Shown here: positions 1-64,000 of the stretch, piece after piece
Position numbering within the stretch: position 1 is the first letter of the stretch
How the letters are laid out: every line of letters starts with the position of its first letter
Assembly: GCA_049276635.1 (NCBI GenBank)
Contig: JBASWU010000026.1
Location: 2,282 to 66,281, forward strand
From: Solirubrobacterales bacterium
GTDB lineage: Bacteria > Actinomycetota > Thermoleophilia > Solirubrobacterales > JACPNS01
Direction of reading: 5' to 3'
Length of the DNA: 64,000 nucleotides
Made by a program: the position numbers and the translations under genes
Notes under the pieces: model-generated
The model's database searches: none
Seen by the model: the letters and a program-made list of their open reading frames with translations, nothing else
Told to the model about the DNA's origin: nothing

Positions 1-1
1 C

Positions 2-256
2 TACGCCGATCTCAATCTGCGCTCGGCGCAGCAGTTGACCGAGATCCGCGAGTCGCTCTACCGCTCCGGCTACTGGTACGCCGCCGAGTTCGGCGACAAG
101 GGCGATTGGGGCGTCGTCAACAACGAGTGGGGGACGTCATTCGTCTCGGCCGACTGGATGCTCGACCGGCTCTGTCCGAAGTGGCAGGTCGTCGAGTACG
201 CGACCGCGCGCAACGAGAACAACCAGGACGTGTACGTACTGCGCAAGCCGCTCTAG
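2..256 (+). CDS. C-terminal fragment of an unidentified protein (5' end lies outside the window)
   Basis: Frame 2 is open from the first bases of the window (YADLNLRSAQQLTEIRESLYRSGYWY...) to TAG at 254-256. The listed ORF 35..256 is only its ATG-delimited tail. I see no motif I can name confidently. Confidence 0.45.
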   Translation, partial: YADLNLRSAQQLTEIRESLYRSGYWYAAEFGDKGDWGVVNNEWGTSFVSADWMLDRLCPKWQVVEYATARNENNQDVYVLRKPL

Positions 257-326
257 ACGCCGCCGCCGAGGCGTCGCGAACAGGCCCGGGCGACAACCCG
301 GCCCGGCGAAGCTACCGCGGAGCCTT

Positions 327-3008
327 CTAGCTGTTCGTGGCCTTTTTCGCCGGCGCCTTGATGGCGGACGGCTTCTTCGCCGGCGACTTTTTCTTCTTTG
401 CCGGCCCGGCCGCACGCCGGTCGGCCAGCAGCTCGGCGGCTCGCTCGGGCGTGATCGTCTCTACGTCGTCGCCCTTGCGCAGCGAGGCGTTGTACTCGCC
501 GTCGGTGACGTAGGGCCCGAAACGGCCGTCTTTCATCACAATTGGCTTGCCGCTGACCGGGTCGTCACCGAGATCCTTCAGCGGTGGCTTGGCGGCGCGC
601 CCGTAGGTCTTGGGTTTGGCGTAGATCGCGCGGGCCTCTTCCTCGGTCAGCGTCAGCAACTGCTCCTCGGTCTCGAGCGATCTCGAATCAGAGCCCTTCT
701 TCAGGTAGGGGCCGTAGCGGCCGTTCTGCGCGACGATCTCCGCGCCGTCGACGTCGTGCCCGATCACCCTCGGCAGCGTCAGCAACGTGACGGCGTCGTC
801 CAAGGTCACCGTATCGAGCTTCATCGAGGCGAACAGGCTCGCGGTACGTGGCTTGGCGCCCTTGGGCGCGTCCTCGGGCAGGACCTCCGTTATGTACGGT
901 CCGTAGCGCCCGTTTCTGGCGACGATCCGCAGACCGGTCTGCGGGTGCGGGCCGAGCTCTCTTTCCATGCCGCTTGGCTCGGCCAGTAGCTGCCTGGCCT
1001 TGTCGATCGTCAGTTCATCTGGAGGCAGGTCTTCGGGCACGTTGGCGCGTGTTGGGACGTCCTCGCCGTCGGCGCCCTTCGTGTATGGCGGTCCCTCGAC
1101 ATATGGGCCGTAGCGCCCGACCCTGACGTTGATCCCCTCGCCCAGCTCAAAGGTCGCAAGGCTGCGTGCGTCGATCTCACCGAGGTCACCGACCAGGCTC
1201 TTCAATCCTGGGTCGCCGCCGCCGGATTCGCCGTCGTCGGTGCCGGCCCAAAAGCGTTGCAACACCTGTACCCGGTCTTCGCGGCCTCCGGCCACCGCGT
1301 CGAGCACGCTTTCCAGCTCGGCGGTGAAGTCGTACTCGACCAGGCGACCGAAGTGCTCCTCAAGCAGCCGCGTCGCGCTGAAGGCGATCCAGGCCGGGAC
1401 GAGCGCGGTGCCTTTCTTGTAGACGTAGCCGCGATCCTGAATCGTGTTGACAATCGAGGCGTAGGTGGAGGGACGCCCGATCTCCCGGTCTTCTAGCTCC
1501 TTGATCAGGCTGGCCTCGGTGAACCGCGCCGGCGGTTTGGTCTGATGGCCGACCGCGCCAAGCTCGGCGGCCGTGACGACATCGCCCTGCTTGACGTTGG
1601 GCAGCTTGGTCTGGGCATCGTCGCTTTCGGCGTCGGGATTCTCCGCCGACTCGACGTAGGCCTTGAGGAACCCGTGAAACGTAATCGTGCGACCGCTTGA
1701 GCCGAATTCGACCTCTTGGCCGTCGAGCGAGTCTCCGGCCACGCGGGCGCGAATCCGGATCGATACAGAGTTGCCCTTGGCGTCGTTCATCTGCGACGCG
1801 ATCGTGCGCTTCCAGATCAGCTCATAGAGCTTGGCCTCGTCGCCGTTGAGTCCGGCTTCTTTCGGCGTGCGGAAGCTCTCTCCGGCCGGGCGGATCGCCT
1901 CGTGCGCCTCTTGCGCGTTCTTGACCGTGCCGGAGTAGACACGCGGCGCATCGGGCAGAAAGTCCTTGCCGTAGAGCTCCGTGACCTGCGCGCGAGCGGC
2001 CTTCAAGGCCGTCTCCGACAGTGTGACCGAGTCGGTGCGCATATAGGTGATGTAGCCCCGTTCGTAGAGCCGCTGGGCAACCTGCATCGTACGGGCGGCG
2101 CCGAAGCCGAACTTACGCGAAGCCTCCTGCTGCATCGTCGTGGTCCGAAACGGCGCGTACGGCCTGCGGGTGTAGGGCTTCGACTCGACCGAATGCACGG
2201 CGAACGTCTGGTCACCGAGTCCGGCCGCCAGGGCGCCCGCCGCCGCTTCGTCGAGATGGACCACATCCTTGGCCGTCAGCTCGCCGGCGTTATTGAAGTT
2301 CGAGCCGATCGCGACGCGCCTGCCGTCGACCGACATCAGCTTCGCCGGAAACTGCCGCGGGTCATGACCCTGGCCGGCGTCGAACATGGCCTCAAGATCC
2401 CAATACGCCGCGGCGTTGAAGGCGATCCGCACCCGCTCGCGCTCGACCACCAAGCGCGTCGCCACCGACTGCACACGCCCGGCCGATAGCCCACTCATCA
2501 CCTTCTTCCAGAGCACGGGGCTGACTTCGTAGCCGTAGAGCCGGTCCAGAATGCGGCGGGTCTCCTGGGCGTCAACGAGGTGCATGTCCACGTCGCGCGG
2601 ATTCTCGATCGCGTGGTGCACGGCGGCTTTGGTGATCTCGTTGAAGACGATCCGCTTAACCGGAACCTTCGGCTTGAGCTCGTCGAGCAGGTGCCAGGCG
2701 ATCGCCTCGCCTTCCCGGTCCTCATCGGTCGCCAGCACGAGTTCGTCGGCGTTCTTCAGCAGCTTTTTCAGCTTCGTCATCTGCTGTTTCTTCTCGGCGG
2801 AGACGACGTAGATCGGCTCGAAGGCCGCCTCGACATTGACGCCGAGACGCGCCCACGGCTTGCCCTTGTGCTCGGCCGGCACCTCGTCGGCATTGCGCGG
2901 AAGATCGCGAATATGTCCGACCGAAGAATCCACGACGTAGCCCTCACCGAGGTAACCCTCGATGCTCTTAACCTTGTTCGGCGACTCGACAATGACGAGT
3001 GTGGACAC
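327..3008 (-). CDS. topA: DNA topoisomerase I (type IA) with Lys/Ala-rich C-terminal tail
   Basis: Toprim start LVIVESPNKVKSIEGYLG, then SVGHIRDLP and the active-site region ITYMRTDS. Repeated RYGPY-type C-terminal modules are followed by the basic tail AGPAKKKKSPAKKPSAIKAPAKKA. I place the start at GTG 3008, which is preceded by AGGAAGGA; the upstream ATG at 3041 would add 11 aa. Confidence 0.95.
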   Translation of the reverse strand: MSTLVIVESPNKVKSIEGYLGEGYVVDSSVGHIRDLPRNADEVPAEHKGKPWARLGVNVEAAFEPIYVVSAEKKQQMTKLKKLLKNADELVLATDEDREGEAIAWHLLDELKPKVPVKRIVFNEITKAAVHHAIENPRDVDMHLVDAQETRRILDRLYGYEVSPVLWKKVMSGLSAGRVQSVATRLVVERERVRIAFNAAAYWDLEAMFDAGQGHDPRQFPAKLMSVDGRRVAIGSNFNNAGELTAKDVVHLDEAAAGALAAGLGDQTFAVHSVESKPYTRRPYAPFRTTTMQQEASRKFGFGAARTMQVAQRLYERGYITYMRTDSVTLSETALKAARAQVTELYGKDFLPDAPRVYSGTVKNAQEAHEAIRPAGESFRTPKEAGLNGDEAKLYELIWKRTIASQMNDAKGNSVSIRIRARVAGDSLDGQEVEFGSSGRTITFHGFLKAYVESAENPDAESDDAQTKLPNVKQGDVVTAAELGAVGHQTKPPARFTEASLIKELEDREIGRPSTYASIVNTIQDRGYVYKKGTALVPAWIAFSATRLLEEHFGRLVEYDFTAELESVLDAVAGGREDRVQVLQRFWAGTDDGESGGGDPGLKSLVGDLGEIDARSLATFELGEGINVRVGRYGPYVEGPPYTKGADGEDVPTRANVPEDLPPDELTIDKARQLLAEPSGMERELGPHPQTGLRIVARNGRYGPYITEVLPEDAPKGAKPRTASLFASMKLDTVTLDDAVTLLTLPRVIGHDVDGAEIVAQNGRYGPYLKKGSDSRSLETEEQLLTLTEEEARAIYAKPKTYGRAAKPPLKDLGDDPVSGKPIVMKDGRFGPYVTDGEYNASLRKGDDVETITPERAAELLADRRAAGPAKKKKSPAKKPSAIKAPAKKATNS

Positions 3009-3243
3009 TGCGTATTCCTTCCTGGGCGGCCGGCTCGGCACACCGTAGCGTGTGCCCGAACACGAAGCAAACGGTAGTCGCGCGCGGCTCGGCCACGCCT
3101 TCGAGAGCGGTTACCGTACGCTTTGCCTGCCCTGTTGATCCCACCGGTCGCCCGGCTGGGAATGCGGCCGGGCATCGGCTCGGAGCGAGCCCGAGCTTAA
3201 GACTTCAACGCGGTATGAACGAAGCACGGATCAAGGAGATGAC

Positions 3244-4185
3244 ATGAAGGCGTTGGTAACAGGCGGTTCTGGATTCATCGGCTCGAACGTGGTCGACGCG
3301 CTGGTCGAGCGAGGAGACGAGGTACAGGTGATCGACGACCTGTCGACCGGAAGACGCTCAAACCTCGACAACGCGATCGAAGCGGGCGTGGTTTTGACCG
3401 AGCGGTCGATCACCGATCGTGCTGCGGTCGACGACGTGATCGGGTCGTTCAGGCCCGACGTGATCTTCCACCTCGGCGCTCAGATCGACGTGCGCAAGTC
3501 AGTCGCCGATCCGGCGTTCGACTCGGTCGTCAACATCGGTGGCACGATCAACCTGCTCGAGTCGGCGCGCGAGTTTGGCGTCGGCCGACTCGTCTTCAGC
3601 TCAACCGGTGGCGCGATCTACGGAGAGGCCGAGACGATCCCGACCCCCGAGACCTACACGCCCAGCCCAGAGGCCCCCTACGGCCAGGCGAAGTACGCCG
3701 CCGAGGGCTATCTCGGCCTCGGCGAACGGCTCTACGGCATGTCGACCGTCTCGCTGCGCTACGGCAACGTCTATGGACCGCGCCAGGACCCGCTCGGTGA
3801 GGCCGGCGTGATCGCGATCTTCTGCGGCAAGCTGATCTCCGGTGAGCGCCCGACCGTCTTCGGCGACGGCACGCAGACGCGCGACTACGTGTACGTCGGC
3901 GACGTCGTCGCCGCGAACCTGCTTGCGGCGGCGGCCGACGTCACCGGACCGATCAACATCGGCACCGGCCGCGAGACCTCGGTGCTCGATCTCGTCGCCG
4001 CGCTCGCGCCGCACGCGACCGCCGATTTCACGCCGGACTTCGAGCCGCCGCGCCTCGGCGAGCTGCCGCGCAGTGCGCTCGACGTTTCCCGCGCCGCTCA
4101 GACGTTGGGGTGGAAGGCCGAGGTTGAGATCGGCGACGGGCTCGATACGACCCTGAAGTGGGCGCGAGCAGAGGTCCCCGCCTGA
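3244..4185 (+). CDS. NAD-dependent sugar-nucleotide epimerase/dehydratase (GalE-like extended SDR)
   Basis: N-terminal Rossmann motif MKALVTGGSGFIGSNVV and catalytic YGQAKYAAE (YxxxK). AAGGAG RBS lies 5 nt upstream of the ATG. Length is 313 aa. Confidence 0.85.
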   Translation: MKALVTGGSGFIGSNVVDALVERGDEVQVIDDLSTGRRSNLDNAIEAGVVLTERSITDRAAVDDVIGSFRPDVIFHLGAQIDVRKSVADPAFDSVVNIGGTINLLESAREFGVGRLVFSSTGGAIYGEAETIPTPETYTPSPEAPYGQAKYAAEGYLGLGERLYGMSTVSLRYGNVYGPRQDPLGEAGVIAIFCGKLISGERPTVFGDGTQTRDYVYVGDVVAANLLAAAADVTGPINIGTGRETSVLDLVAALAPHATADFTPDFEPPRLGELPRSALDVSRAAQTLGWKAEVEIGDGLDTTLKWARAEVPA

Positions 4186-4186
4186 G

Positions 4187-4230
4187 AAAAAAATGGCCAG
4201 ATGGTTGCGAGGACGCACAACCATCTGGCC
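4187..4230 (-). terminator. Rho-independent terminator read on the minus strand
   Basis: Perfect 13-bp stem GGCCAGATGGTTG (4195-4207) / CAACCATCTGGCC (4218-4230) with a 10-nt loop. On the minus strand it is followed by T7 (A7 at 4187-4193 on the plus strand). Confidence 0.6.
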
Positions 4231-4492
4231 TAATGAGGGCTGGTATCAGACCTTCGGGGACACTCGAGTCTGGCCCTTCACCCTTGATGTGTGGTGCGCG
4301 GAAGACGGGTTGGGGGCAGACACCGACCCGTCCGATAATCGCTGCCACAGGCTTGTCATCGGATGCGTAGAAGCGAAACTTTAGGAAAAACTGGCCGATT
4401 GGCCAAAATACGCATTTGTTAGTAATTTGTCCTGGTTTCGCTACCGGATTCTCGATTGCCCATGCCTGATGACCTGCCGCCGAGGCACTTGC

Positions 4493-6040
4493 CTAGCCGT
4501 ACGACGGGGGCTCGGCCGCGTCGTCGAACCCCAGCTGCTCCGGGAGAAGGCCGGCGGGAGGGTCCTCGGGTGGCCCCGCAAAAGGCTCCGTGAGAGGCTC
4601 GCCCACGCGATCGCCGCGAAGGATCTCGAGCGCGGCGAGGATCCCGAGCGTCAGCGCTATCGCCAGCAGCGGCAGCATCGGCAGCCGGAACCGGCCCTCC
4701 GCGTGGAAAAGCAGGTGAGCGAGCGGCAGCGTCAGGATCGGGATCGCGATCAACCGCGCGGGCGAGCCGGGCCCTTCCGGCCAAAGGCTCCATAGCCCAA
4801 GCGCCAGAAACAAAACGTAGAGCGCAATCCAGACCACGTTGACAACCCGGTCGGCCGCCACAAAACTGGAATCCGCGCGCGTCGCGACGGGAATCATGCT
4901 GCGCCAGTGCCGCATGTCGGCGCGGTACTCGCCACGGGCGTGATCGGGATTCCACGGCGAAACCAGCGCCGCGAGCCGGTCGGGGATCGCCCGCGCCGAC
5001 CGGCCGGGATGCGCGGTCAGCTCGCCGAGTCCCTGACGCTGCATGCAGTCGGCGAACTCGAAGGCGTTGGCCGGACCGCCGACACCGGCCGGATCCAGGT
5101 CTACGCACTCCGGAGAGATCAACGGCCGGGTGCCGCTGCCGCCGACCGGCCGGACGTTGTCCTCATAGAGCGCCACCTGCCAGCCGACCGAGACGGGAAC
5201 GATCTCGTCGTAGATCGCGTAGTCGCGAACAACCCACGCCGCCGGCAGCAACAGTGACACCAGCACGAAGATCGCGCAGTAGCGGCGCGGCACGGCCGTC
5301 AGCAGCCAGATCGCCATAAAGGGGAGCGCAATCGCGATCCGCGGCTGGGTAAGCACCGCGCACGAAACAGCCAGTCCGGCGATCATCACCGGCAAGCCGG
5401 CGCCGAGCCGGCGCTTGGGCTTGGCGCCTTGAGCGGGCGGGTCCGGCGACGGCGGCGCGTCGGCTTCGCGAGCCTGAACCAGCGAGAGCACCGCCGCCGT
5501 CAGCAGAAACGCCAGCAGCGTCTCGTTCATGAAGAGGTTCGGCGTGTCGATCATCGCGATCGAGATCGTCAGCAGCAGCGGGGGCACCAGCGCCGAGAAA
5601 CCGAACAGCACGCGGCGCGCCAGCGCGAAGGTCATCAGCGTCGTCGCCCCGGCCAGCAGCCACTGTACGCCACGCACGATCAGCAGCACGTACTCCCTGC
5701 CGGCATACACGTCGCCGGCCGGCAACAGGTTCCAGATTCCCGTGATCAGCAGCGGGTAGCCCGGCGGCGTCGCCTCGGGCGCCGCGCCGAGCGTCGCCTG
5801 CGAGGCGCCGGTGATCCCGTCGCGCACGAAGCTCTCGGCCTGGGCGAGAAAGATCAGCGCGTCGGGCCCCAGGCGCACGTCGAGATCATCGCGGAACTTG
5901 AGGTACCACAAAGCGCGCGCGCCGACCCCGGCCACCGAGATAAAAATCGCCCAGGACCACAGACGGCGCGCCGACGGCCCGATGGCTCGGCTTTCCCGCA
6001 TACCGGGGGTATTCGCCGCCGGGTCGCCGGATACATGCAT
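4493..6040 (-). CDS. Polytopic membrane protein, GT-C fold glycosyltransferase (ArnT/PMT GT39/GT83-like)
   Basis: 515 aa with many hydrophobic helices, an acidic first loop (RDDLDVRLGPDALIFLAQAESF) and a PPGYPLLI motif typical of ArnT/PMT_2-type enzymes. The C-terminus is Pro-rich. The family call is by pattern only. Confidence 0.55.
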   Translation of the reverse strand: MHVSGDPAANTPGMRESRAIGPSARRLWSWAIFISVAGVGARALWYLKFRDDLDVRLGPDALIFLAQAESFVRDGITGASQATLGAAPEATPPGYPLLITGIWNLLPAGDVYAGREYVLLIVRGVQWLLAGATTLMTFALARRVLFGFSALVPPLLLTISIAMIDTPNLFMNETLLAFLLTAAVLSLVQAREADAPPSPDPPAQGAKPKRRLGAGLPVMIAGLAVSCAVLTQPRIAIALPFMAIWLLTAVPRRYCAIFVLVSLLLPAAWVVRDYAIYDEIVPVSVGWQVALYEDNVRPVGGSGTRPLISPECVDLDPAGVGGPANAFEFADCMQRQGLGELTAHPGRSARAIPDRLAALVSPWNPDHARGEYRADMRHWRSMIPVATRADSSFVAADRVVNVVWIALYVLFLALGLWSLWPEGPGSPARLIAIPILTLPLAHLLFHAEGRFRLPMLPLLAIALTLGILAALEILRGDRVGEPLTEPFAGPPEDPPAGLLPEQLGFDDAAEPPSYG

Positions 6041-6376
6041 TTAAACCCGCTCTTTCGCTTGTTTATCCCTCCTGCCGGCGGCATGGTTCTCGGCGTTCGA
6101 CGGTAAAATCAGCGACGAACCGGATTCGATTCTTGCTGCGCGCGCCAGTCCCTCCCGATGGATTCCGTCCGAGCCAAGTGATTGATTGTCGAGTTACCCG
6201 CTGATAGCGGGTGTGGCGTCTGTAAACAGGCCGAAAATGCGGGATATTCACGCGATTTTCACGTCAGCACCGCAGGCTCGCCGAAGCTCGTTAGATCAGA
6301 TCGAAAGACAAATTGCAGCAACATATTCCGGGCCGGACACGGGCCCGGAAGCGGCCTTTATTGGAGGGGATCGCTG

Positions 6377-9340
6377 ATGACACTCACAGAAACAGCAACA
6401 CAGGCACCACTCGACCAGACGACCGGTGCGGGTCCGGGCGCTAACAACACGCACGGCCACGGCCGCGGCCTGACGCTTGAGCGCTTCTACACCGAGGCCG
6501 GCGTACACCCGTTTGACACCGTCGAATGGGAGATCCGCGACGCGATCATCGGCGACCCCGACAAACCGGCCTTCGTGCAGCGCGGCGTCGAGTTCCCCAA
6601 GACCTGGAGCCAGAACGCCACCAACATCGTCGCCCAGAAATACTTCCGCGGCAAGATGGACAGCCCCGAGCGCGAGAGTTCGGTAAAGCAGATGATCGGC
6701 CGAGTCAGCGGCACGATCGCCGGCTGGGGCCGCGCGGCCGGCTACTTCGCCGGCGAGGCCGACGCGCAGGTCTTCGAAGACGAGTTGACCTACATCCTCC
6801 TCCACCAGGTCGCCGCCTTCAACTCGCCCGTCTGGTTCAACGTCGGCTTCGAGGAGCACCCGCAGTGTTCGGCCTGCTTCATTCTCAGCGTCGAGGACAC
6901 GATGGAGTCGATTCTCGACTGGAACACCCGCGAGGGCATGATCTTCCGCGGCGGTTCCGGCAGCGGCATCAACCTCTCCAACATCCGCGGCTCGATGGAA
7001 AGCCTCAAGAAGGGCGGACTCGCCAGCGGCCCGGTCTCGTTCATGCGTGGCGCCGACTCCTGGGCCGGCACGATCAAATCCGGCGGCAAGACCCGCCGCG
7101 CGGCGAAGATGGTCGTGCTCGACATCGACCATCCCGACATCGAAGACTTCATCTGGTGCAAGGCCAAGGAAGAGGACAAGGCCCGCGCGCTGCGCGACGC
7201 CGGCTTCGACATGTCGATCGACGGCGACGGCTTCACCTCGATCCAGTACCAGAACGCCAACAACTCGGTGCGCGTCAGCGACGAGTTCATGGAGGCCGTA
7301 GAGGCCGGCGAGCGCTGGTGGACCAAGACCCGCGTCGACGGGTCGCCGGTCAAGGAATACGACGCCCGCGACCTGATGCGACAGATCTCCGACGCCGCCT
7401 GGCGCTGCGCCGACCCCGGCGTGCAGTACGACACGATCATCAACCGCTGGCACACCTGCCCCAACTCCGGCCGGATCAACGCGTCGAACCCGTGCAGCGA
7501 GTACATGCACGTCGACGACTCGGCCTGCAACCTCGCGTCGCTCAACCTGATGAAGTTCCGCCGCGACGACGGCACGATCGACGTACCGCGGTTCGAGCAC
7601 GCGGTCGACATCGTGCTGCTCGCCCAGGAGATCGTCGTCTCGCCGAGCAGCTACCCGACCGAGGCGATCGGCGACAACGCCCGCGCCTTCCGCCAGCTCG
7701 GTCTCGGCTACGCCAACCTCGGCGCGCTGCTGATGAGCAACGGCCTGCCTTACGACAGCGATCGTGGTCGCGCCGACGCCGCCGCGATCACCGCGCTGAT
7801 GACCGGACGCGCCTACCGCCAGAGCGCGCTCATCGCCGAAGCGATCGGCAGCTACGACAAGTACCCCGAGAACGCCGAGCCGCACATGAACGTGATGCGC
7901 ATGCACCGCGACGCCTCCTACGAGATCCCCGACGATCTGCTCGAGGACACGCCGCTGGTGGTGGCGGCGCGGCGCTCCTGGGACGAGGCCGTCGAGCTCG
8001 GCCTGCGACACGGCTACCGCAACGCCCAGGCCACGGTGCTGGCGCCGACCGGCACGATCTCGTTTCTGATGGACTGCGACACGACCGGCATCGAGCCCGA
8101 TTTCTCGCTGGTCAAGTTCAAGGAGCTCGTCGGCGGCGGCAACATGACGATCGTCAACCAGACGGTGCCGCTGGCCTTACGCACGCTCGGCTACGACGAG
8201 TCGGCGATCGAGGGCATTGTCGACCACATCGCCGCCGAGGGCACGATCGTCGCCGCTCCCGGGCTTCGGGACCAGCACCTGCCGGTCTTCGACGTCGCCG
8301 TCGGCGAACGCGCGATCAGCCACATGGGTCACATCAAGATGATGGCCGCGGCTCAGCCGTTTTTGTCCGGTGCGATCTCGAAGACGGTCAACATGCCGGC
8401 CACCGCATCGGTCGACGACATCGCCGACGCCTACATCCAGGGCTGGAACTACGGCCTCAAGGCACTGGCGATCTACCGCGACGGCTCCAAGACCGCCCAG
8501 GCGCTGCGCACCGACGCCCAGGAGGGCGCCGACGCCGAGGGCAACGTCGTACTCACCCAGGAAGAGTTCGACAAGCAGCTCGAGACCGCCCGCGCCGAGG
8601 GCGCCGCCGAGGCCGGCAAGAAGCCGCACCGCCGCCGCATGCCCGTCGAGCGCAACTCGCTGACGCACAAGTTCTCGATCGGCGGCCACGAGGGCTACAT
8701 CACCGCCGGCCAGTACGACGACGGTACGCCGGGCGAGATCTTCCTGACCGACATCGGCAAGGAGGGCTCGACCCTGCGCGGCATGATGAACGCCTTCGCC
8801 ACTGCGATCTCGGTCGGCCTGCAGTACGGCGTGCCGCTTGAGACCTTCGTCGACAAGTTTTCCTACATGCGCTTCGAGCCCGAGGGCATGACGCGCAACA
8901 AGGAGATCCCGTTCGCTAAGTCGATGCCCGACTACATCATGCGCTGGCTCGCCTCGCGCTACTGCGACACCGACCTGCAGGAGGAGCTGGGCATCATGAC
9001 CGAGGCCGTCCGCGCCCGCAAGGCCGGCGAAGAGGCCGCCGTCAGCGGGCGCGGCGACACCGCCGGCCCGAGCAACGGCCACGGTTCACCGCAGGCAAGC
9101 AACGGCAACGGCAACGGCGGCGCGAGCACCTTGCCCGAGACGACGCCGAAGGCGGCCAAGGGCGACACAGGGATCAAGCCCGCGTCGTCGGCGCTCAAAG
9201 CCGACGCCCCGGTCGCCGCCCCGGCCAAGCTGGTGGGCCTCGACCTCGGCCCGGCCTGCGGCCAGTGCGGCGGCATGATGCAGCGCACGGGGTCTTGCTA
9301 CACGTGCAGCAGCTGCGGTAACAACACCGGGTGCGGTTGA
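6377..9340 (+). CDS. nrdJ: Adenosylcobalamin-dependent (class II) ribonucleotide reductase with C-terminal Cys-rich zinc-finger tail
   Basis: Long conserved blocks (VAAFNSPVWFNVG, SACFIL, NPCSEY, TISFLMDCDTTGIEPDF, SKTVNMP, LKALAIYRDGSK). The C-terminal tail is CGQCGGMMQRTGSCYTCSSCGNNTGCG. Start set to ATG 6377 after GGAGGGGA; the upstream part of ORF 6182.. has non-coding-like composition. Confidence 0.95.
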   Translation: MTLTETATQAPLDQTTGAGPGANNTHGHGRGLTLERFYTEAGVHPFDTVEWEIRDAIIGDPDKPAFVQRGVEFPKTWSQNATNIVAQKYFRGKMDSPERESSVKQMIGRVSGTIAGWGRAAGYFAGEADAQVFEDELTYILLHQVAAFNSPVWFNVGFEEHPQCSACFILSVEDTMESILDWNTREGMIFRGGSGSGINLSNIRGSMESLKKGGLASGPVSFMRGADSWAGTIKSGGKTRRAAKMVVLDIDHPDIEDFIWCKAKEEDKARALRDAGFDMSIDGDGFTSIQYQNANNSVRVSDEFMEAVEAGERWWTKTRVDGSPVKEYDARDLMRQISDAAWRCADPGVQYDTIINRWHTCPNSGRINASNPCSEYMHVDDSACNLASLNLMKFRRDDGTIDVPRFEHAVDIVLLAQEIVVSPSSYPTEAIGDNARAFRQLGLGYANLGALLMSNGLPYDSDRGRADAAAITALMTGRAYRQSALIAEAIGSYDKYPENAEPHMNVMRMHRDASYEIPDDLLEDTPLVVAARRSWDEAVELGLRHGYRNAQATVLAPTGTISFLMDCDTTGIEPDFSLVKFKELVGGGNMTIVNQTVPLALRTLGYDESAIEGIVDHIAAEGTIVAAPGLRDQHLPVFDVAVGERAISHMGHIKMMAAAQPFLSGAISKTVNMPATASVDDIADAYIQGWNYGLKALAIYRDGSKTAQALRTDAQEGADAEGNVVLTQEEFDKQLETARAEGAAEAGKKPHRRRMPVERNSLTHKFSIGGHEGYITAGQYDDGTPGEIFLTDIGKEGSTLRGMMNAFATAISVGLQYGVPLETFVDKFSYMRFEPEGMTRNKEIPFAKSMPDYIMRWLASRYCDTDLQEELGIMTEAVRARKAGEEAAVSGRGDTAGPSNGHGSPQASNGNGNGGASTLPETTPKAAKGDTGIKPASSALKADAPVAAPAKLVGLDLGPACGQCGGMMQRTGSCYTCSSCGNNTGCG

Positions 9341-9372
9341 TCGTCGCACCCGGCCACCGATCACGTTGCCCC

Positions 9373-9406
9373 GAAGGGCGCCCGCACGGGCGCCCTTCGT
9401 ATTTGT
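9373..9406 (+). terminator. Rho-independent terminator after nrdJ
   Basis: GAAGGGCGCCCG / CGGGCGCCCTTC perfect palindromic stem (9373-9398), followed by GTATTTGT. Confidence 0.6.
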
Positions 9407-9438
9407 GAGGCCATAACCACGGCACGAGCCGGCGGACT

Positions 9439-11721
9439 GTGCAGGCTTTCGCCCGTCGCGCTGGTAAATCATTCGTGATGCCCTCACTCAGAGCCGGCTC
9501 GCCGGATGTCGTCCGCAAACCGCGGCGCGCGGACCCACTGCTCGTGCTGATCTTTCTCGGCTGCGCTATCGGTGGCGCGCTGCTGCTTTCGCGCGCGCGG
9601 CAGTGGCTGATGATGACCGACGAGCTGTTGTACGTGGAGATCGCGCGCGGCATCGCCGGTAGCGGTCTGCCTTGGCCGACGGCGCGCGGTGAGCCGGTTG
9701 CCGTTTACCAGCTGCTCTACCCATTGGTGATCAGCCCGATCGTCGGACTGGTCGACATGCCGGGTGCCTACGGGGTGATCACGGCGTTCAACGCCGTGCT
9801 GATGGCCTCGGCGGTGTTTCCGGCCTATCTGCTGACGAACTTCGTCACCGCCAACCGGACCGCCGCGCGCTGGGTGGCCGCCTGCACCGGTGTCGCGCCG
9901 TGGCTGGCGATGGGCAGCAAGATCCTCACCGACGCGCTCGCTTACCCGGTGTTCATCTGGGCGATCTACGCGATCGTGCTGGCAGTGGCATCGCCGGGCC
10001 GCAGACGCGACGCCTGGGCGGTCGCGGCGGTCGTCGCGGCATTCCTGACGCGTAGTCACTTCATCGTCTTGTTGCCGGTGTTCGTCGGCGCGATCCTGCT
10101 GCGCTGTTGGATCGCGGCGATTACGGCGCCGGCGCCAAATCACGCTCGGCGGCTGAAGGCCCTCCCGCCGGCCACAAGGGTCGAGCTGCGGCGGCGCTGG
10201 CCGGTCATCGCGTTGTTCGTCGTCGTCTCGATGCTGATCGTCGTGGCGCCGCGATGGATCCTCGGGATCTACGGCACTACCGCCGACGGCACGCAGGGCG
10301 GCGTGCTGACGCCGAACCTGCTGCGTGCCTCGCTTGCGCACCTCGGGATCCTGGCGGTCGGGATCGGTCCGCTGGCAATCGCGTTGGCGTTGCCGTGGCT
10401 GGGCGCCGGGCTGGGCAGGACCGGCGACGAACGCCAGCACGCCGGAGCCGTGGTCATGGTGGTCGCGATCGTCGCGATGCTGCTGACGGCGGCGTCGTTC
10501 GACCAGCGCTTCACCTTCGCCGGGGAGATATTCGAGCGTTACGTCTTTTACATCGTTCCGCTGCTGCTGTGCGCAACCGCCGCCGGTTTGGCGCGGCCGG
10601 TCAAACACTGGGCAGCGTGGGCTCTTCCCGTGCTTGCCGGCGTACTCGTGATTGCCTCGGACGAACGCTTCGGGCTGGATATCCCGACGACGATCCGCTT
10701 CTCGATGTCGTTCAAGCCGGCCTCGATCTTCATGATCGAGCTGCAGAAGATCGTCGACGGTGTCGGATTACCGAACATCACGATCGCCCTGGCGATCCTC
10801 GCCGTGATCGGCGCGGTGGTCGCCTGGTGGCTGATCGCCGGCCAGCACCTCACCGCCGCGCTCAACGCGATCATGGGAGTGACGCTCGCCTTCACGCTCG
10901 CCTGCACGCTGTATGTGGTGCCGAAGGCGATCGACGCGCAGAACAGCGCCGGATACTTGGAGTTCGTCGCGCGTGACGCAAAGCGGGACTGGCTCGATCG
11001 TGCCGCCGGGACCGCAAGTGTCGCGCTGGTCGAAGGCTCGATCAACGAGCAGCGCAGCGAGCCGATCATCCCCAGCTACAACCAGCCGACCTCATGGTGG
11101 GATCTCGAGCTTTGGAACGATTCGATCGGCACCTACTACACACCGCGCGCCGCGACACTCGACGGCACGCTGCCGACGATGGAGCCGTATTACAAGCTTG
11201 GGCTCGACTTCGAATCCGGTGTGCTCGACACAGCCGGCGGCCGCGACGACAGCTGGCTCGTGATGTCGGCCAGCGACCCGCGTTTCGCGCCGTTCTCATT
11301 TCGACCGCCGGTTCACGGCGGACCGCTGGCGGCGTACGAGACCGGCCCGGATCCACGCGCGAGCTGGATGTCCCGCGGCCTCAGCGCGCACGGGCTGCTC
11401 GCCCGCGACGCCGAGGCGACAATCCGGGTGTTCAGCACGCCGCAACCGTCGCGCGCGGCGACGGGCCTGCTGGCGCTCAGGGTCGAGGCGTCGCCGCTGG
11501 TCAAAAATCTTCCGAACCCATTCACCAAGCGCGCGCGCGAGCGTTCTGTCGGGCCGGTGCGTGAGATCGTCACCAGGCTCTGCATCCCCGCTCGCGGGCA
11601 CACCGACGTCCGCTTCTCGGGCTCCGAGCTGGCTGACCGCGCGGGTGTCAACCTGCAAAAGGCCACACCGCGTGTGATCTCGTTGCGAGTCGACCGGTCG
11701 GCCGGCAACTGCACCAGATGA
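9439..11721 (+). CDS. Large GT-C-like membrane glycosyltransferase, paralogue A (MTDEL-Y family)
   Basis: 760 aa. The N-terminal roughly 450 aa are polytopic, with first-loop motif MMTDELLYVEIARGIAGSG (compare ArnT DExRYAE). It shares LYPLVISP, FPAYLL, TDALAYP and LTRSHF blocks with 22726..25083 and 27326..29548. The C-terminal roughly 300 aa are soluble and carry WWDLELWN. The start is uncertain (ATG 9439 or 9478). Confidence 0.6.
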   Translation: MQAFARRAGKSFVMPSLRAGSPDVVRKPRRADPLLVLIFLGCAIGGALLLSRARQWLMMTDELLYVEIARGIAGSGLPWPTARGEPVAVYQLLYPLVISPIVGLVDMPGAYGVITAFNAVLMASAVFPAYLLTNFVTANRTAARWVAACTGVAPWLAMGSKILTDALAYPVFIWAIYAIVLAVASPGRRRDAWAVAAVVAAFLTRSHFIVLLPVFVGAILLRCWIAAITAPAPNHARRLKALPPATRVELRRRWPVIALFVVVSMLIVVAPRWILGIYGTTADGTQGGVLTPNLLRASLAHLGILAVGIGPLAIALALPWLGAGLGRTGDERQHAGAVVMVVAIVAMLLTAASFDQRFTFAGEIFERYVFYIVPLLLCATAAGLARPVKHWAAWALPVLAGVLVIASDERFGLDIPTTIRFSMSFKPASIFMIELQKIVDGVGLPNITIALAILAVIGAVVAWWLIAGQHLTAALNAIMGVTLAFTLACTLYVVPKAIDAQNSAGYLEFVARDAKRDWLDRAAGTASVALVEGSINEQRSEPIIPSYNQPTSWWDLELWNDSIGTYYTPRAATLDGTLPTMEPYYKLGLDFESGVLDTAGGRDDSWLVMSASDPRFAPFSFRPPVHGGPLAAYETGPDPRASWMSRGLSAHGLLARDAEATIRVFSTPQPSRAATGLLALRVEASPLVKNLPNPFTKRARERSVGPVREIVTRLCIPARGHTDVRFSGSELADRAGVNLQKATPRVISLRVDRSAGNCTR

Positions 11722-13250
11722 CCTCGACCCCCGATCACACGGCCACATCGCCCGAGCTTCGGGACCAGACCGCGTCGGTCGGCCGCGGCGTCGCTTCACT
11801 GTCGCTCGGGCAGGCCGTCTTGATGCTGATGGGCGGCGCGCTGGCGCTGTTGATGACCCAGTTCTTCGGCAAAGACGACCGAACCGACGCGTTTTTCGCC
11901 GCGTACGGGTTCTACGGAGTGGCCGTCGCCTTCGCCCAGTCGCTGCGGCTGACGGCACTACCGAGGCTGATCGGACTCGACGGCGAGTCGCAGGCCTCAC
12001 GGCTGCTCTCGGCGACGATCGTGATCGGAGGCCTGGCGGCTATTCCGATGATCGCGCTCGCCGGACCGCTGGGTGAGTTGATCGTCGACGGTGACCCGAC
12101 CGGGCGCGCCGCGACCACGCTACGCGAGCTATGGCCGACGCTCGCCCTGCAACTGCTCGCCGGAATGTTCATCGCGATCCTCGTCGTCCGTCACGTCTAC
12201 GTCGTCGTCGGCGCGCTGTTCGCGATCGCGAGCGCGATCAGCATCCTCGGATTCGTTCTGCTCGAGCCCGAACTCGGGCTCTCGGCCGTGACGGTCGGAT
12301 TGGCGATGTCGGCGTTGCTGCTGGCCGTCGGACTCGGGGCTGCCCTGCTTCGGTCAGGCTGGCGGTTCGACTGGACCACGCTGCCGCACCCACGGCGGAT
12401 CATCGCCGACGGCCTCTGGCTGACGGTCGCCTCAGCCAGTGCGATCGTGCTTAACGCCGGTTACCTGATCTGCGTCGCCGTCGCCTCCCGCGAGGGAACC
12501 GGGGTGGCGACCGACTACGCCTACGCGTTCTTCATAATTATTTTCCTGCTGGCGACGACCGCGATGCCGGCCGCGATGGTGCGAGCGCCGCGGCTGCTCA
12601 ACCGCAAGGGCGACGCCGGGTTGACCCCCGAAGACGTGATCGCCGACCTGCGCCAGACGCTCGTGATGCTGATTCCGGCGATCGGCGTGATCGCGGTCGC
12701 CGGCGTCAGCGGCATCGACATGCTGGTCGGATCGTTCTTCTCGCGCGAGGATTCCGAGCTGATCGTCGAGCTCGTGCTGGCGCTGGGACCTTGGCTGTTC
12801 GCCTCGGCGGCCGGCGTGATGGTCGTGCTGGAAATGCTCAATCGCGGTCTGGCGCGGCGGCTTTCGGCGATTGCTCTGGTGCATGTGCTGGCGCTGCTCG
12901 CCTGCTCTGTCGTCGGCGTGACGCTGCTGGGCGCCATCGGCGTGGCGATCGGGCAATCGGTCGCGATGGTCGTCGCGACGCTGATCCAGCTGCGGATCAC
13001 GTTCGCCGATCGCTTCGCCGGCGTCGTCGCGTCGCTGCTGCGCGAGGCGGCGATCGCGTCGGCCGTCTTCGCCGTCGCCTTCGGCGCGGCGAGTGTGCTT
13101 GTGCTCGCCCTGTCGGGCGGATTAGCGGCCGCCGGCGGCGCGTCCGCGGCCGGGTTGGCGGTCTTCGCGCTGCTCGCCCGGATCGCCTACGGCCGTGAGA
13201 TACACGCGCTGTTGGCCCTGGCCGCGAGCTTTCGCGGCGGTGCGCGATAG
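11718..13250 (+). CDS. MurJ/MviN-like MOP-superfamily lipid-linked glycan flippase, paralogue 1
   Basis: 510 aa polytopic protein. The N-terminal signature FFGKDDRTDAFFAAYGFYGVAVAFAQSLRLTALPRL resembles the MurJ start. ATGA overlap with the preceding gene. Confidence 0.65.
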   Translation: MTSTPDHTATSPELRDQTASVGRGVASLSLGQAVLMLMGGALALLMTQFFGKDDRTDAFFAAYGFYGVAVAFAQSLRLTALPRLIGLDGESQASRLLSATIVIGGLAAIPMIALAGPLGELIVDGDPTGRAATTLRELWPTLALQLLAGMFIAILVVRHVYVVVGALFAIASAISILGFVLLEPELGLSAVTVGLAMSALLLAVGLGAALLRSGWRFDWTTLPHPRRIIADGLWLTVASASAIVLNAGYLICVAVASREGTGVATDYAYAFFIIIFLLATTAMPAAMVRAPRLLNRKGDAGLTPEDVIADLRQTLVMLIPAIGVIAVAGVSGIDMLVGSFFSREDSELIVELVLALGPWLFASAAGVMVVLEMLNRGLARRLSAIALVHVLALLACSVVGVTLLGAIGVAIGQSVAMVVATLIQLRITFADRFAGVVASLLREAAIASAVFAVAFGAASVLVLALSGGLAAAGGASAAGLAVFALLARIAYGREIHALLALAASFRGGAR

Positions 13251-14613
13251 CCACGCCGGCGCGGCCGCGCCGGGCGCCGAACAAGGCGCGGTCGCCGGGC
13301 CGAGCCGGGCTAGACTGAAGCGCGCCTTGGCCAACCAGACCACATTGAACGATCCGTTCGCCGCGAAGCGGGACCAGCTACGCGCTGAAATCCACAGCCT
13401 GGTGGCCCGGCACTTCGAGTTGCTGCCCGATCCGCCGGCCGACGAGTGCCCGCTGTCAATGCCGCTCTACGGAGCCCAGGAGGTCGGCGGCGCGATCGAT
13501 TCGCTGCTTGAGCAGCGCGTCACGATGGGCGAGAAGGTGCGTGCCTTCGAGCGGCAGTTCGCCGAGTTCATGGGCTCGAAGTTCGCGGTGATGGTCAACA
13601 GCGGCTCCTCGGCCAACCTGCTCGCGCTCTCGGTGCTCTGCGAGCGAGCGGTCGAGAACGGCCTGCGCCCCGGCGACGAGGTGATCGTTCCGGCGGTCAC
13701 TTGGTCCACGACGATCGCGCCGATCCTGCAGCTCGGATGCATCCCGGTGCTCGTCGACATCGACGAGGAGACGCTGAACATGCGCCCCGAGTCGGTCGAG
13801 GCTGCACTGACCGAGCGCACGCGAGCGATCATGCCGGTCCACCTGCTCGGCAACCCGGTCGACATGGCGCCGCTGATGGAGATCGCCGACCGCCACGACA
13901 TGTGGGTGATCGAGGACACCTGTGAGTCGCTCGGCAGCGAGATCGCCGGAAAAAAGGTCGGATCCTTCGGCCACTTTGGCACATTCAGCTTTTACTTCTC
14001 TCACCACATCACCACGATCGAGGGCGGGATGGTCGTAACCGACGATCAGCAGCTCGTCGACCTCGCGCGCTCGTTGCGCGCCCACGGGTGGTCGCGCGAC
14101 ATGTCCACCCGGGCCGAGCTGGAGGCGCAGAACCCGCACATCGATCCATACTTCCTGTTCGTCAACGTCGGCTACAACTTACGGCCGACCGAGCTACAGG
14201 CGGCCTTCGGCCAGGTCCAGCTTGACCGGCTCGACGAGTTCAATGAGTCGCGCCGCCATAACGCCCGCGTCCTAGCCGAAGCGCTGGCCGGTTACAGCGA
14301 CCGCATGCGCCTGGTCTCCGAGCAGGAAGGCGGCCGCAGCACCTGGTTCGGCTTCTCGGTGATCACCGAGGACGCCGCGACCCGCGCCGCGCTGCGCGAC
14401 CACCTCGAGGCACGCAATATCGCCACGCGCCCGATCGTCGCGGGCAACCTCGCGGTGCAGCCGGCCTTCCGTGACAACCCTCACCGCGTCGTCGGGGATC
14501 TCGCGACCGCGACGTCGATCGGTGAGCGCGGGCTGTTCATCGGCAACCACCCAAACCTTACGGCCGACCACCTGCGGCACATCGTCACGGCCTTCGACGA
14601 CTTCTTCGGTTAA
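13195..14613 (+). CDS. DegT/DnrJ/EryC1-family PLP/PMP enzyme of the sugar 3-dehydratase type (ColD/E1-like, His in place of the Schiff-base Lys)
   Basis: Blocks: VMVNSGSSANLLAL, DEVIVPAVTWSTT, WVIEDTCESLGS. The active-site block is SFYFSHHITTIEGG, where aminotransferases have SFxxxKxxxxxEGG; the His codon is at 14002-14004. Other blocks are RAHGWSRD, TWFGFSV, RPIVAGNL and GLFIGNH. There is no Cys cluster for an E1-type 2Fe-2S centre. The start is uncertain: ATG 13195 overlaps the upstream gene by 56 nt, and in-frame TTG 13345 is an alternative. Confidence 0.7.
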   Translation: MRYTRCWPWPRAFAAVRDSHAGAAAPGAEQGAVAGPSRARLKRALANQTTLNDPFAAKRDQLRAEIHSLVARHFELLPDPPADECPLSMPLYGAQEVGGAIDSLLEQRVTMGEKVRAFERQFAEFMGSKFAVMVNSGSSANLLALSVLCERAVENGLRPGDEVIVPAVTWSTTIAPILQLGCIPVLVDIDEETLNMRPESVEAALTERTRAIMPVHLLGNPVDMAPLMEIADRHDMWVIEDTCESLGSEIAGKKVGSFGHFGTFSFYFSHHITTIEGGMVVTDDQQLVDLARSLRAHGWSRDMSTRAELEAQNPHIDPYFLFVNVGYNLRPTELQAAFGQVQLDRLDEFNESRRHNARVLAEALAGYSDRMRLVSEQEGGRSTWFGFSVITEDAATRAALRDHLEARNIATRPIVAGNLAVQPAFRDNPHRVVGDLATATSIGERGLFIGNHPNLTADHLRHIVTAFDDFFG

Positions 14614-14654
14614 GTGCCTATCCCGGCAGGGACTGAGCCGAAGCGACTCCGCGT

Positions 14655-15920
14655 ATGAACAGCGGACGTCCCGCCCGCACCGGCCGGACCGGACCGGTGA
14701 TCTGGTGCCACAGTCATTTCCTGCTGCCGACCGGCGGCACGAAGTACGTCTACGAGGTGGTGCGCAGGATCAAGCGCGACCGGCCGATCGAGGTCGTCGT
14801 CGAACGCGCGTCCGAGTACTGGCGCGAGCGCTACACGCAGGCCGGCGTGCCACTGCACGAGATCTCCGGCCTGACCTCGACGAGCAAGCGCTACTGGCTG
14901 GAGTTTCCCCGGCAGCTGCGCCACGCGGGGTCGGAGGTCGCGCGGCTCGCCGACGAACTCGACGCCGGCCACCTCGCGTCGAGCTTCTTTCCGTTCAACC
15001 GGGTCTGCGGCGAAGTCGCGTCCAAGCGCGGGCTGCGCCACACCCACCTCTGCTTCGAGCCGTTTCCGTTCTTTCACGACCGTGAGGTCCAAGGGATGTA
15101 CCCACCGGCGCAGCGCACACTGATGCGCGCGCTCGGCGCGCTCTACGGCCGGATCGACCGCGCCGGCGTGCGCTCAGCCGACGAACTGCTGACGCTCAAC
15201 GAGATCACACGTGACGCGATCGAGCGGACCTACGGCCGCACCGACGCCGTCCCGGTCTACACCGGTATCGACCACGATCACTTCCGCCCCTTCTCTGACG
15301 CGGAGCTTACCGACCTGCGCGAACGGCACGGCAGCGGGGTGTTCGCCGTCCACTCGACCGACTTCTCGCCGATCAAGCGCACAGACCTTGCGCTCGAGGC
15401 ATTCGCGGTCGCGGCGCGATCGGTCGACGCGAAACTGTTGATCACCAGCACGATCGACGACCCGAGTTCGCTCGGCGCGCTGATCAAGCGCGCCGGCGAG
15501 CTCGGTGTCGCCGACCGCATCGAGTACCTCGGGTTCGTCGACTACGACGACCTGCCGCGCTACTACGCGCTGGCGAGCGTTCTGGTGCAAACGGGCACCT
15601 CGGTCAACTCCGGCGCGACATCGATGTCGCTGCCGGTGAAGGAGGCGCTGGCATGCTCGACGGCCGTGATTCGCTCGCGCGCGACCGGCGAGGACGTCGA
15701 GGACGGCGTCAGCGGCTACCTGGTCGATCCGGCCGACAGCGAAGCTACGGGCGCCCGAATGGCCGAACTGCTGCGCGAGCCGGAACTCGCAACATCATTC
15801 GGGGCGGCCGGGCACGCGCGCATGCTTGAACTCTACAGCTGGGAGCATGTCGTGGCTGCCTTCCTGCGCGCGTTTGACGGTGTCGGCCCGGGCGACTCCG
15901 TATCGTCGGGACCGAGGTGA
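14655..15920 (+). CDS. GT-B fold glycosyltransferase (GT4 / group 1)
   Basis: 421 aa. C-terminal EX7E-type block PVKEALACSTAVIRSRATGEDVEDGVSGYLVDP and N-terminal GGTKYVYEV. Confidence 0.8.
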   Translation: MNSGRPARTGRTGPVIWCHSHFLLPTGGTKYVYEVVRRIKRDRPIEVVVERASEYWRERYTQAGVPLHEISGLTSTSKRYWLEFPRQLRHAGSEVARLADELDAGHLASSFFPFNRVCGEVASKRGLRHTHLCFEPFPFFHDREVQGMYPPAQRTLMRALGALYGRIDRAGVRSADELLTLNEITRDAIERTYGRTDAVPVYTGIDHDHFRPFSDAELTDLRERHGSGVFAVHSTDFSPIKRTDLALEAFAVAARSVDAKLLITSTIDDPSSLGALIKRAGELGVADRIEYLGFVDYDDLPRYYALASVLVQTGTSVNSGATSMSLPVKEALACSTAVIRSRATGEDVEDGVSGYLVDPADSEATGARMAELLREPELATSFGAAGHARMLELYSWEHVVAAFLRAFDGVGPGDSVSSGPR

Positions 15921-16864
15921 ACGATCAAACGGCGAAACGCGCGCTGATCACCGGTGTCTCGGGGTTCGCCGGCCGACATCTGGCCGAGCTGCTGGTGCAA
16001 AACGGCTGGGCGGTCAGCGGCACGACGAACACGCGTAGCTGCGATGTCGCGGGCGTCACCTCGCACGCGCTGCAGATCGACGACGTCGCCGCGCTCGGCG
16101 CCTTGATCGGGTCGGTCGAACCGGACGTCGTTTTTCACCTCGCGGCGATCGTCGACACCGTGCGGACGCCGAGCATCATGGAGCTGCACCGCGTGAACAC
16201 GATGGGCACCGTCGCCGTGACCGAGGCGATCGCCGAGAGCGGCTCGCGCGCGCGGCTGGTCTTCGCGAGTTCCTCGTTCGCCTACGGGCGCGTCGGCGAG
16301 AACTCGGCGGCGATCCCCGAGTCGACCGAGCTCCGGCCGGTCACCGCGTACGGTGCGAGCAAGGCCGCCGCCGAGCAGATCGTCTGGCAGCACGCGCGGC
16401 TGCGCGATGCCGACGTCGTCGTGACGCGCGCCTTTCAACACACGGGACCGGGACACACCGGCGCCTACGCGCTGGCCGACTGGGGCCGGCAGCTCGCCGA
16501 AATCGAGCAGCGCGGCGAACACGGCGCGATCGCGACCGGCAACCTCGCCGTCGAACGTGACTATCTGGACGTGCGCGATGTCGCGGCCGCCTACCTCGCC
16601 GTCGCCGAGCGCGGCCACCGTGGCGGGACCTACAACGTCTGCAGCGGGGAGCCGCTGGCAATGGAGGTTCTACTGCGCGGCCTGATCGCAAGCTTCGGGA
16701 TCGAGGTCGAAATCGAGACCGACGCCCGACGCCTGCGTAAGGTCGATCAGCCGGTCTTCGCCGGCGATCCGCGCAGGCTGTCGAACGACACCGGATGGCG
16801 GCGGCGAGTCACGCTCGAAGATACGCTCGACGCGCTTGCGTCGTACTGGCGCGCCCGGACTTGA
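15917..16864 (+). CDS. Extended SDR, GDP-4-keto-6-deoxy-D-mannose reductase (Rmd)-like
   Basis: ALITGVSGFAGRHLAELL, YGASKAAAE, RAFQHTGPGH, GNLAVERDYLDVRDVAAAYL and YNVCSG follow the Rmd pattern as I recall it from Pseudomonas Rmd. GTGA overlap with the GT4 gene. Confidence 0.65.
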   Translation: MNDQTAKRALITGVSGFAGRHLAELLVQNGWAVSGTTNTRSCDVAGVTSHALQIDDVAALGALIGSVEPDVVFHLAAIVDTVRTPSIMELHRVNTMGTVAVTEAIAESGSRARLVFASSSFAYGRVGENSAAIPESTELRPVTAYGASKAAAEQIVWQHARLRDADVVVTRAFQHTGPGHTGAYALADWGRQLAEIEQRGEHGAIATGNLAVERDYLDVRDVAAAYLAVAERGHRGGTYNVCSGEPLAMEVLLRGLIASFGIEVEIETDARRLRKVDQPVFAGDPRRLSNDTGWRRRVTLEDTLDALASYWRART

Positions 16865-17100
16865 ATTGCACGTTCTACGACGAACGTCCATCTTGCTTGC
16901 ACCCCGGGCCGGGCCGGTCTACGTTGATCGTGAAGTTGATTCGGGCAACGATCTCTAGGCGGCGTGCCGCCAGGGAGTTAACCCCGAACCAACCTCGCTA
17001 GACCCTGATCGGGTCAATCGCGAACTTCCGGCACCCGTTCTCTGAGCTGCTCGGGAGCTGGATCGCAATCCTCGACTGCGGAGGCCGAGGATTGCGGGAA

Positions 17101-17129
17101 GAGCCGGCTATACGCCGGCTCTTTCTATT
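17101..17129 (+). terminator. Rho-independent terminator (possibly bidirectional)
   Basis: GAGCCGGC-TATAC-GCCGGCTC followed by TTTCTATT. It lies 15 nt from the stop of the minus-strand cupin gene and 237 nt after the plus-strand Rmd-like gene. Confidence 0.55.
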
Positions 17130-17143
17130 GGCGGCATGGCGCG

Positions 17144-17563
17144 TCAGCGGCCTGCGGTGATGCGAGTGTCGCCTTCGCGGATGTTGCCGTCGCGCCCGAC
17201 GTAGCCCCCGTGAGCGCCGACGATTACATAGACGGCATCGGTGTCGCCGACGTTTTTGAGCGATCGGTGGGTTTGAGCGTCGACCCGCAGCACGCCCCCC
17301 GGCCCGAGCGTGACGGTGTGCTCGTCGTTTTCGCCGAGCGTCCAGCGAACAAGGCCCTGATGCACGAAGTAGACCTCCTCCTGGCGATCGTGCCAGTGCG
17401 CGCCGGTCTCGATCCCAGGGGGCATAACAATCGCATTAATACCCAGCTCCTTAACGCCGAGCGCCGTGCGGATCTTGCGAAATCCAGGACCATCGCCGAT
17501 GTCGCCCAAACTGGCCGCCGCGTAGCCCTCGCCAACGATGACTCCTGCGTTCTGATCGCTCAC
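17144..17563 (-). CDS. Small metal-binding cupin-domain protein
   Basis: Cupin motif 1 GAHWHDRQEEVYFVHQG and motif 2 GPGGVLRVDAQTHRSLKN. Start set to GTG 17563, which is preceded by GGGAG. The longer ORF up to 17815 overlaps the divergent flippase gene and looks non-coding. Confidence 0.7.
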   Translation of the reverse strand: MSDQNAGVIVGEGYAAASLGDIGDGPGFRKIRTALGVKELGINAIVMPPGIETGAHWHDRQEEVYFVHQGLVRWTLGENDEHTVTLGPGGVLRVDAQTHRSLKNVGDTDAVYVIVGAHGGYVGRDGNIREGDTRITAGR

Positions 17564-17669
17564 TTCAAATCTCCCTGCCGTTATTGATACCCGACCACAA
17601 CCGCCCACACTACCCGGCCGGTCGCTCACGTCGCATCTCGACTGCGACAATACGGGCGAGCCGCCGCCA

Positions 17670-19211
17670 ATGACCGACCAGCGAATAGACAGGGCCGAGA
17701 CGGCCGGCGCGAGTGCCTCTGATTTAAGAAACGCGACCGTCCTCTCGATCGGGCACGGCATCGTGATGGCGCTCGGCGGTGTGCTTGCCCTGCTGATCGC
17801 CCACGTCTTTGGCAAGAGCGACGAAACCGACGCGCTGTTTACGGCCTACGGGGTGTACGGGATCGCCGTAATATTCGGACAAACGCTTCGACTTACGGCG
17901 ATCCCGCGGATCGTCGGGGAGCGGGACTGGGAGGTTACCGACCGGCTGGTGGCGGCGATTCTGGTGATCGCCGTGCTGGCGGCGTTGCCGATGATCGTGT
18001 TCGCCGGTCCGCTCGGCGCTGTGCTTGCGCCAAACGACCCAGGAAACGTGGCGGCGGATTCGTTGCGGCTGTTGTGGCCGGCGGTCGCCGCCCAGCTCGT
18101 GATCGGTTTGCTCGCGGCCGTCCTCGTCGCACACGGCCGCTTCGGCGTTATCGGGGGGGGATACGCGATTTCAGGTGTGGTGTCGATAGCCGCTTTTCTG
18201 TCCCTGTACAACTCGATCGGCATCAAAGCGATCCCAGTCGCGCTCGACATCAGCGGTCTGTCGGTGGTGGCGATGTTCTCAGTGTCGCTCGTGCGCGCCG
18301 GCTGGCGACCGCGAATCCACGACTACCTAGAGATCCGCGCGATCGCCGGTGACACCGTCGAGCTCGCGTACGCGTCCGCGAGCTTGGTCGCGAACAATCT
18401 CGGCTACGTGATCAGCCTCGCGATCGCGGCGCGCCTCGGCGCCGGCGAGGCGACGATCTACGCCTACGCGTATTTCAGTGCGGCTTTGCTCGTCGCTGTG
18501 ACGGCCGTTTCGGCGGCGATGGCACGCGCGCCCGGCATGCTCGAACACGGAGATCCCGCCGGGATGGCGGCCGAAAGTGCGAAGTCGGGCTACATATTCA
18601 CGCTCGTGGTGCTCGCACCGGTATTCGCGCTCGCCGCCGTGATCGGGCCGACGGTCCTGGACTTCCTGCTCGGGCCCGAGTTCACCGGCGGCAACGCTGA
18701 CGAGCTGATCGCCACACTGTTCTCGCTCAGTGGCTGGGTGCTCGCCTCGGCCGCCGGAGTGTTCGCGGTGGTGCATCTATTGAACGAACGGCGCTTCGGC
18801 GCCTTGGCATTGATCGCCGTCGCCCAGACCGCGATCCTGCCGGCGATGGCGATCGCCGGCCGCGAGATCGGCATCGAAGGAGTCGCCGCCGCGCAGTCGC
18901 TGTCTCTGGTCGCCGCAGCGATCGCGCAGGTACGTGTGGGATTCGGTGTTGAGGCTCCGCGGGTGCTGATGACAATGCTGAACGCGACTCTGCGAGCGGC
19001 GATCGTCACGGGGATTGCGATCACGCCCGGGGTCTTGATCGTCCGCGCGGCCGGTGATGGCATCGCGGCGCTCGCAGGAGCCGGCGCGGTCACGTTGATC
19101 CTGGGGATCGGCCTGACGCGACTGGCCTGGCCCGATCAGACTCGCGTACTGACCAACGCGGCCACGGCCGTGCTTGGGCGCGGGCGGAGAAACGTGAGCC
19201 CGATCGCCTGA
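17670..19211 (+). CDS. MurJ/MviN-like MOP-superfamily flippase, paralogue 2
   Basis: 513 aa polytopic protein. VFGKSDETDALFTAYGVYGIAVIFGQTLRLTAIPRIV is colinear with 11718..13250. Confidence 0.65.
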   Translation: MTDQRIDRAETAGASASDLRNATVLSIGHGIVMALGGVLALLIAHVFGKSDETDALFTAYGVYGIAVIFGQTLRLTAIPRIVGERDWEVTDRLVAAILVIAVLAALPMIVFAGPLGAVLAPNDPGNVAADSLRLLWPAVAAQLVIGLLAAVLVAHGRFGVIGGGYAISGVVSIAAFLSLYNSIGIKAIPVALDISGLSVVAMFSVSLVRAGWRPRIHDYLEIRAIAGDTVELAYASASLVANNLGYVISLAIAARLGAGEATIYAYAYFSAALLVAVTAVSAAMARAPGMLEHGDPAGMAAESAKSGYIFTLVVLAPVFALAAVIGPTVLDFLLGPEFTGGNADELIATLFSLSGWVLASAAGVFAVVHLLNERRFGALALIAVAQTAILPAMAIAGREIGIEGVAAAQSLSLVAAAIAQVRVGFGVEAPRVLMTMLNATLRAAIVTGIAITPGVLIVRAAGDGIAALAGAGAVTLILGIGLTRLAWPDQTRVLTNAATAVLGRGRRNVSPIA

Positions 19212-19228
19212 GCCGCCCTCCGGTGGTG

Positions 19229-20884
19229 TCACTTCGCTGCCGTTGCCGGCGTCTTATTGCGATCGGTCCAGCGAACCCCCGGGATGAGTCGACCCTCGCG
19301 GAGGACCTGTTGCACCGGCTGACCCCTGATGTCGCCGCGGCGGAATTTGTGGCATTTCCAGAGAACCCAGCCGTTGGTCGTGAGCAAGCGCGTCCACCCG
19401 CCGGCGCAGACGTTGAACACTCGCGGATTCGTCACAACGATCACAAGCTCCGGGCGACTACGGCTGAGTAGGTACGACGCGCCGCCGTCGCAGTCGCCGG
19501 CCCGCGGACGCGGACGTAGCTGTACGAGCTCGGAAAACGCGTCGGCCGGCTCCTGGTCCATGCCGGCCATGTAGGTCGGGCATCGCCACGGGTCGAGCTC
19601 TGCCAGGGCACTGACTCCTCTGGCGGCGTCGCGATCTTGAAACGCACCCAGGTCCACAAAGTGACGCGCCGCGCTTACGTTGTTGATGCTGGCCAACGCC
19701 AGCGCCACGACTCCCAGCGCCATCACCCCGGGCCACATTCGGGCGGCAAGGATGATCATCGCCACGCCACCGAACACAAGGGTCGGCACGTAGTAGCGCG
19801 ACTGCGCGATGCCGGCGAGACCCTGAAACGCCAATGCCGTAACGGCGAGCAACAACAATCCGATAGCCAGCCACGGAACCCGCCTGGTCTTCAAGACGTA
19901 AAGGAGCAGCAGCGGCGGTGCGAACCACAACAGGCGGTGCCAGAACGACGTGCCGAGAGTCGTGTCCATCGCACTGAGTTGCGCGTCGAGGGCTCCTCGC
20001 AGCTGTGCGAACAGTCCGTTCGTGCTCTGCGCTATCGCGCCGCCATAGACGGAAGTCCCGGAGTCGGCGATGCGCTTGACCTCGACGAGCATGTGCAGCA
20101 CCGGGACGGTCATCGCGGCGAACACCACCTGAGCGGCCCGCTGCTTGATCAGCGCAGACCGGATGACGCCCTGTTCGCGCCATCGCCCGTTGAGATGGAG
20201 ATAGAGGAAGGGAAGCAGCACGAGGAAACACACCGACGCCTCCTTCGAGTAGACGCCGAACAGCCATGCTGCGTATCCACCGGCGAGCACGGCGATCACC
20301 CGGCCGCGGCGGTCCCGCCAAGCGCCACCGAGCAGCATCCTCATGCCCGACAACAACAGCAGCGCCCCGAGCGTCATACCCCAGACCAGCGACAATTCGA
20401 CCGGGCCGAAACGGTAGAAGTCCCCGGCGACGAACGGAGTCGCGACGATCGCGACCAGTAGCAGCGCGGCCAGCGAAACGACTGCCAGGCGGTCGATGCT
20501 CGTGCGCAGACTATCCCGTAGAACGACCAGCGGGACGAGAAACGCCGACAGCCCGAAGGCACTGATGCGAAGCAAGTTCCACGCGTTGGGGCCGATCATC
20601 GAGCCGGGGGCTCCAAATGTGTGCCATTGAAGCCAGTTCCAGATCGCGATGTATGCAGGGCGATACCGGCGCGGGTCGGCGACCGCCTCTGGGTCGTACG
20701 ACAGGTTGAGCAGGCCGTTTAGCGCCTTGCCCGATCCCGTGTACGCCGACCAATCGTCGATCACGGATGGGTGGCCGACCGAAAACCGCGGCCAGATGAC
20801 AAGCAGCACGACCGACATCGCCAGCGTAAAACCGGCGATCGCGATGTTACGGAGCGAAGCTCCCCGTCTTGCCGTTTCCGTCAT
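19229..20884 (-). CDS. Polytopic membrane protein with C-terminal Cys-containing soluble domain (possible GT-C-like transferase or polymerase)
   Basis: 551 aa with about 11 or more hydrophobic segments and an early acidic loop HPSVIDDWSAYTG. The C-terminal roughly 130 aa are hydrophilic with 4 Cys. It is co-oriented with, and 27 nt downstream of, the methyltransferase gene. I do not recognise a family. Confidence 0.45.
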   Translation of the reverse strand: MTETARRGASLRNIAIAGFTLAMSVVLLVIWPRFSVGHPSVIDDWSAYTGSGKALNGLLNLSYDPEAVADPRRYRPAYIAIWNWLQWHTFGAPGSMIGPNAWNLLRISAFGLSAFLVPLVVLRDSLRTSIDRLAVVSLAALLLVAIVATPFVAGDFYRFGPVELSLVWGMTLGALLLLSGMRMLLGGAWRDRRGRVIAVLAGGYAAWLFGVYSKEASVCFLVLLPFLYLHLNGRWREQGVIRSALIKQRAAQVVFAAMTVPVLHMLVEVKRIADSGTSVYGGAIAQSTNGLFAQLRGALDAQLSAMDTTLGTSFWHRLLWFAPPLLLLYVLKTRRVPWLAIGLLLLAVTALAFQGLAGIAQSRYYVPTLVFGGVAMIILAARMWPGVMALGVVALALASINNVSAARHFVDLGAFQDRDAARGVSALAELDPWRCPTYMAGMDQEPADAFSELVQLRPRPRAGDCDGGASYLLSRSRPELVIVVTNPRVFNVCAGGWTRLLTTNGWVLWKCHKFRRGDIRGQPVQQVLREGRLIPGVRWTDRNKTPATAAK

Positions 20885-20910
20885 CGATGAGATGGCACGC
20901 GAATCAGAAC

Positions 20911-21633
20911 CTACGCCTGGGAGGACTTGTTCGCGACGGCGATCATATTGATCATGTAACGGCCGAGAGGACCATGACCGAAGCGGTCGAGCCGGTCGTT
21001 GGCGCCGTACAGCGCCGGGTGAAGAAATGGAAGCGCGTTGAATCCGCGGAAATCCTCGATCGTGAGCCCATCGTCACGGAGCCAGTCCTGCAGCTCTCGC
21101 CAGCGGACCCAGTTCTCGACGCCCTGATAGGGCCGGATCCGGAGGCGGCTCGCCAGCTCGATCGACCAATGCCACACGTGGTTGGGAGTCGTCAGGATCA
21201 GCGTGCCGCCCGGGCGCAGCACGCGAGCGAGCTCGCCGACCGCCCGCCGCGGATCGAGGGTGTGCTCGATCACCTCGGTGTTGATCACCACATCGAACGA
21301 CTGCGCCGCAAACGGAAGTCGCGTGACATCGCCGACGACTCGCGTGCTTTCGCACTTCTCGGCGACGCGCTCGAGCAGCGCCTCCCCGACGTCCATCGAC
21401 GTAACCTCCGCGCCGCGCGAACACGCGCACTCGCTGAACAAGCCGGTGCCGCATCCGGCGTCGAGCAACGCACGACCGGTGAGGTCCACGCCGCCCAAAG
21501 CCTCATCGAAGACGAGCCGCAGGCGTTTCGACACCTCGTAGCGGTTCATCTTGTCGTCGAACTCCGACGCAAACCGCTCATAGAAGAGGGCGCGGTCGGG
21601 AAGATCGACGCCCCTGTTGTAGCCCGTCGCCAT
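20911..21633 (-). CDS. Class I SAM-dependent methyltransferase
   Basis: Motif I LLDAGCGTGLFS, an acidic residue after beta-2 (EVTSMDVGE), FDVVINTEVIEHT and LRPGGTLILTTPN. Confidence 0.85.
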   Translation of the reverse strand: MATGYNRGVDLPDRALFYERFASEFDDKMNRYEVSKRLRLVFDEALGGVDLTGRALLDAGCGTGLFSECACSRGAEVTSMDVGEALLERVAEKCESTRVVGDVTRLPFAAQSFDVVINTEVIEHTLDPRRAVGELARVLRPGGTLILTTPNHVWHWSIELASRLRIRPYQGVENWVRWRELQDWLRDDGLTIEDFRGFNALPFLHPALYGANDRLDRFGHGPLGRYMINMIAVANKSSQA

Positions 21634-21710
21634 CTAACCCCTGAGTCTATAACGGAAAATGCGGCTCGATTCGGCGTTGCACCCAGCGAAGCATCTGTCG
21701 ATCCCCCGTC

Positions 21711-21716
21711 TATAAT
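21711..21716 (+). promoter_or_regulatory. Candidate -10 hexamer TATAAT for the long plus-strand glycan operon
   Basis: A perfect TATAAT lies 43 nt upstream of ATG 21759 in the divergent intergenic region. GGAGGGG RBS is at 21748-21754. I saw no convincing -35. Confidence 0.3.
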
Positions 21717-21758
21717 CCCGCCGGTCCTGCATGTAACGGCCGACCGCGGAGGGGCACG

Positions 21759-22733
21759 ATGAAAATCAGCGTCGTCGCGCCGCTTCAAAATGAGGAGGCT
21801 GCGCTTCCCCAGTTAATCGCGCGTTTGCGGCGGACGCTGGAGGCACTCCCGCACGAATGGGAGGTCATCCTGGTCGACGACGGCTCGTCCGATGGCACAT
21901 GGCGTCTTCTCACCAACGAGGCCACAGCCGACGCGCGATTTCGCGGATTACGCCTGACACGGAACTTCGGGCATCAGCGCGCACTCTCGGCCGGACTCGA
22001 TGTCGCCGACGGCGACGCGATCATTTCGATGGACGGCGATCTCCAGCATCCACCTGAGGTACTTCCGACGTTGATCGCCAAGTGCCTTGAGGGACACGAC
22101 GTGGTCTACGCGATTCGTTCCGAAGACGACCGCGAGGGTTGGTTCAAGATCCACACCGCTCGCCTGTTCTACTGGCTGTTCAACCTGCTGACGCGACTGG
22201 ACCTGCCGCCTGGGGCGGGTGACTTCCGCGTCACGTCGAGACGGGCGCTCGACGTGCTGCTGGCGATGCCGGAACGGTCGAGGTTCCTGCGCGGTATGAC
22301 GCGCTGGACCGGCTTTGAGCAGTCGACCATCTACTACGACCGGGCGGACCGGCAGGGCGGCGCCTCGAAATACACGCTCGGCCGCATGGTGCGCTTCGCG
22401 GCCGATGCGATAGTCGCATTCTCCGCCTGGCCGCTGCGCATCGCGAGCATGTTCGGAATCTTCTTCTCGCTGATGGGCGGACTCTACCTAATATACGTAC
22501 TGTACGTACGACTGTTCACGGACGACTCGCTCGCGGGGTGGACGTCGGTGGTCGTGGTGACGCTGATCCTCGGCGGCGTGCAACTCGCCTGCCTCGGAAT
22601 AATCGGCCAGTACCTTGGGCGCATCTACGACGAGGTCAAGGGGCGCCCGGTGTTTCTGGTGCTCGAGGACACCGCCCTCACCGCGCGGCGGCCGGCCGGC
22701 GTGCCGGAGACCGATCCCACACGGTGTGCCTGA
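21759..22733 (+). CDS. Polyprenyl-phosphate glycosyltransferase (GT2, GtrB/ArnC/DPM1-like)
   Basis: ISVVAPLQNEEAALPQL, VILVDDGSSDGT, TRNFGHQRALSAGL and SMDGDLQHPPE, plus two C-terminal TM helices. This is the GtrB/ArnC architecture. Confidence 0.8.
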   Translation: MKISVVAPLQNEEAALPQLIARLRRTLEALPHEWEVILVDDGSSDGTWRLLTNEATADARFRGLRLTRNFGHQRALSAGLDVADGDAIISMDGDLQHPPEVLPTLIAKCLEGHDVVYAIRSEDDREGWFKIHTARLFYWLFNLLTRLDLPPGAGDFRVTSRRALDVLLAMPERSRFLRGMTRWTGFEQSTIYYDRADRQGGASKYTLGRMVRFAADAIVAFSAWPLRIASMFGIFFSLMGGLYLIYVLYVRLFTDDSLAGWTSVVVVTLILGGVQLACLGIIGQYLGRIYDEVKGRPVFLVLEDTALTARRPAGVPETDPTRCA

Positions 22734-25083
22734 GCGGGTGGCCGTCGCTAGCCCCGAACGACCACGGCGCCGGCCTGCAACGCCGGAGCCCGACGGGTCC
22801 AACCCGGTCGAACGTCTGCTGTCGCGTAAGTACGTAACGCCGGTCTGCCTGGCCGCGATCTTCATTCTCGCCTGGCTCTACTACGCGACTCAGGCCTTGC
22901 AGTCGCGCAATTTCGTGATCATGACCGACGAGTTGCAGTACGTGAAGCTCGCGATCAACACCCTGAATTCGCCGGTCCCGGAACTGCACGGCGTCTCCAT
23001 CGGCTCTTACAACCAGCTCTACCCGTGGCTGATCGCGCCACTCGCCGCGATCTTCGATTCGATGCCGGACCTCTACCTGGCGATTCATGTGCTCGACCCA
23101 TTCTTGATGACGAGCGTGGTGATCCCTGTATTTCTGCTTGCGCGGTCGGCGGGCGCGTCACGCCTCGGCGCGCTGGTGGCGGCGGGGATATCGGTCGCGG
23201 GTCCATGGCTGGTCTTCTCGACGTTGATGATGACCGAGAACGTCGCGTATCCGGCATTCGTGCTGGTCATTTTCGCGTTTCATCGCACGCTCGCCAAACC
23301 GAGCCCGGGCAACGACCTGCTCGCGCTCGCGGCGATTCTGTTCGGGATCTTCGCGCGGACACAGTTCGTCGTACTCGCGGCCGTGCTGCCGGTCGCGGTG
23401 TTGCTGTATGGCGGTCTGGGCGCCGCCCGCGGCGGCGACCGGGAGTCGCAGCTCACCCTGTTCCGTGACGGAGTCGCCGACGCGATCCGCCACCACCGCA
23501 CGCTCTTTCGAGCGCTGGGCGCCGGCGCCGTCGTGTTGCTGATCGTCGTGCTCGTCGCCAGCCCGTTCGGTATTTACGATGCGGCGTTCCGGCGACCGCT
23601 GCTGCCGAAGGGCGCCGTGTTCCTGGCGGGTCGCCATCTCGGAACGCTGGCCGTGGGATTCGGCTTGATCCCGATGGTCGCGGGCGTCGCGTTCGCGCTA
23701 TCGACGCTGCGATCCCGGGAAGCCGGCGCGCGCCCGCGCGCGTTCGCCACACTGGCGGTCGTCGCCGTGGGGGCCGTGATGTACCAGGCCTCGGCGTTCA
23801 ACATCAACTTCTCGGCCGGATGGATGAACGACCGCTACGTCTTTTACATCCTGCCTCTATTCGCGATCGGGCTCGTGCTCGCGGTCGAGGCCTGCAGGCC
23901 GTCGTTCGGCGAGGTCGCAGTCGCCGGGCTGCTCGTCGCAGCGGTCGTCTACGACGCGCATTTCGCCGGATATCCCGGCCGCGCCTGGGTGGGGGCGCCG
24001 TCCGCCGTGATCGACCCCGTCCTAAACGGGCGCCTGGCGCAGGTCGCCGGCACGAGCGCAGGGCCGATCAACGTCGTGATGACCGTCGCCACGCTGATCG
24101 CCGCCGCCTACGTTTACTGGTGCCGGACGGTCCGCAGCCGGTTGCTCGCACTGACCCTGCTCACCGCTCCCGTCTTCTTGTGGTGCCTGCTGACAACGCG
24201 GTACCTGTTCGACAAGCAGGAGCCGTTCAGTCGCCCGACGCTGACCGGAATCAAGGCGTCGCTGCATACGGCCAACGTTGGCTACAACAGCAACACAACC
24301 GTTCCCGCGGGACAGGCCCCGCCGCTGGACTGGGTGGACCGCAAGGTCCCTGAAGGGCCCGTCGGACTGCTGCCGTCGGAGGACATAGCGATCGAGGGCT
24401 GGTGGCAGGACGAGTTCTGGAACCGCCGCGTGGATCGTGTTCTGCGGTTTATCAATCCATCGCAGTCCCCGGCCTACCGCCAATCGGTATTTCAGAAACA
24501 GCTCGACACGCTGCACCATGACCGATTCCGGATCGATCTCGCCACCGGACGATTTGAAGGAATCCCCCGCGATCGCATGCCCGCACGAGTGGTCGTTTCG
24601 GCGAATGACGTGCGGTTTGGCTTTGCCAACGCGCGAACCCTGACCACACATAGCGATATTCGGGCCGGCTTGCCCACATCAAAGCGGCTGCTCGCTGTCG
24701 ACACACCGTACCGCGCCCGGTGGGTGCTGACGAACACGCTCGATGACGGACACCTGCTCGTCGGGCGATCGCAGTTGCGAATCTTCCCGTCGCCGAGCCT
24801 CGCCGGCCGGATCGATGTCTCGCTTCGGCTCGAACGAGTCGAGACCTCACTCAAGCGTACGTCCTGGTACGCCCGGTTTCCTTCGTCAGCCGCCCGCGGC
24901 GAGATCACTCGTCGCGCGGCCCGCTCCACCGTCAGGGGAACTGTCTGCATGCCGTCGGCGGGACGGATCGGGGTCGTAAAGCTGCGCGCGGTTCCACGAC
25001 CGAAGCCGCCGGACGCTCTTTATCTCAGCGGAGTCGCGGTTCGCAGCGTCTCGGTGCGAGCTACCAACCGCCCGTGCCAGTAA
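22726..25083 (+). CDS. Large GT-C-like membrane glycosyltransferase, paralogue B (MTDEL-Y family)
   Basis: First-loop motif VIMTDELQYVKLA, then LYPWLIAP, IPVFLLA, TENVAYP, ARTQF, and a C-terminal domain with WWQDEFWN. Start set to GTG 22726, which overlaps the upstream stop (GTGCCTGA); GTG 22738 is also possible. The ATG at 22615 lies inside the previous gene. Confidence 0.6.
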   Translation: MPERVAVASPERPRRRPATPEPDGSNPVERLLSRKYVTPVCLAAIFILAWLYYATQALQSRNFVIMTDELQYVKLAINTLNSPVPELHGVSIGSYNQLYPWLIAPLAAIFDSMPDLYLAIHVLDPFLMTSVVIPVFLLARSAGASRLGALVAAGISVAGPWLVFSTLMMTENVAYPAFVLVIFAFHRTLAKPSPGNDLLALAAILFGIFARTQFVVLAAVLPVAVLLYGGLGAARGGDRESQLTLFRDGVADAIRHHRTLFRALGAGAVVLLIVVLVASPFGIYDAAFRRPLLPKGAVFLAGRHLGTLAVGFGLIPMVAGVAFALSTLRSREAGARPRAFATLAVVAVGAVMYQASAFNINFSAGWMNDRYVFYILPLFAIGLVLAVEACRPSFGEVAVAGLLVAAVVYDAHFAGYPGRAWVGAPSAVIDPVLNGRLAQVAGTSAGPINVVMTVATLIAAAYVYWCRTVRSRLLALTLLTAPVFLWCLLTTRYLFDKQEPFSRPTLTGIKASLHTANVGYNSNTTVPAGQAPPLDWVDRKVPEGPVGLLPSEDIAIEGWWQDEFWNRRVDRVLRFINPSQSPAYRQSVFQKQLDTLHHDRFRIDLATGRFEGIPRDRMPARVVVSANDVRFGFANARTLTTHSDIRAGLPTSKRLLAVDTPYRARWVLTNTLDDGHLLVGRSQLRIFPSPSLAGRIDVSLRLERVETSLKRTSWYARFPSSAARGEITRRAARSTVRGTVCMPSAGRIGVVKLRAVPRPKPPDALYLSGVAVRSVSVRATNRPCQ

Positions 25084-25092
25084 CACAATCAC

Positions 25093-26421
25093 GTGAATCG
25101 AGCGCCCCGACAGGGGGTTTTGGGAGCGTCTTCCGCTGCTAGCTTGCAGCCTATGTCACTCGACGACAGCACGGCGATCGCTCCGGTCAAGCCCACCGAC
25201 GGCAACGCCGTCTGGGAACTGTCCAAGAGTCCGGTTGCGATTTCAGTCCGCGATGTCAGCAAGCGCTTCATGATTCCGCAGGAGCGAGTTCACACGCTCA
25301 AGCAACGTGTGATCCAGCCGCGCAGACGCAGGTTCGATCCACTTGATGCGCTGAAAGACATCGACTTCGACGTCCATGTCGGCGAGTTCTTTGGCATTGT
25401 CGGGCGCAACGGCAGCGGCAAGAGCACGCTGCTCAAGTGCATCGCTGGCATCTACAGGCCGCACCAGGGCGACATCGCCGTTCGCGGCAATCTCTCGACC
25501 TTCATCGAGCTCGGCGTCGGCTTTAACCCCGAACTGTCGGCGCGCGACAACGTCGTGCTCAACGCGACGCTGCTCGGACTCTCAACCGCCGAGGCAAACG
25601 AGAGGTTCGACGAGATCATCGCCTTCGCCGAACTCGAGGACTTTGTGGATTTGAAACTGAAGAACTTCTCGTCCGGTATGCATGTGCGCCTCGCCTTCAG
25701 CGTCGCCGTGCACGTCGAATCCGACGTCCTGCTGATCGACGAGGTGCTTGCCGTCGGCGACGCGGCCTTTCAGCAGAAATGCTTCGACACCTTTGAGCGC
25801 TTCCTCGAGGAGGGACGGACGGTCGTCTTCGTCACTCACGACATGGCGTTGGTCGAGCGGTTCTGCACCCGCGCGCTGATGCTCGATCGCGGTGGCATCG
25901 CCTGCTTCGGTCACCCGTCGAAGGTCGCCCGCGAGTACATGCGTGTCAACTTCGACAAGATCGTCCATGACGACGAGGATCGACCCAGCACACGCATCGG
26001 CGACGGAGCCGCCGAGATCGTCGACTGCTGGTTTGAGGACCGGCACGGAGCGCGCACAACCCGCCTGCGCCAGGGCGAACCGGCGGGGTTCAAGGCCACA
26101 ATCCGCTTCCACGAGCCGATGGCACAACCGATCCTCGGCGTGATCTTCAAAGACCACAAGCGCAACCCGATCTTTATGACCAACACCGTGCTCGACGGCA
26201 TCAAAACCGGCAACTTCGCCGGCGGCGACGAGATCACCTACGAGGTGACGTTCGACAATTTCTTCGAGGACGGACACTACCTGGCCTCGCCGATGGTCGC
26301 ACACGCAGACGGTGTCAACGTGGCCGACCTGCGCGACGACATGATCGCGCTTCTGGTCACGGGACGGCGGAACGCCGGCGGCCGCGCAAACTTTCCCCAC
26401 GAAAGCAAGGTCTTGAGGTGA
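25093..26421 (+). CDS. Polysaccharide/teichoic-acid ABC exporter ATP-binding protein (Wzt/TagH type) with extended C-terminal domain
   Basis: Walker A GRNGSGKST, signature FSSGMHVRL and Walker B LLIDEVL. About 150 aa follow the NBD (IGDGAAEIVDCWFEDRHG...GHYLASPMV), in the position of Wzt C-terminal glycan-binding domains. Start is 25093 or ATG 25153. Confidence 0.85.
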   Translation: MNRAPRQGVLGASSAASLQPMSLDDSTAIAPVKPTDGNAVWELSKSPVAISVRDVSKRFMIPQERVHTLKQRVIQPRRRRFDPLDALKDIDFDVHVGEFFGIVGRNGSGKSTLLKCIAGIYRPHQGDIAVRGNLSTFIELGVGFNPELSARDNVVLNATLLGLSTAEANERFDEIIAFAELEDFVDLKLKNFSSGMHVRLAFSVAVHVESDVLLIDEVLAVGDAAFQQKCFDTFERFLEEGRTVVFVTHDMALVERFCTRALMLDRGGIACFGHPSKVAREYMRVNFDKIVHDDEDRPSTRIGDGAAEIVDCWFEDRHGARTTRLRQGEPAGFKATIRFHEPMAQPILGVIFKDHKRNPIFMTNTVLDGIKTGNFAGGDEITYEVTFDNFFEDGHYLASPMVAHADGVNVADLRDDMIALLVTGRRNAGGRANFPHESKVLR

Positions 26422-27323
26422 CTCGGCTCAATTCGCTGACGATCTCCGACGACGACATGAACCGGCGCGTCGCCAGCGACGAAGCACGCTCCGACGATGC
26501 CCTCGTGGTCGTCACCTCGACGGCTTTTCCGGGCCCGGGCCAGTGGCGCCACTTCTGGGATCTGACGATAACGCTCGCGCGCAACGAGCTGAAACAGCGA
26601 TACTTCGGGTCGGCACTGGGCTACCTATGGTCGCTCGCCAGGCCGATGATGCTGTTCAGCGTTCTTTACTTCGTGTTCACGCACATCATCATGCGCGCCG
26701 ACATCCCGCACTACGGGGTCTACTTACTACTGTCGCTGGTGCTCTGGACGTATTTTGCCGAGACGACGGCGCTCGGAGTCGAAAGTCTCGTACACCGCGA
26801 GAGCATCATGCGTAAGATCAACTTTCCGCGCATTGCCATACCGGTTTCGCTCGCGCTGACGACCGGCTTTCAGCTTCTGCTCAACCTGCTTGTGGTCGTC
26901 GGATTCATGCTCGTAACCGGTGTTATGCCGGCTTGGACGTGGCTGCCGGCGGTGCTGCTGATCCTGCTGTTCCTTGCGTTTACGATCGGCGTCGCGATGC
27001 TGTTGTCGACCCTCTATGTCAAGTTTCGCGACGTCGAGCCGGTTTGGCAGGTCACGACCCAAATGCTGTTCTGGGGGTCGCCGGTGATCTACATCGCGCT
27101 GTTTCCGCCCGAGTCGATTCGCGGGATCATGGCCGCGAGCCCGATCTCGGCGACATTCACGCAGCTACGGCGATGGGTGATCGACGGCTCGGCTCCCAGT
27201 GCCGCCGATGTTCTCGGTGGGCCGGTCTATCTGCTGATCCCGTTGGCTATTGCGGTGTTCACCTTCGTGCTCGGTGTCGCCGTGTTCGCGCGGGAAGCCC
27301 CACGCGTAGCCGAAGACCTCTGA
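26418..27323 (+). CDS. ABC-2 type polysaccharide exporter permease (Wzm/TagG type)
   Basis: NELKQRYFGSALGYLWSLARPMMLF start, 6 predicted TM helices, and GTGA overlap with the ATPase gene. Confidence 0.85.
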   Translation: MTRLNSLTISDDDMNRRVASDEARSDDALVVVTSTAFPGPGQWRHFWDLTITLARNELKQRYFGSALGYLWSLARPMMLFSVLYFVFTHIIMRADIPHYGVYLLLSLVLWTYFAETTALGVESLVHRESIMRKINFPRIAIPVSLALTTGFQLLLNLLVVVGFMLVTGVMPAWTWLPAVLLILLFLAFTIGVAMLLSTLYVKFRDVEPVWQVTTQMLFWGSPVIYIALFPPESIRGIMAASPISATFTQLRRWVIDGSAPSAADVLGGPVYLLIPLAIAVFTFVLGVAVFAREAPRVAEDL

Positions 27324-27325
27324 CC

Positions 27326-29548
27326 GTGCGGGAACGCATATCGACGATCTGGCGTCTCCGCACGACTAAGCGGTTCGAGGCCGCTGCCGTCGGGTCGATC
27401 GTGCTCGCTTCGTCGATCTACGGGATCTGGCGTGTCTCAGCGGTCCAAGAGTGGGGCGTAATGACCGACGAGCTCTTCTACCTGAAGCTCGCACAGGGGA
27501 TCGCCGACGGCTGGCCGGCGCTACGCGGCGACCGCGTAGCGCCGCACGGGATCCTTTACCCCCTACTGATCGCGCCGCTGGTCGGAAGCTTCGGCGCGGC
27601 GTCATCGTTCACCGCAATCCACTACTTGAACGTTTTCCTCCTAGCCAGCGCGGCGGTGCCGGCCTATCTGTTGGCGCGCGCGGTGACGAAGCGGCCACCG
27701 CTCGGTTTGATCGTCGCTGCCGGCACCGTCTGCGTCCCGTATCTCGCCGCCGCCTCGAAGTTCACGACCGAGCCTCTCGCATACCCGATGTTCACCTGGG
27801 CGGTACTGGCGATCGTAACGGCCGTCGCGCATCCCAGTCGCAGGGCTGAATTGCTGGCGCTATCGGCGATTACGCTCGCCTACCTGACGCGCACGCAGTT
27901 TATTTATCTGTTTGTGCTGCTGCCGGTGATCGGCGTTGCGCACGGCGCGCTCTACCGGCCGCGGTCGATCCGCGCAGGCGTCCTCGACGGGATCGGCCGG
28001 CATCGGATATCGGTGAGCGCGGCGGGACTGGTCGCGGCTGTGCTGGTGGTCGCACCGACGCTCCTGCTAGGCAATTACGCGGTTACGGCGTCGGGCGGGA
28101 CCGGCGGTCTGCTGCCAGACGGGGTCATTCATTCGTCGGTCGTGCATGCCGGAACGCTGGCGCTTCAGCTGGGAGGCCTGACCGTACCGCTCGCGCTGGC
28201 TTTCGCGGTCGCGACACTTCTGCAGCCCGGCGTTCGCGAGCGGCACTGTTTCGCGATCACCCTTCTTGCCGTCGGAGCAACCTCGATATACGTCGCCGCG
28301 GCATTCGACACCCGCTTCGTCGGCGCGCTCAGCGGCATCGAGCCGTCCGAGATCGTCCGCGAGCGATATCTCATTTATCTTGTGCCGATCGCGCTGACCG
28401 GGGCGGCGGCCTTTTTCGCCGACGCCGCGCGGTGGCGATGGCGGGCGGCGAGCGGCGCAGCCGTGGCCGGCGCACTGACGGCGCTTACGATCGAATCGGC
28501 GAGCGTACGAACTGACGCGCTGATCCCGTCGTTCGACTCGCCGGGACGGATCTTCAACATCGTGATCGTTGGGCGAGTTGCTCAACTTCGCGATATCAGC
28601 GGAATCGACCGGTTGCAACCCGGGGCGCTTGCGATGGCTCTGACAATCGCCGGACTCGGCGTAATCGCGGTCGCAATCTGGCGCGGTCACGACCGGCTTG
28701 CCACATATGCGGTGCTCGGTCTCGTTTTTTCGTACCTCGTGGCGGAGACTTGGTACGTCGTCCCACGCGTGTACTACGAGCAAAACACGCTCAGTTTTTA
28801 TCTCGGTCCGCGTACCGCTGAACAGCGCACTTGGATCGACCGCTCGGTCGGCGACCGGTCCGTCGGGATGCTCGCCAGCACCGTGACGGCTCGCGGAACC
28901 ACGCCGTATCTGTCGCCGTACCTCAACGGCGCCCTCTGGTGGGACGCCGAATTCTGGAACAGCCGTGTCGACACCTACTACATACAGGCCGGCTTGGATC
29001 TGACCTTGCCACCATACCGCCGCGCCACGGTCGACCGTGCCGCCGGGTCGATTGCCTCGGCGGGACAACGCACCGACTACCTCGTAGTCACACAGAAGAA
29101 CCCATCGTTTCAGATCGCCGGCGAACCCGAGCGGCGCCAAGGGGATCTCGCGTTATATCGCGTCGATTGGCCGGTCCGGTTGACCTGGGCCAGCGCCGAC
29201 GTCTTCCCCGACGGATGGACCAATTCCACCAGCGACGCCGACCCGCGGCTCGACTTGTTTGGCCCGCGCGGCACAAGATTAGATGTCTCGGTGCTGCTGT
29301 CCAACGGCCCAACCGTCGACGACAAGCCGCGCGTCGTCGAGATCTCACTACCGGGCGCCGCGACAAGACGAGTAAGAGTCGATGCGGCGACCGCGGTGCG
29401 CGTCGTTACGTGCAAGCCGTCTGACCGCCCGCTCCCGATCGGACTGCGCTCGCCGGGCACGGTCGACGGCGCTCGCCGCATCGGAGTGCGGATTGCGTCG
29501 GTCACGGTGACCGCACGCCGCTCCTGCGAGCCGAAGGCCGGGCGATGA
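27326..29548 (+). CDS. Large GT-C-like membrane glycosyltransferase, paralogue C (MTDEL-Y family)
   Basis: First-loop motif GVMTDELFYLKLAQGIADG, then LYPLLIAP, VPAYLLA, TEPLAYP, LTRTQF, and a C-terminal domain with WWDAEFWN. Start set to GTG 27326, 2 nt after the permease stop. The listed ORF start 26933 lies inside the permease gene. Confidence 0.6.
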   Translation: MRERISTIWRLRTTKRFEAAAVGSIVLASSIYGIWRVSAVQEWGVMTDELFYLKLAQGIADGWPALRGDRVAPHGILYPLLIAPLVGSFGAASSFTAIHYLNVFLLASAAVPAYLLARAVTKRPPLGLIVAAGTVCVPYLAAASKFTTEPLAYPMFTWAVLAIVTAVAHPSRRAELLALSAITLAYLTRTQFIYLFVLLPVIGVAHGALYRPRSIRAGVLDGIGRHRISVSAAGLVAAVLVVAPTLLLGNYAVTASGGTGGLLPDGVIHSSVVHAGTLALQLGGLTVPLALAFAVATLLQPGVRERHCFAITLLAVGATSIYVAAAFDTRFVGALSGIEPSEIVRERYLIYLVPIALTGAAAFFADAARWRWRAASGAAVAGALTALTIESASVRTDALIPSFDSPGRIFNIVIVGRVAQLRDISGIDRLQPGALAMALTIAGLGVIAVAIWRGHDRLATYAVLGLVFSYLVAETWYVVPRVYYEQNTLSFYLGPRTAEQRTWIDRSVGDRSVGMLASTVTARGTTPYLSPYLNGALWWDAEFWNSRVDTYYIQAGLDLTLPPYRRATVDRAAGSIASAGQRTDYLVVTQKNPSFQIAGEPERRQGDLALYRVDWPVRLTWASADVFPDGWTNSTSDADPRLDLFGPRGTRLDVSVLLSNGPTVDDKPRVVEISLPGAATRRVRVDAATAVRVVTCKPSDRPLPIGLRSPGTVDGARRIGVRIASVTVTARRSCEPKAGR

Positions 29549-30615
29549 AAGCCACATCGGTCACGGTCGCCATCCCGGTGCTAAACGGCGGCGAGTCGCT
29601 CGAGGAGGTGTTCGAAGCGGTCGCCGCCCAGCGCAACGACCATCGGGTCGAGATCGAACTGCTGGTCATCGACTCGGGGTCCACCGACGGTTCGGTCGAA
29701 CTTGCGCGACGCTACGGCGCCCGGGTTATCGAGATCGACAAGTCTGAATTTTCGCACGGCGGCACTCGCAATCGTGCCGTCGCGGCCGCGAAGGGCGATG
29801 TCGTCGCATTCCTGACCCAGGACGCGACGCCGGCCAGCGATCGGTGGCTCGACGCGATCGTCGAGGGCTTTTCGCAGGCCGACGACGTCGCGCTCGTCTT
29901 CGGCCCGCAGATCGCGCGACCCCAGCACAGCCACATGGTTCGTCGCGAAGTCAAGGATCACTTTCAGACCTGGGTCCGCGAGGGCCGCGAGGGAGAAATC
30001 GTCGTCCAGCGAATCCAGCCGGGTCCTGACGGCTGGGCCGCCTACGTCGCCAACCCCGGCGTGATCCAGTTCTTCTCCGACGTAAACGGGGCTATCGCGC
30101 GCTGGGCGTGGGAGGCGCACCCGTACCGTGAGGTTCCGTACGCCGAAGATCAGCTGATCGGTCGCGAGATTGTCGAGGCCGGGCTCGCCAAGGTGTTCCA
30201 CCCGGCCGCGGCCGTCATCCATTCGCACGACTATTCGCCGGTGAAGTTCCTCAAGCGCTACTTCGACGAGTACCGAGGACTGCGGGAGGTGATGGGCCAC
30301 GTTGAGCCGAGCAATCCGCGGCACGTCGCGCGTACGGTGATCGGGATGACTAGGCAGGACCGAGTTTTTCTGCGCGCCGAGGGACGCCGCGGCCTCGACC
30401 TGAACATCGCGTCGCTGCGGTCGGCACGCCACTACCTCATTCGGATGATCGGGTCCGGCCTAGGTAGCCGTGCGGATCGCTTACCTCGCTGGCTATGCGC
30501 CCGGCTTTCGCTGGAGGGGCGCGGAGAGTTCACCAGTGCGGCAGTACCCCCTGACCTACTGCGGAACCCGTCTCCGAAGCCGATCGCGCGGGCCTCCACG
30601 ACAGACGCCCACTGA
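29545..30615 (+). CDS. GT2 glycosyltransferase (rhamnosyltransferase-like)
   Basis: VTVAIPVLNGGESLEEV, LLVIDSGSTDGS, FSHGGTRNRAV and VAFLTQDATPASDRWL. It is colinear with the N-terminal half of 31534..33657. ATGA overlap with the upstream gene. Confidence 0.75.
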   Translation: MKATSVTVAIPVLNGGESLEEVFEAVAAQRNDHRVEIELLVIDSGSTDGSVELARRYGARVIEIDKSEFSHGGTRNRAVAAAKGDVVAFLTQDATPASDRWLDAIVEGFSQADDVALVFGPQIARPQHSHMVRREVKDHFQTWVREGREGEIVVQRIQPGPDGWAAYVANPGVIQFFSDVNGAIARWAWEAHPYREVPYAEDQLIGREIVEAGLAKVFHPAAAVIHSHDYSPVKFLKRYFDEYRGLREVMGHVEPSNPRHVARTVIGMTRQDRVFLRAEGRRGLDLNIASLRSARHYLIRMIGSGLGSRADRLPRWLCARLSLEGRGEFTSAAVPPDLLRNPSPKPIARASTTDAH

Positions 30616-30629
30616 AGACAGCCGTTGAT

Positions 30630-31523
30630 ATGGTGCCGCCCGTGGGAAAAACTCAGACCGACCATGCGCCGGGGGCCGCGGCTGAGTCCGGCGCGCACGC
30701 CGACCCGTGGGCGGCGCACGGTGAGTCTGACTCCGCGGTCGTCATCGCCGAACGGGCCGCTTTCTGGGCGCTCGCGGCCGAGCTGTCAGCTGAAAGGCAG
30801 GTGCTGGTCGTCGGCGAGGCCGACACGAGGATCTTCGACGACGCCTCCGGAATCCGGGTCACGGACATGTCGTCGGCCGGCGGCGCGGCGACGGGCGCGT
30901 TCGATGTCGTGGCCGTCGACATCGAACGCGCCGATGAAGCGGCGATTGCGTTGGTCGAATCGCTCCCCAGCCTCGCAGACCAAGGCATAGCGGTGATCCG
31001 CCTGCCAAATCGTCCCGACTGCCTAGATCTGTACGAGCAAATCGTAGCTAGCTTCCCCAATCGACGGGTGTTTCGACAGCACAACTGGGTCGCGTCGGCC
31101 ATACTCGACGACCGGCTGTTCGCGGGCGGCGACGCGGCCGCGGCATTCGTGTCGAGTTCCCGCAAGCTCGCCGGCGCCGCGATCGACACCGCGCTCTACA
31201 CGATCGTCGTCGCCGGAGCCGGCGCGCTGCCCGACATTGCCCCGCAGGTAGTCCTTACCCGCAGCCTCGACCTCCGCGAGATGCTTGACCGCGAGACGGC
31301 CGCCTACGCGCGTGCCCGCGCCGCCGAGATCGAGGCCCAGCTCGCGCGCGACTCGCAGCTGGATCGCATCCGCGAGCTCGAGGCAAAGACGGCCTGGCTC
31401 CAGACCTTGGAACTCGACCTTCAGAACGAAGTCGAGCGACGCGGCTGGACGATGAGACTGGTCAAAACATGGGTGATCGTCGTCAGGGTGACACGGCGGA
31501 TCAACCAGCTTCTTCATCGCTGA
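30630..31523 (+). CDS. Hypothetical protein: degenerate Rossmann/methyltransferase-like N-domain, coiled coil, C-terminal amphipathic helix
   Basis: 297 aa. QVLVVGEADTRIFDD and FDVVAVDIE resemble methyltransferase strands but lack a Gly-rich loop. Residues about 214-272 are heptad-like (REMLDRETAAYARARAAEIEAQLARDSQLDRIRELEAKTAWLQTLELDLQNEVERR). The tail is WTMRLVKTWVIVVRVTRRINQLL. The start is uncertain. Confidence 0.5.
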   Translation: MVPPVGKTQTDHAPGAAAESGAHADPWAAHGESDSAVVIAERAAFWALAAELSAERQVLVVGEADTRIFDDASGIRVTDMSSAGGAATGAFDVVAVDIERADEAAIALVESLPSLADQGIAVIRLPNRPDCLDLYEQIVASFPNRRVFRQHNWVASAILDDRLFAGGDAAAAFVSSSRKLAGAAIDTALYTIVVAGAGALPDIAPQVVLTRSLDLREMLDRETAAYARARAAEIEAQLARDSQLDRIRELEAKTAWLQTLELDLQNEVERRGWTMRLVKTWVIVVRVTRRINQLLHR

Positions 31524-31533
31524 GCAAGCTCGC

Positions 31534-33657
31534 ATGCCGCGCGTGATCTCAGTAGTCATCCCCGTTCTCAACGGCGAGCGGTATCTCGAGGAGGTGCTGG
31601 AATCGGTGACGACGCAGGAGGTGGATGCCGAGGTAGAGGTCCTCGTGATCGACTCGGGCTCGACCGACCGCTCGCTCGAGATTGTTCGAGCATTCCCACA
31701 GGTCGAGTTGCTCGAGATCGCTCCGACCGACTTTGGCCACGGACGCACGCGCAACCTCGGCGTGCAGCGCACGACCGGCGAACTGATCGCGTTTCTGACC
31801 CAAGACGCGACCCCGGCCGACAGCCGATGGCTATCGGCTTTCGTCGAGGCCTTCGGCATGGGGCCGAAGATCGGTGCCGCCTATGGCCCGCACATACCGC
31901 GCCATGGCGGCAACCCGCTGATGGCGCGCATGCTGATCGAACACTTCCGAAAGATGTCGCCCGACGGGAGTCCCGTGGTCCAGAATCAGGGCGACGACCC
32001 GTACCTATCCAACAGCAACTCCTGCATCGCGCGCGCCGCCTGGGAGCAAACGCCGTTTCGCGACATCCCCTACGCCGAGGATCAGGCCTTCGGCCATGAC
32101 GTTCTCGCCCACGGCTGGAGCAAGGTCTTCACGCCGGCCGCGGCCGCGCTGCACTCACACGACTACGGCATGGTTGAGAGCTTCAAGCGATACTTCGACG
32201 AGTACCGCGGACTCAACGACAGCGTCGGAGAGCGGACCAACGCATCCGCCAACAAGGCCGTCGCGATTATGCGCGACGCAGTCGCCAAAGACGTCGAGTT
32301 TTTGACCTCCAGCGGCGAATCGCCAATTTCGAAGGCTGTTTGGGCGGCAAAGAGCGTCGTCTTTCACAGCGGCCGCATCATCTTCGGTGGTCTGGGCGCG
32401 CGCGCCGACCGCGTCCCGCCGCAACTGCGCGCGGCCCTCTCGTTCGAGCGTCGCTCCGACGGCATCGCCCGGCATATTCGATCGCGTGCCGATGAGTACG
32501 CCTATCGATTCGTCGGCGAGGTCGAACGTGACGGGGTCGTGCCGCTGACGCCGGCGGCGCCGCATGACGGTGATCGTCCGATGCACGTCGCCTGGATCGT
32601 GCCGCCCTTCACCGTCGGCAGCGGAGGACACACCACAATCTTCCGTATGGTCGCGGCGCTCGAGCAGCGCGGGCACAGCTGCTCGATCTGGATCCATGAC
32701 CCGCACCGCCACGAAGTGCACGGCGGAGCGGCGGCTCGCCAGCGCGTGCTCGACAACTTCATGCAGCTGGAGGCCAGCTTCCACCTCGGCTTTCGCCACT
32801 GGTCGGGCGCCGATGTCGCGGTCGCGACCGGATGGGACACCGTCTACCCGCTGCTCCGCCTGGAGCAGTGCAAGGCACGGGCATACTTCGTCCAGGATCA
32901 CGAGCCGGAGTTCTACGCGACGTCCGCCGAGCGGATCTTCGCCGAGCGCAGTTACGGCTACGGGCTGCACTGCATCACCGCGAGTCCCTGGCTGGGCGAG
33001 GTCATCAGCGAACGCTACGGCGCGCGCGCGACACCGTTTCTGCTTGGCGTCAACACACAGGAGTACGGACCGCTCGACTGCCCGCGCCGCAGCGACACAG
33101 TGGCCTTTTACGCGCGCCACTTCACTCCCCGCCGCGGAGTCGAGCTGGGAATGCTCGCACTGCAGCAGGTAAAAGAGCGTCGTCCGGAGACGCGCATCGT
33201 GCTGTACGGTGCGAACGTCGAAACGTTCTCACCGTTCCAGCACGAGCACCTCGGCGTCATATCCCACGAACGGCTGCGCCGCCTCTACGCCGAGTCGACG
33301 GTCGGCCTGAGCCTTTCGCTGACCAACTATTCGCTGATCCCGTGCGAGATGCTCGCCTGTGGGCTGCCGGTCGTCGAATTGCGCGGACGCGCCTGCGAAA
33401 GCGTCTTCGGCACCGACGGCTCGATCGTCGAGCTCGCGGACGACCATCCAACCGACATCGCCGACACGATCTGCGCACTGCTTGACGACCGCGCTCGGCG
33501 CGAGCAGCTCTCGGCCAACGGTCTGGCGTTCGCCTCGAGATGCACATGGGATGCGGTCGCCGACACGGTCGAGCGCGCCCTGGCGGAAACGCTGGCCGAG
33601 CGAGTAAGACCGGCCGAGCAGCCGGCCGGTGAATGGCGAGCCGGTTCACTGGTCTAG
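31534..33657 (+). CDS. Dual-domain glycosyltransferase: N-terminal GT2 plus C-terminal WsaF-like GT-B (rhamnosyltransferase-type)
   Basis: N-terminal half: VISVVIPVLNGERYLEEV, VLVIDSGSTDRS, FGHGRTRNLGV, IAFLTQDATPADSRWL. C-terminal half: VAWIVPPFTVGSGGHTTIFRMV, ARAYFVQDHEPEFYA, and a GT-B C-terminal block NYSLIPCEMLACGLPVVE. Confidence 0.75.
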   Translation: MPRVISVVIPVLNGERYLEEVLESVTTQEVDAEVEVLVIDSGSTDRSLEIVRAFPQVELLEIAPTDFGHGRTRNLGVQRTTGELIAFLTQDATPADSRWLSAFVEAFGMGPKIGAAYGPHIPRHGGNPLMARMLIEHFRKMSPDGSPVVQNQGDDPYLSNSNSCIARAAWEQTPFRDIPYAEDQAFGHDVLAHGWSKVFTPAAAALHSHDYGMVESFKRYFDEYRGLNDSVGERTNASANKAVAIMRDAVAKDVEFLTSSGESPISKAVWAAKSVVFHSGRIIFGGLGARADRVPPQLRAALSFERRSDGIARHIRSRADEYAYRFVGEVERDGVVPLTPAAPHDGDRPMHVAWIVPPFTVGSGGHTTIFRMVAALEQRGHSCSIWIHDPHRHEVHGGAAARQRVLDNFMQLEASFHLGFRHWSGADVAVATGWDTVYPLLRLEQCKARAYFVQDHEPEFYATSAERIFAERSYGYGLHCITASPWLGEVISERYGARATPFLLGVNTQEYGPLDCPRRSDTVAFYARHFTPRRGVELGMLALQQVKERRPETRIVLYGANVETFSPFQHEHLGVISHERLRRLYAESTVGLSLSLTNYSLIPCEMLACGLPVVELRGRACESVFGTDGSIVELADDHPTDIADTICALLDDRARREQLSANGLAFASRCTWDAVADTVERALAETLAERVRPAEQPAGEWRAGSLV

Positions 33658-33700
33658 CCTCGGTCCCGCGCGGACCCTCTGCGGACCGGCGGCGCTCAGC

Positions 33701-35362
33701 ATGAATTCCTTGGCCACATCCAAACCAGACGCCGGCACCGCCGCAACGCCTTTCTGGCCGCAGCTGCGCTGGGTCCGCGCAACGCTGCTCCTGGCAATGG
33801 CCTTCGCGGCGCTCCAGGGGGTGCTCGTCGCTAGCAGTGTTCCACCCTGGTGGGGACCCGACGAGGACTACCACTGGGGCTACGCCAGCTACATCGACGA
33901 GCGCGGATCCCTACCCAACCCGCGCAAGCCCTTTTACTCGAAGGAGTGGAACAAGGCGATAGTCGCGATGAACTTCAATCAGTTCGGGCAGACCCCCGGC
34001 ACGACCCTGACCGGCGATCCGCACCGCGTGACCGGCCTGATGGACCGGCTGCCGGCCTCTGCACGCCAGCCGACAGGCGAACCGACCCGGCCGGTGATGC
34101 ACGCCCCGCTCTTCCATTCGCTCGTGGCGGTGGCGGTCAAGCCGTTTGCGGGAAGCTCCGTGTTTACCCGGCTCTGGATCGGGCGACTCGTCAACGCGTT
34201 CTTCGCGGCGCTGGCGGTATTCGCGGCGTGGCTGTTGGCGTCGAGCATCTTCTCCAGAGCCGGGCCGCGGTTGTTCGTCGCCGGCCTGACCGCGGTCCAG
34301 CCGATGATCGCCTACGCCTCCGGCACACTGACCAACGACATGCCGATGATCGCGTTTTTCACGGTCTCACTGGCCGCGATGTCGATGATGCTTCGTGGCG
34401 CGCCCAGCCCGCGTCAAGGCAGGTTTCTCGGCTTAGCCATCGGCTTGGCGATGCTCGCCAAGGCGACGGCGATTTTCCTAGTTCCATTCGCCCTCGCCAT
34501 CTACGCGTGGCAGTGGCGCGCCCACCCGACGATGCGCAAGCAGTTACGGTCGAGCTTACTGTCAGCAGCCGCGATTGCGGGTGTCATCGCCGGTTGGTTC
34601 TACGTTTACATGATCGTGAAGTACCAAACGCTGCTGGGCAACCTCGGGCCGCTAAACAACGATGTGCCGGCCGCGCCGCAGTCGATCGTTCAGCTGCCCA
34701 AGCTGGCTTTCACCTGGTTCTCGCAGACCTATTCGACCTACTGGTCCCACTACATCTACTGGGAGGGGCCGCGCGGTTCGGTCTGGTTCTGGGTCCCGGT
34801 GATGATCGGCGGTATCGGCCTGATCGGCTTCGCGTCATGGATTCACCGGGTCGCGATCAAGCAGTTCGACAGCCAGATCGTCCGGCAGGTCATGTTGCTT
34901 GTCGGCGCCGTGATCCTGCTCGTGATGCCGTTCTTCCTCGTTGACATGCGCAGGGGACTCGACGGCAACGGCTTCATGGTCAACGGCGGGCGTTTCATGC
35001 TTCCCGCTTACCCTGCCGCGGCATGCCTTTTGGTGATCGCGTTGAACGAGTTGTTCCGGCCATCGGCTCAGCGTCTTGTGTTTGCGGCGGTCGCTGGCCT
35101 CGCCGCGATCCAGGGTCTGATGATGTGGAAGATCAAGGTGCTCGACCGCTACTTCGGCGGCGTCGGCGTCGACCTTCAGGGCGAGCTGCACCGCGCCAGC
35201 TTTTACCGTCCCGAGTTCATCACGAACGAGACCTTAAGCGGATTGATCGCACTCGTCCTCGTCGTTGGCTTCGCGGCGTTTGCGGTCGGAGTGTCCGAGG
35301 GACGAGCGCCCCGCGGCATTAACGCGCGTTGGCGCGGGCCTCGGCCGCCGCGCGCGCGTTGA
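33701..35362 (+). CDS. Polytopic membrane protein, GT-C-like (DUF2142-like)
   Basis: First loop [23 protein letters not shown], followed by about 10 or more TM helices. Start set to ATG 33701, downstream of the preceding stop at 33657. Confidence 0.5.
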
Positions 35363-36407
35363 CATCGCGATCGACCCACTCGCGATTGGCGAGAAACCAC
35401 TCGACTGTGCGCGCTATGCCTTCTTCGAACGGCACCGCCGCTTCGAATCCGAACAGCTTCGCCGCGCGAGAGGTGTCGAGCGAGCGGCGCGGCTGGCCGC
35501 CCGGTTTGCCGGTGTCCCAGCGTATTTCGCCGCCGAAGCCGGCCGTCCGGGCGATCAGCCCGGCCAGCTCCCTGATCGTGATCTCGAATCCGGCGCCGAT
35601 GTTGACAGGCTCGGCGACCGTCAGACGTTCGGCGGCCAGCAGGATCGCGCGAGCGCAGTCCTCGACGTAGAGAAACTCGCGGCTAGGCGACCCGTCGCCC
35701 CAGAGCTCGACATCGGAGCCGGCCTCTTTGGCCTCGATCATCTTGCGAATCAGCGCCGGGATCACGTGCGAGCTCTCGAGGTCGAAGTTGTCGCGCGGAC
35801 CGTAAAGGTTGACGGGCATCACAAATACCGCGTTGACGCCGTACTGCTCGTGGTACCCCTGCACGCCGGCGAGCAGAGCCTTCTTGGCGATGCCATACGG
35901 CGCGTTGGTCTCCTCCGGATAACCGTCCCAGAGATTGTCTTCCTGAAACGGGATCGGCGTAAATTTGGGATACGAGCAGATCGTGCCGAGCTGGACGAAC
36001 TTCTCGATCTCGGCGCGTCGGCCGTGCTCCAGCAGCAGCGCGCCCATCATCAAATTGTCGTACCAGTAGGCGCCGGGATTCTTGCGATTGGCGCCGATTC
36101 CGCCGACGCGCGCGGCGAGGTGCAGCACAATGTCGGGCTTAGCGTCGGCGTAGAACCGTTCGACGGCGGCCTCGGTGGTCAGGTCGTACTCGGTCGAGCG
36201 CGGTACGAACGGCTCGGATCCAAGCTCGGCAAGCAGCTCACAAACGTGTCCACCGAGAAAACCGGCGCCACCGGTGACCGCCACACGGCGGTTGCGGAAG
36301 AACTCCGCTGAAGGCTGGGCTGAAGGCTGGGCTGAAGGCCGGGCGTCGGTCACAGCGGTGATCGTAACCTGCGTCGCGGGATCATCCGCCGGGGCCCCGG
36401 CGCACAC
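35319..36407 (-). CDS. fcl: GDP-L-fucose synthase family (GDP-4-keto-6-deoxymannose 3,5-epimerase/4-reductase; Fcl or ColC-type)
   Basis: [74 protein letters not shown] and [10 protein letters not shown]. The start is uncertain. ATG 36407 adds about 40 aa that include a PSAQ repeat and overlap the upstream gene; in-frame GTG 36284 would give M-AVTGGAGF. Confidence 0.85.
36308..36343. repeat. Tandem repeat, 3 x 12 bp (GCTGAAGGCTGG, GCTGAAGGCTGG, GCTGAAGGCCGG)
   Basis: Read directly at 36308-36343. On the minus strand it encodes [12 protein letters not shown] if the long fcl start is used. Confidence 0.9.
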
Positions 36408-37236
36408 GGCGCCATCGCATTATCGTCCGGTACACGAGCACAATCGCGCGACTGATCACGCGGTTGACGGCAACGGCGAACGGGTGCCCGGCACCGTTCT
36501 CGCGAGCGTTTTGGGCATGCTCGCGAAACTGTTGTTCGAAGCCGGTGATGCTCAGCGAACCCGCGGCCATGCGAAAGCCCGAGACATCGGCGTCGACGTA
36601 GGCCGGCCGGCCGCGCCGCGCGAGGCGCAGCCAGAGGTCGTAGTCGGCGGAGTACTTGAATCGTTCGTCGAGCAGCCCGACTTCATCCAGGACATCACGG
36701 CGCACGAAAGTCGCCGGCGACGAGACGAAGTTGTTGGTCAGATAACGGCCGAGCGTGAAATGCCTGAGCAGGAAGTTCTTGTACGCGGTCACCGCCTTGC
36801 GCGACTCGCGGCCGTCGCCGCCGATGATCGTGCAACGACCGACCAGCCACTCGGTGTCGGCGTTCGCCGCGAACCGTTCGCCGACGGCGTGCAGGCCGCC
36901 GGGGTGGTACACATCGTCGGCGTTGAGCCAAGCCACGAGATCACCGGTCGCCAGGCGGGCGCCCTTGTTGAACGCGTCGGAGAGTCCGTTGTCGGGCTCG
37001 GAGACGAGTTTGATCCGGCCGGCATCGGCCAGCGGCCGCAGGATGTCGAGCGTGCCGTCGGTCGATTCGGCATCGATCACGATGTGCTCGATGCGCGGGT
37101 AGTTCTGCCGCTCGATACTGGCGAGCGTCTCGGGCAGAGTCTCGGCGGCGTTGAACACCGGTGTGACGATCGAGATCGTCGGCAACCCCGCGTCGCCGGG
37201 CGACGCGGACGAGCTATCTGCCGCTGCCGCGGACAC
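36382..37236 (-). CDS. GT2 glycosyltransferase
   Basis: [39 protein letters not shown] and LNADDVY (DxD-like). Confidence 0.8.
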
Positions 37237-37253
37237 CTGCCCGTAGCGAACGA

Positions 37254-38261
37254 TCAGAACCCGGCGCGCCGGCGCTCGAGGTCTTCGATGTCGGCGTCGA
37301 CCATCATCTTGACCAGATCCTCGAACCCGACCTGCGGCTCCCAGCCGAGCTTCTGCTTGGCCTTCGAGGAGTCGCCGATCAGCAGGTCGACCTCGGTCGG
37401 GCGGAAGTACTTCTCGTCGATCTCGACGTGCCGCTCCCAGTCGAGTCCGGCGTGCGAAAAGGCCTGCTCACAGAACTCACGCACCGAGTGTGTCTCGCCG
37501 GTGGCCACTACGTAGTCGTCGCCGGCATCCTGCTGGAGCATCATCCACTGCGCCTCGACATAGTCGCCGGCAAACCCCCAGTCACGCTTGGCATCGAGAT
37601 TGCCGAGGTAGAGCTTGTCCTGCAGCCCGCCCTTGATATTGGCGACGGCGCGGGTTATCTTGCGCGTCACGAAGGTCTCACCGCGGCGCGGGCTCTCGTG
37701 GTTGAAAAGGATGCCGTTGGACGCATGGATGCCATAGGCCTCGCGGTAGTTGACGACGATCCAGAAGCTGTAGACCTTTGCGCAGCCGTAAGGGCTTCGC
37801 GGGTAGAACGGCGTTTTCTCCGACTGTGGAACCTCCTGGACCATGCCGAACATCTCGCTCGACGAGGCCTGGTAGAAACGTGCCGGAACCTCGGTTTCGC
37901 GAATCGCCTCAAGGATGCGCAGCGTGCCCAGCGCGTCGACGTCGCCGGTGTACTCGGGAACCTCAAAGCTGACCTTGACATGACTTTGGGCGGCGAGGTT
38001 GTAGACCTCGTCGGGAACGACCTTCTCGATGATGCGGTTGAGCGACGAAGCGTCGTTGAGGTCGCCGAAGTGCAGGAAGAGACGGACATCTCGCTCGTGC
38101 GGATCCCTGTAGAGATGATCAATGCGCGCGGTGTTGAAGCTGCTCGAGCGGCGAATCAGGCCGTGGACCTCGTAGCCCTTGTTCAGGAGCATCTCGGCCA
38201 GGTAGCTGCCGTCCTGTCCGGTGATCCCGGTGATCAATGCCTTCTTCGGTTCTGAGTTCAT
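37254..38261 (-). CDS. gmd: GDP-mannose 4,6-dehydratase
   Basis: [76 protein letters not shown] and TFVTRKITR. Gmd signature throughout. Confidence 0.95.
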
Positions 38262-38415
38262 TTGGATTCCTGCCGCGGTTGTTTTGAACGTATCGCCCTA
38301 CGGCTGGGCCGCGCGAAGCGAGCAGTCTATTCGCCCCCCGGCCGGATTGACGCGCCCGCGCCTGACAGAATGCAACGCTACGGCCCGCCGCCGCGTGCCG
38401 GACCGTCCGTCCCGT

Positions 38416-39174
38416 ATGCCAGCTAGAAACACAAGAATCGCGATCGTCCCGGCTCTCAACGAAGGAGTCTCGATCGCCGGCGTCATCGACGCGATCGGCA
38501 GCGCGGCTCCGGACTTCGATGTGCTGGTGATCGACGACGGATCGACCGACGAAACCGCACGCATCGCCGAACAAGCCGGCGCGACCACATTGCGTCACCC
38601 GTTCAACCTCGGGATCGGCGGCGCCGTGCAGAACGGTTACCGCTACGCGCTCGAGAACGGGTACGACATGGCGGTCCAGATCGATGGCGACGGACAGCAC
38701 CCGCCGACCGAGCTGCGGAAGCTCGTCGACCGTCTGCAGAGCGACCCGCCGGTCGATCTCGTCTACGGCTCGCGGTTCCTCCGCGCGGGCGACTACGACC
38801 AGACCTTCGCCCGGCGCGCCGGGATCGTCTTCTTCTCGCTGGTGCTGTCGGTGATCACGCGCAAGCGTGTGACCGACCCGACCTCGGGCTTCCGGCTGGC
38901 CAATCGGCGGGCGATCGCGTTGTTCGCCCGTGACTACCCGCACGACTACCCCGAGGTCGAGGCGATTCTGATGATGCACCGCCACCAGCTGACCACCGCC
39001 GAAGTGCCCGTACGGATGGACACACGCCAAGGCGGCAGCTCGTCGATCACCTGGCTGCACTCGGGTTACTACATGGTCAAGGTGATGCTCGCGGTCTTTG
39101 TCGGCCTGTTCCGCGCACGCAGCGTGTTCGAGCACGAGGACGAGTCTTCGGTCTCGGCCGCGAAGGGACTCTGA
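38416..39174 (+). CDS. GT2 polyprenyl-phosphate glycosyltransferase (PpgS/GacI/WpsA-like)
   Basis: IAIVPALNEGVSI, VLVIDDGSTDET, QIDGDGQHPP, TDPTSGFR, and a single C-terminal hydrophobic helix. Start set to ATG 38416; the listed ORF start 38221 overlaps the gmd start region. Confidence 0.75.
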   Translation: MPARNTRIAIVPALNEGVSIAGVIDAIGSAAPDFDVLVIDDGSTDETARIAEQAGATTLRHPFNLGIGGAVQNGYRYALENGYDMAVQIDGDGQHPPTELRKLVDRLQSDPPVDLVYGSRFLRAGDYDQTFARRAGIVFFSLVLSVITRKRVTDPTSGFRLANRRAIALFARDYPHDYPEVEAILMMHRHQLTTAEVPVRMDTRQGGSSSITWLHSGYYMVKVMLAVFVGLFRARSVFEHEDESSVSAAKGL

Positions 39175-39593
39175 TGACCTTCACCCCCGCCGCCCCGGTC
39201 GCCGCCGCGACACTCAACTCGAAACTGCAGATCCTTGCGATCCTCGGCACGGCCACGCTGTTGGTGATCGTCTTCGAACTGGTGCGCCAGCGGCGCTTGA
39301 TGGAACGCTACTCGCTGCTTTGGCTGCTCGCCGCCTTGGTGCTGCTGGTGCTCGCCAGCTTCAGCGGTCTGCTTGAGACGCTCTCGAGCGCGGTCGGGAT
39401 CGCGACGCCGTCGAACGCACTCTTCGGGATCGGCCTCGGTTTCGTGATCCTGCTGCTGCTGCACTTCTCGGTCTCGATATCGAAGCTCAGTGACCAGGTC
39501 AAGATCCTTGCGCAGCAGCTCGCCACGACCGAGGAACGCCTGCGGCGGATCGAGGCCCGCGACGCCGGTCCCGGGTCCGACGAGGCCGGCTAG
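39174..39593 (+). CDS. Small 3-TM membrane protein, DUF2304-like (Rv3632/GacJ/WpsB-type partner)
   Basis: 139 aa. VFELVRQRRLMERYSLLWLL motif, three hydrophobic helices, then the amphipathic tail KLSDQVKILAQQLATTEERLRRIE. Its ATG overlaps the TGA of the upstream GT2 gene by 1 nt. The family call is from memory of the DUF2304 pattern. Confidence 0.55.
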   Translation: MTFTPAAPVAAATLNSKLQILAILGTATLLVIVFELVRQRRLMERYSLLWLLAALVLLVLASFSGLLETLSSAVGIATPSNALFGIGLGFVILLLLHFSVSISKLSDQVKILAQQLATTEERLRRIEARDAGPGSDEAG

Positions 39594-39669
39594 ATGGGTG
39601 ACTCCGTGAAAATGCTCACACGAACGACGTCGCATACCGGCGCTGGATCGTCATCCACGGCCACACGGG

Positions 39670-40467
39670 ATGACCCATTCGATGGTCGGTGAGGGAACTC
39701 GCTCGATCCACCGGCGCCGGATCGTCGGAACCGCGGTTTCGATCACCGACTACCAAGAGGTGCTCGATGCGATCGACGCCGCCGTCGCCGATCGCGAGCG
39801 GATCTTCATCTGTTGTACTCCGGCCAGCTCGCTGATCGCGGCGCGGCGCGACCGCCGCCTCGGCGCCGCGCTTGCCGACGCGGACATCGTGACCCCAGAC
39901 GGAATGGGCGTCGTGATCGCCGCCCGCCTGCTCGGCGAGTCGCTCCGCGGTCGCGTCTACGGCCCGGATCTGATGCTGCTTCAATGCGAGCGCGCGGCGG
40001 CGGCCGGACAACGGATCTGGCTCTACGGCGGATTCGACGACGCGGCGCTCGACGATCTGCGGGCCGCACTCGCCGAGCGTTTCCCCGGTCTCTCGATCGC
40101 CGGGGGGCACTCGCCGCCCCACCGCGATCCGGCCACACGCGAGACCGACCGGCTCGTCGCGCAGATCAACGCCGACGCGCCGGACATCGTTTGGGTCGGC
40201 ACCGGCAGCCCGAAACAGGAGCTCTGGATGCACGCGCTACGCGACCGGCTCGACGCGCCCGTCCTCTGCGGCGTCGGCGCGGCGTTCGATTTTCACGCCG
40301 GACGCACGGCGCAGGCGCCGCGCTGGTTGCGGCGGGGCGGACTCGAGTGGCTGTTTCGCGCGCTGCGTGAACCACGGCGACTCGGGCGGCGCTACCTCGG
40401 TACGCTGCCGCACTTCGTCGTGCTCGTCCTCGCCCAGTGTCTACGGGAACGTCGCGCCGCGCCGTGA
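39670..40467 (+). CDS. WecG/TagA/CpsF-family glycosyltransferase (GT26)
   Basis: IVTPDGMGVVIAARLLG, RVYGPDLM, IWLYGG, VGTGSPKQELWM, CGVGAAFDFHAG, APRWLRRGGLEWLFRALREPRR. Confidence 0.85.
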   Translation: MTHSMVGEGTRSIHRRRIVGTAVSITDYQEVLDAIDAAVADRERIFICCTPASSLIAARRDRRLGAALADADIVTPDGMGVVIAARLLGESLRGRVYGPDLMLLQCERAAAAGQRIWLYGGFDDAALDDLRAALAERFPGLSIAGGHSPPHRDPATRETDRLVAQINADAPDIVWVGTGSPKQELWMHALRDRLDAPVLCGVGAAFDFHAGRTAQAPRWLRRGGLEWLFRALREPRRLGRRYLGTLPHFVVLVLAQCLRERRAAP

Positions 40468-40542
40468 GCGGCCGTCGAAGCGATCGGACCGGCGCCCGAG
40501 AATCGGCCTCCACTGGCGACGCTTGTATAGGCTGGCGCACCG

Positions 40543-41631
40543 ATGGCTGAACCGATCGCCAACCTCAAGGGCCTAATCCTCTCCGGCGGCAAAGGCACAC
40601 GCCTGCGGCCGATCACCCACACCAGCGCCAAGCAGTTGGTGCCGGTCGCCAACAAACCGGTGCTGTTTTACGGCATCGAGGCGATGGTCGACGCCGGAAT
40701 CGGCGAGATCGGGATCATCATCGCGCCCGAGACCGGTGACGAGATCCGCGAGGCGGCCGGCGACGGCTCGCGGTTTGGCGCCCGGATCACCTATATCCCG
40801 CAGGCCGAGCCGCTCGGGCTGGCACACGCGGTCCTGACCGCCGAGCCGTTCATCGGCGACTCGCCGTTCGTGATGTATCTCGGCGACAACCTGTTGCGCG
40901 AGGGGATCGTCGGCCTGACCGAGAGCTTCAAGGCGAACGGCCCAGACGCGCTGATCCTGCTGACCCGCGTCCCCGACCCCGAGCATTACGGGGTCGCCGA
41001 ACTGGCCGACGGGCGCGTCGTGCGATTGGCCGAGAAGCCCGCCGATCCGAAGACCGATCTGGCGCTCGTCGGCGTCTACATGTTCACCAAGTCGATCTTC
41101 GCCGCGGCCAGGGCGATCGAGCCGAGCGAGCGCGGCGAGCTCGAGATCACCGACGCGATCCAGCACCTCGTCGACGGCGGCCTCAACGTCGAGCCGCACC
41201 TCGTCGACGGCTGGTGGAAGGACACCGGGCGCCTCGAGGACATGCTTCAGGCCAACCGCCTGGTGCTCGAGGACCTCCAGACGCGTGTCGACGGCGAGCT
41301 CGACGCGGCGAGCAGCGTCGAGGGCCGCGTCGTGATCGAGGCCGGTGCGACGCTCACGCGCACCGTCGTTCGCGGCCCGGCCGTGATCGCCGCCGGAGCC
41401 GAACTGACCGACGCCTACATCGGCCCCTACACCTCGATCGGCGAGCGCGTCCGGATCGACCGTGCCGAGGTCGAATACTCGATCATCCTCGCCGATTCTC
41501 AGATCAGCGATCTCGGCGCGCGCATGGAGGCCAGCCTGATCGGCAAGCACTCGCAGATCACTCGCACCGACGGCATGCCGCGCACGTTTCGCCTGCTCGT
41601 CGGCGACAACTGTGAGATCTCACTCGTTTAG
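40543..41631 (+). CDS. rmlA: Glucose-1-phosphate thymidylyltransferase, long form with C-terminal left-handed beta-helix
   Basis: GLILSGGKGTRLRPITHTSAKQLVPVANKPVLFY, LGLAHAV, YLGDNL, EKPADPKTDLALVGVYMF. 362 aa, as in long RmlA. Confidence 0.8.
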   Translation: MAEPIANLKGLILSGGKGTRLRPITHTSAKQLVPVANKPVLFYGIEAMVDAGIGEIGIIIAPETGDEIREAAGDGSRFGARITYIPQAEPLGLAHAVLTAEPFIGDSPFVMYLGDNLLREGIVGLTESFKANGPDALILLTRVPDPEHYGVAELADGRVVRLAEKPADPKTDLALVGVYMFTKSIFAAARAIEPSERGELEITDAIQHLVDGGLNVEPHLVDGWWKDTGRLEDMLQANRLVLEDLQTRVDGELDAASSVEGRVVIEAGATLTRTVVRGPAVIAAGAELTDAYIGPYTSIGERVRIDRAEVEYSIILADSQISDLGARMEASLIGKHSQITRTDGMPRTFRLLVGDNCEISLV

Positions 41632-41673
41632 GACGCCGCGCGCCGTGACCGGCTCGCTGGTATATCTGTCGCC

Positions 41674-42567
41674 ATGAAAGTTGTCATCACCGGAGCCGCC
41701 GGCATGCTCGGACGCGATATCGAGATCGCCGCCGACGCCGTCCACCACGAAGTCGCCGCGCTCGGCCGTGAGGATCTCGACGTCACCGATGAAGCCGCGG
41801 TGCGCGACGCCTTCGAGCGCGAACTGCCGCAGGTCGTGATCAACTGCGCCGCGTTCACCGACGTCGACCTGGCCGAGACCCAAGAGCACGCCGCGCACGA
41901 GCTCAACGCGACCGCCGCCGCCACAGTCTCGGCCGCCGCCGCCGAAGTCGGCGCCAAGATCATCTACCCGTCGACCGACTACGTCTTCGACGGCGTCAAG
42001 ACCGAGCCGTATGACGAGTCCGACCAGCCGAATCCGCAGACCGCCTACGGCCGCACCAAGCTCGCCGGCGAGATCGCCACCGCCGAGGCCAATCCGCGCC
42101 ACGCGATCATCCGGACTTCTTGGCTGTTTGGCCTCAACGGACCCAACTTCGTTGAGACGATGCTGTCGCTGTCGGAGCGCCAGAGCGAAGTGCTGGTCGT
42201 GCGCGATCAGGTCGGCTGCCCGACCTTCACAGGTCACCTGGCCCCGGCGATCGTCGAGTTGCTCGACTACGAACTGCTCGGCACGATGCACATCGCCGGC
42301 GGCGGCCACTGCTCGTGGTACGACTTCGCGCGCGAGATCTTCCGCCAGTCGCAGCTTGATGTGACCGTGCTGTCCGGCAGTTCGGAGATGCTCGGCCGGC
42401 CGGCCGTTCGCCCGCCGTTCTCGGCGCTTGTCAGCGGGCGCGACGATGTTCCGGTTCTGCCGCGCTGGGATCACGGTCTCCACGCCTACCTCGCGCGGCG
42501 AGCGGAGCGCGTGGCGGCCGGCGCCGATCCGGCGACCGGGATTTCCGGTCAGGGGCGCGAATCGTGA
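41674..42567 (+). CDS. rmlD: dTDP-4-dehydrorhamnose reductase
   Basis: MKVVITGAAGMLGRDI, NCAAFTDVDLAE, STDYVFDG, YGRTKLAGE, IIRTSWLFG. Confidence 0.9.
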   Translation: MKVVITGAAGMLGRDIEIAADAVHHEVAALGREDLDVTDEAAVRDAFERELPQVVINCAAFTDVDLAETQEHAAHELNATAAATVSAAAAEVGAKIIYPSTDYVFDGVKTEPYDESDQPNPQTAYGRTKLAGEIATAEANPRHAIIRTSWLFGLNGPNFVETMLSLSERQSEVLVVRDQVGCPTFTGHLAPAIVELLDYELLGTMHIAGGGHCSWYDFAREIFRQSQLDVTVLSGSSEMLGRPAVRPPFSALVSGRDDVPVLPRWDHGLHAYLARRAERVAAGADPATGISGQGRES

Positions 42568-43568
42568 AGATTCTCGTAACCGGCGGCGCCGGATTTATCG
42601 GCTCCAATTACGTTCGTCACGTCTTGGGCGCCCACTCCGGGGATGAGGTCGTCGTGCTCGACAAACTGACCTACGCCGGCCGCCGTGAAAACCTCGCCGA
42701 CCTCGACGGCGACGAGCGCATGACCTTCATCCACGGCGCGATCGAGGATCGCGCGGCGGTCGACCAGGCGATCGCCGGCTGCGACGCCGTCGTCAACTTC
42801 GCCGCCGAATCGCACGTCGACCGCTCGATCGACGACCCGGAGGCCTTCATCACGACCGACGTGATCGGCACCCACGTCCTGCTCGAGGCCGCGCGCGCGG
42901 CGAACACCGGCCGCTACCTGCAGGTTTCAACCGACGAAGTCTACGGCTCGATCGAGTCCGGCTCCTTCACCGAGGAGTCGCCGATCGACCCGTCTTCGCC
43001 GTATTCGGCCAGCAAGGCCGGCGGCGACATGCTCGTCCAGGCGTATTTCCGCACCTACGGGATGCCGGCGCTGATCTGCCGGGCGTCCAACAACTACGGC
43101 GCGTTCCAGTACCCCGAGAAGCTGATCCCCTTGTGCATCCTCAACGCGCTGGCCGGCGACAAACTGCCCGTCTACGGCGACGGTATGCAGGTTCGCAACT
43201 GGCTCCATGTCGAAGATCACTGCAGCGGCATCGACACCGTCCTGCGCCGTGGAGCCGAGGGCGAGGTCTACAACATCGGCGGGCCCGACGAGTGCCCGAA
43301 CATCGACGTCGTCAAGCGAATCGTCGAACTGACCGGCCGCGACGAGTCGCTGATCGAGTACGTCACGGACCGCCCCGGCCACGATCGGCGCTACTCGCTG
43401 TCGTCGGACAAAACGCGTGCGCTCGGCTGGGAGCCGCGGACGCACTTCGCCGCCGGGCTGGCGAGCACGGTCGCGTGGTACCGCGACAACGAAGCCTGGT
43501 GGGCGCCGATTCGGTCGGGCGATTATCTCGAGTACTACCGCCGTCAGTACGGCCGCGGGCTGGCTTAG
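42564..43568 (+). CDS. rmlB: dTDP-glucose 4,6-dehydratase
   Basis: MKILVTGGAGFIGSNYVRHVL, NFAAESHVDRSI, VSTDEVYG, YSASKAGGD, VRNWLHVEDH, DRPGHDRRY. GTGA overlap with rmlD. Confidence 0.95.
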   Translation: MKILVTGGAGFIGSNYVRHVLGAHSGDEVVVLDKLTYAGRRENLADLDGDERMTFIHGAIEDRAAVDQAIAGCDAVVNFAAESHVDRSIDDPEAFITTDVIGTHVLLEAARAANTGRYLQVSTDEVYGSIESGSFTEESPIDPSSPYSASKAGGDMLVQAYFRTYGMPALICRASNNYGAFQYPEKLIPLCILNALAGDKLPVYGDGMQVRNWLHVEDHCSGIDTVLRRGAEGEVYNIGGPDECPNIDVVKRIVELTGRDESLIEYVTDRPGHDRRYSLSSDKTRALGWEPRTHFAAGLASTVAWYRDNEAWWAPIRSGDYLEYYRRQYGRGLA

Positions 43569-43600
43569 CGGCCAATTGAACGGGCCGCGAACCGGTAGCG

Positions 43601-44329
43601 TTGGCTCGGAGCATGGAAGGATCCGCCGATGCGCCGACGCCACAACTCACGAGTGAGCTGACGAGACTGCTCGACGGCGCGCTGCGCGTCGAAGACTTCG
43701 TCGCGACCGTCGTTCACGAGGCGATGCAGCCGCTGACGGCGATCCAGGTGCTCGCCGGCGCGATCCGGCAGGGCGGCGACTCGATGCCGCCCGCCGAGCG
43801 CGACAAACTGCTCGCCGACATCGAGAGCCAGGCGCGGTTTTTGCAGGACCTCACCGACTGGATGCTGAGGCCGTTCACCCGTGACCGTGTCGCGTTCGAC
43901 GAGTTGGTGGCCGGCACCGTCGAGCGCTGCCGCCCGCTGGCGCCCGGCCACACGCTGGTGGCGCGGCTTGAGTGCGGCGACACGATCATCAGCTGCGAAG
44001 CGGTTCGCGTCGAGGCGTCGATCCGAAATCTCGTCAAGAACTCGGCCGCCAATTCTCCGGCCGGCAGCGAGATCGAAATCAGTACACGCACGACCGGCGA
44101 TCACTTGATCGTCTCGGTCAAAGACCACGGCTGCGGGATCCCCGTAGCCCGGTGGGAAGACGTCTTCCGGCGATTCAACCGCGTCGAATCCGGCCCGAGC
44201 GAGGGATCGGGACTCGGCCTTTTCGTCGTGCACAGCTGCGCGATACAGCACGGCGGATACGCCCGCGTCGCCGACAGCTCGGCGGCCGGCACGACGGTGG
44301 AACTTGCGCTCGGCGCCGGCGTCACCTGA
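43601..44329 (+). CDS. Soluble histidine kinase core (DHp + HATPase_c) without a recognisable sensor domain
   Basis: H-box VVHEAMQPLTAIQ, N-box IRNLVKNSAANSP, G1 VKDHGCGIP and G2 GSGLGLFVV. There are no hydrophobic helices. The start is TTG 43601 or ATG 43613, 33-45 nt after rmlB. Confidence 0.75.
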   Translation: MARSMEGSADAPTPQLTSELTRLLDGALRVEDFVATVVHEAMQPLTAIQVLAGAIRQGGDSMPPAERDKLLADIESQARFLQDLTDWMLRPFTRDRVAFDELVAGTVERCRPLAPGHTLVARLECGDTIISCEAVRVEASIRNLVKNSAANSPAGSEIEISTRTTGDHLIVSVKDHGCGIPVARWEDVFRRFNRVESGPSEGSGLGLFVVHSCAIQHGGYARVADSSAAGTTVELALGAGVT

Positions 44330-44398
44330 TCCGCCGCGTCGCGCCGGGAGCGACAACCGGCCCGAGCGTCGAATAGCATCCGGTCCGGGAGTCCAATC

Positions 44399-45076
44399 GT
44401 GTCCGACACCACACACTTACTGCGGGCGCTTCCGCTCTTTGAGGATCTCAACGATCGTGAGCTGGAGGAACTCGCCTCGGTCGCCGTCCCGCGCGGTTTT
44501 CAGCGCGGCGAGGTGATCTTCCAAGAGGGATCCCAGGGCGACGTGCTTTACGTCGTTCGCGAAGGCCGCGTGTTGATCAAGCGCGAACACGCCGGTGGCC
44601 GCACGATCGCCCTGACCGAGATGGGAGCCGGGGACATCTTCGGCGAACTGGCGGTGTTCGACAAGGAGGTTCGCTCGGCGACGGTCGAGTGCGTCGAGCC
44701 GACCAAGGTCGTCGCGCTGACCTCCGGCGACGTCGGTCGTGTGCTGACCCGTAATCCCGAGATCGCGATGAAGGTGATCGTCTCGCTGAGCCGCCGTCTG
44801 CGCGCCGCGAACTTCAGGATCGGCGACCAGTATTTCCAGAGCACCGAAGGCCGGATCGTCAACGTCGTCCTCGGTCTCGCCGAGCAGCAAAATGGCCACG
44901 TCGCGCCCGGCACGTACGTTCGCGCAAACCAATCCGAGATCGCCCAGCTGGCGAGCACCTCGCGCGAGACGGTCAGCCGATTTCTCGCCAACTGCCAGCG
45001 CGCGGATTTACTCGAGACCTTCCGTGGTAGATTGCAGATCCGCGATCCAGAGGGTCTGCGCAGGATGGTCGTCTGA
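44399..45076 (+). CDS. Crp/Fnr-family transcriptional regulator
   Basis: cNMP-binding domain (LFEDLNDRELEEL, GDVLYVVREGRV, FGELAVFD, RSATVE) and a C-terminal HTH (QSEIAQLASTSRETVSRFL). GTG start. Confidence 0.85.
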   Translation: MSDTTHLLRALPLFEDLNDRELEELASVAVPRGFQRGEVIFQEGSQGDVLYVVREGRVLIKREHAGGRTIALTEMGAGDIFGELAVFDKEVRSATVECVEPTKVVALTSGDVGRVLTRNPEIAMKVIVSLSRRLRAANFRIGDQYFQSTEGRIVNVVLGLAEQQNGHVAPGTYVRANQSEIAQLASTSRETVSRFLANCQRADLLETFRGRLQIRDPEGLRRMVV

Positions 45077-45079
45077 CCC

Positions 45080-45478
45080 ATGTATGTACTGAACTTCTAC
45101 TCGCCGCTTTTCGCAGACCAGCTCAAGCGTGGCCGCAAGCAGGCGACCGTGCGGCTGGGCGACAAGAGTCACAAGTACCGCAAGGGCCATGTCGTGCTTG
45201 TCACGATCGGCCCCGAGCACACGCCGCGAGAGCGGATCTTCCAGGCCGTGATCGACTCGGTCGAGGTCAAGAAGGTCGCCGACCTTTCGCCGCGCGAGAT
45301 CGAGCTCGACAATCCCGAGTTTCGCCGCCTCGAAGACGAAGTGCGTTTCCTCAAGCAGATCTACTCCCGCGACATCATGATGGACGACATCGTCACGGTC
45401 GTGCGCTTCAGCGAGATTCTCGAACGGCCGGCGGGGATCGTCGAGCGCATGCGCGGCGACGCCGGGCACCAGAACTAG
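45080..45478 (+). CDS. ASCH-domain protein (YqfB-like)
   Basis: LNFYSPLFADQLKRGRKQATVRLGD..YRKGHVVLV parallels the [32 protein letters not shown] architecture of E. coli YqfB, as I recall it. 132 aa. Confidence 0.6.
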   Translation: MYVLNFYSPLFADQLKRGRKQATVRLGDKSHKYRKGHVVLVTIGPEHTPRERIFQAVIDSVEVKKVADLSPREIELDNPEFRRLEDEVRFLKQIYSRDIMMDDIVTVVRFSEILERPAGIVERMRGDAGHQN

Positions 45479-45505
45479 CGGCGGGCGCGTCTATCCGGGT
45501 GTTTT

Positions 45506-45563
45506 GGCGCAGGGGGTTACCCGCCTCCTCGCGGGGCTGCGGGGGCGGGTAACCCCCTGCGCC
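45506..45563. repeat. Perfect 20-bp inverted repeat (strong hairpin, possible terminator or insulator)
   Basis: GGCGCAGGGGGTTACCCGCC (45506-45525), an 18-nt loop, then GGCGGGTAACCCCCTGCGCC (45544-45563). There is no downstream T-tract on either strand; a T4 run precedes it on the plus strand. Confidence 0.85.
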
Positions 45564-45690
45564 ACGCGCGGCTTGCCGGGCGCCGTGGAATATGGGCTGG
45601 ATCGGATCGCCGGGTGTACGCGGGATCCGAGCGGTGTGGAGGATCGGGTAGCGAGAGTGCGAACGCGCGCTATGATGGGCCGTGCAAGCT

Positions 45691-45717
45691 TTGGCACTCG
45701 CCGACCGTGAGTGCCAA
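45691..45717 (+). promoter_or_regulatory. CIRCE operator (HrcA binding site) upstream of groES
   Basis: TTGGCACTC-N9-GAGTGCCAA matches the CIRCE consensus TTAGCACTC-N9-GAGTGCTAA apart from one symmetric substitution. It lies 94 nt upstream of the groES ATG. A possible -10 TATGAT is at 45671-45676. Confidence 0.85.
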
Positions 45718-45810
45718 AATAGCGGCAATTATCCCCAGAAATCCCTTTAAATAGACGTTTCGCCGGTCGGTAACCGCCGCCCGGAAAACGGTCTTGGAGG
45801 TCCAACAGAT

Positions 45811-47765
<1,955 letters not shown>

Positions 47766-47794
47766 GACCGATCCAACCGGATCGTTCTGGGAAA

Positions 47795-47824
47795 AGCCCG
47801 GCCTTCGCGCCGGGCTTTTTCTTT
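47795..47824 (+). terminator. Rho-independent terminator after groEL
   Basis: AGCCCGGC-CTTCGC-GCCGGGCT followed by TTTTTCTTT. Confidence 0.85.
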
Positions 47825-47900
47825 GTCCCCCGGGGTTGGAGCGAGCGCCCCACAGGGTGGGTCGCTCATGATCGGTGAGAATCTCCCGGGAACGACTCGG

Positions 47901-48815
47901 TCAGCTCGCCAGCACCTCGGCCATAGCCAGCGGCTGTACGCCGAGCGCTTCGACGTCGGCGGTCCCGCGCGTCGCCACCGACGGGTAATCCATCAGCGTC
48001 GCCTCGTCCCAGGTGGCGAGCGCGCTCGGTCCCAGATACCACTCCTGAAGCCGCAGGAGATTGTGGGCGAGCTTCGGCGGCAGGTGCAGCAACGGGCGGT
48101 GGCGGCCGAACGACGCCAGCGCCGCACGCAGCATCTCGTCGTGTGTCAGAACCTCGGGACCGGCAAGCTCGACGTAGTGGCTCCGGGTCGCCGAATCGCT
48201 GCGGCCCACCCCCGCGCCGACCCCTCCATCCTGGGTTAGAACCGCCGCCATAACCGCGTCGGCGGCGTCCTCGGCCCAGATCGGCTGAAACGCGGTCAGG
48301 CCGTCTCCCGGCACCGGCAACACCGGCAGGTGGGACAGCCTGCGCAGCAGCCCGATCCACCTGTCGGTCGGTGCGTAGATCACCGAGGCCTCAAAGATCA
48401 GCGACTCGAACCCGGCGGCGGCGACCGCGTCGCGCGCCAGCGCCTGCGTACGGATAAATCGCGAGGCGGCATACCGCGACGCACCGATCGAGCTGACGTA
48501 GACGAACCGCGCGACTCCGGCGCGTTGCGCGGCGTTGACCAACCGAGCCGTCGCCAGGCCATTGATCTCCTCGATCGAACCGCGCGTCTGGTCGCGCGTG
48601 GTCGCGCCCAAGTGGATGACCGTGTCAACCCCGCGCACCGCCCGTGCGAAGCCGCGCCGATCGCCGAGATTGCCGATCGCGATCTGCACCTGAACGCGCG
48701 CCGAGCCGAGCCTGCGCGGCTCGCGAACGAGGCAGCGGACCTCCGCGCCGGAGCCGGTTAAACGGTTCAGCAGAGGTCTTCCGAGGGTTCCGGTCGCGCC
48801 GGTGAGGAGGATCAT
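47901..48815 (-). CDS. NAD(P)H-binding atypical SDR (NmrA/NDUFA9-like)
   Basis: MILLTGATGTLGRPLLNRL Rossmann start, followed by VIHLGA and FVYVSSIGA. Start set to ATG 48815; the listed start 48911 adds 32 non-conserved residues. Confidence 0.7.
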   Translation of the reverse strand: MILLTGATGTLGRPLLNRLTGSGAEVRCLVREPRRLGSARVQVQIAIGNLGDRRGFARAVRGVDTVIHLGATTRDQTRGSIEEINGLATARLVNAAQRAGVARFVYVSSIGASRYAASRFIRTQALARDAVAAAGFESLIFEASVIYAPTDRWIGLLRRLSHLPVLPVPGDGLTAFQPIWAEDAADAVMAAVLTQDGGVGAGVGRSDSATRSHYVELAGPEVLTHDEMLRAALASFGRHRPLLHLPPKLAHNLLRLQEWYLGPSALATWDEATLMDYPSVATRGTADVEALGVQPLAMAEVLAS

Positions 48816-48913
48816 TGAAACGTGGTCAAAATTGGTTCCTAACGGTTTTCGCCGTTGTCGCCGAAAAGCTTGTCTAAAATGCGTTTTCGCGCCCAAGTCC
48901 AAAAGGAGCAAAG

Positions 48914-49177
48914 TTGGCCTACGTAATCGCAGAGCCTTGTATTGGAACCAAAGATAATTCGTGTGTAGAGGTCTGCCCGGTCGACTGCATTCACCCGACC
49001 CCCGACGAGCCGACCTACGATTCCGTCGAGCAGCTCTACATCAACCCCGACGAGTGCATCGACTGCGATGCCTGCGTCGAGGCCTGCCCGGTCGACGCCT
49101 GCTTCGCCGAGGACCAGGTCCCCGACGAGTGGAAGGGCTTCATCCCGATCAACGCCGAGTTCTTCAACGCGGCGTAG
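48914..49177 (+). CDS. fdxA: 7Fe ferredoxin (3Fe-4S plus 4Fe-4S, FdxA type)
   Basis: CIGTKDNSCVEVCP and CIDCDACVEACP cluster motifs. TTG start preceded by AAAGGAG. Confidence 0.9.
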   Translation: MAYVIAEPCIGTKDNSCVEVCPVDCIHPTPDEPTYDSVEQLYINPDECIDCDACVEACPVDACFAEDQVPDEWKGFIPINAEFFNAA

Positions 49178-49238
49178 GGACGACCGCCTGGCTGCGACTA
49201 CCGGCCGCGACCACGTCTGTAATCAATGGCCAGATGAG

Positions 49239-49268
49239 CAGAGCCCCGGCGTCCTGGCCGGGGCTCTG
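49239..49268. terminator. GC-rich 12-bp perfect hairpin between convergent genes (possible bidirectional terminator)
   Basis: CAGAGCCCCGGC-GTCCTG-GCCGGGGCTCTG. There is no clear U-tract. Confidence 0.45.
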
Positions 49269-49353
49269 GTCTGGATCCCTTGGGGGAGGGGATTTATGGG
49301 GATGCCGGAATACGGCGGGAAAGCCGCGATCCTGCGGCTTGGTTTAAGCGGGG

Positions 49354-49989
49354 TTAGAAACTGATGCGCTTCTCGATCCGCGCCTGAGCCTTGTCGAGCT
49401 GCTCCTGCGCCTTGTCGATCTGGGTCTCGAGCGACTCCTGGACGTCCTTGAAACGGCTCTCGATCTCGTCGCCGACGGACGTCAGGCGGTCCTCGATGCG
49501 CTTGCGCTGGGTGGAAATCGAGTTCTCGATGTCCTTGCGCTGGGCGGTGACCGTCTTCTCGATGTCCTTGCGCTGCTTGCGTAGCTCGCGCTCGGCGCGC
49601 GTACGCTGCTTGCGAGCCTCGCGCTCGACCTTGTTGCTAAAGGTCTTGCCGCGCCGCTCGAACTTCTTGAGCTTGGTCTCGACGCCATCGCGCGAAGTGA
49701 AAGGCTCGACGAAGTCGGCGATTCCGTCGCGGACCTCGAGCGCGAGGCCAACCGGGACCAAAACGGCCTTCTCGGCGTAGGTCTCAAACGTGCTCTTGAC
49801 CTCGCCGGTCGCTTTCTTGGTCGTGGTCTTTGCCGACGTCGCCGTGGCCTTGGCCTGAGTGCTTGCGCTGGTCGTCTTACGTGCAGACGTCTTGCGTACG
49901 GCAGACTTGCGTGCCGCGGGCTTGCGCGCCGCTGTCTTGCGTGCCGCGGGCTTCTTGGCCGCGGGCTTCTGGGTGGTGGTGGCTGCCAT
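49354..49989 (-). CDS. Lys/Ala-rich basic N-terminal repeat protein with C-terminal coiled coil (histone H1-like / HbhA- or PhaF-like)
   Basis: N-terminus KPAAKKPAARKTAARKPAARKSAVRKTSARK. The C-terminal half is charged and heptad-like, with internal repeats (RKQRKDIEKTVTAQRKDIENSISTQRKRIE). An AT-rich promoter-like region and GGAGG lie upstream. Confidence 0.6.
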   Translation of the reverse strand: MAATTTQKPAAKKPAARKTAARKPAARKSAVRKTSARKTTSASTQAKATATSAKTTTKKATGEVKSTFETYAEKAVLVPVGLALEVRDGIADFVEPFTSRDGVETKLKKFERRGKTFSNKVEREARKQRTRAERELRKQRKDIEKTVTAQRKDIENSISTQRKRIEDRLTSVGDEIESRFKDVQESLETQIDKAQEQLDKAQARIEKRISF

Positions 49990-50198
49990 TAGCGCCTTTC
50001 CTCCGTAAGTTTATTAGAAGTAATAATGTCAGAACTATACAACACCCGGCCGACCGATGCGTTACACCGACGTGGCGGGACAAGAATTCGGCCGTGCAGG
50101 CGCCGCGTCAAGCATCCGTGTCGAGCGATTCGGGTGTTGGAATCTGCAATCGGCGGATGCCGGCCTCGCTGCGACCAGGACCCTCGATCAAGCGGCGA

Positions 50199-51065
50199 TC
50201 AGAGCCCGAGCGCGTCGATCAAAAACCGTGCGCGGCGTTCGTCGCGTGCGGCGGCGACCGGTTTGAACGGCGCCAGGTCCAGCGGCGCCGCGAGCGGCGT
50301 GTCGGCGTCGCCGAAGATCACGTGGCCGCCGGCCTCGCGCACGATCAGCTGGCCGGCCGCCGCGTCGATCGAGCGGCAGGCGCGTAGCGAGAGCATGCCG
50401 TCGTAGCGAGCCGCGGCCACCTGGCAAAGCGTCAGCGCGATCGATCCGATTGAGCGAATCCGCTGGACGTGGCCGTCGAAGACGCCGAGCAGCGCGCTGG
50501 TCAGAAAAACCGGCTTCGTCGATTCCAGCCCGACGACCTCGAGTTTGTTGCCGGCCTGAGTCGGGTCGATCGGCTCGCCGTCGAGGTACGCGCCCTCGCC
50601 GCGCCGGGCGATCCATTCCTCGCCGCTGCCGAAGTCGTAGACGAATCCGTACACGACGTCTTCCATCGTGTCGCCGGTGGCAATCGCCAGCGAGAGCGAG
50701 TACGACTGGGCCGCGCGCTTGGCGTTGAGCGAGCCGTCGATCGGATCGACGACGACCTTTACGCCGGTGGCGCCGAAATCGATTATCCCGCGCTCCTCGG
50801 AGATCGCCACGAAGGCAGCGCCGTGATCGCGCGACTCGCGCTCGAGCACGGCGAAGACGGCGTCCTCGGCAACCTCGTCGATCACCAGGGTGTTGTCGCC
50901 GCCGGCGCCACGGCCGACACCGACGCTGCGCTCGGCGAAGGTCGGAAACTTCGCCAGCCCGGCGCGCATGTCGACGACCATTTCGCGGCAGAGCGCGGTC
51001 CAATCGAGATCGAGCGCGACCTGCTCGGCCGGCGATACTGCCCGATTGACGCCGCTTGCTTCCAT
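50199..51065 (-). CDS. Inositol monophosphatase / FBPase-family phosphatase
   Basis: ISEERG, VVVDPIDGSLN and RSIDAAAGQLIVREAGG (equivalent to the WDxAAG motif). Start set to ATG 51065; the Arg-rich extension up to 51191 looks spurious. Confidence 0.8.
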   Translation of the reverse strand: MEASGVNRAVSPAEQVALDLDWTALCREMVVDMRAGLAKFPTFAERSVGVGRGAGGDNTLVIDEVAEDAVFAVLERESRDHGAAFVAISEERGIIDFGATGVKVVVDPIDGSLNAKRAAQSYSLSLAIATGDTMEDVVYGFVYDFGSGEEWIARRGEGAYLDGEPIDPTQAGNKLEVVGLESTKPVFLTSALLGVFDGHVQRIRSIGSIALTLCQVAAARYDGMLSLRACRSIDAAAGQLIVREAGGHVIFGDADTPLAAPLDLAPFKPVAAARDERRARFLIDALGL

Positions 51066-54000
51066 GGCGGCACCGTATCCTAAGAGGCGTGAGCGATGTT
51101 CCCGAGCAGACCGGCGACGCCGAGCAATATCCACCCGCGGACGATACCGGCCTGGCGACGGCGCTGTTGACCGACGATCGCGAAGCCGCACTCGAAGGAC
51201 TCAACGAGGCGCAACGCGAGGCGGTGACGCACCTCGGCGGACCGCTGCTGATCGTCGCCGGCGCCGGCAGCGGCAAGACCCGCACGCTGACCAAGCGCTT
51301 CGAGTGGCTGGTGCGCAGCGGAGTACCCGGCGAGCGCATACTCGCGCTGACATACACCAGCGACGCCGCCGCCGAGCTCGCCGAACGCATCGAGGCCGCG
51401 CTCGGCGAACACATCGAGGAGACCAACGCCACAACCTTTCACTCGCTGTGCATGAACGTGCTGCGCGACGAGGCCGGCGCGGCCGGACTCAACCCGTTCT
51501 TCTCGACGGCGACCGGCCCGGACCGCGTGGCGATCATGCTTGCCCGTCTGAACGAGCTGAACTTCGACCGCCTCGCGCTGCGCGGCAACCCGGCCGCCGT
51601 GATCGGCGAGATGCTCGGAATGATCGACCGTCTCAAGGAGGAGTGTCAGGGACCCGAGGATCTGCTCCGGTTCGCAGAGGGTTCGCTGGCCGACGCCGTC
51701 GACCCCGACGCGCGCGAGACCGCCGAGCTGTTGATCGAACAGGCGCGCTTCTACGCGATGCACGAGCAGTTCCTCCGTGATGCCGCGGCGCTCGACTTCG
51801 GAGGGATGCAGTTCGAGTTCCACAAGCTGCTCGCCGGCGACGAGGCCGTCCGCCGGCGCATCGCCCGCCGCTACGACCACGTGCTCGTCGACGAGTTTCA
51901 GGACACCTCGTACGTGCAGCTTGAGATCCTGCGGATGCTTGTCAGCGATCACCACAACATCGCCGCCGTCGGCGACGACGACCAGTCGATCTACCGCTTC
52001 CGCGGAGCCTCACCGCGCAGCATCCGCAACTTCGGCGACCGCTTCGGCGAGCATCGCCGCGTTGAGCTCGAACTCAACTACCGCTCGGCGCCACCGATCA
52101 TCGACGCGGCTCGCGCGGTCGTCGGCCTGATTGATCCCGAGCGTCGCGTCGACAAGGACCTAACCGCCGCCACCGACAAGACCGGCGGGGTGCACTTCTG
52201 GCACGGCGCCAGTGAAGTTGCCGAGGCGCAGGCGATCGTCGGCGAGATCGAGCGGCTGATCGCCGACGAGGGCGCCGAGCCACGCGAGATCTGCGTGCTG
52301 GTCCACAAGCGCAATCACGCGAACGTGCTGATCGACCGGCTCGGCGTGCATCAGATCCCCTATCTGCTCGATACCAAGGACTTCTTCCAGCGCTCCGAGA
52401 TCCGCGTGCCGCTGAGCTGGCTGAAGGTGCTCGCCAATCCGACTCTCAACGAGGACGCCTGGCGCATGCTCACGGCCGCTCCGGTCAAGCTCGACAGCGC
52501 CGAGTACGCCGCGCTGATGCGCTGGATGAGCAAGAACAAGCATCCGCACGTCGTCGCGGCTTTGCGCAGCGCCGGGCGCGGAAAGCAGTTTTCACCCGCG
52601 ACGCTCGACAAGATCCGCGCCTTTGTCGAGACCTACGACGCCGCCGCCGAGCTGCTCGATGAGCTGCGTCCCGGCGAGTTCATAATCCGTCTGATCAACC
52701 GCATCTCGCTGAAGGGCGAGATCCTGATGCGGAGCGGCGGCTCGGCGCCCGACCGGCTCGTCAACCTCGGCAAGCTGCAACGGCTGGCCGAGGAGTTCGG
52801 GGGGCGGCGCCCACAGGCGACCGCGCGCGAGTTCGCGCTCTACATCACGGCGATGGCCGAAGCGGGATTCAACGAGCAGAGCGAAGTCGCCGAGCACGAT
52901 CCCAACAGCGTTCGCGTGATGACGACGCACGGATCAAAGGGTCTCGAGTTCGAGTATGTCTTTGTTCCCGGGATGGTCAACGGGCGCTGGCCGGGCTCGC
53001 TCCGAGGCGACAGGTTCGCGATTCCCGAGGCGCTCGAGCGCGAACGCGCGACCCCGCCGGCAGGCAAGAACCCGCGTCGCGAGGCTCACGTCGAGGAGAC
53101 CCGCCGCCTGATCCACGTCGCGATGACCCGCGCACGCAGACAACTGGTGCTGAGCTGGTTTGACGCCGATCTACGCGGGCACAAGGTGTCCCCGTTCTAC
53201 AGCGAGGCGCTCGAACTGACCGGTGGCGAACAGGTCGAGTTCGCCGAACTCGATTTCGAGGCGCCCGAGTTTGTCTTCGCCGAGATGGAGGACCTGCGCG
53301 CGCGCCTGATGCGCGCGGTCGACGCGACCGGCGCCCAGCTCGGTGAGTTGCGGCTCGACGCCCACTCCGACACGCCCTCGGATTTCGCCCGCTTCGCCGA
53401 GCTGATCAAGCTCAGCGCGATCACCCACCGGCTGCGTCACGGCCAGACGATCGGCGACGCCCTGCCGGAGATCAACGACATGCTCAAGAGCTCGATGTCG
53501 CCGGCCCAGCGCAGCGAATTCGAGAACTCCGAGCTCGACCAGCGACTGCTGGCCGGCGAGCACCGCGTCGCGGGACTCGGCGAAGCGATCGCATCGCTCT
53601 CGCCACAGCTATCCAACTACATCCCCGTCGTCGGCGACCGGCTGCGCCTGAGCGCATCGGACATCGGCGTGTACCAGCGCTGCCCGAAGATGTACGAATA
53701 CGAAAAGGTGATGCGCGTGCCGACGCGCGAGCAGAGCGCGCTGCGCCTGGGAATCCTCGTCCACACGGTGCTCGATCGCTACCACCGCGACCTCGATCCC
53801 GAAGACCTGCCCGACCCCGACGGCTGCCGGGAGCGGATCGTCGCGCTGCTCGACTCGGCGATAGCGACCGGTGGCTGGGGCGGCTCTGACGACGACCGCC
53901 AGCTGCTCGACCGCGCTCGCACGATGCTCGACAACTACGCCGCCAGCGACTTCGCCCGCCCCGCCGGCCGCGTCGAGACCGAGACGAAGTTCAGCCTCCA

Positions 54001-54424
54001 GCTGCCGCCGTCGCCGGCGATGGCCGACACCCCGGTCGGCGGCAGGCGCCTGACCGGCATCCAGATCAACGGCAAGATCGACCGCATCGAACTGCTCGGC
54101 GACGGCACGACGCGCGTGATCGACTACAAGACCGGCGCGAAGAAGTCGGCCGGCGAGGTAGCCAAGGACCTACAGCTGGCGCTCTACCGGATCGCCGCGT
54201 CCGAGGTGCTCGGGATCGATGCTTCGTCGCTGATCTACTACTTCCTCGAGCACGACGCCGCCGTCGTCGAGGCAACCGCGTCGGACGAACGCATCGCCGA
54301 GGTCCGCGAGACGATCCGCGAGGTCGCCGACGCGATCGTCCGCCAGGACTTCACCCCTGCCCCCGAACACATGAAGTGCAAGTTCTGCGCCTTCAGCCAC
54401 GTCTGCCCGGCAACCGAGGCGTAG
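51056..54424 (+). CDS. UvrD/PcrA-family SF1 helicase fused to a C-terminal PD-(D/E)XK nuclease with Cas4/AddB-type 4-Cys motif
   Basis: Walker A AGAGSGKTRTL, motif II VDEFQDTS, VGDDDQSIYRFRGA, TTHGSKGLEFEYVF and MTRARRQL. The C-terminal domain carries YQRCPKMYEYE, IDRIEL..VIDYKTG and CKFCAFSHVCP. The start is ATG 51056 or GTG 51089. Confidence 0.85.
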   Translation: MLPWRHRILRGVSDVPEQTGDAEQYPPADDTGLATALLTDDREAALEGLNEAQREAVTHLGGPLLIVAGAGSGKTRTLTKRFEWLVRSGVPGERILALTYTSDAAAELAERIEAALGEHIEETNATTFHSLCMNVLRDEAGAAGLNPFFSTATGPDRVAIMLARLNELNFDRLALRGNPAAVIGEMLGMIDRLKEECQGPEDLLRFAEGSLADAVDPDARETAELLIEQARFYAMHEQFLRDAAALDFGGMQFEFHKLLAGDEAVRRRIARRYDHVLVDEFQDTSYVQLEILRMLVSDHHNIAAVGDDDQSIYRFRGASPRSIRNFGDRFGEHRRVELELNYRSAPPIIDAARAVVGLIDPERRVDKDLTAATDKTGGVHFWHGASEVAEAQAIVGEIERLIADEGAEPREICVLVHKRNHANVLIDRLGVHQIPYLLDTKDFFQRSEIRVPLSWLKVLANPTLNEDAWRMLTAAPVKLDSAEYAALMRWMSKNKHPHVVAALRSAGRGKQFSPATLDKIRAFVETYDAAAELLDELRPGEFIIRLINRISLKGEILMRSGGSAPDRLVNLGKLQRLAEEFGGRRPQATAREFALYITAMAEAGFNEQSEVAEHDPNSVRVMTTHGSKGLEFEYVFVPGMVNGRWPGSLRGDRFAIPEALERERATPPAGKNPRREAHVEETRRLIHVAMTRARRQLVLSWFDADLRGHKVSPFYSEALELTGGEQVEFAELDFEAPEFVFAEMEDLRARLMRAVDATGAQLGELRLDAHSDTPSDFARFAELIKLSAITHRLRHGQTIGDALPEINDMLKSSMSPAQRSEFENSELDQRLLAGEHRVAGLGEAIASLSPQLSNYIPVVGDRLRLSASDIGVYQRCPKMYEYEKVMRVPTREQSALRLGILVHTVLDRYHRDLDPEDLPDPDGCRERIVALLDSAIATGGWGGSDDDRQLLDRARTMLDNYAASDFARPAGRVETETKFSLQLPPSPAMADTPVGGRRLTGIQINGKIDRIELLGDGTTRVIDYKTGAKKSAGEVAKDLQLALYRIAASEVLGIDASSLIYYFLEHDAAVVEATASDERIAEVRETIREVADAIVRQDFTPAPEHMKCKFCAFSHVCPATEA

Positions 54425-54456
54425 GCCCGCTCTCGGTGTCAGGGCTTCCAGCTGAG

Positions 54457-55338
54457 CTAGCCGCCGTCCTGCTGGCGCAGGAAACGCTGGATCTCCTGGG
54501 CGATCGCGTCGCCTGACGGGATCGAGCCGCCGCTGATCGTGGCGTCCTCTTCGTCGGCGTTTTCTTCGAGCGTTCGGACGTAGTTTGAGATTTCGTCGTC
54601 CTGGGCGACGGCAGCACTGACCTGCTCGCGAAAGCGAGCCGATGACGCCTCCAGCTCAGCGCTGTCGACGACCGCGCCGGTCACGGCCTCCAGCGCGCGG
54701 ATCAGCGAAAGCGCGGCGGGCGGGTTGGGCGTGGCTGCGACGTAGTGCGGCACGGAGGCCCACAGGCTGCAGGTGCTGATTCCGGCGCGGGCGACGGCGT
54801 GCTGGACGACGCCGGTGATGCCGGTCGGCCCCTCGTAGTTGGCCTCGCGGAATCCGAGGCCGTCGACGATCTCTGCGTCGGTCGCCACCGCGTTGATCGC
54901 GGCCGGGCGAGTATGCGGCACGTCGGCCAGCAAAGCGCCGAGCAGCACGACGGTCTCGACCTCGCACTGCTTGGCGACGTGTACGAGCGCGTCGCAGAAC
55001 GTGCCCCACCGCATCGAGGGCTCCTCGCCCTCCATCATCAGGATGCCTCCCGGCAGACCGGGGAGGCCGGCTTGGTAGAAGGCGTTTCGCGGCCACTCGA
55101 CGCGGTGGACGTCGCCCTCGATGATCGAGATCCGCGGGCGGTGCGACTGGAAGTCGAAATATTCCTCGGGATCGATCTCGGCGATCAGCCGCGGCTCGCC
55201 GGCCTGGCCGAGAAAGCTCAGCGCGGCGCTGGCGGCGCTGCCGGCGTCATTCCAGCCCTTGAAGGCTATGACCATCACCGGTCCCCGCGGGGAGTCCGCG
55301 TCGCTCCAGCGGACACTGTCGATTGCTGCTTTGCGCAT
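54457..55338 (-). CDS. PAC2-family protein (proteasome assembly chaperone-like)
   Basis: PVMVIAFKGWNDAGSAASAAL start, typical of actinobacterial PAC2 proteins. 293 aa with an acidic C-terminus. Confidence 0.75.
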   Translation of the reverse strand: MRKAAIDSVRWSDADSPRGPVMVIAFKGWNDAGSAASAALSFLGQAGEPRLIAEIDPEEYFDFQSHRPRISIIEGDVHRVEWPRNAFYQAGLPGLPGGILMMEGEEPSMRWGTFCDALVHVAKQCEVETVVLLGALLADVPHTRPAAINAVATDAEIVDGLGFREANYEGPTGITGVVQHAVARAGISTCSLWASVPHYVAATPNPPAALSLIRALEAVTGAVVDSAELEASSARFREQVSAAVAQDDEISNYVRTLEENADEEDATISGGSIPSGDAIAQEIQRFLRQQDGG

Positions 55339-55387
55339 AGGTCAAAACTATCCGGTCCGACGCTGAAACGCGACCGATTGGGTTTGT

Positions 55388-56332
55388 TTGTCCAGACCGG
55401 AGCGACTCGATCCGCCCATCCGGCGAGCCGCTCACAATAGAGCCGTGGACATCGCCCAGAGCGCCAAGATCGCAGAGCTCAAGCCCGACACCGAGGTCGA
55501 CGGCGTCTACGCCTGCACGCGCAAGGAAAAGCTCACCGCGCGCAGCGGGACGCCGTACCTGTCGGTCGAGCTCCGCGACGCCACCGGCAAGATCGGGGCT
55601 CGCGCCTTTCGCGACGCGACGTTTCTGGCCGGGCAGTTCGAGCGCGGCGACATCGTCGCGGTCGCCGGGCGCGTCGAGGCCTTCCGGAACGAGCGCCAGA
55701 TCAACCTGCGCTCGATCCGCAAGGCCGCGCAGGCCGGCGGTGCCGACCCACGGGACTTCCTGCCGACCGCCTACCGCGACGTCGATGAGCTCGAGGGCTT
55801 CTTCGAACACCTCGCCGCCGAGGTCCATGATCGCGAACTGCGCCGGCTGCTTGACACGTTGCTCGCCGACGACCGGCTGCGTGACGCCCTGCGCACCGCG
55901 CCGTGCACACGAGACGGCCACCACGCCTATCTCGGCGGCCTGATCGAGCACACCGTCGCCGTCGCAATGCTGGCGCAGCAAACCTGCGACCTCCACCGCC
56001 GGCTCGACAGCGACCTGCTGATCACCGCGGCGCTGCTGCACGACATCGGCAAGACCGGCGAGTTCGCCTTCGGCGCCGAGATCACGACCACCGAAGCCGG
56101 CCGCCTGCTCGGCCACCTGCAGATCGGCGCACAGATAATCCGCGAACTTGCCGGCCGTGCCGGCGGCATCGCCGAGCAGCGCGAGCTGGCGCTGCTCAAC
56201 TGCGTTCTCTCACATCACGGCGCGCCGCAGGGCCAGCGCTTTGCCGGTCCCGAGGCGCTCGCGCTCGCCCGGCTCAACGCCGTAGACGCCCAGGTCAAGG
56301 GCGCGCTCGAGCACGGAATCCAGACCGCGTAG
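55388..56332 (+). CDS. OB-fold plus HD-domain nuclease/phosphohydrolase (YhaM-like)
   Basis: N-terminal OB segment (VDGVYACTRKEKLTARSGTPYLSVELRDATGKIGARAF) and HD domain (HHAYLGGLIEHT, LLHDIGK, SHHG). The start is uncertain (TTG 55388, or GTG near 55445). Confidence 0.7.
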   Translation: MSRPERLDPPIRRAAHNRAVDIAQSAKIAELKPDTEVDGVYACTRKEKLTARSGTPYLSVELRDATGKIGARAFRDATFLAGQFERGDIVAVAGRVEAFRNERQINLRSIRKAAQAGGADPRDFLPTAYRDVDELEGFFEHLAAEVHDRELRRLLDTLLADDRLRDALRTAPCTRDGHHAYLGGLIEHTVAVAMLAQQTCDLHRRLDSDLLITAALLHDIGKTGEFAFGAEITTTEAGRLLGHLQIGAQIIRELAGRAGGIAEQRELALLNCVLSHHGAPQGQRFAGPEALALARLNAVDAQVKGALEHGIQTA

Positions 56333-56333
56333 C

Positions 56334-56400
56334 GGCTTTTCCGGGCCGTTCCGGGCTTTTCCGGGCTTTTCCGGGCTTTTCCGGGCATCCCGGGCGATCC
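56334..56400. repeat. Tandem 10-bp repeat, about 6-7 copies of CCGGGCTTTT
   Basis: GGCTTTT CCGGGCCGTT CCGGGCTTTT CCGGGCTTTT CCGGGCTTTT CCGGGCATCC CGGGCGATCC, read directly. It lies in the 82-nt gap between convergent genes. Confidence 0.9.
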
Positions 56401-56414
56401 GGTGCCCGCCCGGC

Positions 56415-58145
56415 TCATGCCGGCTCACGGACCTCGACGATCTCGCGGCGGCCGAGTTCGCCGGATTCGAGCAACTTGCGCAGGACCTTCTTGTCGAACT
56501 TGCCGACGCTCGTCTTTGGCACCTCGTCGATGAAGGCGTACTCATCGGGGATCCACCACTTGACGACGTGCGCCTGCAGATGCTCGGCAAGTTCTCCGGC
56601 CGCCGGCGGATTGTCTGGGTCGGCGACCACGCAGGCCAGCGGACGCTCGGTCCAGCGCTCATCGGGCTTGGCGATCACGGCGGCTTCGACGACGCCGGGA
56701 TGCGCCATCAGCGCGTTTTCGAGATCGACCGACGAAATCCACTCGCCGCCCGACTTGATCACGTCTTTGGCGCGGTCGGTGATGCGGATGTAGCCGTTGG
56801 GCAAAATCGCCGCGACGTCGCCGGTCTTGAGCCAGCCGTCGTCGCTGAACTTGACATCGCCGGGTTCGGCGTTGTAGTAGGCCGACGCGACCCACGGGCC
56901 GCGCACCTGCAGTTCGCCGGTCGCCTCGCCGTCCCACGGCTGCTCGCCGCCGTCGTCGGCGACGATGCGGGCCTCGACGAGCGGGCAGATCAGTCCGGCG
57001 GTGCAGCGATAGGACCAGGCCTCCTCGCCCTCGGTGCCCCTGGGCGGGTGCGCGACCGAGCCCAGCGGACTCATCTCGGTCATCCCCCAGGCCTGGATGA
57101 TCTTCACGCCGTGGCGCTCCTGGAACCCCTCCATCAGCGTGCGCGGGACCGCCGCGCCGCCACACGGAACCAGGCGCAGGCTCGACAGGTCGGGCTTGTG
57201 CTGATCGGCGTAGCGCAGCAGGTCCATCCAGATCGTCGGCACGGCGCCGGCGACGGTGACCTGCTCCCGTTCGATCAAACCGGCGATCGGCTCGGCCTGT
57301 AGGAACGGCCCGGGCATGATCATGTCGGCGCCGACCATCGTGCAGGCGTAGGGCAGGCCCCAGGCGTTGGCATGAAACATCGGTACGACCGGCAACACGC
57401 GGTCGCGCCCGGAGATTCCCATCGTGTCGGTCATGCACTCGGCGATCGCGTGCAGCACATTGGAGCGATGCGAGTAGAGGACGCCCTTCGGATCGCCGGT
57501 CGTGCCGCTGGTGTAGCAAAGCCCGGCCGCCGCCCGATCGTCGAGCTCGGGGTAGTCAAAGCCGCCCGGCTGGCGGGCGAGTAGCTCCTCGTAGCGAATC
57601 GGATTCGGCAGCGACCCGGTCGGACCGTCGCCGACTACGACGAAGTGACGAACACCGCCGAAGGTCGGGGCCACCTTCTCGAGCAACGGGACCAGCGAGT
57701 CGTCGACGAATATCACCTTGTCGTCGGCGTGGTTGACGATGTAGGTCAGGTGTTCGGCGAAGAGGCGCAGGTTCAGCGTGTGCAGCACAAATCCGGCGCA
57801 CGGAACGCCCATGTAGATCTCGAGATGCTCCTGCGAGTTCCACATGAAGGTGCCTACCCGCTCACCCTCCTTGACGCCGAGTTCGCTGAGCGCCGAGGCG
57901 ACGCGATCGGCGCGGTCGGCTACTTCGCCGTAGTTCGCGCTGGTTCGCTCGCCGTCGGCGCTGCGCAAGGTGACGACTTCGCTCTGCGCGTTGACCGTGC
58001 GCATACGTCCCAGGATGTACTGAATCGTGAGCGGAAACTCATGCTGAACCAGTCCTTCGAGCACTAGTGCTCCCCCAATCTCGTTGTCGTACGGGCGACC
58101 ACCGGAGGCCCTTGGGCTCCAGACTACAGGTTGCGACACGGTCAT
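56415..58145 (-). CDS. AMP-dependent acyl-CoA synthetase (long/medium-chain fatty acid-CoA ligase)
   Basis: AMP-binding motif LCYTSGTTGDPKGVLYSHRS, WGMTEMSP, LKTGDVA, DRAKDVIKSGGEWISS, PKTSVGKFDKK. Confidence 0.85.
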   Translation of the reverse strand: MTVSQPVVWSPRASGGRPYDNEIGGALVLEGLVQHEFPLTIQYILGRMRTVNAQSEVVTLRSADGERTSANYGEVADRADRVASALSELGVKEGERVGTFMWNSQEHLEIYMGVPCAGFVLHTLNLRLFAEHLTYIVNHADDKVIFVDDSLVPLLEKVAPTFGGVRHFVVVGDGPTGSLPNPIRYEELLARQPGGFDYPELDDRAAAGLCYTSGTTGDPKGVLYSHRSNVLHAIAECMTDTMGISGRDRVLPVVPMFHANAWGLPYACTMVGADMIMPGPFLQAEPIAGLIEREQVTVAGAVPTIWMDLLRYADQHKPDLSSLRLVPCGGAAVPRTLMEGFQERHGVKIIQAWGMTEMSPLGSVAHPPRGTEGEEAWSYRCTAGLICPLVEARIVADDGGEQPWDGEATGELQVRGPWVASAYYNAEPGDVKFSDDGWLKTGDVAAILPNGYIRITDRAKDVIKSGGEWISSVDLENALMAHPGVVEAAVIAKPDERWTERPLACVVADPDNPPAAGELAEHLQAHVVKWWIPDEYAFIDEVPKTSVGKFDKKVLRKLLESGELGRREIVEVREPA

Positions 58146-58236
58146 GCGGGAGTCGGTGGACGGGGCATTCCGCGCCGACCAACCGACGATTAAACAGGCA
58201 TTACCGAGGCAATTAGCCTGTTTTGTCCGGCCGGAC

Positions 58237-60219
58237 TCAGTGCGCCGTGTCGTCGCCCTCGACCACGGCCAGCACGGTCCCGGTCTGGACCTGGTCGCCG
58301 ACGGCGACGCGCAGTTCGCTGAGCGTGCCGGCGAGCGGCGCGAGGATCTCGTGCTCCATCTTCATCGCCTCGATCACCGCGACCACCGCGCCGCGTTCGA
58401 CCGCGGCGCCGAGCTCGACTCCGACACGGGCGACGACGCCGGGCATCGGCGATTCCAGCGAGCCGCTAGCCAGCCGGTCCTCGCCGCTGGGGAAGCGGTC
58501 GAGCTCGACGAGGTCGATCTGACCGGCGGCGGAGTTGACCCACAGACGCTGCCCGTCGCGGTGAATCTGAAAGCGATGGCGCACGCCGCCGGCCTCGAGC
58601 TCGACCGCGCGATCGGACGTGGCGTGCAGCCGCGCGCCTTCGATCTCGACGTCGTCGACGCGCAGGCGGCCGAGGCGTCCGCGCGCAAAGCGATAGGCGA
58701 CCTCGGTCGGTCCGTGCGGTCCGGCGAAAGCAATCGTCTGGTCCTGCGAGGGCACGTTGCGCCAGCCGCTCGGCAGCGTGTCGAAGACCCGATCGCCGCC
58801 CGGTGGCACGGCGCGCGCCGCCAGCGCCGCGGCCGCCGCGAACAACCGGGCCGCCGAGTCGCCGATCAACGGAGCGCCCAGCTGAGCCGGATCGTGGCGA
58901 TCGAGGAAGGCCGTATCGGTACTGCCGTCGAGAAACTCCGGATGTTCGAGCAGCCGGACGAGGAAGTCACGATTGGTCGTGACCCCGTGCAGCTTGGCCC
59001 GCCGTAGCGCCGCCGCCAGGCGGCGCGCCGCCTCCTGACGGGACGGCGCGTGCGCGATCACCTTGGCCAGCATCGGGTCGTAATACACCGAGACCTCGGA
59101 TCGATCGCGTACGCCGCTGTCGACGCGAACGTCGCCGGGTAGCTCGATGCGCGCCAAGGTACCGGTCTGGGGCAGAAACTCGCTGGCCGGGTCCTCGGCG
59201 TAGAGGCGCACCTCGATCGCGTGGCCGGCCCGCCGCGGATCGGTTGCTTCGGCCGGCAGCGGCTCGCCGGCGGCGACCAACAGCTGCAGACGCACCAGAT
59301 CGAGGCCGGTGATCGCCTCTGTGACGGGGTGTTCCACCTGAAGGCGGGTGTTGACCTCGAGAAAGAAGAACTCGCCGCTAGGCGCGAGGATGAACTCGAC
59401 CGTTCCGGCGCCGCTGTAGCTCAGCTCCCTGCCGGCGGCGACGGCGGCATCGCCCATCTGCCTGCGCAGGGCGTCGTCGACCGCCGTCGAAGGCGACTCC
59501 TCGAGGATCTTCTGGTACCGGCGCTGGATCGAGCACTCGCGCTCGAACAGCGAGACGACACTGCCGTGGGAGTCGCCGAAGATCTGGATCTCGACGTGCC
59601 GGCCGGCCTCGACGAAGCGCTCGAGAAAAACCGCCTCGTCGCCGAACGCGGCCGCCGCCTCGCGCCGCGCGGCGGCAACGGCATCCTCGACCTCGGCGGC
59701 CGATTTCACGATGCGCATGCCCTTTCCACCACCGCCGGCCGAGGCCTTGACCAACAGCGGATAGCCGACCTGCTCGGCGGCCTCGCGCAGCGCCTCACCC
59801 TCGACGCCGCTGACTGTCCGGCCGGGCAGCACCGGCACGCCGGCCGCCTCCATGCGTCGCTTGGCCTCGATCTTCGACCCCATCGCCGTGATCGCCGCCG
59901 GCGACGGTCCGACCCAGGTCAGGCCGGCGTCCTCGACGGCCTGAGCGAACTCGGCGTTCTCGGCGAGAAACCCGTACCCGGGATGCACGGCGTCGGCGCC
60001 GGCGCGCCGGGCGGCGTCAATGATCGCCTCGCCGCGCAGATACGACTCGGCCGCGGTGTTACCGCCGAGCGCGACCGACGAGTCGGCGGCGTCAACGAAC
60101 GGCGCGTCGGCGTCGGGCTCCGAAAAAACGGCGATCGTGGCGATGCCCATCTCCCGCGCGGTGCGGATGATGCGCAGCGCGATCTCGCCGCGGTTGGCAA
60201 TCAGCAGAGCGCGCATCAC
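58237..60219 (-). CDS. Acyl-CoA carboxylase alpha subunit (biotin carboxylase plus BCCP; methylcrotonyl/geranyl-CoA carboxylase type)
   Basis: MRALLIANRGEIALRIIRTAREMGI, HPGYGFLAEN, GGGGKGMR, and the biotinyl motif IEAMKMEHEI near the C-terminus. Confidence 0.85.
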   Translation of the reverse strand: MMRALLIANRGEIALRIIRTAREMGIATIAVFSEPDADAPFVDAADSSVALGGNTAAESYLRGEAIIDAARRAGADAVHPGYGFLAENAEFAQAVEDAGLTWVGPSPAAITAMGSKIEAKRRMEAAGVPVLPGRTVSGVEGEALREAAEQVGYPLLVKASAGGGGKGMRIVKSAAEVEDAVAAARREAAAAFGDEAVFLERFVEAGRHVEIQIFGDSHGSVVSLFERECSIQRRYQKILEESPSTAVDDALRRQMGDAAVAAGRELSYSGAGTVEFILAPSGEFFFLEVNTRLQVEHPVTEAITGLDLVRLQLLVAAGEPLPAEATDPRRAGHAIEVRLYAEDPASEFLPQTGTLARIELPGDVRVDSGVRDRSEVSVYYDPMLAKVIAHAPSRQEAARRLAAALRRAKLHGVTTNRDFLVRLLEHPEFLDGSTDTAFLDRHDPAQLGAPLIGDSAARLFAAAAALAARAVPPGGDRVFDTLPSGWRNVPSQDQTIAFAGPHGPTEVAYRFARGRLGRLRVDDVEIEGARLHATSDRAVELEAGGVRHRFQIHRDGQRLWVNSAAGQIDLVELDRFPSGEDRLASGSLESPMPGVVARVGVELGAAVERGAVVAVIEAMKMEHEILAPLAGTLSELRVAVGDQVQTGTVLAVVEGDDTAH

Positions 60220-61814
60220 ATGCGAAAGACGCCGAAGCCGTCGGCCCCTCGAACCTCGGCGTTGTTGATGACCGAAAGCGATAAGCCCAGCACCGTACGG
60301 GTATCGCGGGGGTCGATGATTCCGTCGTCGTAGAGCCGGCCGGAGTTCGCCAGCGCCAGCGACTCGCTCTCGATCTGATTCTCGACGGCCGTGCGCATCG
60401 CGGCGTCGGCCTCCTCGTCGACCGCCTGGCCGCGCTCCTCGGCGGCGGCGCGCGCGACGATCGACAGCACCCCGGCAAGTTGCTGCGGACCCATCACCGC
60501 CGTCTTGGCGTTCGGCCAGGAAAAGAGGAAACGCGGCTGGTACGCCCGGCCGGACATGCCGTAGTTGCCGGCCCCGTAAGACGCGCCGGTCAGCAACGAG
60601 ATGTGCGGCACGCGCGAGTTGGAGACGGCGTTGACCATCTTCGCCCCGTCCTTGATGATGTCGCCCTGCTCGTACTCGCGACCGACCATGTATCCGGTCG
60701 TGTTGTGCAGGAAGATCAGCGGCGTGTCGACCTGGTTGGCGAGTTGAATAAACTGCGCCGCCTTCTGCGCCTCGGGCGAGAACAGAACCCCACGCTGGTT
60801 GGCGAGAACACCGACCGGAAAGCCGTGAATCCGCGCCCAGCCGGTGATCAAGGCCTCACCGTAGAGCGGTTTGAACTCGTCGAACTCGGAGTCGTCGACC
60901 ACCCGTCCGAGCAGCTCGCGCATGTCGAAGGGGATCTTCAGATCGATCGGAGCGATCCCGAGCAACTGCTCGGGATCGTGCCGTGGCTCGCGCACCGGGC
61001 GCAGCGGATCCTGGCCCCGCTTGCGCCAGTTCAGGCGACCGACGATCTCGCGCCCGATACGCAGGGCATCGGGCTCGTCGCGCGCCATGTAGTCCGACAG
61101 GCCCGACACCCGTGAGTGCATCTCGGCGCCGCCGAGCTCCTCATCGCTGGATTCCTCGCCGGTCGCCATCTTGACCAGCGGCGGGCCACCGAGAAAGACC
61201 TTGGCGCGATCCTGCACGAAGACCGTGTAATCGCACATTCCCGGGACGTACGCGCCGCCGGCAGTCGAGTTGCCGAAGACCAGCGCGATCGTCGGGATCC
61301 GCGCCGCCGAGAGCTGGGTGAGGCGCCGGAACATCTCGCCGCCGGGAACGAAGATCTCGGCCTGAGTCGGCAGATCGGCGCCGCCGGACTCGACGAGGTT
61401 GATGCACGGAATGCGATTTTTTTCGCAGATCTCCATCGCCCTGAAGACCTTGCGGAAGGTGAAGGGGTTCGACGCGCCGCCGCGGATCGTCGGGTCGTTG
61501 GCGATCAGCATGCATTCGACGCCTTCGACCAGCCCGATCCCGGTGACGACACTGGCGCCGACGGCGAACTGTGTGCCGTGCGCGGCGAACGGCTGTAGCT
61601 CGAGGAACGGGCTGTCGCGGTCGAGCAGCAACTCGATCCGCTCTCGCGCGAGCAGCTTGCCGCGGCGGCGATGTCGCTCGACGTATTTCTCGCCGCCGCC
61701 GGCCAGCACCAGCTCAAGCTGTTGGTCGAGCTCGTCGAGCAGCGTCAGCATTCCCGCGCGGTTGGTCTGAAACTGCTCGGAGCGCGGATTGACGCGAGAC
61801 TCGAGAAACGCCAT
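60216..61814 (-). CDS. Acyl-CoA carboxylase carboxyltransferase (beta) subunit, methylcrotonyl-CoA carboxylase type
   Basis: 532 aa. GGGEKYVERHRRRGKLLARERIELLLD, NDPTIRGG, VESGGADLP, AGGAYVPGM and SWPNAKTAVMG. ATGA overlap with the alpha subunit gene. Confidence 0.85.
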   Translation of the reverse strand: MAFLESRVNPRSEQFQTNRAGMLTLLDELDQQLELVLAGGGEKYVERHRRRGKLLARERIELLLDRDSPFLELQPFAAHGTQFAVGASVVTGIGLVEGVECMLIANDPTIRGGASNPFTFRKVFRAMEICEKNRIPCINLVESGGADLPTQAEIFVPGGEMFRRLTQLSAARIPTIALVFGNSTAGGAYVPGMCDYTVFVQDRAKVFLGGPPLVKMATGEESSDEELGGAEMHSRVSGLSDYMARDEPDALRIGREIVGRLNWRKRGQDPLRPVREPRHDPEQLLGIAPIDLKIPFDMRELLGRVVDDSEFDEFKPLYGEALITGWARIHGFPVGVLANQRGVLFSPEAQKAAQFIQLANQVDTPLIFLHNTTGYMVGREYEQGDIIKDGAKMVNAVSNSRVPHISLLTGASYGAGNYGMSGRAYQPRFLFSWPNAKTAVMGPQQLAGVLSIVARAAAEERGQAVDEEADAAMRTAVENQIESESLALANSGRLYDDGIIDPRDTRTVLGLSLSVINNAEVRGADGFGVFRM

Positions 61815-61868
61815 CAGAGTCCTAGCTTCGGCCGCCGCGCGGCGTGCTCCGGCCGGTCGGTGTCGCGG

Positions 61869-62195
61869 TCATCGCTCGGAGCCCGGGTCGGAGCCCGTCA
61901 GCTCCATGCGCGAGAGCACCGAACAGATCGATTTGCCCGTCGAGTCAAAGCGCAGCGTGTTGGTGGCGCCGCCGCCGAGCGCACCGTGCATGACGACGTT
62001 GAAGGCCCGCAGCTTCGGCATCTTGTGGACGACGACCGGACCCTTGACGTTGCCGGCCATGTAGTCGGCGATCGCCTCGGGTAGCAGACCGGCTTCAAGC
62101 GCGGCGTAGGCGTCCTGGTCGCGCGCGAGCACGACGACGTTGGAGGTATCGCCCTTGTCGCCGGAGCGCACGAAGGCGAGATCGTCGATCCGCAT
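61869..62195 (-). CDS. Small AtuA-associated protein (DUF4387-like)
   Basis: MRIDDLAFVRSGDKGDTSNVVVLARD... 108 aa. Its ATG overlaps the TGA of the upstream AtuA-like gene by 1 nt. Only the last 108 codons of listed ORF 61869..62930 look coding. Confidence 0.6.
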   Translation of the reverse strand: MRIDDLAFVRSGDKGDTSNVVVLARDQDAYAALEAGLLPEAIADYMAGNVKGPVVVHKMPKLRAFNVVMHGALGGGATNTLRFDSTGKSICSVLSRMELTGSDPGSER

Positions 62196-63574
62196 CAGAT
62201 CAGCTCCCGAGCGGTGCTCACCGTGACCTGCTCGGGCACCAGTTCGCGCGGGACCAGCGTCGGCCACAGCGCGATCACCTTGCGCACCGGCGTCGGCACG
62301 CCGAACGCGGTGCCGACCGGGCCGGCCGTGGCCGGCATCAGCATTGCGCGGCGCGCGGCCTCGGCCTCTTGGCGAGTCGCGCATTTGACGGCCATGCGCA
62401 GCTCGACTTCGTTGGGCTCGTAATCCGGTTCCGGCGCGGCCGGGCCGGCGAGGGCATCGATGCCGACGCGGTCGAAACGCTGTTCGATCGGCGTGACGCC
62501 GAGGTGGCTGATCCGCTCGCGCACGAGCCGCTTTGACCACTCGGCCTTCTCCAGCGCGTCGGGCCAAGGGAAGATCGCCCGTCCCTCGGCGATCCAGCCG
62601 TCCTCGTACCCGATCTGCACCTTCAATGTGTCGGGCCGTGCGCGACCGGACATGCCGGTGATACGCACGCGGTCGGGCCCAAGTTCGCGCACCTCGACGT
62701 CGCTCATATCGACGATCCCGTCGGGCAGGCGGTAATCGAGCGGGTCGCCGACCTCGTAGAGCAGGTGCTCCTTGGTCGTGTACTCGTTGATCACACCGCC
62801 GGAGCCCGGGACCTTCTCGATGATCGCCGTGCCGTCGGCGGCGACCTCGGCGAGCGGAAACCCGATCCGCCACGGCTCGTTGGAGAGACGCCACTGCGAG
62901 GACATGCCGCCGGAGGCGATCCCGGCGCACTCGAGCACGTGCCCGATCGTCAGCGCGGCGCCGATGCGTTCCCAGTCGCCGTTCTCGAAGCTCCAGCCGA
63001 AGTGGCGCATCAACGGCGCGCAGTAGAGCGCCGAGTCGGCGAGCCGTCCGCCGATCACAACGTCGGCCTCGCCGTCGAGCGCCTCGATGATGCCGTCAGA
63101 ACCGGTGTAGGCCGACGCCGCGACGATGCGATCGGCGATCCGATCGAGATCCTCTTCGCCGGTATCGATGTTGGTGAAGCGCCAGCCCTGCTCGCGAATC
63201 TCGGCGATACGGCCGGTCAGATCGTCGCCCTCGATCAGGCCGATCCGCAGATCGTCGTCGCCGATTTCGCTCGCGACTCCCGCGACGGCCCGGGCGCCGG
63301 CGCGCGGGTTTGCGCCGCCGCCGTTGGTGATCAGTCTGACGCCGTGTTTGCGTGCCGCCGGCAGACAGTCGCGGGCGATCGGGACGAGATCGGGAATATG
63401 GCCGGCCCCGGGGTCGCGCAGTTTTGCGCGCTGCAGAATCGAGATCGTCAGTTCGGCGAGCAGGTCGAAGGCGACGTACGAGACGTCGCCGCGCTCGATC
63501 ATCTCAACGGCCGGGTCGACGATGTCGCCCCAGAAACCGGAACCCGAGCCAATGCGGCATGTGCCTGCGGTCAC
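62195..63574 (-). CDS. Acyclic terpene utilisation AtuA-family protein (DUF1446)
   Basis: CRIGSGSGFWGDIVDPAVEMIERGDVSYVAFDLLAELT start and a length of 459 aa fit AtuA-like proteins. Confidence 0.7.
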   Translation of the reverse strand: MTAGTCRIGSGSGFWGDIVDPAVEMIERGDVSYVAFDLLAELTISILQRAKLRDPGAGHIPDLVPIARDCLPAARKHGVRLITNGGGANPRAGARAVAGVASEIGDDDLRIGLIEGDDLTGRIAEIREQGWRFTNIDTGEEDLDRIADRIVAASAYTGSDGIIEALDGEADVVIGGRLADSALYCAPLMRHFGWSFENGDWERIGAALTIGHVLECAGIASGGMSSQWRLSNEPWRIGFPLAEVAADGTAIIEKVPGSGGVINEYTTKEHLLYEVGDPLDYRLPDGIVDMSDVEVRELGPDRVRITGMSGRARPDTLKVQIGYEDGWIAEGRAIFPWPDALEKAEWSKRLVRERISHLGVTPIEQRFDRVGIDALAGPAAPEPDYEPNEVELRMAVKCATRQEAEAARRAMLMPATAGPVGTAFGVPTPVRKVIALWPTLVPRELVPEQVTVSTARELI

Positions 63575-63681
63575 AAGCGCTCCAGGAAAGTCACGGCGGA
63601 CATGTTAACCACACGGTACGCCCGGGCTGTTAGCCTCGGCCGGCCCGCGCACGCGACTGGGATTGGGAGGAGTCAGTGGGA

Positions 63682-64000
63682 ATGAGCGAGTTGACTGACG
63701 TACGTTTCGAAGTCGACAACGGCTTGGCGACGATCACGATGGATCGGCCCGAGCGATTCAACGCCTTTCGCGCCCGCACCGTCGACGAGCTGATCGCCTG
63801 CTTCAAACGCGCCTGGGCCGATCCCGATGTCGGAGTCGTCTGCCTGACCGGTGCCGGCGACAAGGCTTTTTGCACCGGCGGCGACCAGAAGCAGCGCGCT
63901 GAGACCGGTGACTACGGGCCTTCGGAGTCCGGTTTGTTCGAGGTCGAGACTCTCCATCGCGTCATTCGCGAGGTCCCGATGCCGGTGATCGCCGCCGTCA
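63682..64000 (+). CDS. Enoyl-CoA hydratase/isomerase (crotonase) family protein, 3' end outside the window
   Basis: MSELTDVRFEVDNGLATITMDRPERFNAF...VVCLTGAGDKAFCTGGDQK. GGGAGGAG RBS lies upstream. The frame stays open to the window end. Confidence 0.8.
   Translation, partial: MSELTDVRFEVDNGLATITMDRPERFNAFRARTVDELIACFKRAWADPDVGVVCLTGAGDKAFCTGGDQKQRAETGDYGPSESGLFEVETLHRVIREVPMPVIAAV

Follow-up and report, generated by a model that had tools for sequence, protein, structure and literature searches.

A modular surface-polysaccharide locus combining an ABC exporter with several GT-C glycosyltransferases in a Solirubrobacterales bacterium

A 34-kb span (positions 9439-43568) of the window, the whole 64-kb stretch of DNA analyzed here, holds a large surface-polysaccharide gene cluster of an uncultured soil actinobacterium (Solirubrobacterales, Thermoleophilia). 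We consider it probable that these genes together form a single modular locus, whose product would be a secondary wall polysaccharide associated with peptidoglycan. A backbone exported by an ABC transporter and then glycosylated outside the membrane is a reasonable fit to the gene content. Genes were called as GC3-filtered ORFs, at positions that agree with those of the initial annotation, and were assigned by family, profile and structure searches (Pfam, NCBIfam, hhalign, AlphaFold, and Foldseek against the PDB). We recorded the fold or family of each protein, paralogy, gene order, and the conservation of a core in related MAGs.

On the left, nrdJ (6182-9340), confirmed by family search, is followed by a strong intrinsic-terminator-like hairpin (9372..9399, plus strand; a 12-bp stem with 10 G-C pairs, then a T-rich tail), at which the glycan locus is bounded transcriptionally on its left side. 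On the right, unrelated genes follow from 43601 onward, so that the borders drawn originally were upheld. The previously noted GalE-like SDR epimerase left of nrdJ (3244..4185, plus strand; PF01370, E 9.6e-56; TIGR01179, 181 bits, below the cutoff of 262) was also recovered, and it is syntenic with the glycan locus in relatives.

GT-C glycosyltransferases

Three of the polytopic proteins are paralogs, here called A1, A2 and A3. A1 (9544..11721, plus strand; the ORF opens at 9439) has about 12 TM helices followed by a C-terminal beta-sandwich domain. Its AlphaFold model (pLDDT 87.9, pTM 0.91) confirmed the predicted GT-C fold: the best 19 PDB matches in Foldseek were all GT-C enzymes, with ArnT (5f15, E 5.8e-7) at the top, followed by AglB, EmbB, AftB, ALG9, DPY19 and AftA. 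D26-E27 in the first outer loop is invariant among 42 homologs. For A2 (22801..25083, plus strand; the ORF opens at 22615) and A3 (27341..29548, plus strand), which lie directly upstream of wzt and directly downstream of wzm, respectively, the predicted fold is confirmed through paralogy with A1. A3 is 33% identical to A1 over 709 aa (E 2e-77), and A2 is 28% identical to A3 over its full length (E 7e-46), matches A1 with E 9e-24, and keeps the MTDELQY motif. C-terminal beta-sandwich domains are present in all three paralogs, of which A2 and A3 flank the wzt-wzm pair. The A family is a GT-C family without a Pfam assignment.

A fourth GT-C enzyme, of the PMT_2/DUF2142 type (577 aa; 33710..35362, plus strand; the ORF opens at 33629), has its predicted fold confirmed by its AlphaFold model (pLDDT 78.8, pTM 0.85), for which nearly all of the best Foldseek matches were GT-C enzymes (ArnT with 5.3e-6, next Pmt4, AglB, STT3, ALG9 and AftA). 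Homologs with 50% identity bear PF13231, PF09913 or PF02366. Hhalign gave 95% against the A family, and both families carry invariant acidic motifs directly after TM1, in the 577-aa family P-D-E-D-Y-H.

The initial annotation had counted five GT-C proteins in the span and a sixth just left of nrdJ. The four described above were retained. The fifth, no more than a candidate, is a 551-aa polytopic membrane protein (19229..20884, minus strand) in which D-D-W is invariant behind TM1 and the C-terminal domain is rich in Cys. It had no Pfam, NCBIfam or PDB match and no significant hhalign match to GT-C profiles; two of the 14 members of its family match DUF6541. The sixth (TM515, 515 aa; 4493..6040, minus strand) is at best a probable GT-C protein. 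It is polytopic, and its F-R-D-D-L aligns with the MTDEL motif of the A family (hhalign probability 31%, E 5e-4, colinear over 201 columns), but its PMT (E 0.0085) and Alg9-like (E 0.048) scores are below the cutoff.

Lipid-linked sugars and flippases

Two divergent MurJ-like flippases of the MOP superfamily are encoded in the span, as had been proposed. The start codon of flippase 1 (11718..13250, plus strand), which has a profile match to MurJ, overlaps the stop codon of A1. Flippase 2 (17670..19211, plus strand) is 40% identical to it over 426 aa (E 1e-87) and belongs to the same family alignment (A5), whose profile matched MurJ (7waw) over the full length with E 3e-25. PF03023 was matched by 15 of 34 flippase 1 homologs. 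Homologs fused to GT4 (P0179) or to a PMT_2 GT-C domain (P0185) mirror the window order of GT-C, flippase, ColD-type dehydratase and GT4.

Both proposed GtrB/PpgS-type GT2 enzymes were likewise recognized. One is a GtrB/ArnC/PgfS-type polyprenyl-phosphate glycosyltransferase, a GT2 domain with two C-terminal TM helices (21759..22733, plus strand; PF00535, E 1.4e-29; PgfS NF047588, 249 bits, and ArnC NF007986, 177 bits, both below the equivalog cutoffs). The other is a PpgS/GacI-type polyprenyl-phosphate HexNAc synthase (38416..39174, plus strand; PF00535, E 1.5e-20; PpgS NF058614, E 8.9e-29, 100 bits, below the cutoff of 370). It is followed by a small DUF2304 membrane protein (39174..39593, plus strand; PF10066, E 7e-24, 84.6 bits against a cutoff of 25.5), which is its putative GacJ/Rv3632-type activator. 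GacJ is a DUF2304 protein, and Rv3632 stimulates PpgS (10.1101/180810); the pairing is thus the same as in GacI/GacJ and PpgS/Rv3632. The two lipid-sugar synthases are outnumbered by the four to six GT-C enzymes, which makes any assignment of donors tentative and counts against the favored reading.

MurJ/Wzx-class flippases normally carry lipid-linked oligosaccharides and not single sugars. This speaks for a reading, which we regard as rather unlikely, that the A-family proteins are polymerases or en-bloc transferases of lipid-linked oligo- or polysaccharides and not monosaccharide decorators. They would receive substrates from the MurJ-like flippases or from Wzm/Wzt, and a large part of the polymer mass would arise extracytoplasmically, in the manner of WpsI/WpsJ in L. 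lactis or Emb/Aft in mycobacteria. Foldseek matched A1 to EmbB, AftB and AftA, among others, and GT4 and sugar-nucleotide enzymes share the operon of A1 and flippase 1. A large C-terminal beta-sandwich domain is also found in Emb enzymes and C. youngae ORF12 (PMC11127046), and the L. lactis GT-C enzymes with C55-P-oligosaccharide donors provide a precedent (PMC9574508). However, ArnT, which ranks first among the structural matches of A1, transfers a monosaccharide, and the window encodes two classic synthases of polyprenyl-phosphate monosaccharides. Behind the last TM helix, members of the A family have only F/L-W-N in common and not W-W-D.

Predicted backbone synthesis, export and nucleotide sugars

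Family and homology searches also bore out the remaining gene content of the initial annotation, i.e., the TagA/WecG GT26, the Wzt/Wzm exporter, the cytoplasmic GT domains, a methyltransferase, a coiled-coil protein and the nucleotide-sugar enzymes. WecG/TagA (39670..40467, plus strand; PF03808, E 1.5e-57) is predicted to add the second sugar of a linkage unit. The other cytoplasmic transferases are a GT4 of the GT-B fold (14655..15920, plus strand; PF00534, E 1.2e-17; PF13692, E 3.6e-17), two GT2 enzymes (29545..30615, plus strand, PF00535, E 5.4e-20; 36382..37236, minus strand, PF00535, E 2.6e-29), and a bifunctional protein that joins a GT2 to a WsaF-like GT-B domain (31534..33657, plus strand; PF00535, E 2.4e-20; WsaF_C, E 1.6e-11; WsaF_N, E 5e-5). 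The N-terminal half of the latter, the likely backbone polymerase, is 41% identical to the first of the two GT2 enzymes.

Wzt (25093..26421, plus strand) matched ABC_tran (E 1.4e-22) and Wzt_C (PF14524, E 1e-22, 81 bits against a cutoff of 30); the ABC-2 permease Wzm (26418..27323, plus strand; PF01061, ABC2_membrane, E 1.1e-13) has at least five TM segments by hydropathy. A class I SAM methyltransferase (20911..21633, minus strand; PF08241, E 7.6e-25) directly precedes the gene of the 551-aa protein, in the same orientation. The coiled-coil protein (30630..31523, plus strand) had no Pfam match and was refined, through homology, to a degenerate methyltransferase fold with a coiled coil and a C-terminal hydrophobic helix. 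It aligns over its full length with methyltransferase-coiled-coil proteins of related loci (28% over 317 aa, E 1e-13), which keep VLDAGCGEG where the window copy has VLVVGEADTR, and it is a putative chain-length or terminator scaffold. Wzt_C and this terminator homolog fit the capped-chain ABC pathway described previously (PMC11127046).

The nucleotide-sugar genes comprise RmlA of the long form (40543-41631, plus strand; TIGR01208, 461 bits against a cutoff of 320), RmlD (41674-42567, plus strand; PF04321, 291 bits), an RmlB-like 4,6-dehydratase (42564-43568, plus strand; PF16363/PF01370), the GDP-mannose 4,6-dehydratase Gmd (37254..38261, minus strand; PF16363, 500 bits) and an Fcl/ColC-like GDP-4-keto-6-deoxymannose epimerase/reductase (35319..36407, minus strand; NF047922, 293 bits over the full length, below the cutoff of 500). 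The Gmd protein occurs in identical form in two Solirubrobacterales-type MAG assemblies. An Rmd-like GDP-4-keto-6-deoxy-D-mannose reductase (15917..16864, plus strand) had its best PDB match in the GDP-6-deoxy-D-lyxo-4-hexulose reductase 2pk3 (E 1.6e-53, full length; 6x3b, 3e-42). A ColD-type, PMP-dependent NDP-4-keto-6-deoxyhexose 3-dehydratase (13195..14613, plus strand) matched E1 (3bcx, 2.8e-84) and ColD (2gms, 7e-80); in its FSFYFSHHITTIEGG motif, His occupies the position of the PLP-binding Lys of aminotransferases, the Cys-rich (Fe-S) insert of E1 is absent, and RfbH (NF011936) scored 374 bits, below the cutoff of 423. Since the PpgS, PgfS, Fcl and RfbH scores are below the curated equivalog cutoffs, sugar identities are guesses.

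In agreement with the initial annotation, no priming phosphoglycosyltransferase, LCP ligase or RmlC was found among the ORFs scanned across the 64 kb, and family searches found no ManB/ManC in the window. A small cupin of about 140 aa (17144..17566, minus strand) matched Cupin_2 only (E 2.3e-11) and had no RmlC-family match. As all these functions would be encoded outside the window, wall attachment and L-rhamnose are assumptions. Cultured Solirubrobacter are Gram-positive, with rhamnose among their whole-cell sugars (PMC10722151).

The product could alternatively be an S-layer or surface-protein O-glycan, as in the slg clusters of Geobacillus and Paenibacillus, with one of the polytopic proteins as oligosaccharyltransferase, which we think improbable. 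Rhamnan clusters of the slg type (WsaA-P) carry a WsaF-like domain, a methyltransferase, Wzm/Wzt and rml genes, and all of these occur in the window; AglB, STT3 and PglB are also among the structural matches. Against this, WecG/TagA indicates a GlcNAc-ManNAc wall linkage unit, and family searches detected neither a Wzy_C/O-antigen-ligase-type transferase nor an S-layer gene in the window. While W-W-D superficially resembles the WWDYG motif of oligosaccharyltransferases, their sequence motif is not conserved.

Proposed pathway, related loci and known systems

For the favored wall polysaccharide, we infer the substrates, the order of steps, the single-polymer product and the acceptor. A TagO/WecA-type enzyme encoded elsewhere would form polyprenyl-PP-GlcNAc, to which WecG/TagA would add the second linker sugar. 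The two GT2 enzymes and GT2-WsaF would then polymerize a 6-deoxyhexose-rich backbone in the cytoplasm from dTDP-L-rhamnose (RmlA/B/D, with RmlC elsewhere) and GDP-6-deoxyhexoses (Gmd with the Rmd-like and Fcl-like enzymes). Chain length would be set by a terminator system of the methyltransferase and the degenerate methyltransferase-coiled-coil scaffold; the C-terminal module of Wzt would recognize the capped end, and Wzm/Wzt would export the lipid-linked chain. In parallel, the GtrB/ArnC-like synthase and the PpgS/GacI-like synthase with its DUF2304 activator would load sugars on polyprenyl phosphate, and one of these lipid intermediates may receive a 3,6-dideoxyhexose through the joint action of the GT4 and the ColD-type and Rmd-like enzymes. 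The two MurJ-like flippases would move lipid-linked donors outward, at least four GT-C enzymes would transfer these sugars to the exported backbone, and an LCP-type ligase encoded elsewhere would attach the product to peptidoglycan.

In four places (11718/11721, 15917/15920, 26418/26421 and 29545/29548) the start codon of a gene overlaps the stop codon of the one before it, and the A2-wzt and wzm-A3 gaps are 10 to 20 bp each, which argues for co-transcription of these neighbors. Related loci, all from MAGs (Solirubrobacterales, Thermoleophilaceae) and compared over 20 kb each, keep a core of an A-family GT-C near a GT2, a methyltransferase-coiled-coil gene and GT2-WsaF, the most conserved gene (44-62% identity). 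Several also have Wzm/Wzt, Gmd and a PpgS-like gene, the latter beside DUF2304 in L010. The order GalE, TM515, nrdJ, GT-C is kept in L004-L008. The cupin is 61-64% identical to genes in L006-L008, and in L008 it lies two genes after the A1 ortholog, just before a GT2.

L007 and L008 keep the A1 ortholog and the core; in the 20 kb compared they have neither the flippase/ColD/GT4 module nor the block from flippase 2 to A3. The modules could therefore serve different products, and the span could be a glycan island of two or three independent pathways instead of one assembly line, an alternative that we judge possible, if less probable. The core (GT2, coiled-coil protein, GT2-WsaF, Wzm/Wzt, Gmd, Rml, WecG) might then make one ABC-exported polymer. 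A1, flippase 1, the ColD-type dehydratase, GT4 and the Rmd-like reductase might form one further module, and flippase 2, the 551-aa protein, the methyltransferase and the GtrB-like synthase another; both might act on other acceptors such as lipoglycans, teichoic-type polymers or proteins. Consistent with this, the modules lie on separate, partly divergent transcription units, and three-component GT-C systems often act on acceptors encoded elsewhere, e.g., CsdB in L. lactis (PMC9574508). However, A2 and A3 abut wzt and wzm; the A paralogs are one family, and A3 orthologs share 20-kb loci with GT2/WsaF, Wzm/Wzt and PpgS-like genes in L009, L010, L027 and L053. Moreover, family searches found no second export or polymerization system (Wzy or synthase) in the window. 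We retain the single modular locus as our preferred reading.

Mycobacterial arabinogalactan follows the same logic, with multiple GT-C enzymes outside the membrane. The initial annotation had predicted the export of a backbone followed by GT-C decoration, which gene content and homology fit, but had not recognized the architecture as a known system and had put known ABC-dependent loci at normally no more than one GT-C. Given the systems of S. pyogenes, S. mutans, L. lactis, C. youngae and mycobacteria, this understates what is known. S. pyogenes has GacI/GacJ(DUF2304)/GacK/GacL (10.1101/180810; PMC9574508), SccN/M/P/Q of S. mutans are two GT-A and two GT-C enzymes (PMC11754754), and the L. lactis cwps locus has two GT-C enzymes, WpsI and WpsJ (PMC9574508). 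The C. youngae O-antigen locus combines Gmd/Rmd, Wzm/Wzt-CBM, a coiled-coil terminator, a GT-C-with-CBM and a MATE transporter (PMC11127046). An ABC pathway with multi-component transmembrane glycosylation is therefore already known from GAC/SCC, lactococcal rhamnan-PSP and C. youngae, and the present locus is a multiplied version of a described architecture, not a new system. As two whole modules are missing in close MAG loci, the high GT-C count points to strain-level expansion and not to a fixed design. New here are the GT-C copy number, the lineage, a GT-C family unassigned in Pfam, and flippases of the MurJ-like instead of the GtrA/Wzx kind.

GT-C glycosyltransferases of the locus

Within the 34-kb glycan locus (9439-43568), four GT-C enzymes can be regarded as established, by structure models and Foldseek for A1 (9544-11721) and a 577-aa protein (33710-35362), and by paralogy for A2 (22801-25083) and A3 (27341-29548). 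Direct searches with the membrane proteins returned nothing usable from Pfam (E up to 10) or NCBIfam (E up to 0.1), and neither single-sequence nor profile searches against PDB sequences found a GT-C enzyme. The nature of the membrane proteins was settled solely by structure prediction combined with Foldseek and by transitive homology.

A1, A2, and A3 are paralogues that have an M-T-D-E-L motif after the first transmembrane (TM) helix in common, and A2 and A3 were counted as GT-C enzymes on the basis of this paralogy (E 1e-46 to 1e-77). The AlphaFold model of A1, calculated from an alignment of 42 homologues, reached a pLDDT of 87.9 and a pTM of 0.91. In the model, some 12 long helices precede residue 470 and a beta-rich domain forms the C-terminus, in agreement with the hydropathy profile; A1 is polytopic, within the 8-13 TM helices expected of GT-C proteins. 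The best 19 Foldseek matches in the PDB were all GT-C proteins (probability 0.94-1.00, with 1.00 in 15 of the 19), headed by ArnT (5f15, E 5.8e-7, TM-score 0.42/0.52) and including AglB, EmbB, AftB, ALG9, DPY19, STT3, Pmt4, PglB, and AftA. In the A family, i.e., the three paralogues and their homologues, residues D26-E27 are invariant in 42 homologues and lie directly after TM1 in the first extracytoplasmic loop, which is the position of the acidic, modified DXD motif. The motifs R-x-Q and E-R-Y are likewise invariant, as are two others that lie in the C-terminal beta-sandwich domain. Behind the last TM helix, family-wide conservation is limited to W-x-D and F/L-W-N. A W-W-D-x-E-F-W-N stretch at this place recalls WWDYG and brought up the idea of an oligosaccharyltransferase, but since W-W-D is restricted to a subgroup, we dropped the motif as a family feature. 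Three A1 homologues with a length of about 1100 aa (P0026, P0027, and P0044), which come from Gaiellaceae and from metagenomes, join a GT4 domain to an A-family-related PMT_2 GT-C domain.

The 577-aa protein is 50% identical to homologues that match PMT_2 (PF13231), DUF2142 (PF09913), or PMT. Its AlphaFold model (pLDDT 78.8) found ArnT (E 5.3e-6), Pmt4, AglB, STT3, and ALG9 as best PDB matches in Foldseek. An invariant P-D-E-D-Y-H provides an acidic loop-1 motif, and the profile of this family aligned with that of the A family at 95% probability.

The initial annotation had counted five GT-C-like proteins in the span. Structure or paralogy supports A1-A3 and the 577-aa protein; the fifth, a 551-aa protein (19229-20884, reverse strand), was not tied to GT-C by any search. 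Comparison with two GT-C profiles by hhalign gave probabilities of 0.5% and 27%, no match was found in the PDB, and DUF6541, for which a literature search found nothing, was matched in 2 of 14 family members. Its topology and a D-D-W that is invariant behind TM1 are compatible with GT-C, and its outer domain is rich in Cys. Just outside the span, a 515-aa protein (4493-6040, reverse strand) showed marginal matches to PMT (E 0.0085, below the cutoff) and Alg9, and aligned colinearly but weakly with the A family (hhalign probability 31%, E 5e-4). Judged by these sequence comparisons, it is a probable GT-C enzyme.

Lipid-linked donors, nucleotide sugars, and export

Two GT2 genes are candidates for the synthesis of lipid-linked sugars. 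The product of 21759-22733 carries two C-terminal TM helices and is most similar to PgfS and ArnC. The product of 38416-39174 is most similar to PpgS, with a score below the PpgS equivalog cutoff, and its gene abuts a DUF2304 gene (39174-39593, PF10066). The DUF2304 protein GacJ activates GacI, and Rv3632 acts likewise on PpgS (10.1101/180810). Three related 20-kb MAG loci (L010, L027, and L053) each contain a PpgS-like gene along with an A3 orthologue; in L010, a DUF2304 gene lies beside the former. Judged by this gene context, including the PpgS-like and GtrB-like synthases of the locus itself, A1-A3 may use lipid-phosphate-linked sugar donors. The window has the GT-A polyprenyl-phosphate sugar synthase with adjacent DUF2304 gene that marks four-component systems of the GacI/J/K/L type, and also their combination of a MOP-superfamily flippase with GT-C in one locus, here represented by four GT-C genes and two flippases that are MurJ-like, not Wzx-like. 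The ORFs with coding-like GC3 and a length of 120 aa or more include no GtrA-type four-TM flippase of the classic three-component Gtr system; their sole small membrane protein is the DUF2304 protein.

Flippase 1 (11718-13250) and flippase 2 (17670-19211), both of 510 aa, are 40% identical to each other. Neither matched a Pfam model on its own; the profile of the flippase family aligned with MurJ structures over the full length (E 3e-25), and 15 of 34 relatives matched PF03023. One homologue of flippase 1 (P0179, 942 aa) is fused to a GT4 domain and another (P0185, 955 aa) to a PMT_2-type GT-C domain, the latter a weak match (E 1.5e-4). These fusions suggest that the flippase subfamily serves the decoration of glycans and not the export of lipid II.

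Family and profile searches upheld the soluble-enzyme assignments of the initial annotation. WecG/TagA, Wzt with its Wzt_C module, Wzm, RmlA (above the curated cutoff), RmlD, an RmlB-like dehydratase, and Gmd were clearly assigned, and the cytoplasmic glycosyltransferase domains comprise a GT4, three GT2, one of which is fused to a WsaF-like GT-B domain (31534-33657), and WecG. RmlC is absent from the window, where RmlA, RmlB-like, and RmlD proteins are present. This absence had already been noted, and it held, as the sole cupin in the window (17144-17566, reverse strand) matches Cupin_2 and not the RmlC family; the cupin is therefore unsupported as the missing RmlC. This protein of about 140 aa is 61-64% identical to counterparts in loci L006-L008, where it is encoded between an A1-type GT-C and a GT2.

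A DegT-family protein (13195-14613) is much closer in its matches to the 3-dehydratases E1 and ColD than to aminotransferases. The PLP-binding Lys is replaced by His (FSFYFSHHITTIEGG) and the Cys-rich Fe-S insert of E1 is missing, which together with the E1/ColD match indicates a ColD-type enzyme. Two SDR proteins were classified as Rmd-like (15917-16864; 2pk3, E 1.6e-53) and as Fcl/ColC-like (35319-36407, score below the equivalog cutoff). Regarding the features of GDP-colitose and GDP-D-rhamnose synthesis, the window thus includes Gmd, a protein with ColD-type features, and an Rmd-like protein with a strong PDB match, while ManB and ManC are absent from it. The ColD-type 3-dehydratase and the Rmd-like 4-reductase are encoded in one operon (13195-16864) with a GT4 gene between them. 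If the two enzymes act in sequence, they would yield a GDP-3,6-dideoxyhexose other than colitose, a route for which we know of no described pathway.

[quoted passage not shown] The gene at 30630-31523 had been described simply as encoding a coiled-coil protein. The coiled coil was confirmed; beyond this, the protein is a full-length homologue of methyltransferase-coiled-coil proteins found at the same position in related loci, with a decayed SAM-binding motif (VLVVGEADTR, compared to VLDAGCGEG in the homologues). A separate, intact methyltransferase is encoded elsewhere in the locus (20911-21633), and the coiled-coil protein may be a catalytically dead ruler or scaffold that works with it. By sequence, the coiled-coil homologue, the intact methyltransferase, and Wzt_C are the signature of a putative capped-chain ABC pathway with a coiled-coil ruler (PMC11127046). 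None of the ORFs scanned in the 64-kb window matched a priming phosphoglycosyltransferase (WecA/TagO), in line with what had been reported from the sequence before; priming enzymes of this type are often encoded elsewhere (PMC11127046).

Borders, related loci, and host

The gene map, built from ORFs filtered by high third-position G+C in a window of 64-70% G+C, is clean and nearly free of gaps. On the left, topA, a GalE-like epimerase gene, the 515-aa membrane protein gene, and nrdJ (6182-9340) are found, and a strong intrinsic-terminator-like hairpin (9372-9399; 12-bp stem, 10 G-C pairs) lies directly 3' of nrdJ, and the first GT-C gene comes after it. All genes between about 9.4 kb and 43568 are glycan-related, and unrelated genes start at 43601. 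The hairpin and the non-glycan genes confirm the locus borders as originally drawn. Apart from this hairpin, promoter and terminator scans of the window stayed at chance level, and Rfam identified no RNA families in it. Overlapping or almost abutting genes support likely co-transcription within each of four units (9439-16864, 21759-35362, 38261-35319, and 38416-43568).

Directly after rmlB, 43601-45478 holds three genes, one for a 242-aa histidine-kinase core that has neither sensor nor TM region, one for a Crp-family regulator, and one for an ASCH-domain protein. The same three genes follow rmlB in L001 and L002, succeeded by Cpn10 and Cpn60, while L003 ends after the ASCH gene. In the window, the region beyond the ASCH gene corresponds to Cpn10 and Cpn60 in related contigs and is followed by a UvrD-family helicase-nuclease gene and carboxylase/AtuA genes. 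In this flank, a 211-aa protein (49354-49989, reverse strand) with sub-threshold matches to histone H1-like HC2 and apolipoprotein repeats may be a basic nucleoid-associated protein, and 56415-63574 (reverse strand; acyl-CoA ligase, alpha and beta subunits of a methylcrotonyl-CoA-type biotin carboxylase, and AtuA) looks like a cluster for acyclic-terpene or leucine catabolism.

The order GalE, 515-aa protein, nrdJ, and A1 orthologue is conserved in L004-L008. In L007 and L008, the A1 orthologue is followed by one unassigned ORF, a cupin, a GT2, the coiled-coil protein, and GT2-WsaF; over the 20 kb compared, these two loci lack the flippase/ColD/GT4 module and any equivalent of the block from flippase 2 to A3. 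In L009, L010, L027, and L053, an A3-like GT-C gene lies near a methyltransferase-coiled-coil gene or a GT2, GT2-WsaF, and Wzm/Wzt. Large polytopic proteins (at least 380 aa) number at most 3 per related 20-kb locus compared to 7 in the 34-kb span of the window. From this synteny we conclude that the locus consists of a conserved core and duplicated, strain-variable decoration modules, an arrangement that is usual for surface glycans. Considering that both flippase modules are missing from the 20 kb compared in L007 and L008, the high GT-C count of the window seems to reflect duplications at strain level.

The nearest homologues of the membrane proteins stem from MAGs labeled Solirubrobacterales, Thermoleophilaceae, and Gaiellaceae. 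Two NCBI MAG assemblies encode an identical Gmd protein, on contigs that are syntenic with the right third of the locus. A scan of a genome collection, with a pattern that derives from a narrow A-family alignment and retrieves only MTDEL-bearing proteins, yielded 54 loci, all 54 from MAGs and almost all labeled Thermoleophilia or unclassified Actinomycetota. Thermoleophilia are a deep-branching actinobacterial class, abundant in soil and barely cultured, with almost no envelope biochemistry. A literature search on wall glycosyltransferases of this class returned nothing relevant, and no cultured relative or characterized polymer linked to this gene set was found. One cultured Solirubrobacter is reported in its species description to be Gram-positive, with rhamnose among the whole-cell sugars (PMC10722151).

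Relation to known systems and proposed pathway

The initial annotation did not recognize the architecture as a described system and stated that comparable loci normally carry zero or one GT-C enzyme. An undescribed architecture is not supported, and the stated number is too low. The same logic underlies the group A carbohydrate (GAC, S. pyogenes GacA-L), the serotype c carbohydrate (SCC, S. mutans SccN/M/P/Q), the lactococcal rhamnan-PSP, the Citrobacter youngae O-antigen, and mycobacterial arabinogalactan; SCC has two synthase/GT-C pairs (PMC11754754) and L. lactis two GT-C enzymes (PMC9574508).

Like the window, as judged by its gene content, the streptococcal GAC and SCC loci combine Rml genes, cytoplasmic rhamnosyltransferases, and a Wzm/Wzt-type exporter (10.1101/180810, PMC9574508, PMC11754754) with extracytoplasmic side-chain GT-C enzymes, and their primer transferase and LCP ligase are encoded elsewhere. 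Another shared trait is the GT-A polyprenyl-phosphate sugar synthase that is paired with a DUF2304 activator (GacI/GacJ in GAC), along with a MOP-superfamily flippase (GacK). The streptococcal loci have 1 or 2 GT-C enzymes, whereas the window has four confirmed ones, the 551-aa candidate, and the probable 515-aa enzyme outside the span. Their flippases are Wzx-like and those of the window MurJ-like, and WecG/TagA takes the place of the GacB rhamnosyl linker. The window adds Gmd, the Rmd-like, Fcl-like, and ColD-type enzymes, the Wzt_C module, and the putative coiled-coil terminator, lacks a GroP transferase, and belongs to an actinobacterium rather than to Lactobacillales.

The cwps locus of L. 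lactis (WpsA-J) follows a dual-chain logic, in which a rhamnan is exported by an ABC transporter and a second lipid-linked unit is begun by a GT-A enzyme with a small activator (WpsA/WpsB), extended by cytoplasmic glycosyltransferases, and flipped by a MOP-family flippase, before the GT-C enzymes WpsI and WpsJ polymerize and transfer it (PMC9574508). By analogy, the window module of A1, flippase, ColD-type enzyme, GT4, and Rmd-like enzyme fits this second-unit pattern. The window differs in that it lacks a Wzz-like WpsH, has more GT-C copies from families unrelated in sequence, and has different predicted sugars. In less likely readings, the GT-C enzymes of the window would polymerize the chain or transfer units en bloc, as their counterparts do in L. 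lactis or in mycobacteria, or the locus would hold independent pathways side by side.

The C. youngae O1/O2 O-antigen locus, a case of three-component pentofuranose addition, resembles the window in a Gmd/Rmd supply of D-rhamnose and a coiled-coil chain terminator, both putative in the window, and in a Wzm/Wzt exporter that carries a C-terminal CBM, a GT-C enzyme that ends in a carbohydrate-binding domain, and a MOP-superfamily (MATE) transporter in the locus (PMC11127046). Unlike the window, it serves a Gram-negative LPS with WaaL ligation and has one GT-C enzyme, and it uses as donor a polyprenyl-phosphoribofuranose, which a PRTase-type enzyme makes in place of GtrB-/PpgS-type GT2 proteins. 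Mycobacterial arabinogalactan and LAM share with the system predicted for the window an actinobacterial wall polymer, a lipid-linked backbone passing a Wzm/Wzt-type transporter, many extracytoplasmic GT-C enzymes that use polyprenyl-phosphate sugars, and a PpgS + DUF2304-type pair (PpgS-Rv3632-Rv3630). The likeness of Emb and Aft to the window GT-C enzymes is one of fold only, as they are among the Foldseek matches, of which ArnT is the best; no Pfam or NCBIfam match in the window indicated Emb/Aft membership. The window also lacks UbiA-type, DprE-type, and decaprenyl-phospho-arabinose genes, galactofuranosyl transferases, and a WbbL linker enzyme. Due to the missing sequence membership and arabinose-donor genes, we place the locus outside the Emb/Aft system. 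The window departs from the known systems in four ways: the number of GT-C enzymes, MurJ-like flippases in place of GtrA/Wzx, a GT-C family unmatched by Pfam and NCBIfam, and its lineage.

The gene content suggests that the product is most likely a wall-linked polysaccharide; a protein O-glycan is a less likely alternative. The gene inventory of the initial annotation was confirmed but for the 551-aa candidate, and for the wall-linked polysaccharide its mechanistic outline is reasonable. The polymer would be primed by an enzyme encoded elsewhere and extended by WecG. Cytoplasmic polymerization from dTDP- and GDP-6-deoxyhexoses would follow, and then capping and export through Wzm/Wzt. The two synthases would make polyprenyl-phosphate-linked donors, the MurJ-like proteins would flip them outward, and the GT-C enzymes would use them to glycosylate the exported chain outside the membrane. 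In this outline we infer the substrates, the acceptor, and a single polymer as the product. We consider it rather unlikely that a broader model applies, in which Thermoleophilia build a wall heteropolysaccharide largely outside the membrane: A lineage-restricted GT-C family unmatched by Pfam/NCBIfam, with paralogues bracketing Wzm/Wzt, would polymerize or branch the exported chain, fed by dedicated MurJ-like flippases, and would represent an arabinogalactan/LAM-style line with an origin separate from, or earlier than, that of Corynebacteriales.

The known logic of envelope glycan assembly stays unchanged by these results. If the model is true, it would provide the first gene-level view of secondary wall-polymer assembly in Thermoleophilia, and add a GT-C family that Pfam and NCBIfam do not match and that was found almost only in Thermoleophilia-type MAGs in one family-motif genome scan. 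It would further suggest, supported by the GT4 and GT-C fusions, that divergent MurJ-like proteins, rather than GtrA/Wzx, can serve multi-component glycosylation, and that duplication can raise the number of extracytoplasmic GT-C steps per ABC-exported glycan well beyond the 1-2 of model Firmicutes.

Follow-up and report, generated by a model that had tools for sequence, protein, structure and literature searches.

The three paralogous membrane proteins A, B and C of a Solirubrobacterales polysaccharide locus are predicted to be anciently diverged GT-C enzymes that would depend on polyprenyl-phosphate sugars and act extracytoplasmically on an ABC-exported wall polymer. The probability of this reading was put at roughly 0.6. 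The source is a MAG of an uncultured soil actinobacterium, and the window, that is, the whole stretch of DNA that was analysed, comprises 64,000 nt. Thermoleophilia, which include Solirubrobacterales and Gaiellales, are common in soil metagenomes. To our knowledge, they are nearly uncultured, and nothing is known about the making of their envelope glycans.

Three old paralogs and their family

The genes of all three proteins lie on the + strand: A at 9439-11721 (760 aa, NCBI WAO61_01890), B at 22726-25083 (785 aa, WAO61_01940) and C at 27326-29548 (740 aa, WAO61_01955). The GTG starts of B and C are the same as those in the NCBI annotation, whereas A, which was taken here to start at GTG 9439, is annotated there from ATG 9478 (747 aa). 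NCBI labels each of them "hypothetical protein".

By pairwise BLASTP it was found that A and C share 33% identity across 709 aa (E 3.9e-78), B and C 28% across 812 aa (E 5.5e-44), and A and B 26% across 613 aa (E 3.0e-26). The pairwise identities lie in the range of 26-34% with near full-length coverage, and 105 columns of the three-way alignment are invariant. As judged from the sequences, this similarity far exceeds chance, and the nearly full-length matches bore out the preliminary description, in which the three ORFs had been placed at these coordinates and called colinear. The same description had spoken of a triplication within one locus, which did not hold. The copies are at most 34% identical and their nearest relatives differ in other genomes, indicating that A, B and C are old paralogs and did not arise from a recent local triplication.

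The motifs quoted for the three proteins were checked by regular expression, and every one of them was found at equivalent positions. MTDEL occupies residues 59-63 of A, 66-70 of B and 46-50 of C (within nucleotides 9613-9627 in A, and at 22921-22935 and 27461-27475 in B and C, + strand). The further common motifs are LYPxxI(S/A)P, (F/I/V)P(A/V)(Y/F)LL, T(D/E)xxAYP, (T/A)R(S/T)(H/Q)F and W(L/V/I)DR, the last being WLDR in A (10990-11001, + strand). The motif WW(D/Q)xE(L/F)WN occurs as WWDLELWN in A (11095-11118), WWQDEFWN in B (24400-24423) and WWDAEFWN in C (28937-28960), all on the + strand. The terminal cysteines are C715 and C758 in A, C741 and C784 in B, and C696 and C734 in C.

Scans of A, B and C against Pfam and NCBIfam at E<=1 gave no meaningful match, in agreement with the earlier statement that they could not be assigned to a characterised GT family. 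At this threshold there was no match to PMT_2 (PF13231; CAZy GT83), the gathering threshold of which was not reached, nor to PMT (PF02366; GT39), PMT_4TMC or MIR. Neither a match to the STT3 Pfam model (GT66) nor a conserved WWDYG was found. Eight of the 48 homologues matched PMT_2 weakly, with a best value of 1.6e-6. One PMT_2-positive homologue, P0080, was tried as a sequence bridge to ArnT and was discarded, having no PDB match itself. When the profile of the 48 sequences was searched against all PDB sequences, it returned only spurious de novo Ig-like designs and one OST match at E=3. At 50% identity the family falls into at least 2,300 clusters; nearly all of the genome matches listed are from Thermoleophilia. 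A literature search combining GT-C with Thermoleophilia found no paper.

Predicted fold, candidate active site and C-terminal domain

The fold was tested on an AlphaFold2 model of A (pLDDT 88, pTM 0.90). The best 22 Foldseek matches of this model in the PDB were all GT-C enzymes (probability 0.98-1.0), which predicts a GT-C core for the family, as had been proposed before, and a GT-C fold for A, B and C. ArnT (5f15) was the top match, with E 1.5e-7, probability 1.0, a TM-score of 0.52 normalised to ArnT and ~15% identity. It was followed by EmbA/B, AglB, STT3, ALG9, AftB, PglB, DPY19, Pmt4 and AftA, and Pmt1-Pmt2 was also among the matches. Following the published classification, we take the GT-C_A structural class (ArnT, PMT, OST, Emb/Aft) to be the home of the three proteins. 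In the model, the N-terminal domain of A (~500 aa) is nearly all helical with many hydrophobic segments, from which ~13-14 TM helices were estimated.

In the model of A, D61 and E62 of MTDEL come at the beginning of loop 1, which follows TM1 (helix 33-50). Both residues are present in 48 of 48 homologues. Among 147 diverse representatives, which are separate 50% clusters and each <50% identical to the others, D61 was kept in 145 and E62 in 143 (residue numbers are those of A). This agrees with the earlier proposal that the DE of MTDEL takes the position of the PMT/ArnT acidic motif, and by topology and invariance D61/E62 are candidate counterparts of the catalytic Asp of ArnT and PMT. A DE dyad right after TM1 is a mutationally validated hallmark of Pmt and ArnT, and it is essential in Pmt1 of yeast and in the Pmt of M. 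tuberculosis and S. coelicolor (PMC8698208). In the same representatives, R205 (146/147), R367 (147/147), Y278 (145/147), W518 (144/147), D520 (142/147) and N560 (144/147) were also almost always retained. Near-invariance of the DE dyad, two Arg and several aromatic or polar residues over 147 clusters is the pattern expected from purifying selection on an active site.

The C-terminal domain is beta-rich and starts just after the last TM helix. It spans ~250 aa in the model (A residues ~508-760) and is thus shorter than the "about 300 aa" given previously. W518-x-D520 and E557-x-W559-N560 are near-invariant and lie within its first ~55 residues. The WW of WWDxE is variable (W553 in 24 and W554 in 31 of the 48 homologues), and E-x-W-N alone is kept. 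It was found that this domain contains two cysteines in 109 of the 147 representatives, none in 33 and one in 1. The pair is kept or lost as a unit, indicating a disulfide, which had already been suggested from the two cysteines. This covariation, together with the analogy with other GT-C enzymes, suggests that the domain is extracytoplasmic.

The domain had also been described as a possible glycan-binding or ruler domain. When it was modelled alone (pLDDT 86.5) and its fold was searched against the PDB, there was no match at E<=1e-3 and no TM-score >0.33. CBM16 and CBM22 appeared with probabilities of at most 0.25, and the soluble domains of STT3/AglB with at most 0.13. Neither a CBM nor an Emb C-terminal domain was significantly matched in this search, and the CBM or ruler assignment was therefore dropped.

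Gene neighbourhood and proposed pathway

A terminator-like GC-rich hairpin with a T-rich tail (9372-9399, + strand; 12-bp stem, 10 GC pairs) separates the class II ribonucleotide reductase gene from A, suggesting that A starts a new transcription unit. The stop of A shares bases with the start of the following gene (ATGA at 11718-11721, the ATG overlapping the TGA of A), which encodes a MurJ/MviN-like flippase candidate of the MOP superfamily (11718-13250, + strand; 510 aa). Downstream on the + strand are genes for an RfbH-like PLP-dependent sugar enzyme of the DegT/DnrJ/EryC1 family (13195-14613; RfbH model 6e-112), a GT4 glycosyltransferase (14655-15920) and an NAD-dependent epimerase/dehydratase (15917-16864). 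A second MurJ/MviN-like flippase candidate of 513 aa, the homologues of which carry PF03023 MurJ, is encoded at 17670-19211 (+ strand) and is 40% identical to the first. A search of the MurJ-like protein against PDB sequences gave no match, its identity being taken from the Pfam tags of homologues.

The gene at 21759-22733 (+ strand) encodes a GtrB/ArnC/PgfS-type polyprenyl-phosphate glycosyltransferase with a GT2 domain, C-terminal TM helices and the hallmark motif DxDxQ (DGDLQ). It matched Synechocystis GtrB (5EKP) over its full length at 4.8e-75 and ArnC at ~8e-49. Among the NCBIfam models PgfS was the best (5e-74), with a score of 249 bits against an equivalog cut-off of 500, and ArnC reached 5e-52. 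By these similarities, the protein is a genuine GtrB/ArnC-type enzyme. B begins with GTG at 22726, before this gene has ended at its TGA stop (22731-22733), and this overlap confirmed that one copy is coupled to a GtrB-like enzyme. It is the only clear GtrB-type synthase in the locus, compared with three GT-C copies, and is encoded next to B only.

Wzt, an ABC ATPase with a Wzt_C carbohydrate-binding domain (25093-26421, + strand), and Wzm, an ABC-2 permease (26418-27323, + strand), make up a polysaccharide exporter (25093-27323). The GTG start of C at 27326 is 2 nt past the Wzm stop, as expected from the earlier observation that another copy comes immediately after the exporter. The stop of C overlaps the start of the next gene at 29545. 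This gene encodes a GT2 (29545-30615) and is followed by genes for a conserved unknown protein of 297 aa (30630-31523) and a GT2 fused to a WsaF-like rhamnosyltransferase-type GT (31534-33657), all on the + strand. The genes at 29545-33657 would serve cytoplasmic polymer building. The polytopic membrane protein of 577 aa encoded at 33629-35362 (+ strand) has GPDEDYHW after TM1 and was aligned with the family by hhalign at 75% probability (E 2.5e-5) over A residues ~106-262, assigned to TM3-7, so that it is probably an additional, distant GT-C-like enzyme. The membrane proteins at 19229-20884 and 4493-6040 gave no significant hhalign match to the family profile.

Further downstream, genes for an epimerase (35319-36407), a GT2 (36382-37236) and the GDP-mannose 4,6-dehydratase Gmd (37254-38261) lie on the − strand, and those for another GT2 (38221-39174), WecG/TagA (39670-40467), RmlA (40543-41631), RmlD (41674-42567) and RmlB (42564-43568) on the + strand. 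The large ORFs 20869-21762, 35265-36311 and 36175-37515 were rejected as genes, being shadow ORFs of minus-strand genes. As read from its gene content (Wzm/Wzt with Wzt_C, TagA/WecG, RmlABD, Gmd and the WsaF-like GT), the locus encodes an ABC-exported, rhamnose-type polymer.

Using an 11-sequence alignment, 79 genome loci with a family gene were gathered. Within 10 kb of the family gene, most of them contained neither a GtrB-like gene nor a flippase or exporter gene, and GtrB-like genes were near it in only 3 of the 79. Clustering of the neighbour ORFs (reduced set) gave no neighbour family common to more than 10 of the 79 loci. An apparent neighbour cluster of 61 loci was set aside, since it looks, judged from an example ORF, like shadow ORFs overlapping the family gene. 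In locus L013, a GtrB-like gene, a family member and a MurJ-like gene stand in a row. In L082, a GT2+GT2_TM_C gene lies 9 nt upstream of a member within an ABC-exporter/WsaF locus, and in L008 and L058 C-like copies are 2-7 kb from Wzm/Wzt genes. Family members are also part of glycan loci in L008, L058, L080 and L082. In L081 the member adjoins a sigma/anti-sigma pair, and most members are stand-alone, outside glycan loci.

In the proposed pathway, polyprenyl phosphate would be loaded with a sugar at the cytoplasmic face by the GtrB homologue, possibly also by other GTs of the locus, and the lipid-linked donor would be flipped, for which the two MurJ-like MOP proteins (11718-13250 and 17670-19211) are the candidates. 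The GT-C enzymes, acting with inversion, would then pass this sugar, or a short oligosaccharide carried on the lipid, to the rhamnose-type wall glycopolymer, which would be synthesised in the cytoplasm and leave it through Wzm/Wzt. The Asp-Glu pair may position or activate the acceptor hydroxyl, R205 and R367 may hold the donor phosphate, and the disulfide-stapled C-terminal domain may contribute to the acceptor site. A, B and C probably differ in donor and/or acceptor position. SccN/SccM and SccP/SccQ were reported to add Glc to rhamnose at different positions (PMC11754754), and by analogy with SccM/SccQ it is plausible that the three copies provide three linkage specificities on one polymer.

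Three other roles were weighed. The proteins could be en-bloc transferases or polymerases, similar to WpsJ/WpsH or to oligosaccharyltransferases, which would transfer a lipid-linked oligosaccharide or an entire polymer, once flipped, to another glycan, or polymerise repeat units; we regard this as rather unlikely. A is coupled to the MurJ/Wzx-type flippase, followed by the RfbH-like enzyme, the GT4 and the epimerase, a set that could build a lipid-linked oligosaccharide, and AglB, STT3 and PglB are among the structural matches of A. The membrane-proximal WWD-like motif, as we see it, loosely recalls the WWDYG of OST, but the tryptophans of WWDxE are not kept family-wide and no STT3 Pfam match was obtained. 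A precedent is given by the lactococcal WpsJ/WpsH model, in which GT-C enzymes join the pellicle polysaccharide, C55-P-linked and flipped by Wzx, to rhamnan exported by an ABC transporter (PMC10821137). Nevertheless, the best structural match is ArnT, a monosaccharide transferase, and the gene coupled to B encodes a monosaccharide-phosphoprenol synthase of the GtrB type.

It also seems improbable that A, B and C are Pmt/PgfM-like protein O-glycosyltransferases, which would take a sugar from a polyprenyl-phosphate donor and attach it to Ser/Thr residues of membrane or secreted proteins. For the coupled GT2, PgfS was the best NCBIfam model; it is part of the streptococcal Pgf protein-glycosylation system, but the score was far under the equivalog cut-off. 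The loop-1 DE motif is a hallmark of Pmt (PMC8698208), and it is reported that in streptococci GtrB and a GT-C enzyme glycosylate Ser/Thr-rich protein regions (PMC12041528); the Pfam models PF02366, PMT_4TMC and MIR, however, were not matched by A, B or C at E<=1. Although the many stand-alone members outside glycan loci, as in L081, would fit a general housekeeping role, all three copies in the window are translationally coupled to polysaccharide-pathway genes, and the four glycan loci named above also embed a member. That the proteins are GT-C-derived scaffolds or transport-associated membrane proteins without catalysis is very hard to reconcile with the near-invariant DE dyad, two Arg and aromatic or polar residues over 147 clusters, although many members are orphans in their genomes.

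The preferred reading is still that of polyprenyl-phosphate-sugar-dependent transfer onto the exported wall polymer. A wider view is offered tentatively and may well not hold: the family might be a new GT-C family at the CAZy level with a disulfide-stapled acceptor-binding domain (invariant WxD and ExWN), providing the main extracytoplasmic glycan-building enzymes of Thermoleophilia in a role comparable to that of Emb/Aft in Mycobacteriales. [quoted passage not shown] In any case, a "hypothetical" family of this size gains a predicted fold, a candidate catalytic dyad and a testable pathway model, and could form the basis of a new Pfam or CAZy entry. The locus offers three paralogs that are open to knockout or expression for determination of donors and linkages.

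Comparison with known systems

Like ArnT (undecaprenyl-phosphate-L-Ara4N:lipid A transferase, GT83; 5F15/5EZM), A, B and C are built on a polytopic TM domain, the first outside loop of which contains an acidic motif, and there is an ArnC/GtrB-type partner GT2 synthase, which is encoded here beside B. In contrast to ArnT, they have an extra ~250-aa beta-rich C-terminal domain with a putative disulfide, and their locus context suggests a polysaccharide acceptor, whereas the acceptor of ArnT is lipid A. With PMT/Pmt (GT39) they share the DE dyad directly after TM1 (PMC8698208), and Pmt4 and Pmt1-Pmt2 are among the structural matches of A. They differ in having no match to PF02366, PMT_4TMC or MIR and in sitting in a polysaccharide locus. 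The large soluble domain is C-terminal in A, B and C, while eukaryotic PMTs carry the MIR domain inside loop 5.

The SccM/SccQ, GacL, CsdB/D/F and GtrC types are side-chain GT-C enzymes of rhamnose polysaccharides in Gram-positive bacteria and of O-antigen Gtr systems. As described, an outward-facing GT-C modifies ABC-exported rhamnan there, supplied by a synthase of the GtrB type and a flippase (PMC11754754; PMC10821137; PMC11127046), and the pathway proposed here would follow the same logic. Loci of the SccM/SccQ type also contain several GT-C paralogs, which there lead to different attachment positions (PMC11754754), and a MOP/MATE flippase together with a GT-C is also known from three-component systems (PMC11127046). 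The present family, compared with these by description, is separate, unannotated and thermoleophilial. Different from Gtr-type systems, most of its members have no adjoining synthase or flippase genes. The flippase candidates of the locus are MurJ-like, whereas in classical Gtr systems this part is played by a small protein of the GtrA type.

Compared with GT136 ORF12 (Citrobacter youngae), Emb and AftD, the extra extracytoplasmic domains of which bind carbohydrate, the C-terminal domain of A has no significant CBM or Emb C-terminal match, and no phosphoribosyl-type donor synthase was identified in the locus. Nevertheless, GT136 ORF12 and EmbC/AftD have in common with A, B and C a GT-C core plus an additional extracytoplasmic domain (predicted in A, B and C), and EmbA and EmbB rank high in the structural search with A. 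The GT136 system also uses a MOP/MATE-family flippase (PMC11127046). Viewed against these systems, A, B and C reveal no new mechanism; they would carry a known one to an unstudied lineage, in that the synthase, flippase and GT-C scheme of Firmicutes and Proteobacteria would then apply in a deep branch of the actinobacteria as well.

Paralogy and predicted fold of A, B and C

The three ORFs A (9439–11721), B (22726–25083) and C (27326–29548) were all present on the forward strand, as placed in the preliminary description. NCBI labels them "hypothetical protein" in a 68,262-bp contig of a Solirubrobacterales MAG (WAO61_01890, WAO61_01940 and WAO61_01955, respectively), with the same starts for B and C as assigned earlier and ATG 9478 as the start of A. 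Pairwise alignments spanned almost the full length of the proteins, which bore out their colinearity: A and C shared 33% identity (709 aa, E = 3.9e-78), B and C 28% (812 aa, 5.5e-44), and A and B 26% (613 aa, 3.0e-26). The three-way alignment contained 105 invariant columns, and every motif quoted previously, including the C-terminal cysteine pair, was found at equivalent positions. In other genomes, C-like copies lie 2–7 kb from Wzm/Wzt genes (loci L008 and L058), positional orthologues of A lie downstream of a class II ribonucleotide reductase (RNR) gene (related MAGs, L001–L006), and the nearest kin of B are the majority Gaiellales-type members of the family. By these relationships the three proteins are ancient paralogs with different relatives elsewhere, and did not arise by a recent triplication within the locus.

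Pfam and NCBIfam scans of A, B and C at E ≤ 1 gave nothing meaningful, a profile of the 48-sequence family alignment found no relative among PDB sequences, and weak PMT_2 matches occurred in only 8 of the 48 homologues. Tests for membership in the PMT_2/ArnT, PMT and STT3 families each failed; the proteins are covered by no Pfam or NCBIfam model and, in line with the preliminary description, could not be assigned to a curated family. The fold was settled by structure prediction. The AlphaFold2 model of A, built from the 48-sequence alignment (pLDDT 88, pTM 0.90), was nearly all helical to residue ∼503 and beta-rich beyond it; the number of TM helices was put provisionally at 13–14. In the Foldseek search against the PDB the best 22 matches were GT-C glycosyltransferases without exception, headed by ArnT (5f15, E = 1.5e-7, ArnT-normalised TM-score 0.52) and followed by EmbA/EmbB, AglB, STT3, ALG9, AftB, PglB, DPY19, Pmt4 and AftA, and further matches were unrelated transporters of low probability. 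The modelled GT-C core makes it almost certain that the family consists of GT-C fold glycosyltransferases, and none of the outcomes named in the preliminary description as contradicting its assignment was observed.

In the model of A, the Asp-Glu of the MTDEL motif directly follows TM1 (helix 33–50), where the first helix of the loop begins. The pair was invariant in 48/48 homologues, and in 147 representatives, each from a different 50%-identity cluster, Asp was found in 145 and Glu in 143, confirming the suggested conservation. It occupies the place of the DE hallmark of Pmt and ArnT; mutants have demonstrated that activity depends on this hallmark in ArnT and in the Pmt enzymes of yeast, M. 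tuberculosis and S. coelicolor (PMC8698208). R205, Y278, R367, Y368, W518, D520, N560 and G594 (numbering of A) were also near-invariant in the 147 representatives; from what other GT-C enzymes do, R205 and R367 might bind the lipid phosphate.

The C-terminal domain comprised ∼250 aa (A 508–760), somewhat less than the ∼300 aa first estimated. Modelled by itself with good confidence (pLDDT 86.5), it matched nothing in the PDB at E ≤ 1e-3; TM-scores stayed at or below 0.33, and the resemblances were to generic beta-sandwiches only; the glycan-binding or ruler function once proposed for it is therefore without fold support. Exactly two cysteines were found in this domain in 109 of the 147 diverse members, none in 33 and one in 1 (25, 21 and 1, respectively, of the 48 homologues). 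This all-or-none covariation among the 147 members gives good support to the suggested disulfide, which would in turn argue for an extracytoplasmic domain. Its most conserved residues, WxD and ExWN, fall in the ∼55 residues with which the domain opens, close behind the last TM helix, and may help to form the acceptor site.

The surrounding glycan locus

A single large glycan locus extends over ∼9.4–43.6 kb. A terminator-like hairpin (9372–9399) lies upstream of A, whose TGA stop overlaps the ATG of the following gene (ATGA, 11718–11721) for a MurJ-like MOP protein of ∼510 aa (11718–13250, +). An RfbH-like PLP enzyme of the DegT family (13195–14613, +), a GT4 and an epimerase come next. The closest model of the PLP enzyme was RfbH (CDP-6-deoxy-D-xylo-4-hexulose-3-dehydrase; 6e-112, 374 bits, cut-off 423), hinting that the module beside A handles a 3,6-dideoxy sugar or one deoxygenated in a similar way. 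A second MurJ-like MOP protein of ∼510 aa (17670–19211, +) is 40% identical to the first. Neither many-TM protein matched a Pfam or NCBIfam model; homologues of the second carry the PF03023 tag and are named MviN/MurJ. Two candidate MOP flippases and an ABC exporter in one locus would imply that more than one lipid-linked intermediate crosses the membrane.

A 551-aa membrane protein of no detectable family, with VIDDW after TM1 (19229–20884, −), is transcribed with a SAM-dependent methyltransferase (20911–21633, −). Together with the Wzt_C domain of Wzt (25093–26421), this pair suggests a polymer ending in a methyl cap, to which Wzt would respond. Forward ORFs at 20869–21762, 35265–36311 and 36175–37515 were rejected as shadow frames opposite the minus-strand methyltransferase, epimerase and GT2, in DNA of 66% G+C.

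A tightly packed operon encodes, in order, a GtrB homologue, B, Wzt, Wzm, C, a GT2, a conserved unknown, a GT2-WsaF-like fusion and a 577-aa GT-C-like protein. The GTG start of B overlaps the stop of the GtrB homologue, and C begins 2 nt after the Wzm stop, in keeping with the coupling of one copy and the position of another reported before. The GtrB homologue aligned over its full length with Synechocystis GtrB (5EKP, 4.8e-75), and also with ArnC (∼8e-49); it matched the NCBIfam models PgfS and ArnC, and has C-terminal TM helices and, as DGDLQ, the DxDxQ hallmark of polyprenyl-phosphate glycosyltransferases (PMC10821137). Its sequence thus marks it as a true enzyme of this type.

The conserved unknown is a soluble protein of 297 aa and no family (30630–31523, +). 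It has a charged C-terminal stretch that looks coiled-coil-like by eye, and is kept between the GT2 and GT2/WsaF-like genes in L004, L005/L080 and L006; a role as chain-length or termination factor is speculative. The polytopic 577-aa protein (33629–35362, +), with GPDEDYHW just after TM1, matched no Pfam or NCBIfam family. Its hhalign match to the A/B/C family (75% probability, E = 2.5e-5) lay around A residues 106–262, assigned to TM3–7; the operon thus probably ends with a fourth GT-C-like enzyme, less closely related than the other three. An epimerase, GT2, Gmd, GT2, TagA/WecG, RmlA, RmlD and RmlB complete the locus. Outside it, a 515-aa membrane protein (4493–6040, −) gave only a weak PMT match (E = 0.0085); since the order epimerase, 515-aa protein, class II RNR and A is also kept in L001–L005, it may be another GT-C-like enzyme.

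Distribution of the family

Of 1.84 billion cluster representatives, 7,911 matched the family profile at E ≤ 1e-3, and 2,321 did so at the stricter E ≤ 1e-30. The best 150 of the 7,911 were nearly all 650–790 aa long, mostly with near-full profile coverage. Unusual homologues were seen in other samples (P0026, P0027, P0044, P0155, P0117): some fuse a GT4 domain to a PMT_2-positive GT-C (1,086–1,112 aa), and very long ones (1,404 and 1,169 aa) contain two or three separate profile matches, possibly as tandem copies.

When each GTDB species was represented by one genome, a relative was encoded in 309 stretches. The best 79 of these all came from MAGs, mostly labelled Solirubrobacterales, Thermoleophilaceae, Gaiellales/Gaiellaceae, Thermoleophilia or broader Actinomycetes/Actinomycetota, with one from Fimbriimonadaceae; in the literature collection searched, no paper joined GT-C enzymes with Thermoleophilia. 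At most of the 79 loci GtrB-like, flippase and exporter genes were absent within 10 kb, no neighbour family was common to more than 10, and one copy (L081) was isolated. The predicted cassette was seen in two independent genomes. In a Thermoleophilaceae MAG (L013, 7466–12359), a GtrB-like GT2 of 252 aa with DGDGQ is followed in the same orientation by a family member, which has MSDEL, and then by a MurJ-like flippase; no cleaner natural example of a three-component set was seen in the family. In L082, a GT2 with GT2_TM_C lies 9 nt upstream of a family member, inside an ABC-exporter/WsaF locus.

Proposed role and comparison with known systems

The observations comprise the GT-C fold, the invariant loop-1 DE dyad, the covarying cysteine pair, and the translational coupling of A, B and C with the genes for a MurJ-like protein, the GtrB homologue and Wzm/Wzt, respectively. 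We propose, with a probability of roughly 60%, that A, B and C are glycan-decorating transferases: polyprenyl-phosphate-linked sugars would be made at the cytoplasmic face, flipped outward, and transferred by these enzymes with inversion onto a polymer that is exported by the ABC system and probably contains rhamnose. A is coupled to a MurJ-like flippase and to cytoplasmic GTs, which would also fit the mode of action proposed for WpsJ/WpsH, where flipped oligosaccharides are polymerised or transferred en bloc; however, the best structural match is ArnT and B is coupled to GtrB, which make this unlikely. Slightly less probable still is protein O-glycosylation of the Pmt/PgfM type: the DE motif, the PgfS-like synthase coupled to B and the many orphan family members would suit it, but A, B and C have no PMT or MIR match and are embedded in a glycan locus. 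A non-catalytic role is very unlikely because of the conservation pattern.

As glycan-decorating transferases, A, B and C would work like known side-chain GT-C enzymes, and it is plausible that they serve different positions or donors, since SccM and SccQ set a precedent. The kind of system is already well known: the proposed pathway follows the established SccN/SccM and SccP/SccQ of S. mutans (PMC11754754), GacI/J/K/L and lactococcal Wps/Csd (PMC10821137), and MATE-flippase/GT136 (PMC11127046). The novelty lies in the sequence family, which lacks a Pfam/NCBIfam model and a PDB sequence relative, in its C-terminal domain and in its lineage.
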